From Candidatus Absconditicoccus praedator (lineage in GTDB: Bacteria > Patescibacteriota > Gracilibacteria > Absconditabacterales > Absconditicoccaceae), in contig NZ_CP054059.1 in assembly GCF_021057185.1 (NCBI RefSeq), positions 810,001 to 842,000 on the forward strand: 32,000 nucleotides of DNA. Direction: 5' to 3'. Below, in pieces: positions 1 to 32,000 of this stretch. The notes beneath the pieces are model-generated. The model saw only the letters and a program-made list of their open reading frames with translations. It did no database searches and was not told the DNA's origin. Position numbers and translations under genes: made by a program. Positions within the stretch are counted from its first letter, which is position 1. Each line of letters opens with the position of its first letter.

Positions 1-510
1 TATATGTTGTTTTCATCTAGCAAACTCATTATTACTATGTATAACTCTATAGTGTTTCTTGTATCATAAGTCTACTAATCAATCATAACTTTTCCAGTAG
101 TCTGTGTTTATCTTGCTGTTCTCTAAACTTACTTTATCTCTTATAATTGGTATTAAAGTTTCTGCTGAACAATCAGGAACTATACGCACATAAACTTCTC
201 ACTCTCTCTTCAATAGTCATAAAACTTTAATTTTTCAACTAGCTCAACGTCATCTTTTTCACCTAACTCTTCTAGCTCCAAAGTAGCTCTCATCTATCTC
301 TACTACTCATCATCGTATCTCTAAATCTGTTTCTTTACTATGGTTGTATATTACTTCTCTAAAGTATTTATACCACCTATTTACTGTTTTTCTTTCAATA
401 TTTAATAAATTACTTGTTGTTGAAGCAGTCAAATCTTCACAAAATAGCTTCATAATTTGTCTTGTTTTTTGTACACTCAAATGGCTATTTTTTCTATAAG
501 GGTTTTTCAT
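1..510 (-). CDS. IS1595-family (ISXO2-like) transposase, first 170 codons; the 3' end runs off the window
   Basis: Track ORF 310..510 (MKNPYRKNSHLSVQKTRQIMKLFCEDLTA...) continues in frame to nt 1 once TGA is read as Gly. The continuation is ...DLEIRGGVVEIDESYFGARRVRGKRGRGASGKIKVLGLLKREGEVYVRIVPDCSAETLIPIIRDKVSLENSKINTDYWKSYDGLVDLGYKKHYRVIHSNNEFARGKQHI. I recognise the HTH N-terminus and the EIDESYFG / GKRGRG / YDGL / FARG-HI blocks as the IS1595/ISXO2-like DDE transposase core. 11 of the 12 Gly codons in this fragment are TGA. Confidence 0.85.
1..510 (-). mobile_element. IS1595-family insertion sequence, partial; only the transposase 5' portion is in the window and the element boundaries cannot be determined
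   Basis: Rests on the transposase call above. The inner end must lie somewhere in 511..~730. No terminal inverted repeat can be identified because the other end is outside the window. Confidence 0.6.
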
Positions 511-554
511 AGTTATGACCTAGTATAATTAATTTCTTTTTGCTTTCAAGTACT

Positions 555-710
555 CTAGACCCTAATTTTTTTCAGGTTCATATACATTTTCCCATGCAAC
601 ATTTTTTTTGTGTTAAAAATATCAATTAAGAATTGCTTCATTCTTTCTCTAATATAATTAGTGACTCCTGGTGGAGTTTTAGGTTTGTTGATAACAGTAA
701 TAGATCTCAT
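555..710 (-). CDS. Hypothetical small basic protein (51 aa); weak call
   Basis: ATG at 710, TAG at 555..557. Sequence MRSITVINKPKTPPGVTNYIRERMKQFLIDIFNTKKMLHGKMYMNLKKIRV. It sits between the IS and the M23 gene on the same strand. I recognise no family. It could be chance or a remnant of a gene disrupted by the IS. Confidence 0.2.
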   Translation of the reverse strand: MRSITVINKPKTPPGVTNYIRERMKQFLIDIFNTKKMLHGKMYMNLKKIRV

Positions 711-730
711 ACTATTATTTTGTGAATCTA

Positions 731-3061
731 TTAAAAATTAATAAGAGTTCTAACAGCATCTTCTAATTCTTCTTCTTGTGATCTTTCTGCTGTTTGATAT
801 TCTTCAGGAGAGAGTTGTATGTACCTATATAAAGATTCAAATGCTTTTTCTCTGTTTACATGTTTGTGTGGGTTCATGTAGTCTGATTCTTCAAATGGAT
901 AGAGGCTATAATTTTTAGCTGCATCTGCATATTTTTTGAACCAATCATCATTGTTTACATCCATAAAGTTAGTGAAGTTTTCATTTCTTGTGGTGTCAAA
1001 AAATCTTCCATACATTGCAAGTAGTTCTGCTTTTTCAATTGGTTGATTTGCATTAGCATGAGTTCATCAGGCTCATTTTACTATTCAGTCTTTATAGGCT
1101 TTGAATACATATGGTGCATACCGTTCATTTCAACTTATATCTTCTAGGAATCTTCATTTTTCTTCAATATACTCATTCATTTCTTCTTTAAATTTCTCTG
1201 TTTCAGCTCAATGTTTATGTCTAGCTAGGATGGTTATAACTTCAGATCTTTCTATGTTGTCTTTTGGCATAAGTTTTCAGTTGTGTCATTGAACTATTCT
1301 TTGTTCATTCAAATATTTCATACTATTTCAGTAATTATCGTTAATACTATAATCAGTAAATACTTCTGAGTTTACATTTTTGCTTCATCTTAGTGTTTGT
1401 CAATCTGCTTCAAATTTAGCTTTTAATTTGTAATCCTCAGCTTTGGGTGATTTTATATCAAAATCGATACTTTCTTTGTCTCATTCTGCTTTTTTACTTC
1501 ATATATCATTTTCATTTCAGTCATTGTCAACAAGTGTTATAGATAACTTTCATTCCATTGGTCTATTTAATTTTCATCAGTACTGATCCATTAAATATAC
1601 AGAAAAATTTTCTTCTTTTGTTGTGTATATTGTATTTGGTCATTCTATTGAAAGTCAGTATGCTTCAGCACTTTCTTCATATACACTAAAATAAAAATCT
1701 TTTTTATTTTTCCCATCATTAAATATTATCCTTCAGTTTCACATATTTTGGGCAAGTATATTTACAGTTTGTTTTTCTCAATCCTCGGGTGAAATTGTAG
1801 TTTTTGAAGGTTCAAGTACATTATTATTAGTAGTTATAGTGATTTGTCATTGTTCTCAGCTAGTTTCAACTTCAAATTCAATGTTATCTCATTTTATAAG
1901 CTCTTCTCATATTTTTGGATTGTAAATGTTTTGTATTTTAAATGGTTCTTTTTCTTCTCAAGCAGCCTCATGGGTATATTCATCTCAAAGTTCTCAGACT
2001 ATTTGATCTAATAAATCATCATCTTCAGTTTTGTCCTCTTCTTCCACTTCTTCCATTATTTCTTCAGCTTCTTCTTCTTCAACTTCTTCCATTTCTTCTT
2101 CGTAGTCTGTGTCAATTTCCTCAAATGCATCAGTAACAGGTTGTAGGTTGTTTTCTATAAAGCTTATTGGATTTTTTGTGCTATTTTTAACTCACTCAAT
2201 TGTGCCGTTTTGCCATTCTTCCCGTAGTTTATTAGCCATTTCAATATCTGAAATATCTTCAATATCTCATAATGTGTTTATTTGAAAATGAAGGTGAGAC
2301 ACGGTTGTTGTTCAGCTTGTTCAAACAGTTCATATATTTTCTCATCTATTTATAATGTCTCATTTTTCTATATTATTATCAATTTCATCTAGATGAGCAT
2401 AGAATGTAGCTAATAATTCTCACTCAAAATTGGTTCAAATTATTACATAGTTTCAAAATCATCAATTTCATTCTTGTTTGTCAAGTACAATTCAGTTCAT
2501 GCTATTGTATACAGGAGTTCATTTAGGGTTTACTATATCTATTCCTGCATGAGTTCAAGTTCATTCATCCCATCGTTTACAATTGTTTTGATTGCATTCA
2601 TAGCTTGCGGTCCATAATGTTGTGAGTAATCTTTTATAAAAGGTAACTTTTTGTCTTTCTAGAGGATTTGAAACAGTTTCCCATATTCTATTTGGATTTA
2701 CAAATCTATACTGATCAACAATATGAGAAACTTCATTTGGAAATGGTGTCCTTTTATCTTCTGGTACCTCATCCCATGATTTATTTCTCACTGATTGATA
2801 ATTGTGAACTCTTCATCGATCTACTACTTTTCTAAATGGCCATATAGCCTGTTCGTCTTTTATTTCATCCTTTTCATCAAGTATTTTTTCTGTTGTAACT
2901 AGTCATTTTCAGTATTTTGAAATATCTGTAAAAAAATTTTGAGTACTAGTATCTATACTAAAAATGTAAATTCAAAAAGCAAATACAATAGTTAAGACTC
3001 ATACTTTTTTGAAAAATAGATTTTTGCTCTTATTTATTTTTTTTATTTTTATGTTTTTCAT
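731..3061 (-). CDS. Membrane-anchored M23 (LytM-type) metallopeptidase with a poly-Glu linker and three SLH-like C-terminal repeats (776 aa)
   Basis: Under table 25 this is a single ORF: ATG at 3061, TAA at 731..733, length divisible by 3. Track fragments 2561..2791 and 731..1015 lie in the same frame. N-terminal hydrophobic anchor: VGVLTIVFAFGIYIFSI. M23 signature: GTHAGIDIVNPKGTPVYNSMNGIV...GGFGNYVII...FYAHLDEI...GDIINRGENIGTVGTSGTTTVSHLHFQI (about 2270..2570). Acidic run: EEEMEEVEEEEAEEIMEEVEEED (about 2017..2107). The C-terminal repeats resemble S-layer-homology domains, e.g. ERYAPYVFKAYKDGIVKGAGGTHANANQPIEKAELLAMYGRFF. Confidence 0.85.
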
Positions 3062-3208
3062 TTTGTTTTTTGTTTATATAAAATTCAACATAATTAATAT
3101 TTTAACATCTTATATTATAACTAAATATTAAATATTTGTCAAAAAATGTATTTTTTATTTGAAAAAATAAAATCTTTTTTTAATATGTATAATGTTTTAT
3201 TATAAAAA

Positions 3209-4222
3209 ATGCCAATGTTGAAAACTTTTGCAATTGAAACTAGTTGTGATGATACCTGTGTGGCGATTGTAGAGTACTATGATTGAGTTATAAAAACTAA
3301 TAATAGTTTTTCGTATTCACAAATTGCAGATCATCAAAAATATTGATGAGTTGTCCCAGAAGTTGCCTCAAGAATACACAATGAAAAGATCTTACAATTA
3401 ATTCAAAAAGTTGGAATTGATAATATAAAATGATGTGATTTTATTAGTTATACTTCAACCCCAGGTTTGCCTTGATCTTTGTTGGTTTGAGCAACAACTG
3501 CAAACATGCTTTCAAATTTTTTATCAAAACAGTTAGTGTCAGTAAATCATATTTATTGACATATATTCTCATTGTTTTTGGATAGAAAAATAGAAAGTAT
3601 TAAATTTCCAATGGTTGTGTTAACTGCATCTGGTTGACACAATGATATATATTTTGTAGATAAAACAGATTGAAAAAATACGGATCTATGAAAATATAAA
3701 ATAAAAAAAATTTGACAAACAATAGATGATGCTTCATGAGAAGCTTTTGATAAGGTTTCTAAAATGCTTGGATGACCATATCCTTGAGGTGGATGGATTT
3801 ATGAAAAAGCTAAAAAATGAGTTTCAAAATATGATATAACTCCAACTTTTTTGAAAAAAGATGAATTCAATTTTAGTTTTTCTTGAACCAAATCAAAAGT
3901 ATATTATATTATAAAAAACTTACAAAAAGAAAAACAAAATCTATCAGAGCAAGATGTGTATGATATAGCTTATGCATTTCAAGAGTGAGTAGTAGAGGTG
4001 TTATCAAAAAAACTATTGTCTGCTGCAAACAAATATTCTGCTAAAACTGTTGGGTTAGCCTGAGGGGTGTCTGCTAATAGTAGGCTATTGGATTATTTTC
4101 AAGATCTCAAAAAACAAAAATGAAACAAAAAATTAGAATTACTTGTGCCTGCTGAGAAGTATTACTGTACTGATAATGCTTGTATGATTTGAGCTGCTGG
4201 TATATTGTCCAAACTATTTTAG
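3209..4222 (+). CDS. tsaD: tRNA N6-adenosine threonylcarbamoyltransferase TsaD (Kae1/Gcp family), 337 aa
   Basis: Table-25 ORF from ATG 3209 to TAG 4220..4222. Sequence MPMLKTFAIETSCDDTCVAIVEYYDGVIK...HQKYGGVVPEVASRIH...VVLTASGGHNDIY...DDASGEAFDKVSKMLGGPYPGGG...GLAGGVSANSRL. I count about 20 in-frame TGAs, many on conserved glycines (GG at 3344..3349). Confidence 0.93.
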
Positions 4223-4242
4223 TGTTATAAATCAACTTAATT

Positions 4243-5850
4243 ATGAGGTGATCAAAAGTTTTGTATCTAATAGTGTCTTTGTTTTTGATTTTATGAGCAG
4301 TAATATTTTATTTTACCTATAAAGCTGAAAAAGAGTTTCAAGAAAGATTAGATGAGGTAGGAAAGACAATGGATAAAAAAGATTCTAAGGTGTATCAAGA
4401 AATTGAGGAAGATATAAATATAGAAGAAACTGAAGATGCACAAAAAAAAGATGAAAAAAAGGATATACAAGATGATATTGAAGATTCAATTGAAGAAGAT
4501 ATTCAAAAACAGCTTGATGTTGAGGGTGTATATGAAGATGTTTCTGAATCTCAACTACAAGAACTACAAAGTGAGTATTCAGACAATATATGAGTTAATG
4601 AGGATTTTTGAAGACTTCGTATTCTTGAAGATATATATGAAAAACAGCCTTCAAAAGAGATTTTGGTATTATTAGTTGAAGGGTTTGCATGAGTAAAAGA
4701 TTATGATACAGCATTGGAGTATCTGAAAGATCTTTATTCTCAAGATCCTGAACTTGCTGATATGGATATATATCTTCTTTTTGAAGTGTTTCTTAATTCT
4801 ATGTCTTTTTCAAGAAATAATTTAGAGCAAATTCAATCTATTGCTGAAAGTTATAATCAAGACTGATATCTTTCTGACTGAGACAAAATTTTTTTCAACT
4901 CTTTGATATCTCTTGTTCATTTTGAGTATGAAGATTTTTTTGAGAAAGTTGAAAAAATAGAAGACGGAAAATATTTGGATTTTAAAGATGATATAAGAAT
5001 GATAAAACAACAATATGAAAACTTTAAAGATGCTGAAGAGTATTATATAAATTGATTATTGAGTTTTGTGTTGTATCAACATTGATATTATAAAATAGCA
5101 AAAAGAATAGCTATGGATGTTTTGGAAGAGAATAGTAGTTATATTTTACCTAACCAAGTTTTGTGATATTCGAATTTTTTGATGTGAAATTTTGAAGAGG
5201 CAAATGATTTTTTTAGAAGCTTGCTTGATTATGATTCTACTAATTTTTCATTGTATAACTTTTTCATTGGTATATCTTATTTTTGGCTTTGAGAATATGC
5301 TAGGGCTGTAACTTTTCTTTCCCAGGTAGAAAATCATGATGAAATACTAGATGTAAAAAGATATTTAATAGTTTCTTATAAAAATCTTGAGCAATACTGA
5401 AATATGATGGATTATTTTCAAAAACTTTTGGAGTTGGGAAAACCTTTAACTGAGTATGACTATTATACTTTTTTTGATGTAGTTTTTTATCAGCCATGGA
5501 AAAAATCAGATTCATTTGATTTACTTAAATCAAATCCAAGGCTTGTAGTAGATTACATAAGTTGATGTTATGAACATATGGATGAAAATAAATTTCCTTG
5601 TAGATATGCAAGGTGATGATTTCATTTTGCTAGGTGACAATACGATATATGAATTAGATATCTAGAACATATTGTAGAAGAATTTCCAAGAAATTATATT
5701 TTTGAGGCAATAGGTGATTATTACTATGAAAAAGAAGAGTTTGATAAGGCAAGAAAAAATTATATTCTAGCCATAAGGTATTCAACTGATTCTGAAGAAA
5801 GAAAAACTTTAAGAGACAATATTTATAATATAATATTAGAGCAGAAATAA
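4243..5850 (+). CDS. Membrane-anchored TPR-like repeat protein with an acidic N-terminal linker (535 aa)
   Basis: ATG at 4243, TAA at 5848..5850, in frame with track ORF 4369..4593. N-terminal TM: VLYLIVSLFLILGAVIFYFTY. This is followed by a D/E/K-rich linker and then helical repeat units of TPR character, e.g. GNFEEANDFFRSLLDYDSTNFSLYNFFIGISYFWLGEYARAVTFLSQV and AIGDYYYEKEEFDKARKNYILAIRY. Confidence 0.7.
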
Positions 5851-6155
5851 TTTGGGTGTATGTTCTAAAAAAGTATTGAAAAAATTTAAAAAATAACTAT
5901 TTTATATTTATCTTTATTAATGTTTTACAATTTTGATGTGGGAGGTAATATTCAACATAAGTTTGCATGTTATAGTAATTTTATGAGCAGTTTGTACAAT
6001 TATTGTTTTTTTTATATTAATAAAGATATTGTTGATTTTGTCAAAGATAAATTATATTTTATCTGATGTGTTGAATAATTATAATATTTTAAAAAATATT
6101 ATTTATTCTCCTATAAATAAACTGAAAAAAATATTTAAAAATTAATTTAAAAAAA

Positions 6156-6650
6156 ATGACATCAGTTAATGATCTATTAGTGAAAATGATAAAAGAAATT
6201 GACTTGTTTAAGGATTTTTCTGATGATGATATATTGGATTTAGCAAATAGTTTTGTGTTAAAATATTATCCATCTTGAAGCCTTATAATAAGAGAGTGAG
6301 AAAAGCCCAATAGTATATATATATTAAAAAACTGAATATTAGAAGCAAAAAAATCGCATTGATTGTCTAGTATTCATTTGTGAGATATAAATCCTTGAGA
6401 AATATTTTGAGAAATGTCCTATATAAAATGAGGAAACTCAATGGCAAGTGTTACTTCAAAAGAGGATAGTGATGTATGGCAAATAAGTGTTGAAGATTTT
6501 GATAGGTTTATAAAATCAAATCCTGGATTGATGGATAGTATATATGAAACTATGAAAAAAAGGGAAGAAATGAATAGTTCTTCTTCTTTCAATAAAGTTT
6601 CTAATAATAAACAAGATGATGATATAGACGACATTAAAATTAATATTTAG
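6156..6650 (+). CDS. Stand-alone cyclic-nucleotide-binding (cNMP/CAP-effector) domain protein, 164 aa
   Basis: ATG at 6156, TAG at 6648..6650, in frame with track ORF 6441..6650. Sequence LFKDFSDDDILDLANSFVLKYYPSGSLIIREGEKPNSIYILKNGILEAKK...LGDINPGEIFGEMSYIKGGNSMASVTSKEDSDVWQISVEDF. This matches the cNMP-binding beta-barrel pattern, including the FGE motif. There is no attached DNA-binding or output domain. Confidence 0.8.
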
Positions 6651-6669
6651 TTTATTTATGTAAAATTAT

Positions 6670-8343
6670 ATGTTTGTAAGGTATAAAAGTTTATTTATCT
6701 ATTTTTTTGTTTTCATTTTATGATTGTTTTCTATATTTTTTATAGGATATGAGTTTGATGAAGCTTCATGAGAAGATGAAATGAAAATAACTTCCAATTG
6801 AATAGCTCATTTTAAAAAGTGACTTGATGTTGCTTGATGAGTTAGACTTACTTATAGAATAGATTATTCAAGATATGAGCAGATATATCAGGATGAGCAA
6901 AGACTTGAAGAAGTAAAAAGTAATGTAGAGTCTATAATTTTGCAAAATATAGATGATAGGATATCTGCTTTGGGAGTTAGTGATTATTCAAGTTATATTC
7001 AATCTATTTGAGAAGAGGATTATGTGGTCGTAGAAATAGGATGAGTTCAAGATATAGATGCAGCAAAAGATATAATATGAAAAACAGTAGAGTTAGAGTT
7101 TAAAGTGCCTTTTGAAGATGAAGATAGAGATGATGAAACCAAAGATTCAAGACAATTGTTATCTGAAGAATTTCTAACTCAGCTGGTTAATGAAGAAAGT
7201 AGCTTTGAAGAAATATATCAAGAAAATCAAGACAATTGAGTGAGGTTGAATACACATCAATGAGATGATATAGATGAATTTCCTTCATATATTCAAGAAA
7301 ATTATGATGAACTTGTAGAGTGATGACAATGACATATTCTTCCTTCATTAGTAGAAGATGAAGAAGAGGAAAGTTGGTATATTTTATGATTTGAATGACA
7401 ACAAGAGTGAAATTATTCATTTTTGGCTTTAGAAGTTGATTATTATCCTCAATGGCATGCTGCAAGAGATCCTGAGTCTGGACAGATATTGAATGCTGCA
7501 TTTTTTAACTATGCTAGTGTTGATTCTTCTGAAACAGGTCGTCCAGTTGTTTTGGTTAGATTTAATTCTGAGTGATGACAGATATTTTGTAATCTTACTA
7601 ATCAGCATGTTGGTGAACAAATGGCAATTTTTGTTGGCTGACAACTTAGGACAGCTCCAGTTATAAGAGAAAGTATTTGTGGTTGAACAGCTCAGATAGA
7701 TGGTGATTTTGATTCACAGTGAGCTAGAGAGCTTGCTGATAGTTTAAACGAATGAGCAATGCCGGCCCCATTACTTTTGTCTCAAGAAGAAATGGTTTCT
7801 CCTACATTGTGAGAAAATGCTCTTAATGCGGCTTTGATTGCTGCTTGAGTTTGATTTTTCTTGATATTTATTTTCATGATATTTTTCTATGGTTGGAAGA
7901 TGTGATTAGTTTCTTTGATTACGTTACTATTTTTTCTAACAATTCTTTTCTGACTTGTTAAGGTGCTTTGATATGCGTTATCCCTTAGTTGAATAGCTGC
8001 AGTAATATTGAGTATATGAATAGCTGTGGATGCAAATGTGCTTATTTTTGAAAGAGTTAGAGAAGAAATGAAATCTTGAAAATGAAAAATATTGTCAATA
8101 CATGACTGATTTGCAAGAAGTATATCGGCAATAAGAGACTGAAATCTTACTACTTGATTGATTGGTCTTCTTCTATTTATGATATGAACAAATGTGTTTA
8201 GAGGTTTTGGTACTATGATGATAGTAAATATTGCTTTGATACTAGCAGTAGTTGTGCCGTTGACGAAATTGCTTTTGCTTTTAATTTATGATTATACTGA
8301 AGAAGATTCTACTGAAGAAGCTACTAGTGTTGTTCAAGCATAA
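6670..8343 (+). CDS. secD: Protein translocase subunit SecD (557 aa; not a SecDF fusion)
   Basis: ATG at 6670, TAA at 8341..8343. N-terminal TM, then a large periplasmic-type domain (GRPVVLVRFNSEGGQIFCNLTNQHVGEQMAIFVGGQLRTAPVIRESICGGTAQIDGDF...ARELADSLNEGAMPAPL). The C-terminal TM bundle reads [30 protein letters not shown]...SISAIRDGNLTTGLIGLLLFMIGTNVFRGFGTMMIV. Confidence 0.9.
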
Positions 8344-8368
8344 TTTAATGAAGTAAGTAATAATCTTA

Positions 8369-11300
8369 ATGAAATTGTCAGCTATTTTTTTGTGGATTTT
8401 GATATTTGTGTTGTTATTTTTTGGGTGACAGGTTTTTTTCTGATATATTGCTAATCATCCATATTATATAGAAAAAATTACTGATTGATGAAATTGGTGA
8501 GTTTTGATATTTACATTTATAGCTTCTTTAATACCAGTTTTTTATTTATTTGCATCAAAAAAATTTAATTTTATAAAATTTTTGATATATATTATTTTAT
8601 GATTGTATTTTTTTGGATTGTTGTTATTATCTGTAAAGGAATGAATAGTTTGAAGTGGTTTGATAATGTTGTTTGTAAATGTTTTAATACTTTCTTTCCT
8701 AATACTGGCTTTCCTATTGTCAACTTATTCTTATTGAGAATACTTCAAAGAAAAAGTTTTGAAACTAAAAACATATAGTATTTATGACATATTTTTGTCT
8801 TTTGGTGTGGGTCTTAGCTGACTTTTGATTTTAATTTTTATTTTGATGAGTTTCAATCTTTTGTATCCTTTGGTGTCATATATTATTTTTATATGATGAC
8901 TAGTTTTAGCTTACTATCAAAAAGACAACTTAATTTTAGTTAAGAGTAAGTTTGAAGAAATATTACTTAGTTTAAGAGAATTTAAAAACAAATCAAAAAT
9001 AGTTTCTTATTTGGGTGTCTTTCTTCTGATAGTATCTATATTGTATTTTTATTTCTGATTTATGTTGTCTTTTATACCATATCCAACTGCTTGGGATGCA
9101 AATCATGCATATATGTTTAATCCAAAAGTTTGGGCAATGAATGCTTGATTTTATTGGTGATGAGATTGACCTTCTGCAAGTTTTCAGCTTTGGTATTCAT
9201 ATATAACATATTGGTTTTCACTTGCTTTACCTTTGTGATCAGTTCTTTGGATATCAGCTGATAGTATTGCTACAGTTACTAACTTTTTTAGTTGAGTTTT
9301 TGTGTTATTATTCTTTTTGGCTTTATCAAAAGAAGTTTTGAATTATTTTTCTTCAGATGAAACTACTGACAATGCTGATAGGTCTCTAATGGTTTTTTAT
9401 TTTGCTTGGCTTTTGATACTATTGTGGCTTACTAGTGGAATGTGAGCTTTCTTGGTTTTTGTTGACAATAAAACTGATATGTGAGTGTTGGCTATAATAA
9501 TACTTGCTATGTATAGTTGATTTGTTTGATTAAAGTCGGTAAAAGATGCAAACAAAAACAATGAATCAGTTTTGCAAAAATATACTCTTACCAAGTTTTG
9601 AATTTCGTGATTTTTATTTGCTATGGCAGTGATGGCTAAGCCTACAGCCTTTTTGGATGCTGTATGATTTGGTTTACTTTTGACCTGGATGTGGATATGA
9701 ATAATTGCTGTAATTTCAGTGTTTTTCATAATAATATGACTTCTCTCATTTGTAGAGTTTAGATGAATCAAATGATATATAACTCCTCAAACTGGTATTT
9801 TTAGTTTTATATTGTGAATTGTTTGATTTGCGGGTGGAACTTTTCTAAGTTTTATGAAAAAATCTATGAATTACTTTTTGCTTATGTTGGCTTGGTGATG
9901 AGTTTTCGTAGCTTCTTTGCTTTTGTTTAAATGAAGTTTTGTATTATTTGAATATCATCAAGACTGAGAAGAATTTAATATTATTGATTTTGCAGATGAT
10001 GTTTTCTTGTCTTACAATAGTTTTTCTTCTGAAGATGAAGAATCAAAAACTCAGGATAAAACAAAAAAATCAACTTTACTTGCCTCAACTCAACCTGTTG
10101 CCAATACAAATAGTTGTACATTGGATAATTATGATGAAGATGACTTGTATGAAAATGTAGAAAGTTATGATGGAGATACTCGTGGAGAAGATGTGGGAAG
10201 ATATGTTGGATACTGACACCATGATTTTGAAAATCCTTGGTGGGGTATGTTTTTCCCTAGATGAGATTATTGTCTTTGATTTAATGAGGATGCTAAAAAG
10301 GTTTGTTGAAATTTTGTTGCAATAGCACAAAATGATCAGTCTACAATAGAGAATATGATAGATCAAATTGAAGACGACTATCTTGTTGAACTTTTGGAGT
10401 GACAAGCTCAAGGTGAGAATAATACCGGTGATATCCAGCAGTATTATCAATCTTATGTGATGAGAATTAGTTCAGACAATCAAGATCAGGTAGTAAGTAT
10501 TCCTTACAACTACCTTGTGCCTTTCAATCTAACATTCAACTGGTCTTTGCAAAACCTAAGTAGCTATTATACAGATGTTTGATATATCTGGTTGATACTA
10601 AAGTTTATTATGATAGTTTGACTTATTTACTCTTTGATAGCAAGAGACAGGTTTTTGATATGATTTATATTAGTTTCCAGTCTCATTTGGAGTATATGGT
10701 TTTTTATATGATGATGAATACTTTGGTATTGAATAGGTTTAATTGTATGGACAATCTTATCATTTATTTTGATTTTTGATAAAATCACCAGGAATATCAA
10801 CTGGGATGATTATCCAACAAGGTTTTGATATCATACTTTAGTAGCTTTATTTTTGATTTTTGGGATTTTGTGAATTGTTTTCAATTTTATAAGAATATCA
10901 ACTCAATGAGGTTCTTGACCTTTTATGTGGTACAAGCAATCTAGTGGTATAAAGCAAACAATAGATGAACAGTTGCAACCACAGAATTCCATAAAAACTC
11001 CTTATGTCAAAGAAGATATATTTGATCTGCAGTTTGGTCATTACAATGAATTCATTGAAGCCTCAGATAGTAGAGAGGAATGAGAAGTAACTTTTATAGC
11101 AGGTACTTATGCAAGGTATTTTTTGGAAAATCAAAAGTATATAGAAACTGATCAGTTTTTGACTGATATGTGGGAGTTGTTCTCAGATAATGATATATGT
11201 AAATCTTATCTTAGGTTAAAAAACGAGGATATAAAGTACATTGCAATAGATCCCAATATATGAACAGTTGTTATGTGAGATGGAAATGTTAGTTTGTTCA

Positions 11301-11869
11301 ATAGATTTTTTGGAGAAATAGAAGATGATCAAATAGTGAATGATTGAGTTATGACTATGTTGCTTAATTTATCAAATAAATGATATATAGATCATATCTC
11401 ATCAAATAATATATGAGCTAAGTATGCTTTTGAGTTGTCTGATGAGGAGTTGAAACTGGCTGAATGAGTTGATGAAGATAATGTAGACTTAATCAGAGCA
11501 AAAATTTCTGTACCAAGATACTGGGAAGATAATATATGAGAGTATGTAAATGTGATAGTTGAATTGTTTGATTATAGGATCAGGAATAATCCCGAGTATG
11601 CGATTTCTGATATTGCAAGTATATTGTGAAAACAGGTAGATTCTCAAGAAGTAGCTAGTTTAGCAAATTCTATAATGGAATGAGCTCATTTTGGTATTGC
11701 AAGCATAGAAAATCTTGATTATGAAGAAAGAAATGTTTTGACAGAATATTTGTGATTGATAGAGCTAATGGAGACAAATCAGCATAATTATTCTCAAGCA
11801 ATTCATTGATTGGTAAATAGAAGTATTTCAGGCTCTTCTCAAATAATTACTCTTGGTGTAGAACATTAG
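8369..11869 (+). CDS. Very large polytopic integral membrane protein of unknown function (1166 aa); possibly GT-C-like, which is speculative
   Basis: Single table-25 ORF. It opens after TAA at 8354..8356, the first ATG is 8369, and it ends at TAG 11867..11869. I verified the frame at four internal points and against track ORF 10007..10216. It has a long block of hydrophobic helices (8369..~9950) and an acidic, Cys-containing soluble loop (~9950..10580). A second TM block spans ~10580..10900 and a soluble C-terminal domain of about 320 aa follows. Loop motifs such as YPTAWDANHAYMF and AVMAKPTAFLD are reminiscent of GT-C glycosyltransferase loops, but this is not a secure assignment. Confidence 0.8.
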
Positions 11870-11936
11870 TTAGAATACATTATAAATGTTGATATATAGG
11901 TAATTTTTCAAATATTTTATCATTAAATTATAAATA

Positions 11937-12917
11937 ATGAAAAGAGTTCTTACATGAATAAAGCCAACTGCAGAAAATCTTCATTTATGAAATTATTTTG
12001 GATCTATTAAATATATGTTGGAATTTCAACAAAGTTGAGAATATGATAACTTTATGTTTTTGGCAAATATGCATACTCTTACTCAATTGCATAATTCAGA
12101 AGATATTAAAAAAAATACACTAAATCTTATAAGAACATATTTGGCAAGTTGACTTGATCCTCAAAAAACAACTATTTTCAATCCCGCCAAAATCCCTGCT
12201 CATGCACAATTAAACTGGGTGCTTTCTTGTGTTACAAATATCTGATATATGAAAAGAATGCATGCATACAAGGATGCATTAGCTAAAAATACTGAAGAAA
12301 ACATAACAGTATGAACATTTTGTTATCCAATATTGATGGCTGCTGATATTATTTTGTATGATGTGGATTATGTACCGGTATGAAAAGATCAAAAACAGCA
12401 TGTAGAGTATGCAAGAGATATTGCAGCTAGGTTCAATAATATTTTCAAACCAGATTTTTTCAAGCTACCTAATCCTTGGATACAGCAATCACTTGCTACT
12501 ATACCTTGAATAGATTGAAGAAAAATGTCAAAATCTTACAACAATTATATATGACTTTTTGATGATGATAAAACAATATTTAAGAAAACAAGGGCTATTC
12601 CAACTGCAAGTATCCCGGTGCAAGAGCCTAAGAATCCTGATGAATGTAATGTTTATAATATTTTGAAGTTGTTTTTATCTGATGATGAAGATAAGAATAT
12701 AAGAGAAGGTTATGAAAAATGATGACTTTCATTTAAAGAAGTCAAAGATTTGCTTTATGAGAAATTAGTTGAGTTTATTTGACCAATAAGATATAAGTCT
12801 AGTGAAATTTCAGATGAAGAAATTTTAAATATTTTGGATCAATGAACCAACAAAGCTGCTGAAATTTCTTCGAAAAAGATGTTAGAGATAAATAGATTGG
12901 TTTGATTTGATTTTTAA
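11937..12917 (+). CDS. trpS: Tryptophan--tRNA ligase (326 aa)
   Basis: ATG at 11937, TAA at 12915..12917. Sequence MKRVLTGIKPTAENLHLGNYFGSIKYM... (class I HIGH-region variant; the G of HLGNY is TGA at 11988..11990), ...[35 protein letters not shown]..., and the KMSKS loop (GIDGRKMSKSYNN). Confidence 0.93.
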
Positions 12918-13002
12918 AAATACGGTTTAGTTTTATTGATTTTTAATGTCTTGAATTTTTTAATTAATTTTTAGTAAATATATATTAGACCTTTTCCAAA
13001 AT

Positions 13003-13030
13003 TTGACAAAAATTAAGTATTAATTATACT
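13003..13030 (+). promoter_or_regulatory. Sigma-70-type promoter candidate for the 1568-aa gene (TTGACA-N16-TATACT)
   Basis: ttgaca at 13003..13008, tatact at 13025..13030, 36 nt upstream of the ATG at 13066. It shares the extended motif tttgacaaaa with the promoters at 19897 and 27890. Confidence 0.55.
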
Positions 13031-13065
13031 TTTATATTATAAATATAAATTATAAAAAATGAAAA

Positions 13066-16000
13066 ATGGTAGAAGATAGAGAAAATAGAGAACTTATAGA
13101 TGAAGAAACGCAACAAAGAAGACACCAAGAAACCAAAAATGCTGCAATAAAAGCAATATTTTATAGTTTTGAGGAATTTAGAGAAACTAGGGGATTTTCT
13201 GCAACAACTAGTATATGAAGTATGTTTAATCAATTTTTAGTTTTTTTGAAAGACAAAAACAAAGTAAGTATTATAGATAATCTAAAATCAGCACTTTGAA
13301 AGGAAGAATTAACTTTTGATGATATAAAAGATTTGTATCTGCCATGAAAATGGACTCTTGAACAGATTTTAAAAAGTAAGCTTGAAGAAAGATTTACCAA
13401 AGAATCTAAAAAGGCAATAGTAGATTCTTTTTTGGATCAATCAATTTTTTTAATAGAAAACTTGAAAGATACTAACTGAAATAATATATTTAAAAATTCT
13501 GATAAGTCGACTTTTGAAAAATATTGTTATAAAAACTTTGAAAATTTAACATCTTTTAAAAATGCTTTAAAGCAATTTCTAAACAGTGAAGATGTGAATC
13601 TTTCATTAGAAAATAAAAAATTGTTTTTGAAAAATCTTAATGTTTCAAATGAAGCAATTTTAAAAAAGTTTGGAGGATATGATACTACATTTGAAAATAT
13701 ACTTGAAAAGTCAATTTCTTCTCAAAGTAGAGATATGGTAGAGCTTGTTGAGTGATTGTTGCAGTTGGAAAGCACAGCATATATAGATCAAATAGTAGGA
13801 GACTTGGAAGATGTGTCATATCACTTGAGATATTGATATGATTTGAATATTTGAAAGGTATTTGATGGTACACCATTGCCAAAAAAAGAAAAATCATTTT
13901 TTTTAAATAAATCTTCACTTTTCCCATCTGGATTCAACATAAACAAAATTTTTGCAGACAAAGATAATAAAAAAATTATTTTGATGAACCTTATTGTTTT
14001 ATATAAAGAATACCAAAAAATAAATTCGGAACAATATGAGTCATTGAAACAATTGCTAGTTGAGTGAAAAAGCTTTAATGAACTTACACAAGATAATCAA
14101 AAAATTCTAATAGATCTTGTATTTCAAAATTCTATAGAAAATAAACTTGGATTAATTAAAGATTTGTATAATTTTGAAAGTGTTTCAGAAATGAGTCAAC
14201 ATGTTCAAGATTTTCTAAATCCTAAAAAACAAGATTTTTTTGTAAATATCTGATGAGAAACCAAAAAGCTTAGAATGTCAAAAAATTATTTTGTTACTTG
14301 AAATGGTTTTGAAAATCCTTTAGATATTAGTGACTGGAAACTTTGAATTGATTTTTCTATAAATAAAGAAGAAAGTGATGAAGAGTTTGTGGACTTAATA
14401 AGAAAAATTAATTGATGAATAGATGATAGATTGAGTAATGATAGTATTATTTATATTATTAATTTTCTTGCTTGAGTGGAAAAACTTAAGAGTGAGTGAT
14501 TTCCAGATGAAGTAATTGAAGAAGCAAATCAAATCTATTTAGAAAATGCAAGTTGAGTAGAAAAGATAAGAGAAAGATTTGAAAAGGATTTATCTTCTAT
14601 AAGATTTAAAAAAAATTTATGACAAAAAGTTTGATTTGATTCAAATTGATACTTTTCATTTGATGTAGATTATTTGAAACAACAAACTTGAGTAAGTGTG
14701 ATATCTAATGAATCTTGAATATTTTTTAAGGTTGATGAGTCAGATTGATATCTTAGTGAAGATGAATTTAGAAATGAATTTCCAGAAAAATATAAAATTC
14801 TTTCTTCTTTTGTAAGACTTCATAGTCAGCATAAAAGGCATTATAAGTGTTTGTTTGCATTATGATTTTGAAATTGAATAGATATTTGAGGTAAAAAGTT
14901 TTATTGATTTGATATTGTGGATTTAATAATTAGAAGAGAGCAGCTGTCACAACACTTTAAAAATAATCTTTTGGATAATTTTGCAGAAATTTTGTCAGAA
15001 AGATGAATTGATCCTACTATAATCACTAATACAAATGATGTTTTCTTGTATGATAAAAATTTTTGGGAAAGTTTAGAGAGAAATCTTTATGGTTCTTCTG
15101 ATGATATAGCATGAGGTTTTGACGAGGAAAATTGAATTGCAGAGTCTGAACAGGAAATAGAGTTTGCACAAAGGTATGAAAATTTTAAAAAAATGTGGAA
15201 AGATTTTGAGTGAGATGAGTCTGCTGAGTTTGGAGAATGAGCAATGCTTATGATAAGAGTTTGAGAATCCAATTTTAAGTGATGATGAAATAACTGGGGT
15301 GTCTTAAAGATAAATTCAATTAGTAGACCACAATCAGAATATGATAAATGAAGTATTGAAATAAGATTGTGGTGCTCGGAAACCTGAGAAAACTATGATA
15401 TACAAACAGAGTTTAATGATGAGCACTTAAGAAATATATTAAGACAAGATCCTGTATATGATTCTGTAATAAAAATGTCTGATGATTATTCTGTTAGAAA
15501 AAGAGAGTTTCTTGACTATGTGAAAAATCTTTCTGTGAAATCTGATTATAAGAGTTTGAAATCTACCAAAGATAAATGGATAAATATACAAGAGAAATCT
15601 TCTAAATTTGTAAATTCAACTACATGAGAAGAGATAAAATATGTATGAAAAGGTCATTCTGAATTTGATGAAAACGGAGAGCAAAAACCTTATGGTCTTT
15701 TATATAAAGTTGAATTTAATGATAATTTTGTAGTTGTTTCTGATAGAAACTGATGATCTAAATTTAATATGACATATCCAGAATTTTATGTTTTTTGTTC
15801 TGACAAGTCTTTGAATCCTTATACACAGGAACAGGCAGAAACACTTAATAAAAAATATTGAGATTCTCCAAGAGATAAATGATGATGGAATTTTTATTCA
15901 GTTGGGGCTGCTATTATGTCCTTCAAGTCTATAAAGGATAATTTTTCTCAAAAATGGAAAAGAACAGAAGAATTGGCATCTTCAAAACTATATTCTCAAC

Positions 16001-17772
16001 TTCTTGATAATAAATTATCACATACATTTTTAAAATGACAAATTTTTGATGAGCTTAGGAATGAGGCTTTTTCAGAGTTTGATAGTAAGATTTGGAGCAT
16101 AATAAGTGGTTATAAAGATGGTTTGAGTCGTGATTGAGGTGTTCATGACTCAAAAGTGGTTTGAGTTATAGAAAGCCAAGTTTTAAAAAAGAAAAATATT
16201 TATAAATCAAACCCATTAAAGGCTGCTGCATATTTTCTTTATGCTGTAGAAAACGGTGGATGACCTTATTTTAGAAAATTAAAGAAATATGCTTGACAAT
16301 GAGTTTGGGTGGAGTCAATATTATGACCAGAGCATTTAGATATGTTTAAGACTCAATATAAAGCTCTTCTAGATGAAGCATCAAACAATCCTAGTAATTG
16401 AGAGATACTAAATAAACTTGCAAGAGCAGAGATAGAATATGTAGTTGATGTTACAAAGGAGAAAACATATAAATTTGGTTCTAATTATGGTTGAAAACTT
16501 GAGTCTGCAATGAACAATAATTTATTTAGTGTGGGTAAATCAAAGGAAATATATGAAGACCTGTCTAAAAAATCTGATTTTTCAACGGTGTTGGATGAAT
16601 ATTTATGACTTATGAAAGGTAACATGCCAGCCAAGCAAGTATGATGACTGAGAGCATTGTCAGAAAAAATTGATGATGAGAGTCAGTACTGAAAATGGTT
16701 TATGGCAATGCTTCTGCCAATATTATCTTGACAATCAACTTATTGATGGGATGCAAATTTAAAGTCAGAGTATCTAAAAATTGCTTGAACAAATGCTTTT
16801 CCTATGTGAATGTATATAAATGAAATGGACTGACCAGGTAAGGTTGTTAAGATTTTGGATCTTGTTTGTGAAAAAAGAAATATTACTTGAAAAGATAAAT
16901 TTTCTGAGTTTGTATGATGGGATGAGAGTCATCTTTATTGAGAATGATTTTGAAGTAATTATGAAACTATGATAAATAAAATAATATCTTGGTGGGATAA
17001 GCACTGACAGGAAGTGATACCTCTTCTAAATCTTGAAAACATATCTCAAGAGGATTCTATTATAAAAGATATTTCTAGACTCTCAAATAGAGAATCTCCA
17101 ACTGAAGAAGATAAAGCAAAAAAGAGCATACTAGAAGATTATAAAGAAAAAATAATAGATAAATGAAAAGATGCATCTTTTGATCAAATGGATCCTAATG
17201 AAGCAGTTCAATATAAAAAAGCTATATTTAACATGTCTCCAAAGGTTGTGGAAAAAACAATGCTTTCATTTAGAGGATGACAATTTCAAAATCTTTTGGG
17301 AAGATGATTGTGGAAAATATTAAACTGAAAACTTAGTTCTCTACTATCTCAGGATGATTCAGAAACTTTTGAGTTTGTGTTTTCAAAATACATTACTTGG
17401 TTTGCAGATAAGCATCATCCACAAAAATATGAGTTGATTCATATGTTTTTAAAAGAAAATAAAGAAAACCTTGAAGATGATATTAAGACAATGTTGGTGT
17501 CTACATTTGGTTGATATTACAATTTGCATGCAGATGTAGAGGAGTGACTTTCTAAATTTGCAAAATATTTTTCTAAAAATATTAATAGGATGGATAATGC
17601 TAAAAGAAAGTCATTTGTCAAAAAAACAATATGAGCAGATGCTTATGAAGAGTATGTTTCATGAGATTGAAGAAAAAAGGCAAAAGAAATATACTCAAGA
17701 GCAGAAACTCAAAAGAGAAAAATGTGATGACAGGTAGATGAGGATTTGCTGCTAGAACAAGACTTAATTTAG
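13066..17772 (+). CDS. Giant soluble orphan protein (1568 aa); no family recognised
   Basis: Single table-25 ORF. In-frame TAA at 13021..13023, first ATG at 13066, TAG at 17770..17772. Length is divisible by 3, and I verified the frame at 13876, 14401, 15298, 16501 and 17401. It is K/E/D/N/F-rich. I could find no transmembrane segment, signal peptide, Walker motif or other catalytic signature. Confidence 0.8.
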
Positions 17773-17791
17773 TTTATAATCATACAAGAAG

Positions 17792-18733
17792 ATGGATACA
17801 GCACAAGAAACAGCACAAGAATGAGGAGAGTTTGGTCTGAATATGATATTAGAAGCAGGTATACTTAGTTTTTTGGGAAAAATGCTATTAGCAATTATTG
17901 TTTTTGTAGTACTATTAATGATAGCAAAAGCAGTTTCTGCTTCTGTAAGGAACAGGGTTGTTGAAAATACTGTTGTAGATGATGATGAGTATTCAAAAAA
18001 AGTATGAGATCTTATAGGAACATTGACTTATTACACTTGAGTAGTTTTATCAATGTTTATAGGTCTTCAGATAGTTTGATTTGATATATGAATTTTGCTT
18101 GGATGAATATCAGTAGGTTTGTGATTTGCATTCAAGGAAGTTTTGGGTAATTTGTTGGCGTGAGTTTTGATACTTACTACCAAAGAGTTTAAGCTGGGAG
18201 ACAATATAGAAATTCAAGGTTCAAATAATTATTTTTGAACAATTGAAGAAATAACTATGAGATATACAGTCTTGAGAGGGCTTGACTTGAGAAGAACAGT
18301 AATGCCAAATCTTGAACTTATTACCAATCCTGTTATGACATTTACATCAGAAGATTTATTGAAATTGAATACTACTGTAATTGTATGATACTGAACAGAT
18401 CTTGATAGGGCATCTCAAATAGCTTTGGAAGCTGTAAACAATCTTGAAGTTGTTAAAAATAAAGATGAAAATAAAACAATGATAACTAATTTAAAAGATA
18501 GTGATTTTGGTACTAACTGAGTAGAGATAAAAGTAATTTTCCATGTAGAACCATGAGGTGACGTAAAAGGTCCTTGATGACCAATTTCTCAGGCCAATAA
18601 AGCTATATATAATGCATTTATAGAAAATTGAATTAATATTCCTTATCCTCATACAAGTATCACTGTTGATAAAAATGACAAAAACCTTCTTGGTAGTGCT
18701 ATGTATGTTATTAATAAATCAAGAAATAGTTAG
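17792..18733 (+). CDS. MscS-family small-conductance mechanosensitive channel (313 aa)
   Basis: ATG at 17792, TAG at 18731..18733. It has three N-terminal TM helices. The pore-helix/beta-domain signature is GGISVGLGFAFKEVLGNLLAGVLILTTKEFKLGDNIEIQGSNNYFGTIEEITMRYTVLRGLDLRRTVMPNLELITNPV. Confidence 0.88.
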
Positions 18734-18967
18734 AGATCACTTTTAAAATAGAAAATTTTAGCTTTTAATTTAATAAAAAGAAAAAGTTTTTTCTTTCAAA
18801 AACATAATTGTCTACTATGATTGCACCTTCTTTATGGTCTGTTTGTATTGTGCATAAATTATACTAAAGACTCTAATTAGAAAATGCTGTAAAAATTATA
18901 TAAATAGTTTTTTACTAAAATTAAAAAAATTTTTATTGTTTGAATGTAATTATTATTTGATGTATTA

Positions 18968-19777
18968 TTATAATTTACTGAATAAATATGCTGTGATTAT
19001 TCATAAAATAAACATTAGTAAGTTTATTATGGTTGGTTGTTCTATAGCTTCATTTGGAAATATTGAATAAAGACTTCATAGGATTAGTCATACAATAAAA
19101 GTATATGTAATATCTTTATGGTTTTCAAATAGATATTTTATCAATCTCACTATTGTAAGAATTCATAATATAGCTCAAACTCATATAATTAAGATTCATT
19201 CTAATATAAAGTTTTCTACTATATGTATGATATTATAATACTCTCATATAATAATCAACAACATAGATCCAGAAAATCATGGTATAATCATCGCTGAAGC
19301 AGCTATCATTCAGCTTATTAGAAGTTTTATTCAATATAAAAAATCAATATTTATTGTGTTTTGATTTTCAACTGTTTCGGTATTAAGTCAAATATTTAAA
19401 AATAACACTATTAATATTGCAAAAACCAGTAAGAAAAAATTTTGTAACGAAACTTTTTTATTTGAGATTTGCTTAATTAAAAATGGAACAGATCATAATA
19501 CAAGTCAAAAAAATATTAAACTTACTTGTGTTTCATATTGTTCTAGTAAAAATCATAATACTTTTGCAAAAATAAATATTCATATAATAGCTCCTATAAA
19601 TATATTAAATAAAAATAAAAAATCTTTTTTTGAAAAAGTTTTTAAAAAATTCCATATTGAATTTATAAGTTTTTCATAGATTCAAAAAATAACAGCTAGA
19701 GTTCATCATGATAGTCATGGTACTATATTTGCTATTCAAATGAAAAATCATTTTATAAAAGTTTTTATTGCATTCAT
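18968..19777 (-). CDS. DUF368 family membrane protein (PopT-like candidate polyprenyl-phosphate translocase), 269 aa
   Basis: ATG at 19777, TAA at 18968..18970. It carries the duplicated signature of DUF368: GFFIGIANIVPGLSGGTLAVIFGIY in the first half and MIIPGFSGSMLLIIIGEY in the second. The rest of the protein is hydrophobic throughout. Confidence 0.85.
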
Positions 19778-19896
19778 AAAATATATTGTTAAACTTAAAT
19801 AAGTAACTTTATAAAAATAAAAATAAAAAAATCAACAATATAAATAGTATTTTATTATAAAAGTCAACTATTTGCAGTAAATACATTTTTATAATT

Positions 19897-19924
19897 TTGA
19901 CAAAAAATTTTTTTTTTGTAAAAT
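19897..19924 (+). promoter_or_regulatory. Sigma-70-type promoter candidate for the sortase cluster (TTGACA-N16-TAAAAT)
   Basis: ttgaca at 19897..19902, taaaat at 19919..19924, 44 nt upstream of the ATG at 19968. Confidence 0.55.
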
Positions 19925-19967
19925 ATATTTATTGAACTATTTAAATAAAAACAAAAATCACAATAAA

Positions 19968-20963
19968 ATGAATCAAGTAAAACTTCAAGATTTATGAAGA
20001 AAAAAAACATCAAAAATTAAAGAAAGTAATTATAACTCAAAAAAAACCAAGACTACTTATTCAAGATGAAAATCAAAATTTAACTTTTTTTCAATATTTG
20101 GTGAACTTTTTAGGTTTTCTATTGTTTTGTCTGTAGTTACAATATGATGAATAATCTTTGTAAACATGAATCTTTTTTATTATACCTTTAAGGAAACTTT
20201 TTTTTCTCATGAAATTTATGCTGGTGATTCTTCTTTTGCTACTGTAGAAGACTTTTCAAGTTTTAATCAACCAGAAAAATCTGAAAACAATTCATCTAAT
20301 ATTCAAGATCAAGATAAAGTACAGGATGATAGTTTTAGTGGGATAGAAGATGAAAAAATCCGCTGAATGGTAGAAGATTGACTTTCACAGGTAGATTCTG
20401 AAGATAATATAGAAAACAGAAAAAATATGAAAGATATTTTAAGGACAAATTTTAATGACTATTCTTTTGATTTTAATCTAAATCCGCCTGATAATAGAAT
20501 AATAATTCCTTCTATATGAGTAGATGCTCCTATTGTAGATGTTGATTATGTAAATCCTCAAAAAATGGCAGAAGCTAATTTTGAAGAAGAATTATATGAT
20601 GGTGTAGTGAAATATCCTTTTACACCTTCTCCTGAAGATGATTGAAATATGTTTGTTTTTTGACATACAAGTTATTATCGGTGGAGAGATAATGATTATT
20701 GAGAAGTTTTCGCAAGAATACCAAGATTGGATGATGGTGATAAAATAAAAGTCCTTTGGTGATGAAATCTTTATAAGTATGAAGTTGTTACAAAGGCAAT
20801 AAGACGGCCAGCTGAAGTATGAGATTTTTATGAAGAGCATAGAGATTGAAATTATATAACATTGATGTGATGTTATCCTATTTGATCAAATGCTCAAAGA
20901 ATCTTGGTTATGGCAAAACAATTAGAAGAAGTAGAAAGTGATGAAATTGTCTTTAAAAATTAA
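19968..20963 (+). CDS. Sortase-family transpeptidase with a long basic N-terminus and a TM anchor (331 aa)
   Basis: ATG at 19968, TAA at 20961..20963, in frame with track ORF 20166..20366. TM: FRFSIVLSVVTIGGIIFV. Sortase blocks: RIIIPSIGVDAPIVDV, catalytic His in NMFVFGHTSYY, catalytic Cys in YITLMGCYP (TLxTC-like), and the downstream Arg in AQRILVMA. Confidence 0.8.
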
Positions 20964-20971
20964 AAATAAAA

Positions 20972-22966
20972 ATGAAGTATTTGTTGCTTATATGCTTATT
21001 ATTAGTTTCTTTTTCAGTTAGTGCAAATCAGTCTGATAATATAGATAAGGTGGATTGACTTACTGGAGAAGTATCAGATATGAATGTAGATGATCTAATA
21101 GAAGAAGAATCTTTTTGAGATACTACAAATCCAATAGAAAGCTTTAGGGAGTCTCAATTTGAAGCTATAGCCCCTTTATTGCAATCAAATTGAAATTGAG
21201 CAAGATTGGATACTCAAAAAGCTCAGGATAGATTAAATGAGCTAAATTCTAGTTTTGAGCATGTTATATCTGATATCGAGTCTGTGCAAGCAAGAAAAGA
21301 TAGAATTCAGTCAAGATATGAAGATATAAGAAATTGAATTATAAATATAATTAGAACTTCAAGAGAAACTAAGCATAATATAAAACAAAGAATTTCGGCG
21401 GTAAGAGAACTAACTTATAGGATAAATAAGCTAGAAAAAAGAGTTGATTTTTTAAGGAATGAAATAGGTCAAACTAAAGAAGAATTGGCTTCAAACATAT
21501 CAGTTTTGTATAGAATTAATAATGATTATTACTGATCTTCTGGGCAAATTGATAGTATAAGACTCTTAGCAAACACTGATAATATAGCATCTAGTCTTTC
21601 ATCTGAGGATGTTATGAAGTCTATGATGTATCATACAGATGATTTGATGGAGTTGTTGTGAGATAGAAAAAAAGCCTATGAAGAAACGGTTGGTAGATAT
21701 AATGATTACAGAACAAGATATAGAAAAGAAGTTCAAAATTATAAATGAAAAATAGAAGAATATGAGCAACAAAAAGAAAACCTTAAAAAGATAGTAGATT
21801 TTCTACAAGAAGATAGAGAGTATACACAAGAAGAATTTCAAGATCTTGTAGATCAAAAGGAAGCAGTGAAAAATAGAATTTCTCTAATAAAAAATTATGA
21901 ATCATCTATGAGTAATGAAGCCTTGTCAGTATCTGGTGTTGATTTATCAAAACTTTATGAAAACTCTGAAAGACCAGATGAATGAAATTTTTTCTCTTGG
22001 CCTGTGTTGCCAGTAGAAAGATTTTCAGCTTTTTTTGAAGATGATGATTATAAGGAAGTTCATTGAACAGATCATAATGCAATAGATGTGGTTGTTGAAC
22101 AATGAACAGAAGTTTATGCACCTGCAAACTGAGTTGTTTATAAAGTAGTTAACCAGGATGGTCCGTGATTGAATTGGTTTGTAATGGCCCATAAGCATTG
22201 ATATATAACTGTATATTTACATATGCAAGATATATTTGTGCAAAAATGAGATTATGTTGATAGATGAGAGTTGATATGACTAACAGGTTGAACTCCATGA
22301 ACAAGGTGAGCCTGACTTCTAAGTAGTTGACCTCATCTGCATTTTGAAGTTATACAAGATGGTGAGTATATAGATCCTTTGGAAGTTTTGGATCTAAGTG
22401 TTGTTAAAGATAGAAGAGCACTTCCTAAGGAATACCAAGTAAAGTATATGGAGGATAGGCTTTCAAGAAGTTATGATATGTCAGGTATTAGTTATGCATC
22501 TTGAGACACTGTGGAAGAAAGGAGAAAAGATTATCTTGCAAGAAATGCAATATGACCTTACTCTGATGTTGAGCTTTGGGAGGCAGCATCTCAATGAACA
22601 GATGTTGATATAGATTTTGGTATATGTATAGCTGCTGCAGAAAGTGGTCTTTGAAGAAATATGACTACAGAATGGAATGTATGAAATGTATGAAATAATG
22701 ATAGGTGAGATAGAATTGGTTATGATACTCCAGCTCAATGAGCAAGAATGATATATCTAACACTGGTGAATAGTTTTTTATGACATCATAATACTATAGA
22801 CAAGCTGTCTAGATGGTGAAATAAAGATTGATCTATATATGCTAGTAGTCCTAAAAATTGGCAAAAAAATGTTTCAAGATGTTTATCAAGTATTAAATGA
22901 TACTGGGTGCCAGAGGATTACCCTTTTAGGAAAGCAACCCAAATGGATGATATTGCTGCAAGATAA
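20972..22966 (+). CDS. Secreted coiled-coil M23 metallopeptidase fused to a C-terminal lysozyme-superfamily (FlgJ/glucosaminidase-like) domain (664 aa)
   Basis: ATG at 20972, 8 nt after the sortase stop; TAA at 22964..22966. Signal peptide: MKYLLLICLLLVSFSVSA. A heptad-rich region of about 250 aa (EnvC-like) follows. M23 core: HGTDHNAIDVVVEQGTEVYAPANGVV...WFVMAHKHGYITVYLHMQDI...[35 protein letters not shown]. The C-terminal block FGICIAAAESGLGRNMTTEWNVGNVGNN (22619..) resembles the catalytic-Glu motif of muramidase/glucosaminidase domains. That second domain assignment is tentative. Confidence 0.82.
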
Positions 22967-23035
22967 CTCATTTTCTTATTGAATTTTTTTGAAATAAAAT
23001 TATACTGAAAACTAATTTAAAATTATAATTTTTTT

Positions 23036-25498
23036 ATGGTAGATAAAGTTGTATTGTGGGCAGAACAACTTGGAAAAAAATTGGCACAATTTTTTGACTT
23101 TTCTTCAGTAAAAAAAGATGAATATCTAGTATATAAGATAAAACCTTTTAAAGAGGCAGAAAATAGTATTACATACTGGGAGTGATTTGTTGATAATTTT
23201 GTGTGACTAAAATGAAAAATATATTTTGTGATAGAATGAAACAAAAAGTCTATTCAAAATTATGCTATAGTACCACCAGAACTGCAAGATTTGTTTGAAA
23301 GTAGTTTTTATTCTTACTTTGCAGATTCTGAAAGTTTTCAAGTAGATAAGAAAATCCATATAGATAATATTAGGTATATAAATTTTGGTTTTGAAAAATT
23401 TTATACAAGACAGGATTTTACAAAAGATTGAGTTTACTTAGACCCTTTGAAAAGTATATATTGAGTTTTTTATAATATTAAAGAAGAAGACTGAAAACTT
23501 AATTTAATTTTTGGATATGATTTAAGTGTAAAAGATTGACTTTGTTGAAAAATTAAAAAATTATTTTTAAAAGTATGATTTTTGAATCAACCAGAAGAGC
23601 AAGACGAATCAAAAAACAAAGAAAAAATATGATTTTTTATTTGATTAAATCATAACTTTAAAAACTCAGAGCATAAATCACTGAAAAATCTTACTTCTGT
23701 ACTGGATTCATTAGGAGAATGATGAAAATCAAAAATAACATCAAGGAAGAAAGTATTTAAGCTTGATATAGAACAAATTTCTAATTTTTTTCATTTGCCT
23801 TCTAGTAATTATGTTATTAAAAATTTAGACTATTTAGAATTTAGAAAACTTCCTTTTCCGCCCAATGTACCAACTCTAAATAATACAGATAAAAACAATA
23901 TCACATTACTTTGATACACCGACTATAAAAATGAGTCTTCAAAGTTTGGTATTAAAAATGAAGACAAGTTTAAACATATGTATGTGATTTGAAAAACTTG
24001 AATGTGAAAATCTACACTTCTTTCAAATATGATTAGAAGTGATTTTGTTAGTAATAAGTGAACCGCAGTGATAGATCCACACTGAGATTTAGTGGAAACT
24101 TTATTGCAGTATGTACCTTCTTGGAGAAGTAATAATGTTGTACTATTTGATGTTACTGACTATGAGTATCCTATAGGTTTTAATATACTTCAATATCAAA
24201 CAGAAGAAGAAAAAAATTTAGTTGTCAGTGGTATAGTTAGTACATTCAAAAAATTATATTGAGATAGTTGGTGACCTAGACTTGAATATATATTAAGAAA
24301 TGTTATTTTGTCTTTGGTGGAGTATCCAAATGCTACACTTTTGCACTTGATAAGGATTTTGAAAGATAAAAATTTTCAAGAAGAAGTGTTGGAGTATGTA
24401 AATGATCCAATAGTTCTAAAGTTTTGGAGAGAAGAATTTGATAAATGGCAAGATAAATTTAAGGATGAAGCTATAGCTCCAATAGTTAACAAAGTTTGAC
24501 AGTTCTTATCTTCTCCTATAATAAGAAATATTTTTGGTCAACCTCAAACATCCTTGAATTTTAGAAAAATAATGGATGAATGAAAAATACTGCTTATAAA
24601 TCTTAGTAAATGAAAAATATGAGAAGATAATGCAAACATGATTGGTTCTTTTATAGTTACGAAGTTTCAAATTGATTCAATGTCTCGTGCTGATCTTGCT
24701 TTTGAAGATAGAAATGATTTTTATTTGTATATAGATGAGTTTCAAAATTTTGCTACTGAAAGTTTTGAAAGTATTCTTTCAGAAGCAAGGAAGTATAAAC
24801 TTTCTTTGGTTGTAGCAAATCAATATATTTCTCAAATAGATGAAAAGATAAAAAATGCTATATTTGGTAATGTAGGTACTATAATTAGCTTTTGACTTGG
24901 TTATGATGATAGTAAAATAATATCAGACCAGTTTAAAAATATTATAACTCCTCAAGAAATTATTTCATTACCTAAGTTTAAGGCCTATGCAAAGCTTGCA
25001 ATTGATTGAGTTACATATGATCCTTTTAGTATGGAAACATTCCCTCTTCCTAAGCCACAACAGTGAGAAGATACAAAACAAAAAATAATAAAACAATCAA
25101 GACAAAGATATTGAAAAGAAAAAGAAAAACTTGAAGCATATATTAAACAGTGGTCTGATAAATCTTTTTCTAAAACAGAAAAGGCAGTAGAAAAAGCAAA
25201 GAAAATGTCCTCATCACAAAATAATAAAGAAAACAAACCTACAAAATCAAATAATGATGAAAATGTTTGAATAGAGCTTTGACAGTGGTTTGATGGTATA
25301 GTAAAACTAAAATATAATTATTGAGTATTTGTGATAGTTTGAGAAAATGAGTGATTGCTTCATAAAAAAAAGATATCTGTACCAGACTGAGTAAGGTGGA
25401 AAGACTTGTATCAGATTTGAGATCCTATAAAAGTAAAAGCAGAAGATTATAAAGAAGTGGATTGAGAGCAAAAGATAGTTTGGACACAACTTGATTAA
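23036..25498 (+). CDS. VirD4/TraG/TraD-like (FtsK-HerA superfamily) P-loop NTPase with a C-terminal S1 OB-fold domain; no TM segment (820 aa)
   Basis: ATG at 23036, TAA at 25496..25498, in frame with track ORFs 24308..24499 and 24638..24895. Walker A: VIGKTGMGKSTLL, in which all three Gly are TGA (23990, 23999, 24005). Next come AVIDPHGDL and Walker B FYLYIDEFQNF. The coupling-protein C-terminal pattern is ILSEARKYKLSLVVANQYISQID...IFGNVGTIISFGLG. The C-terminal 76 aa match S1: GQWFDGIVKLKYNYGVFVIVGENEGLLHKKKISVP...YQIGDPIKVKAEDYKEVDGEQKIVWT. Confidence 0.82.
23990..24016 (+). other. Walker A / P-loop coding segment (G-KT-G-M-G-KST) with all three glycines encoded by TGA
   Basis: Codons are tga aaa act tga atg tga aaa tct aca. 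Frame checked: (23990-23036) is divisible by 3. Confidence 0.85.
25268..25495 (+). other. S1-like RNA/ssDNA-binding OB-fold domain at the C-terminus of the ATPase
   Basis: Residues 745-820 of the 23036..25498 product, with the motif spacing G-x-V-x-G-x-V...YG-x-FV...EGLLH...GD-x-I-x-VK typical of S1 domains. Confidence 0.65.
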
Positions 25499-25559
25499 TC
25501 TTGTTGAAAATTTTTTGTGTTTTATTATAACATTTGTTAGTTTATAATTAATAAAGTTT

Positions 25560-27035
25560 ATGCAAGAGTTTTTAAAAAGACAAAAGAAACTAGTATTATA
25601 TATTTCTTTTTTTATGTTTTTTTTTATTGTTTTTTTGATTTCTTTTTGGTATTACAAAGAAAATTATATTCAATTGACAACTAGTTCAATATTTTCAAGC
25701 TACTATTATGATGTAAAGTGAAGCTTATTAGAAATTGATTGAAAAAAATTTTCTGATATAAATAAGAACCAATTCAACCATGATGAATTTTATGATTTTT
25801 TTCAAGAATGGTGACTTGATACAAATAAATTTGATAGATTTTTCGCAAATATCAAGCTATTAAAAAAGGAATATGAGTCTGCTGAGTCAATTCTACCAGA
25901 GCTTTTGTGGGAAGATTTTTTTAATTTATGAAATATTGTTTTTTTGGAATCTTATGAGAAATTAATTGAAAATGATAACAAAGTTAGTGATTTTTATAAA
26001 ATACATGATTCATTTGATCAAGCGATAAGATTTTATAATCAGTCAGCTCAAATCTTATGAGATCCAACTGCTAGATGAGCAGAAAAGATTATAGAAAATA
26101 GAGTAAGTGTATATAATTTTAGGTTTTTGTTGTGAATAAAGATATGTGCAGAAATATTTTCTATGGCATTGGAAAGAATAGACTCTCTAATAGATAGAGT
26201 TGATAATATACTACAGCAGTTTATTAAACAAACTGAAAAAATAGAAGATCGGAAAGATGAAATTACTGATAATACTTTGAAAGAATGTTTGAATGATTAC
26301 TATGATTCATTGATAATTTCTTATGAAAATGTGCTTGGCATAAGAAGTTTGTTGTTGGAGTATGAAGAGTGAGCATTATCAAGGTTGGAAAAATGAATAG
26401 AAAATCCATATATGTGTGTAAGCAACTCAAAAGACTATTATGAAAGGCTTTCATCTGCTTTTACTCAAATAGAGGACTCCTTAGACTCTTACTCTGAAAT
26501 GAATTGACTTTTATTAGAGATTCTTGAGGAAGAGGATAAAGATACATTAAGAAATTTTTGTGAATCTTCTGATGAGTATTCAGAATACACTCAAGATGTT
26601 AATCAAGATTTGAATGAGTGACTTTGAGAGTTGGATGATATGCTTAATCCTGAAGATCAACAGCCTGTTCCACAACCAGAAGAACAAGAATGAGATCCAT
26701 TTTTTGAGTATGATGAAGAGTGAGATATGTTTGAGCCGGATTGATTTGATGAAGATGGTTTCCCTTGAGCTTGAGAACCATATCATGAAGAAATTCCAGA
26801 AGATGAACAAGATGAGTTAAGAGATATGATAAGAGAAAATGCAGAAAGATGGATTGAAGAAATGTTATACCTTAGGTGAGAGGAATGATACAATCCTTCA
26901 GATTATTTGGACCAGTTTTTTGGAGAATTTTATGGTTGAGAAGAGTGATTTGGTTGATACGAGCTTGATATTAGGGAGGGTTGAGGTTTACAAGATTTTT
27001 ATCAGGATGATTGATTTGCTCCAGATGAGTTTTAA
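25560..27035 (+). CDS. Membrane-anchored hypothetical protein with a helical middle region and an extremely acidic, aromatic/Gly-rich C-terminal tail (491 aa)
   Basis: ATG at 25560, TAA at 27033..27035, in frame with track ORF 26163..26372. TM: LVLYISFFMFFFIVFLISFWYY. Tail: ...EEQEGDPFFEYDEEGDMFEPDGFDEDGFPGAGEPYHEEIPEDEQDE...YLDQFFGEFYGGEEGFGGYELDIREGGGLQDFYQDDGFAPDEF. No family recognised. Confidence 0.72.
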
Positions 27036-27050
27036 AAATATATTAAAAAA

Positions 27051-27887
27051 ATGGAATCTATAGATTTTTTCGATTTTCAGATACATCTTTATTGAGTTTT
27101 TTATTTTGTGAGTTTTGTGATTGGTTACTTGTTTTTTTATTGGATAGGTAAAAAATGATTTTTTAAAAAAGATAAAAAATTTCAAAGGTTTTTGGAAAAA
27201 TGACTTGATGATTTGGCTTTGGCTTCAATACTTTGAGTTTTAGTCTGAGGTAGGCTTTGATATGTGTTGTTCTATGATTTGTGATATTTTATGGAAAACC
27301 CTTTGCATATATTTTTCTTGTGGCAGTGAGGTATGGCTTTTGTATGAGGAGTTATTTGAGTTATTTTATGATTTTTTTATATCAAAAGAAAATATTCTCT
27401 TAACTTTTCTCATCTTTTGTTGTTGTGAGATTTGGTGTTGATAATTTGAACATTATGAATTTTTTTGTGAAGGATATGAAATTTTCTAAATCAAGAACTT
27501 TACTGAAAACCTGTGAAAGATTTGCCATTTGTTTTGAATATAAATCTTTTGGAAAATGTTTGACTTTATTATACTTATGATAGAGTTGATGATAAAATTA
27601 GGGTAAATACCAATATTATAGAGGCTATACTTGAGGGTTTGGTGCTTTTTATAGCTTTCTTGATAATATTTTTCAAAAAATATGTAAAAAATAATTTTAA
27701 ACCTTGATTTATAGTGGCTTTATTTTTGATTTTTTATTCTATTTTTAGGTTTTTTGCTGAATTTCTAAGAGATGAAAGTATGGTTGATTATGTTTGGATT
27801 TTTACAAGCAGTCAGTGGTTTATGTTTTTGTTTTTCTTTTCATGATTATGGATTTGGATATATTTGCTCAAAGATTTAAAAAAATAA
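27051..27887 (+). CDS. lgt: Phosphatidylglycerol--prolipoprotein diacylglyceryl transferase Lgt (278 aa)
   Basis: ATG at 27051, TAA at 27885..27887. Sequence LGVLVGGRLGYVLFYD, FLWQGGMAFVGGVIG, LGIFLGRIGNFLNQELYGKP, and EAILEGLVLFIAFLII...FIVALFLIFYSIFRFFAEFLRD. Under the standard code this gene looks heavily interrupted. Under table 25 it is intact. Confidence 0.9.
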
Positions 27888-27889
27888 AT

Positions 27890-27918
27890 TTGACAAAACA
27901 ATCCGAAAACAATAAAAT
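27890..27918 (+). promoter_or_regulatory. Sigma-70-type promoter candidate for the TSP3/PKD gene (TTGACA-N17-TAAAAT)
   Basis: ttgaca at 27890..27895, taaaat at 27913..27918, 29 nt upstream of the ATG at 27947. Confidence 0.6.
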
Positions 27919-27946
27919 ATTACCAACTTTATACTAAATAAAAAAT

Positions 27947-30900
27947 ATGAAAATAAAAAAAATATTGTTAATTTTGATGGGAGTGTTTTTGTTGTCATTT
28001 TCTATAAGTGAAGATGTTGTACCTTCCTATGAGTTTTGAGTATGAAGATCTTCTGATTTACAAGAAATTTTTGAAAAACAAGCTGTATCATATAAGGATA
28101 TGACCAAGATTATTTATTTATCAAAATGATATGATTGTAAAATTCCACCAAAAGAATGGAAAAACAAACTTAGTAAATCATGGTATGATTCTTATTCTGT
28201 AATAAACAACAAAGAATACAATTTTGATATAGAAAATAAAGAATACTATTGTTTTGGGTATCCTCTTTATAGATGATATTTAGATTCTTTTTTCTCAGAA
28301 GACCAAAATATTTCTAACAATATTCATTATAAAAATCTTGTTTCTTTTGTTTATCAAGTCTTGAAAGATAAATCAGATGTATATCAAAAAATAGAGTGAC
28401 TTGATTCTAATGATGATCTAAGAAACTGTCTGGAAAGCTGATGTAACTTGAAAAATTTTGATGCTACTTGAAATAATTATTTTGATAAATGACTGATTAT
28501 TTTGGATAATCTAGGTATTGTTGAGTCTTCTTTATCTATAGTTGAAAATATAAATTCAAATGTGTCATGAGAAAAACTTTTTGATGTAGCGGTAGGTATA
28601 AGAGAGGTTTCATGAAGTTCGCTGGATACAGATTATAGTGGTGATGGAGTGTTGAATCATAATGATAATTGTCCATATCATTACAATCCAAATCAACAAG
28701 ATACCAGTGGTGATTGAGTTTGAGATGTATGTTCTTCAGATATAGATTGAGATTGAAATTTGAATCCAATATGAATCGTAAATAATCAGTGAAATATCAA
28801 TTTTGACAAAAAATACATAGCAGGAGCTTGATATTTTTTGGAAGACTGACAGTTGTGTAAAAATTATGTATGAGATGTACAAAGAATTGAGCCAGAGCAA
28901 AATTGTTTTGATATTGATACTAAAATTTGAACAGAGAGTAGTTTTAACTGATATAATGAAGAATGAGTTGGTGTAACTTCCTCATCAATTAGTTCAGATG
29001 ATGGAATTTTATATATTTATGATGGTAGTATTGAAATTGAATATGAAGATGATGTGGTTTTTGCAATGAGTAATCAACGACCTTTGCAACCTGATAATAT
29101 GTACTTTTCAGATTTTGATGAAAATGTTATAGTTTGATATGATTGATTTGAGTTTGATGAGATTCAGGAAATCAATTGGTTTTTGGACTGAGAAAAGATT
29201 ATAGAAGATAAAAGGATGTTTAGAAAAAACTTTGATGATGTTTGAAAAAAAACTATTTGAATAGAGGTTGTTACATCAGATTGAGTTAATTTTTTTGAAT
29301 TTGATATGCTTGTGCAAAATGTATGAGAAAAATGAAATTATGAACCATTTGAAATAGACGTGGATGAGGTGTCTTGATATCATCTTTCTATTGATGCAGA
29401 TAATCAATCTATAACTCAATGAGATACGATAAATTTTCAAGTAAATACAAATTTTGAATATGATGAGATTGAATGGGATTTTGGTGATGGTAGTTATTGA
29501 TACTGAACTAGTGTTGAAAATGTTTATTCTGATGCAGGTAAATTTAATGTTGTAGCAAGATGAAAGGTTGATGGTGAATATGTTTCTAGCGCTTTAATAA
29601 ATGTTTTTGTTGAATCAGAAAAAAAATATTCTTCTTTACAGATAAGCTGTGAAAGGTCAACTTGAATTGTAGAATGTAATGCATTTTGAGAAAATGTAGA
29701 TGAAGTGGTTTGGAGATATGATAATGTTGAAGAAGAAAAAGATATCCATGATAGTTTTGTGCTGGAATGAAATGCTTATGAAGACTTTTCTTGACAAATA
29801 TTGGCATTGTGAAAATATGATTGAGATCAGGTGGCAGAATCCAATTCCTTTATAGAAGAAAATTATCGTTCATATATATATATAAATGAAGATCAGGCAA
29901 TAGTTTGAGAAAGATTTGATATAATGACTGATATGGGTGGTTTTGATCAAGATGATATAGATGTAGTAGAATGGAACCTTAATGGTGATTTTCGCGAAAC
30001 AGATAGTGTAGATATATCTTGGATATTTGATGAGTATTGAGAAAAATATATCCAACAAAACATATATTTACAAGATGGTAGTGTATTGTCAAATAGTTTG
30101 AGTTTGTTTGTCCAAGAATCTTGACTTTGAGTCTCTCCTTTTCAAATACAGTCAGATTTGGTGTTGTCTACATTTTCATCAAATGTGTTTTCTCTTGATT
30201 TTGAAAATATTGATTATGATTATATAGATAAAATTAGGTGGGATTTTTGAGACAAAAATACTATAGTAGATGAAGATATATCAGAGGAAAGTATGGAAAT
30301 AGAATATTGATATAATTTATGATGAAATTATGATTTGAAAGTTTTTGTATACACACAATCTTGAGATGTTTTAACAAGTTCAATAAATTTGTATGTGCAA
30401 TGACAAGATTTTTGTGATGGTGATGTATCTCAACTAAGTTGTGATATGAGTGGTGATGGAGTGCCTGATTTATGTAGTAATGATATTTCTGGTGATTGAT
30501 TTGAGAATGTAGATAATCTTATTGTGTCTGAGCCTGAAGAAAGAGATGATGATGGGAATTGTGTATATGAAGAAGAACATATAAATATTAATGCACTCAA
30601 ACAACAAGCTGAAATGGCAAATAATTTCCAAGAATATGATGTTTGTCCTTTTGATGACAATCCAAATCAGACTCATTGAGTAGGTGATTGAATAGGAGAT
30701 GAATGTAGGTGGTTGGCTGATATGTTGGATGATGTAGAAGAAAACTTTCATGAACCAGATTTCAACAATGAATTATATATAGATACTGTAAATGTATTGT
30801 CTTGTCCTGCTCATTATGCAGACTTTGAGTCAACATTATGGAGGTGAGATACTATAAGAGCTGTGTTGTATGATCAAGATTTGGAGAAAGTTTATTCGGT

Positions 30901-30961
30901 TTCCAATCTATTTGATTTGGATGAAGATGTAGGTGTATTGGCTCCAGATGTGTCTCCATAA
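27947..30961 (+). CDS. Large secreted protein with thrombospondin type-3-like calcium-binding repeats and PKD-like domains (1004 aa)
   Basis: ATG at 27947, TAA at 30959..30961; I verified the frame at 29381 and 30281. Signal peptide: MKIKKILLILMGVFLLSFSIS. TSP3-type repeats: DTDYSGDGVLNHNDNCPYHYNPNQQDTSGDGVGDVCSSDIDGDGNLN (28625..28770), then CDMSGDGVPDLCSNDISGDG and CPFDDNPNQTHGVGDGIGDEC near 30410..30710. PKD-like modules carry WDFGDG (29474..) and WDFGDKN (30238..). There is no LPXTG-type C-terminus and no lipobox. Confidence 0.82.
28625..28770 (+). other. Thrombospondin type-3-like Asp-rich Ca-binding repeat block
   Basis: D-x-D-x-D-G-x-x-D-x-x-D-N-C-P-x-x-x-N-x-x-Q-x-D pattern read directly. 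Several of the Gly positions are TGA. Confidence 0.7.
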
Positions 30962-31058
30962 TATACTATGAAAAAAATAAATTTTTTTTATTTGCTTATT
31001 TAAGTAGATATCCTAATCTTATTTTCATTTAATTTGTCGTAAAATATATCAAAAAAGT

Positions 31059-31086
31059 TTGACATTTATATTTTTTTTGATATAAT
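31059..31086 (+). promoter_or_regulatory. Strong sigma-70-type promoter candidate (TTGACA-N16-TATAAT with a TGn extended -10)
   Basis: ttgaca at 31059..31064, tg at 31078..31079, tataat at 31081..31086, 41 nt upstream of the ATG at 31127. Confidence 0.65.
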
Positions 31087-31126
31087 TTTGTTGGTATGAA
31101 ATACATTTATAAATAAAAACAAAAAA

Positions 31127-32000
31127 ATGAGATATGTATTTATAATAATATTCGTATTTGTTTTTTGGGGTTGATTGGTTAATGCAGAATGGGTGCATAA
31201 GTGAAATGTATGAAGTAATGGTAGATGTGGTGCTTGAGAATTGGTTCAAGTATATTGATGACCATCATCTTGAACTAGATCTCACGAGCGAGGTGATGGT
31301 ACTACTATATGATGGAATGGTACTAGATATAGGCAGATAAATTGACCATGAAATACAAGTGCATCATGTTTAGAGTGGCAACCAGATACAAGTACAAATG
31401 ATTTTGATGTTACTCTTGACTGAGTAGACTGAACAAGTTCTGAAAATTGGGTCTTAGCAAATGAGCTTACTGTAGAAATTTCTTATGATGAAGATTCTGT
31501 TTGTTGACCTGCTTGATGTAATTCAATTGATATTAGCTGGGAATTTCATAACAGTGATGGTTCTGGTTCTACAACAATAACTTCAACAAGTCATAGTTTT
31601 AGTGTTGATTTGACTGATTTATGAGGTGCAAATGAGCAGGAATTTGAATTGTCAATTGATAATATTGACACTAATGCTACTTCTAATCATAGTCAGAATG
31701 TAAGGTATGACTGGCGAGTATTTGCAAATGAGCCAGTAACTCCACATTTTTCTAATGACTTTTATGATACAAGAGTTGGTAATGATAGTGATAATTTTAG
31801 GTGACGTATAAGATTAAGAGATGAACATGGAAATTATGTAGTACCAGTTCAGAGAATAAATAGAGAAGTAAGAGTAAATTTTGGGTACGATAATCATGTG
31901 TATTTACAACAATATAAAAAAGATTGGGAAGATGACTTGAGTTGAGGAGATAGTTGAATAAGATACCAAAGAACTGCTGATTCAAGCTATAGTAAATTTG
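31127..32000 (+). CDS. Secreted hypothetical protein, N-terminal 291 codons; continues beyond the window
   Basis: From the ATG at 31127 the frame stays open (no TAA/TAG) to the window edge. Signal peptide: MRYVFIIIFVFVFWGGLVNA. A Gly-rich, TGA-dense stretch follows, then beta-rich sequence (ISWEFHNSDGSGSTTITSTSHSFSVDL). The standard-code track ORF 31158..31340 is in a different frame. Confidence 0.7.

What the first reader, a model, noticed from the sequence alone, without database searches (positions are those of the whole stretch)
1..32000. TGA is decoded as glycine across the whole window (table 25), so the supplied standard-code ORF track is an artefact
Under the standard code, 32 kb yields no ORF longer than 124 aa. 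With only TAA/TAG as stops, 18 ORFs (16 complete) tile about 94% of the window (30229 of 32000 nt by my sum), and every complete one ends in TAA or TAG just before the next start. In-frame TGAs land on invariant glycines of families I recognise:
- TsaD: HQKY-GG-VVPE (TGA TGA at 3344..3349) and AS-GG-H.
- TrpRS: HL-G-NY (11988..11990).
- ATPase Walker A: G-KT-G-M-G-KST (23990, 23999, 24005).
- M23: S-G-PHLHFE (22328..22330).
- Lgt: GGRLGY and GRIGNF.
- Transposase: GKRGRG.
TGG is still used for Trp (WDFGDG at 29474..). This excludes the Mycoplasma-type TGA=Trp code. The frequency of TGA excludes selenocysteine. The code is established only for Gracilibacteria (BD1-5) and Absconditabacteria (SR1), which places the contig in those Patescibacteria lineages.
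Basis: partly seen in the sequence, partly recalled or inferred. Interest (0 to 1): 0.85.

Follow-up and report, generated by a model that had tools for sequence, protein, structure and literature searches.

The report
UGA-glycine code in a known bacterium
The window comes from the published genome of the predatory bacterium Candidatus Absconditicoccus praedator, which reads the stop codon TGA as glycine as its lineage is known to do, and probably also reads CGA and CGG as tryptophan, so the finding is correct but not new.

Summary
Under the standard code the longest ORF is 124 aa. With TGA as a sense codon, 18 ORFs cover 30,228 of 32,000 nt, and all 16 complete ones end in TAA or TAG.

TGA means glycine, not tryptophan:
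- Against solved-structure homologues of TsaD, TrpRS, Lgt, SecD and M23, 101 of 159 TGA-aligned residues are Gly and none is Trp.
- Against four standard-code IS1595 transposases, 37 of 43 are Gly.
- Against orthologue DNA from relatives, window TGA pairs with TGA (314) or GGN (68) and never with TGG (0 of 634).

TGA is the main glycine codon here: 549 TGA against 198 GGN.

The source is known. The glycine translations are exact matches to GenBank proteins UFX83270.1 to UFX83283.1 of Candidatus Absconditicoccus praedator, on a 1,129,696-bp contig. This is an Absconditabacteria (SR1) member.

One correction: table 25 is probably incomplete here. At all six testable CGA/CGG codons, relatives carry TGG (14 of 18 pairs) and never an arginine codon. 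This matches the CGA/CGG-to-Trp reassignment already predicted for Absconditabacteria.

I could not check tRNA-Gly(UCA) or loss of RF2 in this genome. Relatives do carry the tRNA.

The parts
1..510 (-). IS1595-family transposase, cut by the window start (170 aa seen). It has 11 TGA codons and one CGA (aa 66, 313..315).
   Evidence: Pfam DDE_Tnp_IS1595 at 2.3e-11 with TGA masked. Against 4 standard-code plasmid homologues, 37 of 43 TGA-aligned cells are Gly; the CGA column is variable and uninformative.
731..3061 (-). M23 peptidase (776 aa) with 52 TGA codons. CGA at 2816..2818 (aa 82) and 2573..2575 (aa 163); CGG at 2222..2224 (aa 280) and 1121..1123 (aa 647).
   Evidence: Pfam Peptidase_M23. 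Orthologue DNA in L004-L006 has TGG at these four columns in 10 of 12 cells, CGA once and TTT once.
3209..4222 (+). TsaD (337 aa) with 20 TGA codons, including the TGATGA pair at 3344..3349.
   Evidence: Pfam TsaD at 8.4e-54. PDB 8iey: 13 of 19 TGA-aligned residues are Gly. The Gly translation exactly matches UFX83270.1.
4243..5850 (+). TPR-repeat protein (535 aa) with 18 TGA codons.
   Evidence: Pfam TPR_14 and TPR_19, weak hits.
6156..6650 (+). Cyclic-nucleotide-binding domain protein (164 aa) with 9 TGA codons.
   Evidence: Pfam cNMP_binding at 9.2e-11. Exact match to UFX83272.1.
6670..8343 (+). SecD (557 aa) with 37 TGA codons.
   Evidence: Pfam SecDF_P1_head and SecD_SecF_C. PDB 3aqp: 13 of 20 TGA-aligned residues are Gly.
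8369..11869 (+). Large protein of 1166 aa with no Pfam hit and 64 TGA codons. Its translation begins with long hydrophobic stretches, so I read it as a membrane protein (by eye, not predicted).
   Evidence: No Pfam family. An orthologue lies on the Vampirococcus lugosii contig L039.
11937..12917 (+). Tryptophanyl-tRNA synthetase (326 aa) with 15 TGA codons, including the HL-G-NY glycine at 11988..11990.
   Evidence: Pfam tRNA-synt_1b at 4.7e-52. PDB 3m5w: 11 of 14 TGA-aligned residues are Gly. Identical to the A. praedator protein P0001 except X for G.
13066..17772 (+). 1568-aa protein of unknown function with 82 TGA codons.
   Evidence: No Pfam family. Orthologues in L001 and L002.
17792..18733 (+). 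MscS-type mechanosensitive channel (313 aa) with 16 TGA codons.
   Evidence: Pfam MS_channel_2nd. Exact match to UFX83277.1.
18968..19777 (-). VCA0040-like (undecaprenyl-phosphate translocase-like) membrane protein (269 aa) with 23 TGA codons.
   Evidence: Pfam PF04018 at 3.3e-38.
19968..20963 (+). Sortase (331 aa) with 16 TGA codons. CGG at 20679..20681 (aa 238) and 20805..20807 (aa 280).
   Evidence: Pfam Sortase. At the two CGG columns the orthologue codons in L001-L003 are CGG,TGG,TGG and TGG,TGG,CGG. The GenBank table-25 protein P0143 has Arg at both sites.
20972..22966 (+). Second M23 peptidase (664 aa) with 34 TGA codons, including the S-G-PHLHFE glycine at 22328..22330.
   Evidence: Pfam Peptidase_M23 at 1.6e-16. 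PDB 6u2a and 2gu1 alignments.
23036..25498 (+). ATPase of 820 aa, named HerA/DUF87 in GenBank and matching TraG-D_C in Pfam. The Walker A glycines are TGA at 23990, 23999 and 24005.
   Evidence: Pfam TraG-D_C at 3e-06. Exact match to UFX83281.1. Coordinates checked.
25560..27035 (+). 491-aa acidic protein of unknown function with 24 TGA codons and one CGG at 26250..26252 (untested).
   Evidence: No Pfam family. Codon list.
27051..27887 (+). Prolipoprotein diacylglyceryl transferase Lgt (278 aa) with 20 TGA codons.
   Evidence: Pfam LGT at 2.3e-36. E. coli Lgt 5azb: 11 of 18 TGA-aligned residues are Gly, including those in GGRLGY and GRIGNF. Exact match to UFX83283.1.
27947..30961 (+). PKD/TSP3-repeat protein (1004 aa) with 55 TGA codons. 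TGG encodes the Trp of WDFGDG at 29474. One CGA at 29078..29080 (untested).
   Evidence: Pfam PKD_4 and TSP_3. Sequence check.
31127..31999 (+). Protein of unknown function, cut by the window end, with 19 TGA codons. CGA at 31289..31291 and 31715..31717 (untested).

Best explanation
The window is a stretch of the chromosome of Candidatus Absconditicoccus praedator (Absconditabacterales, formerly SR1). This organism translates UGA as glycine, the code known as NCBI table 25. Only UAA and UAG terminate translation, and UGG stays tryptophan.

Shown here:
- Genes are intact only when TGA is read through.
- TGA sits on glycine columns of standard-code homologues.
- TGA exchanges freely with GGN in relatives and never with TGG.
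- TGA has become the main glycine codon, at 73% of glycine codons in a genome of 28% G+C.

Inferred from the lineage, not shown for this genome:
- UGA is read by a dedicated tRNA-Gly with anticodon UCA, which carries the glycine identity set G1:C72, C2:G71, G3:C70 and U73.
- Release factor 2 has been lost.

In addition, the rare codons CGA and CGG are most likely read as tryptophan rather than arginine. The real code would then be table 25 plus two sense-codon changes, as predicted computationally for Absconditabacteria in 2021.
For: ORF structure:
- The longest ORF is 124 aa under the standard code, and 18 ORFs cover 94.5% of the window with TGA as sense.
- Only freeing TGA opens long frames: 1583 codons, against 168 for TAG and 299 for TAA.

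Composition: TGA makes up 5.4% of residues and GGN-encoded Gly only 1.9%, which together give a normal Gly content. TGG-encoded Trp is 1.07%.

Homologues that use the standard code:
- 101 of 159 TGA-aligned PDB residues are Gly and none is Trp. The window's own GGN codons align with Gly at 33 of 54.
- 37 of 43 cells are Gly in IS1595 transposases from Francisella, Trichlorobacter, Hymenobacter and Acinetobacter.

Codon pairs against orthologue DNA:
- Window TGA pairs with TGA 314 times, GGN 68 times and TGG 0 times, out of 634.
- Window GGN pairs with TGA 77 times out of 199.

Source: exact protein matches to UFX83270.1, UFX83272.1, UFX83277.1, UFX83281.1 and UFX83283.1, and to the TrpRS protein, with taxonomy.

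Lineage mechanism:
- A tRNA(UCA) with a Gly-type acceptor stem lies at L003 211..284.
- A pattern scan found such tRNAs on 104 contigs of representative genomes; judging by the record titles, most are from this clade. They include Vampirococcus lugosii and an Absconditicoccaceae MAG.
- The literature reports loss of RF2 and proteomic proof of UGA=Gly in BD1-5.

CGA/CGG: at 6 of 6 testable sites the partners are TGG 14, CGA/CGG 3, TTT 1 and Arg codons 0. AGA/AGG codons pair with TGG 0 times in 353.
Against: - There is no tRNA gene in the window, and the genome outside the window could not be read. tRNA-Gly(UCA) and absence of prfB are therefore unverified for this organism.
- My tRNA pattern scan of representative genomes did not return A. 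praedator.
- About a third of TGA-aligned cells are not Gly. This equals the rate for the window's own GGN codons.
- For CGA/CGG, only 6 of 11 codons could be tested and all lie in two protein families. The 18 codon pairs are not independent.
- One untested CGG (26250) sits in a highly charged stretch where Arg would look natural.
- There are no peptide data for this organism.
Confidence: 0.97

Rival explanations
1. The code is strict table 25: UGA is Gly and CGA/CGG keep their standard arginine meaning, as in the GenBank annotation.
For: GenBank and RefSeq translate these codons as Arg, for example sortase P0143. Five of the 11 CGA/CGG sites are untested, and one (26250) lies in a charged Glu/Lys/Asp-rich stretch. 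Farther sortase homologues show R, K or S at the aa 280 column.
Against: At all six testable sites the clade orthologues carry TGG or CGA/CGG and never AGA, AGG, CGT or CGC. Window TGG pairs with CGA/CGG in relatives 4 times, while AGA/AGG never does (0 of 353). A standard-code Peregrinibacteria homologue (P0142) and a table-25-annotated one (P0138) have Trp at M23 columns 82 and 647. The literature treats CGR=Trp as the state of Absconditabacteria.
Confidence: 0.12
2. UGA is read as tryptophan, as in Mycoplasma and some insect endosymbionts (table 4).
For: Many public database proteins of relatives carry W at these positions. This comes from gene calling with table 4, not from evidence about decoding.
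Against: There are 0 Trp among 202 TGA-aligned cells of standard-code homologues and 0 TGG among 634 codon pairs. This reading would give 6.5% Trp and 1.9% Gly in the proteome. TGG is kept on conserved Trp sites.
Confidence: 0.01
3. The standard code applies, and the TGAs are real stops in decayed pseudogenes, sequencing errors, or selenocysteine or read-through sites.
For: None beyond the bare presence of in-frame TGA.
Against: The 549 in-frame TGAs all lie in one frame per gene. Homology continues across them at full length. They sit on conserved Gly motifs such as Walker A, HxGH-type HLGNY and GGRLGY. The same sequence occurs in an independent assembly, a Logan contig of 35,911 bp.
Confidence: 0.005

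Closest known systems
NCBI genetic code 25 (candidate division SR1 and Gracilibacteria; GTDB class JAEDAM01, orders Absconditabacterales and BD1-5). Campbell et al. 2013 and Rinke et al. 2013, as cited in PMC8629427; proteomic validation in Hanke et al. 2014 (PMC4032931).
   Same: UGA encodes Gly, UAA and UAG are the stops, UGG is Trp, G+C is low, and the lineage is the same. The window's GenBank record is translated to match this table: Gly at TGA and Arg at CGA/CGG.
   Different: Nothing differs for UGA. TGA is not merely an additional glycine codon here but the dominant one, at 73% of glycine codons.
CGA/CGG-to-Trp reassignment predicted for Absconditabacteria by Codetta (Shulgina and Eddy 2021, PMC8629427).
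   Same: CGA and CGG are rare (6 and 5 among 10,060 codons, about 11 per 10,000), and they sit where relatives have TGG.
   Different: The support here comes from orthologue codon comparison in one 32-kb window, not from Pfam-column inference. The tRNA side (tRNA-UCG or tRNA-CCG with Trp identity) was not seen. The public annotation of this genome does not apply the reassignment.
Vampirococcus lugosii (Moreira et al. 2021, PMC8080830), the other described predatory Absconditabacteria member.
   Same: UGA is Gly. It has a tRNA(UCA) with a Gly acceptor stem (L039). Its TrpRS is 63% identical to the window's, and it has orthologues of the sortase and of the 1166-aa protein.
   Different: It is a different genus with about 45-63% protein identity. 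I did not compare synteny for this species.
Table 4 (UGA=Trp) in Mycoplasmatales, Zinderia, Hodgkinia and others.
   Same: A UGA stop is reassigned in a small, AT-rich genome, with loss of RF2 reported for such lineages.
   Different: The amino acid is Gly rather than Trp, and the decoding tRNA has glycine identity elements.

Membership tests
Genetic code 25 (UGA=Gly) | Genes are intact only if UGA is read as sense, and UAA/UAG remain the stops. | tested here: met
   The longest ORF is 124 aa under the standard code, while 18 ORFs cover 94.5% with TGA as sense. All 16 complete ORFs end in TAA or TAG.
Genetic code 25 (UGA=Gly) | In-frame UGA aligns with conserved glycine in homologues from standard-code organisms. 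| tested here: met
   101 of 159 PDB-aligned cells are Gly, and 37 of 43 in IS1595 transposases. This matches the window's own GGN codons, at 33 of 54.
Genetic code 25 (UGA=Gly) | UGA is synonymous with GGN, and distinct from UGG, in comparisons within the clade. | tested here: met
   Window TGA pairs with TGA 314, GGN 68 and TGG 0 times out of 634. Window GGN pairs with TGA 77 times out of 199.
Genetic code 25 (UGA=Gly) | The genome carries a tRNA with anticodon UCA and the glycine identity set (G1:C72, C2:G71, G3:C70, U73). | not testable with these tools
Such tRNAs are present in relatives: L003 211..284, V. lugosii L039 and Absconditicoccaceae MAG L031, and a pattern scan matched 104 contigs. 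A. praedator was not among the pattern hits.
Genetic code 25 (UGA=Gly) | Release factor 2 (prfB) is lost. | not testable with these tools
   This needs the whole genome. It is reported as a hallmark of UGA-reassigned bacterial lineages in the literature.
Genetic code 25 (UGA=Gly) | The organism belongs to Absconditabacterales or BD1-5. | tested here: met
   Exact protein matches to Candidatus Absconditicoccus praedator. The NCBI lineage is Absconditabacterales, family Absconditicoccaceae.
Genetic code 25 (UGA=Gly) | Peptide evidence for Gly at UGA. | not tested
   No proteome data are available here. This was shown for a BD1-5 bacterium, with 97 peptides unique to UGA-Gly against 3 unique to UGA-Trp (PMC4032931).
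Genetic code 4 (UGA=Trp) | UGA aligns with conserved tryptophan. | tested here: not met
   0 Trp among 202 aligned cells and 0 TGG among 634 codon pairs.
Selenocysteine recoding | In-frame UGA is rare and occurs in a few selenoprotein families. | tested here: not met
   549 TGA codons occur across all 18 ORFs, about 5.4% of codons.
Absconditabacteria CGA/CGG=Trp reassignment | CGA and CGG are rare and align with tryptophan rather than arginine. | tested here: met
   There are 11 such codons in 10,060. At 6 of 6 testable sites the partners are TGG 14, CGA/CGG 3, TTT 1 and Arg codons 0. AGA/AGG pairs with TGG 0 times in 353. Five sites are untested.
Absconditabacteria CGA/CGG=Trp reassignment | tRNA(UCG) and tRNA(CCG) carry tryptophan identity (G73, no A20). 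| not testable with these tools
   No such tRNA occurs in the window or in about 0.8 Mb of relatives' loci scanned.

The most novel reading that the evidence does not exclude
Candidatus Absconditicoccus praedator reads CGA and CGG as tryptophan. Its public table-25 proteome would then carry Arg where the cell makes Trp, at 11 codons in this window alone and about 0.1% of residues. It is described in the literature as a cultivated member of Absconditabacteria, so this bacterial sense-codon reassignment, supported so far mainly by computation, could be tested directly by proteomics.
Probability: 0.85. Interest if true: 0.35.

Novelty: already known. Interest (0 to 1): 0.15.

Why it matters
For a genome scan the practical lesson is that the standard-code ORF track for this window is meaningless, and that gene calling must use the right code.

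The biology is textbook for this lineage. UGA=Gly has been described for SR1 and Gracilibacteria since 2013, and the source genome is published and already translated with Gly at TGA.

Two small points have some value:
- The deposited table-25 proteins probably mistranslate CGA/CGG as Arg instead of Trp.
- Many public protein collections hold relatives translated with table 4, with W at every UGA. This corrupts homology-based inference in this clade.

Tried and rejected
- Exact-product lookup of the A. praedator TrpRS (P0001), to reach the genome beyond the window: not on record.
It returned 104 contigs, judging by the record titles mostly from this clade, but not A. praedator. The organism's own tRNA(UCA) stays unseen, and RF2 absence could not be addressed.
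- The original description (Yakimov et al. 2022) and Campbell et al. 2013 are not held in the paper library.
- The Rfam gathering scan and ARAGORN on the window found nothing.
- The CGA codon in the transposase (aa 66) was compared with four standard-code homologues, but it falls in a variable, gapped region and is uninformative.
- Protein-level columns from database relatives were set aside as evidence for Trp, because most of those proteins were called with table 4, so W there may stand for TGA. I replaced them with codon-level comparison of fetched DNA.
- Rejected readings: UGA=Trp, selenocysteine, and pseudogenes or sequencing error (see the rival explanations).

Full report
**1. Observation**

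The window is 27.9% G+C. Under the bacterial standard code the longest ORF is 124 aa. It lies at 9397..9771 on the minus strand, antisense to a long TGA-containing frame.

I freed each stop codon in turn. Only TGA opens long frames: the longest stop-free frame is 1583 codons, against 168 with TAG freed, 299 with TAA freed and 133 under the standard code.

With TAA and TAG as the only stops, 18 ORFs (16 complete) cover 30,228 of 32,000 nt when measured from the first ATG. Gaps between genes are 8 to 305 nt. All complete ORFs end in TAA (11) or TAG (5).

- TGATGA at 3344..3349.
- TGA at 11988, 22328, 23990, 23999 and 24005.
- TGG starting WDFGDG at 29474.

**2. What the genes are**

I masked TGA as X so that the answer was not built in. 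Pfam then recognises these families:
- IS1595 transposase
- two M23 peptidases
- TsaD
- TPR repeats
- a cNMP-binding domain
- SecD
- class I Trp/Tyr tRNA synthetase
- the MscS beta-domain
- a VCA0040-like protein
- sortase
- TraG-D_C
- LGT
- PKD/TSP3 repeats

Four ORFs have no family. The window holds no tRNA and no Rfam family.

**3. Which amino acid TGA encodes**

Composition points to glycine. TGA is 5.4% of residues and GGN-encoded Gly only 1.9%, which together give a normal glycine content. TGG-encoded Trp is a normal 1.07%.

Alignment to proteins from standard-code organisms agrees. I aligned the masked proteins to solved structures: TsaD 8iey and 6n9a; TrpRS 3m5w, 5tev and 6mtk; Lgt 5azb; SecD 3aqp and 5xam; M23 6u2a and 2gu1.
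- 101 of 159 residues opposite TGA are Gly and none is Trp.
- The window's own GGN codons face Gly in 33 of 54 cells, the same rate.
- The background Gly frequency is 8.6%.

For the transposase, I used four standard-code homologues from plasmids of Francisella, Trichlorobacter, Hymenobacter and Acinetobacter. They give Gly in 37 of 43 cells.

Codon-level comparison with relatives gives the same answer. I fetched orthologue DNA (L001-L006, L026, L039, L054) and aligned it codon by codon, 11,197 codon pairs in all.

| Window codon | Pairs | Partner codons in relatives |
|---|---|---|
| TGA | 634 | TGA 314, GGN 68, TGG 0 |
| GGN | 199 | TGA 77 |
| TGG | 103 | TGG 79, TGA 2 |

TGA is therefore a glycine codon, synonymous with GGN and distinct from TGG. 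It is the dominant glycine codon: 549 TGA against 198 GGN in the window (73%), and 49 to 92% in relatives.

**4. Source**

The masked TrpRS is identical, apart from X for G, to the NCBI protein of Candidatus Absconditicoccus praedator on a 1,129,696-bp contig.

The Gly translations of five more window proteins are exact matches to GenBank entries of the same organism:

| Accession | Protein |
|---|---|
| UFX83270.1 | TsaD |
| UFX83272.1 | cNMP-binding protein |
| UFX83277.1 | MscS |
| UFX83281.1 | ATPase |
| UFX83283.1 | Lgt |

The accession numbers rise in the order of the window's genes. NCBI places the species in Candidatus Absconditabacterales, family Absconditicoccaceae. It was described by Yakimov et al. 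2022, cited in PMC12428579. The window is thus part of a published genome whose proteins are deposited with Gly at TGA.

**5. Mechanism**

The literature sets out the following:
- UGA=Gly is established for Absconditabacteria and Gracilibacteria, the GTDB class JAEDAM01.
- Reported hallmarks are a tRNA-Gly with anticodon UCA and loss of RF2 (PMC8629427; gTranslate preprint).
- It is stated for Vampirococcus lugosii (PMC8080830).
- Proteomics validated it in a BD1-5 bacterium, with 97 peptides unique to UGA-Gly against 3 unique to UGA-Trp (PMC4032931).

Here I could test only the lineage, not this genome:
- A relative's contig (L003) carries a 74-nt tRNA with anticodon UCA at 211..284. It has G1:C72, C2:G71, G3:C70 and U73.
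- I scanned the representative genomes with a structural pattern for such a tRNA. It matched 104 contigs. Judging by the record titles, most are Absconditabacteria- or Gracilibacteria-type genomes, including V. lugosii, an Absconditicoccaceae MAG, SR1 RAAC1 and oral taxon HOT-345.
- In most of these loci the tRNA heads a conserved cluster: UCA, Tyr, Ala, Arg(UCU), Glu(CUC), Leu(UAA).

A. praedator itself was not among the hits. Its tRNA(UCA) and the absence of prfB therefore remain inferred.

**6. A correction to 'table 25'**

Shulgina and Eddy (PMC8629427) predicted that Absconditabacteria also read CGA and CGG as Trp. Later papers treat this as the state of the clade.

The window has 6 CGA and 5 CGG codons among 10,060 codons. 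Six of them lie in proteins for which I could fetch orthologue DNA: M23 aa 82, 163, 280 and 647, and sortase aa 238 and 280.

| Window codon class | Pairs | Partner codons in relatives |
|---|---|---|
| CGA/CGG (six sites) | 18 | TGG 14, CGA/CGG 3, TTT 1, Arg codons 0 |
| AGA/AGG | 353 | Arg 178, Lys 46, TGG 0, CGA/CGG 0 |

Other points:
- In the reverse direction, relatives' CGA/CGG face window TGG four times.
- Both CGA (2 sites) and CGG (4 sites) are supported.
- An empirical likelihood ratio favours Trp over Arg by about 10^38, but the pairs are not independent and come from only six columns in two families.
- A standard-code Peregrinibacteria homologue (P0142) and a table-25-annotated one (P0138) have Trp at M23 columns 82 and 647.
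- The GenBank sortase has Arg at both CGG sites. The deposited proteins are therefore probably wrong at these positions.
- Five sites are untested, and the transposase site falls in a variable region.

**7. Verdict**

The feature is already known and the source genome is already translated with Gly at TGA, so interest is low.

The only additions are:
- the likely CGA/CGG=Trp extension in this particular, cultivated organism;
- the note that TGA is the majority glycine codon;
- the caution that database relatives are often translated with table 4, so W there can stand for TGA.

Noticed in passing
window 1121..1123, 2222..2224, 2573..2575, 2816..2818 (minus strand); 20679..20681, 20805..20807; untested: 313..315, 26250..26252, 29078..29080, 31289..31291, 31715..31717: The 11 CGA/CGG codons behave as tryptophan codons at all six testable sites: relatives carry TGG there and never an Arg codon. 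The GenBank table-25 proteins have Arg at these sites.
   Followed up: partly
whole window; relatives L001-L006: TGA is the majority glycine codon rather than an occasional extra one: 549 TGA against 198 GGN (73%) in the window, and 49 to 92% in six relatives' loci.
   Followed up: yes
L010 5555..5634 (IMGVR_UViG_3300020577_006161); also L009 3965..4039 and L007 480..552: Contigs filed as viral carry a tRNA(UCA) with a glycine-type acceptor stem. L010 is itself TGA-recoded: its longest stop-free frame is 218 codons under the standard code and 1502 with TGA as sense. It may be a phage of a code-25 host or a misfiled cellular contig.
   Followed up: partly
L003 211..2432 and about 60-80 of the loci L013-L116: In relatives, tRNA-Gly(UCA) heads a conserved tRNA cluster: UCA, Tyr(GUA), Ala(UGC), Arg(UCU), Glu(CUC) and, further on, Leu(UAA). 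In L003 the cluster lies next to infC-rpmI-rplT.
   Followed up: partly
database proteins P0131-P0137 and P0144-P0160: Many public protein records of relatives were gene-called with table 4 and carry W at every TGA. A W in these records is therefore ambiguous between true Trp and Gly, and protein-level alignments in this clade mislead.
   Followed up: yes
window 17792..22966; L001, L002, L003: The gene order MscS, VCA0040-like (opposite strand), sortase, M23 peptidase is conserved in three relatives at 38-49% protein identity. In the window, the frame holding the second M23 peptidase opens 7 nt before the sortase stop, and its first ATG is 8 nt after that stop.
   Followed up: partly
window 1..510 (minus strand): An IS1595-family transposase is cut by the window start. 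It is about 50% identical to transposases on plasmids of Francisella, Acinetobacter and other standard-code bacteria, yet it is fully recoded with 11 TGA glycines. The element has therefore been resident long enough to adopt the host code.
   Followed up: partly
window 8369..11869, 13066..17772, 25560..27035, 31127..31999: Four ORFs, including proteins of 1166 and 1568 aa, match no Pfam family. The two large ones have orthologues only in related Absconditabacteria loci.
   Followed up: no

What the first reader, a model, noticed from the sequence alone, without database searches (positions are those of the whole stretch)
23036..25498. A soluble VirD4/TraG-like coupling-protein ATPase fused to an S1 nucleic-acid-binding domain
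The central region has Walker A (GKTGMGKST), DPHGD, Walker B (YIDEFQNF) and the ...RKYKLSLVVANQYISQ...GN.GT.I.F pattern that I associate with type IV coupling proteins (the TraG/TraD C-terminal module). Unlike canonical T4CPs, it has no N-terminal TM helices; instead it has an unassigned N-terminal domain of about 320 aa. It ends in a well-formed S1 OB-fold (25268..25495). An S1 domain on a DNA-translocase-type ATPase suggests direct single-stranded nucleic-acid handling, such as substrate recruitment or uptake of DNA or RNA. I am not aware of a described T4CP-S1 fusion, but I cannot search to confirm novelty.
Basis: partly seen in the sequence, partly recalled or inferred. Interest (0 to 1): 0.65.

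Follow-up and report, generated by a model that had tools for sequence, protein, structure and literature searches.

The report
Soluble T4SS-type ATPase with S1 tail
A gene of a tiny bacterium that reads UGA as glycine encodes a motor protein of the kind that feeds DNA into conjugation machines, but it has no membrane anchor and carries an RNA/single-strand-binding S1 domain on a flexible tail; the design is real and is kept across its whole lineage, so it is an undescribed variant of a known family, not a one-off.

Summary
Under genetic code 25, 23036..25498 (+) is one 820-aa ORF. All 38 in-frame stops are TGA, and they fall on conserved glycines. Pfam calls DUF87/HerA, TrwB_AAD_bind, TraG-D_C and S1, all above their cut-offs. 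No TM helix is predicted. The AF2 model (pLDDT 90) matches TrwB best.

The "unassigned" N-domain is homologous to a separately encoded, TM-anchored partner protein. Its equivalent in relatives is annotated DUF8128. That partner abuts the ATPase gene in most other Patescibacteria and in Bacillus plasmids. The N-domain's fold weakly resembles the VirB4 N-terminal domain.

The S1 tail is not unique. All 117 closest homologues have it, and so do 18 of the 150 best representatives. Other lineages carry a treble-clef zinc finger in the same position. Plasmid relatives sit in the T4CP slot of monoderm T4SS loci. This gene and its chromosomal relatives stand alone among housekeeping genes.

Best reading: a vertically inherited, anchor-less coupling-protein-type hexameric motor whose tethered S1 domains bind single-stranded nucleic acid directly, in place of relaxosome recognition. 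Whether it still works with a T4SS, and in which direction, is not shown. It is a new variant of a known kind, of moderate interest.

The parts
23036..25498 (+). Whole gene: 820-aa ORF readable only with code 25 (38 in-frame TGA = Gly); stop TAA at 25496-25498
   Evidence: identical protein P0001 is in the public collection, on a 1.13-Mb contig
23036..23095 (+). Conserved N-terminal amphipathic helix (aa 2-19; family consensus MLKxAExLGxxxA). It sits where relatives have a TM helix.
   Evidence: model helix H2-19; consensus; TM helix in 32 of 39 detached partners but in only a few S1-type members
23117..23779 (+). N-domain (aa 28-248): alpha/beta domain homologous to the detached TM-anchored partner (DUF8128-type); VirB4-NTD-like fold
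   Evidence: hhalign 96%, E=4e-9; fold search puts VirB4/TrwK at ranks 1-5 and 8, prob 0.97-1.0, TMq ~0.4; DUF8128 precomputed on the N-regions of relatives P0140 and P0196; no direct Pfam hit on this sequence
23783..23872 (+). Connector motif NFFHLP...YLEFRKLPFPPNVP (aa 250-279). It corresponds to the conserved C-terminal end of the detached partner (...EELA..HFP...PP.NLP).
   Evidence: invariant columns N250-H253, Y266, P275 and others; partner sequences
23900..25063 (+). T4CP-type ATPase core (aa 289-676)
   Evidence: Pfam DUF87, TrwB_AAD_bind, TraG-D_C; TrwB TMt 0.62-0.69, Cagbeta 0.56, DotL 0.55, HerA 0.52; 45-51% identity across Patescibacteria classes
23990..24016 (+). Walker A GKTGMGKST (three of its Gly are TGA codons)
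24203..24535 (+). All-alpha insertion between Walker A and Walker B (aa ~390-500), equivalent to the T4CP all-alpha domain
   Evidence: model helices H390-500; Pfam TrwB_AAD_bind spans aa 310-603
24719..24751 (+). Walker B FYLYIDEFQNF (D567, E568 invariant)
24788..24835 (+). RKYKLSLVVANQYISQ: the TraG-D_C signature (R585, K586, N595, Q596 invariant), aligned to TrwB GRKAGLRVVAGLQSTSQ
25064..25273 (+). Three-helix stalk (aa 677-728) plus a disordered low-complexity linker (aa 729-746). In homologues the stretch aligned to query aa 716-748 is 19-318 aa long.
   Evidence: model pLDDT <50 at aa 728-743; linker lengths
25274..25486 (+). S1 (OB-fold) domain, aa 747-817, with motifs GIVKLKYNYGVFV and EGLLHKKK
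   Evidence: Pfam S1 25.6 bits in the whole protein and 30.8 bits alone; profile against PDB hits bS1 at E=3.7e-22; invariant K757, L758, N761, F765, L774-K777 in 117 of 117

Best explanation
The gene encodes a chromosomal, vertically inherited member of the monoderm-type type IV coupling protein (T4CP; VirD4/TraG/TrwB) family, in a derived architecture.

Shown:
(a) The ATPase core has intact Walker A, Walker B and sensor motifs and a TrwB-like fold.
(b) The N-terminal domain is the fused equivalent of a partner protein that most relatives encode as a separate, TM-anchored gene immediately upstream. Here the TM helix is missing.
(c) A flexible linker tethers a canonical S1 domain to the C-terminus.

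Inferred mechanism:
- Like TrwB, the protein forms a hexameric ring that uses ATP to move single-stranded nucleic acid.
- Its six tethered S1 domains act as the substrate receptor and capture ssDNA or RNA directly. In classical T4CPs, by contrast, the C-terminal extension recognises relaxosome or adaptor proteins.
- Because it has no anchor of its own, it would dock peripherally to a membrane partner, perhaps through the conserved N-terminal amphipathic helix and the VirB4-NTD-like domain. The most plausible partner is the dispersed Patescibacteria T4SS (VirB4/VirB3/VirB6-like).
- The likely role is relaxase-independent transfer of nucleic acid between the epibiont and its host cell. I favour import weakly, by analogy with CedD.
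For: Identity:
- Pfam T4CP families are above cut-off.
- TrwB is the best fold match: TMt 0.62-0.69 at rmsd ~5 A. Cagbeta and DotL follow.
- Catalytic residues are invariant in 117 homologues.
- Plasmid relatives lie in the T4CP position. In Embleya the order is PrgI/VirB3, VirB4-like ATPase, homologue, replication-relaxation, NlpC/P60. In B. subtilis plasmids the order is partner homologue, DUF87 ATPase, replication-relaxation, conjugal-transfer protein, VirB4-like ATPase.

Fusion origin of the N-domain.

The tail as a nucleic-acid receptor:
- The S1 domain keeps the conserved positions seen in bS1 (Y-G-x-F-V on strand 2, G-L-L-H on strand 3).
- It is under selection while the linker is free to vary.
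- Other lineages put a different small module, a treble-clef zinc finger (PF23477), at the same place.
- Distant relatives carry more generic S1 domains (Pfam 26-79 bits), some with the TM anchor retained.
- In most Patescibacteria the operon begins with a Sigma70_r4 + HARE-HTH DNA-binding protein.

Background:
- Only 109 relaxases were found, in 103 Patescibacteria genomes, against 5,713 T4CP homologues in 2,918 genomes (PMC12102498).
- Two related JAEDAM01 genomes are scored VirB4-positive.
- CedD, a VirD4-like ATPase, is required for DNA import in Sulfolobales, and some of its orthologues lack a TM domain (PMC11823120).
- That T4CP C-terminal extensions recruit substrates (TraD-TraM, DotL adaptors) is established knowledge of mine, echoed by the Pfam family name.
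Against: - No T4SS gene lies in the 32-kb window or within 10 kb of the three close homologues examined. No neighbour at all is conserved among the S1-type loci.
- In the wider phylum only 148 of 5,713 T4CP homologues lie near virB4. The Southlakia t4cp was not essential for epibiotic growth although the T4SS genes were, and the authors raise exaptation.
- The synteny (SecDF, AlaRS, FtsB-like, TsaD, GroESL) and the 45-51% identity across classes point to a housekeeping role.
- S1 domains are best known from RNA metabolism, so the substrate may be RNA inside the cell.
- Hexamer formation, membrane docking, substrate and direction were not tested.
- The similarity of the N-domain to VirB4-NTD is weak (TMq ~0.4).
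Confidence: 0.5

Rival explanations
1. Exapted cytoplasmic motor. The protein descends from a T4CP but no longer works with any secretion channel. It acts inside the cell as a ring translocase or remodeller on RNA or ssDNA, for example in RNA turnover, repair or chromosome handling, with S1 as its substrate grip.
For: It is a stand-alone gene among housekeeping genes in every S1-type locus. Synteny across the phylum is core-genome type and conservation is high. There is no TM helix. S1 is typical of RNA-handling proteins such as bS1, PNPase, RNase R and Rrp5. The t4cp was non-essential for epibiosis in Southlakia, and the authors suggest exaptation. The operon partner in other classes is a DNA-binding Sigma70_r4/HARE-HTH protein, not a channel component.
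Against: In most relatives the partner domain is membrane-anchored (32 of 39 detached partners, and about half of the fused forms, including S1-bearing P0133 and P0140). This points to action at the membrane. The nearest relatives with informative context are bona fide T4SS loci. No nuclease, helicase or RNA-degradosome partner is linked to it.
Confidence: 0.3
2. It is really a VirB4-type assembly/energising ATPase (N-terminal domain plus C-terminal ATPase), not a coupling protein.
For: The two-domain layout parallels VirB4. VirB4/TrwK chains give the best E-values for the full model (3.7e-14) and take ranks 1-5 and 8 for the N-domain alone.
Against: The global fit to VirB4 is poor (TMt ~0.3, rmsd 15-24 A), whereas TrwB gives 0.62-0.69. 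The Pfam hits are the T4CP families. No VirB4 family (CagE_TrbE_VirB, AAA_10) is listed for this protein at E<=0.1. In plasmid loci the homologue coexists with a separate VirB4-like ATPase. Patescibacteria VirB4 forms its own clade with T4SS genes nearby, which is not the context seen here.
Confidence: 0.08
3. It is a component of an anti-phage defence system (HerA-like, or the mad8 ATPase of MADS).
For: The best PADLOC hit is mad8 at 53.6 bits, with weaker HerA hits. Related ATPases occur in Bacillus phages and in phrog_5156.
Against: No other defence gene is adjacent in the window or in homologue loci. The gene sits in core-genome synteny and appears vertically inherited rather than in a variable island. 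The mad8/HerA similarity covers only the shared P-loop core.
Confidence: 0.05
4. It is not a gene: a decayed ORF full of stop codons.
For: Under the standard bacterial code the frame has 38 stops.
Against: All 38 are TGA. They coincide with conserved Gly positions, including Walker A. The same holds for every gene in the window. The full-length protein is 45-62% identical to over a hundred homologues, and its model has pLDDT 90.
Confidence: 0.01

Closest known systems
TrwB / VirD4 / TraG type IV coupling proteins (R388 TrwB, PDB 1E9R/1E9S; H. pylori Cagbeta; Legionella DotL)
   Same: The P-loop core with Walker A, Walker B and the RK...Q signature. An all-alpha insertion. Best fold match (TMt 0.62-0.69). 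Pfam TrwB_AAD_bind and TraG-D_C above cut-off. A C-terminal extension as a plausible substrate-receptor site.
   Different: No N-terminal transmembrane domain. A ~250-aa VirB4-NTD-like/DUF8128-type N-domain instead. A C-terminal S1 domain. No linked relaxase or T4SS genes. Sequence similarity to TrwB is marginal (E=0.03).
Bipartite or fused T4CPs of monoderm-type plasmid T4SS loci (B. subtilis ~25-kb plasmids: 'hypothetical' partner + 'DUF87 domain-containing protein'; Embleya/Streptomyces 812-aa 'type IV secretory system conjugative DNA transfer family protein')
   Same: The closest relatives with an informative context: 26-38% identity over the core. The same partner/N-domain module (63 bits against the partner HMM in Bacillus; weak in Embleya).
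   Different: They sit next to VirB4-like, PrgI/VirB3, replication-relaxation and cell-wall hydrolase genes. They have no S1 tail. They are plasmid-borne, not part of the core chromosome.
Pan-Patescibacteria orphan T4CP homologues (counted in PMC12102498)
   Same: The same core family at 45-51% identity. Mostly far from virB4. Possible exaptation has already been raised.
   Different: Most are split into a TM-anchored partner plus an ATPase, preceded by a Sigma70_r4/HARE-HTH gene, and often end in a treble-clef zinc finger rather than S1. The S1-tailed, anchor-less fused form of this window is specific to the code-25 lineage. The paper does not mention an S1 domain.
CedD (VirD4-like ATPase of the crenarchaeal Ced DNA-import system)
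   Same: Best NCBIfam hit. A VirD4-like HerA/FtsK-superfamily ATPase. Some orthologues lack a TM domain. Needed for DNA import rather than export, so it is a functional precedent.
   Different: 38.5 bits against a cut-off of 600, so it is not an equivalog. CedD has no S1 domain or DUF8128-type N-domain as far as the paper describes. It is archaeal.
VirB4 / TrwK
   Same: N-domain plus ATPase layout. VirB4 chains take ranks 1-5 and 8 among structural hits to the N-domain.
   Different: Poor global superposition. No VirB4 Pfam family is listed at E<=0.1. It coexists with a separate VirB4 in plasmid loci.
HerA (DUF87) and FtsK/SpoIIIE translocases
   Same: The same ASCE P-loop superfamily. Pfam DUF87 at 40 bits. 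HerA TMt 0.52.
   Different: No evidence of a HAS-barrel N-domain and no NurA partner. FtsK_SpoIIIE scores below its cut-off (16.5 against 24), and there are no TM segments.

Membership tests
T4CP (VirD4/TraG/TrwB) | FtsK/HerA-superfamily nucleotide-binding domain with Walker A, Walker B and the conserved RK...Q segment (TraG-D_C) | tested here: met
   Motifs are present and invariant in 117 homologues. TraG-D_C scores 29.4 bits against a cut-off of 22. Aligned to the TrwB motifs.
T4CP (VirD4/TraG/TrwB) | All-alpha domain inserted in the NBD; overall TrwB-like fold | tested here: met
   TrwB_AAD_bind scores 27.6 bits against a cut-off of 20.5. Helices at aa 390-500. TrwB TMt 0.62-0.69 at rmsd ~5 A.
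T4CP (VirD4/TraG/TrwB) | N-terminal transmembrane anchor | tested here: not met
   The highest KD19 mean is 1.24, so no TM segment is predicted. 111 of 117 close homologues also lack one. Relatives place the TM on the detached or fused partner domain.
T4CP (VirD4/TraG/TrwB) | Genetic linkage to a T4SS (VirB4 and others) and/or a relaxase | tested here: not met
   None in the window, in three homologue loci, or shared among S1-type loci. Presence elsewhere in the genome cannot be tested from 32 kb. Two related JAEDAM01 genomes are VirB4-positive.
T4CP (VirD4/TraG/TrwB) | Hexameric ring with a central channel; DNA-dependent ATPase | not testable with these tools
   Only a monomer model could be made. 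No multimer prediction or biochemistry was available.
S1 domain (PF00575, OB-fold) | Five-stranded barrel with the conserved G-x-V, Y/F-G-x-F-V and G-L-x-H segments | tested here: met
   Pfam scores 25.6 and 30.8 bits against a cut-off of 22. 23 of 23 family tails are called S1. The profile hits bS1 at E=3.7e-22. The model shows strands E751-760, 763-768, 771-776, 797-808 and 811-817 with helix 788-791.
DUF8128 (PF26449) / detached partner of Patescibacteria T4CP-like ATPases | Homology of the N-terminal ~250 aa to the partner family | tested here: met
   hhalign 96%, E=4e-9 over aa 28-192. The connector motif is shared. DUF8128 is precomputed on the partner-type N-regions of P0140 and P0196. 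There is no direct Pfam hit on this protein or on two partners in the tool's Pfam copy, so the link to PF26449 is indirect.
VirB4 | VirB4 N-terminal domain (CagE_TrbE_VirB) plus a VirB4-type C-terminal ATPase (AAA_10) | tested here: inconclusive
   VirB4 chains take ranks 1-5 and 8 for the N-domain fold, but weakly (TMq ~0.4, E 6e-4 to 4e-3). No VirB4 Pfam family is listed at E<=0.1. The core fits TrwB better than TrwK.
HerA | HAS-barrel N-domain and a NurA (or defence-effector) partner | tested here: not met
   The N-domain matches VirB4, not HerA. No NurA-like neighbour. Only the central DUF87 domain is shared.
FtsK/SpoIIIE | FtsK_SpoIIIE motor domain above cut-off, TM segments, gamma domain | tested here: not met
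   16.5 bits against a cut-off of 24, over the Walker A region only. No TM segment.
CedD (NF053655) | Equivalog score of at least 600 bits | tested here: not met
   38.5 bits.
MADS mad8 | Co-occurrence with the other mad genes | tested here: not met
   The mad8 HMM scores 53.6 bits over the core, but no methyltransferase or other defence genes lie nearby.

The most novel reading that the evidence does not exclude
Patescibacteria possess a phylum-wide, relaxase-independent nucleic-acid transfer pathway. Its motor is this DUF8128-plus-T4CP module. Its interchangeable C-terminal appendages (S1 in the code-25 lineage and some others, a treble-clef zinc finger in Parcubacteria-type lineages) are direct substrate receptors. 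Through this pathway the epibionts would pull host RNA or ssDNA in, or push their own out, via the T4SS. That would link the essential T4SS of these nucleotide-auxotrophic bacteria to nucleic-acid acquisition.
Probability: 0.2. Interest if true: 0.8.

Novelty: new variant of a known kind. Interest (0 to 1): 0.5.

Why it matters
Patescibacteria make up a large share of bacterial diversity. They cannot make nucleotides, and they depend on host cells. Their T4SS is essential for epibiotic growth, but its substrate is unknown. They encode thousands of "orphan" T4CP homologues whose role is an open question (PMC12102498).

This analysis shows three things about those orphans:
- They form a conserved two-part module: a DUF8128-type, VirB4-NTD-like partner plus a T4CP ATPase.
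- In most classes the module sits behind a Sigma70_r4/HARE-HTH gene.
- Lineages have hung different small modules (S1, zinc finger) on the motor's C-terminal tail.

That gives a concrete, testable hypothesis: the substrate is nucleic acid recognised directly, without a relaxase. The anchor-less S1 form in this window is the most derived version and a convenient soluble target for biochemistry. If instead the module has been exapted to an intracellular RNA or DNA task, it would be a clear case of a conjugation motor being domesticated into the core genome.

Tried and rejected
- **Window protein look-up.** The window's own protein is not on record in the look-up of encoding contigs, so I used homologues instead.
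- **Partner against the query.** A direct HMMER search of the partner HMM against the query found nothing. Only the profile-profile comparison detected the homology.
- **Pfam on the N-domain.** Pfam found nothing on the N-domain or on two detached partners. A profile of the N-domain against PDB sequences also found nothing.
- **Transcription signals.** The promoter/terminator scan was uninformative: 21 promoter-like sites against 18.9 expected, and no terminators.
- **Large neighbours.** The two large neighbouring ORFs (1166 aa and 1568 aa) and the downstream 491-aa ORF have no Pfam family, so none can be called VirB6-like or otherwise T4SS-related.
- **HARE-HTH gene.** I found no HARE-HTH-type gene in the window or in the S1-type loci.
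- **Supplementary tables.** The supplementary tables of PMC12102498 are truncated in the held copy. I could not check how SR1/JAEDAM01 homologues were classified.
- **Taxon names.** Distant S1-bearing relatives could not be assigned to taxa because most clusters carry no name.
- **Rejected readings.** Pseudogene; FtsK; CedD equivalog; defence ATPase; phage terminase (27 bits over Walker A only).
Full report
**1. Is the feature real?**

Under the standard bacterial code the frame 23036..25498 (+) is interrupted 38 times. Every one of those stops is TGA, and the only other stop is the terminal TAA. Read with code 25 (UGA=Gly), the region is a single 820-aa ORF. All other genes of the window likewise become long ORFs.

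The recoding is confirmed independently of ORF length. The TGA codons fall on alignment columns that are glycine in homologues, including the three glycines of the Walker A loop. Many database homologues show Trp at exactly these columns because their pipelines used code 4.

No TM helix is predicted, since the highest 19-residue hydropathy mean is 1.24. An identical protein (P0001) is in the public collection, on a 1.13-Mb contig.

**2. Domain assignment**

Pfam calls four families, all above their gathering cut-offs:
- DUF87/HerA central domain: 40.2 bits
- TraG-D_C: 29.4 bits
- TrwB_AAD_bind: 27.6 bits
- S1: aa 747-804, 25.6 bits

FtsK_SpoIIIE is below its cut-off. The best NCBIfam hit is CedD, at 38.5 bits against a cut-off of 600.

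An AlphaFold2 model built on 117 homologues is confident (mean pLDDT 89.9, pTM 0.79). It resolves an alpha/beta N-domain, a P-loop core with an all-helical insertion (aa ~390-500), a three-helix stalk, a disordered linker (aa 728-743) and a C-terminal five-strand barrel.

Against the PDB, the core superposes best on the coupling protein TrwB (target-normalised TM 0.62-0.69, rmsd ~5 A). Next come Cagbeta (0.56), DotL (0.55) and HerA (0.52).

The S1 assignment is solid. A profile of 23 diverse family tails hits ribosomal protein bS1 at E=3.7e-22, with the best stretch at residues 183-245 of chain 6bu8_Z. It also hits PNPase, Rrp5, RNase R and Tex. Pfam calls S1 in 23 of 23 tails once the code-4 Trp artefacts are corrected. 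The positions I know as the S1 ligand-binding face, the aromatic residues of strand 2 and the His of strand 3, are invariant or nearly so: Y760, Y762, F765 and H776.

**3. The N-terminal domain**

The N-domain alone gives no Pfam or PDB-sequence hit. A scan of GTDB species genomes showed that the ATPase core (query aa ~240-735) is 45-51% identical across essentially all Patescibacteria classes.

Module HMMs showed that in most of these genomes the ATPase ORF starts at the core. It is preceded by an abutting or overlapping same-strand ORF of 430-540 aa. That ORF has one N-terminal TM helix in 32 of 39 cases.

Profile-profile comparison links this partner to aa 28-192 of the query (hhalign 96%, E=4e-9). 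The partner's C-terminal motif (...EELA..HFP...PP.NLP) matches the query's invariant connector NFFHLP...PFPPNVP (aa 250-279). So the window protein is a fusion of the partner, minus its TM helix, with the ATPase. In relatives whose N-region is of the partner type, the precomputed annotation is Pfam DUF8128.

The N-domain modelled alone (pLDDT 72) returns VirB4/TrwK chains at ranks 1-5 and 8, and no other consistent match (prob 0.97-1.0, E 6e-4 to 4e-3, TMq ~0.4). The resemblance to the VirB4 N-terminal domain is weak but consistent. It also explains why VirB4 topped the E-value list for the whole model, with long alignments but a poor global fit.

**4. Coupling protein or VirB4?**

A tblastn of the core against annotated plasmids finds 726 records. 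The best are named 'type IV secretion system DNA-binding domain-containing', 'type IV secretory system conjugative DNA transfer family', 'DUF87 domain-containing' or 'TraM recognition domain-containing'. Two contexts are informative:
- In an Embleya plasmid, an 812-aa homologue lies between a VirB4-like ATPase (with PrgI/VirB3 upstream) and a replication-relaxation gene and an NlpC/P60 hydrolase.
- In B. subtilis ~25-kb plasmids, a 412-aa homologue is preceded by a 'hypothetical' protein that matches the Patescibacteria partner HMM (63 bits). It is followed by replication-relaxation, conjugal-transfer and VirB4-like genes.

The family therefore occupies the T4CP slot of monoderm-type T4SS loci and is distinct from VirB4. 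The partner-plus-ATPase pairing predates Patescibacteria. This fits the published conclusion that the Patescibacteria T4SS derives from the monoderm conjugation machinery (PMC12102498).

**5. Is the S1 fusion unusual?**

It is not unusual within its lineage. The large-database search returned at least 7,884 relatives, a capped figure. The 117 best (45-62% identity, 740-1,110 aa) come from Absconditabacteria/SR1, Gracilibacteria and 'Peribacteria'. All of them keep the S1 motif, with K757, L758, N761, F765 and L774-K777 invariant. In 114 of the 117 the motif lies at the expected place within the last 82 residues. In the GTDB scan, the tail and the full N-domain occur in all ten code-25 loci and in none of the other 73.

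The stretch aligned to query aa 716-748, which covers the linker, varies from 19 to 318 aa and is low-complexity.

An exhaustive search of 1.84 billion representatives gives 21,823 relatives at E<=1e-3 and 6,454 at E<=1e-30. Of the best 150, 18 carry an S1 tail. These include more distant forms with generic S1 domains (Pfam 26-79 bits). Two of them keep the N-terminal TM helix (P0133, P0140) and one is a short, core-only form (P0211).

One such protein is already named 'predicted RNA-binding protein with RPS1 domain' by JGI. Precomputed Pfam S1 calls exist for about a dozen of the 120 closest hits.

Other lineages carry a different small module at the same position. Three of four Parcubacteria-type tails with a CxxC...CxxC motif score 43-45 bits on the treble-clef zinc finger PF23477, and the fourth is below the cut-off. 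Another group has a conserved YKEQTARGGVKWFIGEDID motif with no Pfam family.

I found no paper that describes a T4CP-S1 architecture. The Patescibacteria T4SS survey counts 5,713 T4CP homologues but never uses the phrase 'S1 domain'.

**6. Genomic context**

The window is chromosomal and housekeeping or envelope-related. It encodes an IS1595 fragment, an M23/SLH peptidase, TsaD, a TPR protein, a cNMP-binding protein, SecD, TrpRS, MscS, a VCA0040-like protein, a sortase, a coiled-coil M23 peptidase, the target gene, an unknown TM/acidic protein, Lgt and a PKD/TSP3 protein. Two large ORFs have no Pfam hit. Nothing is recognisably VirB-like.

Three close homologues on long contigs are also stand-alone genes among ribosomal, aminoacyl-tRNA synthetase and DnaG genes. 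No neighbour is shared among the S1-type loci.

In the other classes the picture differs. In 41 loci a ~361-aa protein with Sigma70_r4 (56 bits), HARE-HTH (47 bits) and a winged helix lies immediately upstream of the partner. Further recurrent neighbours are SecD/SecF, AlaRS, a membrane glycosyltransferase-like protein and an FtsB-like protein. The TM-anchored S1 form P0140 follows the same HARE-HTH gene. This is core-genome synteny, not a mobile element or a T4SS island.

The published survey likewise found only 148 of 5,713 T4CP homologues near virB4 and only 109 relaxases in the phylum. It notes that the Southlakia t4cp was not essential for epibiotic growth and raises exaptation. Two JAEDAM01 'Gracilibacteria' genomes in its Table S1 are VirB4-positive.

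**7. Mechanism**

Shown:
- An intact T4CP-type ATPase core.
- A fused partner-type N-domain without the TM helix.
- A flexible linker.
- A conserved S1 domain.

Inferred:
- The protein forms a TrwB-like hexamer that translocates single-stranded nucleic acid.
- The six tethered S1 domains serve as direct substrate receptors. They would take the place of the relaxosome or adaptor recognition that classical T4CPs perform with their C-terminal extensions (established knowledge: TraD-TraM, DotL adaptors).

Three observations support the tail being a nucleic-acid-binding appendage: other lineages have a zinc finger at the same position, S1 recurs in distant members, and a DNA-binding HARE-HTH protein sits in the ancestral operon.

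Relatives are anchored to the membrane through the partner domain, so I expect action at the membrane. Here the TM helix is replaced by a conserved amphipathic helix (aa 2-19), so docking would be peripheral. The most plausible dock is the lineage's dispersed T4SS.

Direction is unknown. Import is attractive because these organisms lack nucleotide synthesis and because CedD sets a precedent.

The main rival is a fully exapted intracellular RNA or DNA motor. It is favoured by the housekeeping context and the Southlakia non-essentiality. I give the coupling or receptor model 0.5 and the exapted-motor model 0.3.

**8. Verdict**

The suggestion that this might be a singular fusion is not right. 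It is the standard architecture of a large, vertically inherited subfamily, partly auto-annotated but, in the literature I could search, undescribed.

It is a new variant of a known kind. Interest is moderate, at 0.5. The gene itself is one ordinary member of its family, but the family offers a concrete handle on the open question of what Patescibacteria T4CP homologues, and perhaps their essential T4SS, actually move.

Noticed in passing
window 1-32000: The whole window is coded with UGA=Gly (code 25), and every long gene needs it. Many public homologues of the target were translated with code 4 (Trp at UGA). This lowers their Pfam S1 scores and puts spurious Trp in conserved Gly columns.
   Followed up: yes
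L019-L083 (e.g. L020 3295-4398, 4493-6001, 5992-7782); L088 254-4380: In 41 loci from other Patescibacteria classes there is a conserved three-gene arrangement: a Sigma70_r4 + HARE-HTH + winged-helix protein (~361 aa), then a TM-anchored DUF8128-type partner, then the T4CP-like ATPase. It is absent from the window and from the S1-type loci.
   Followed up: partly
L025, L042, L075, L030, L057 (C-terminal 150-350 aa of the ATPase ORFs): Parcubacteria-type relatives end in a low-complexity linker plus a treble-clef zinc finger (PF23477, C..CG...F.PDG.RP.YC..C), where the window protein has S1. L066 and L081 have a different conserved motif (YKEQTARGGVKWFIGEDID) with no Pfam family.
   Followed up: partly
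L085 4995-7188 (B. subtilis plasmid CP121709.1); L086 4798-7236 (Embleya plasmid): Small Bacillus plasmids typed 'non-mobilizable' carry a partner homologue plus a DUF87 ATPase next to replication-relaxation, conjugal-transfer and VirB4-like genes. This looks like an unrecognised bipartite coupling protein of a monoderm T4SS. 544 of the 726 plasmids with a homologue are typed non-mobilizable.
   Followed up: partly
L019, L020, L025, L027, L036, L044, L050, L052, L057, L061, L071, L083; also L035, L062, L067: MAGs labelled Gammaproteobacteria, Planctomycetota or Bdellovibrionales carry the Patescibacteria-type gene pair at ~50% identity. They are either mislabelled bins or cases of horizontal transfer. 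L035 (Pirellulales, 672-kb contig), L062 and L067 have fused, TM-less forms.
   Followed up: no
target protein aa 246-717; phage records such as Bacillus phage G gp156: phrog_5156 (unknown function) matches the connector plus core at 234 bits, with ~345 profile positions ahead of the core. 54 phage records, mostly large Bacillus phages, encode relatives at 21-28% identity.
   Followed up: partly
window 19932-22966: Directly upstream of the target lie a sortase (19932-20963) and a 664-aa M23 peptidase with a long N-terminal coiled coil and an extra C-terminal domain (20972-22966). A second M23 peptidase with an SLH domain lies at 731-3061 (-). M23 peptidases also recur near relatives (L087, L088).
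   Followed up: no
window 8369-11869, 13066-17772, 25560-27035, 31088-31999: Large or unusual ORFs with no Pfam family: a 1166-aa polytopic membrane protein, a 1568-aa soluble protein, a 491-aa protein with an N-terminal TM helix and an extremely acidic C-terminus (immediately downstream of the target), and a partial secreted protein (304 aa within the window).
   Followed up: partly
window 1-510 (-): A truncated IS1595/ISXO2-like transposase ORF lies at the window edge.
   Followed up: no
window 18968-19867 and 19001-20000: GC drops to 0.195 around the only minus-strand gene of the central block, a VCA0040-like undecaprenyl-phosphate translocase family protein.
   Followed up: no
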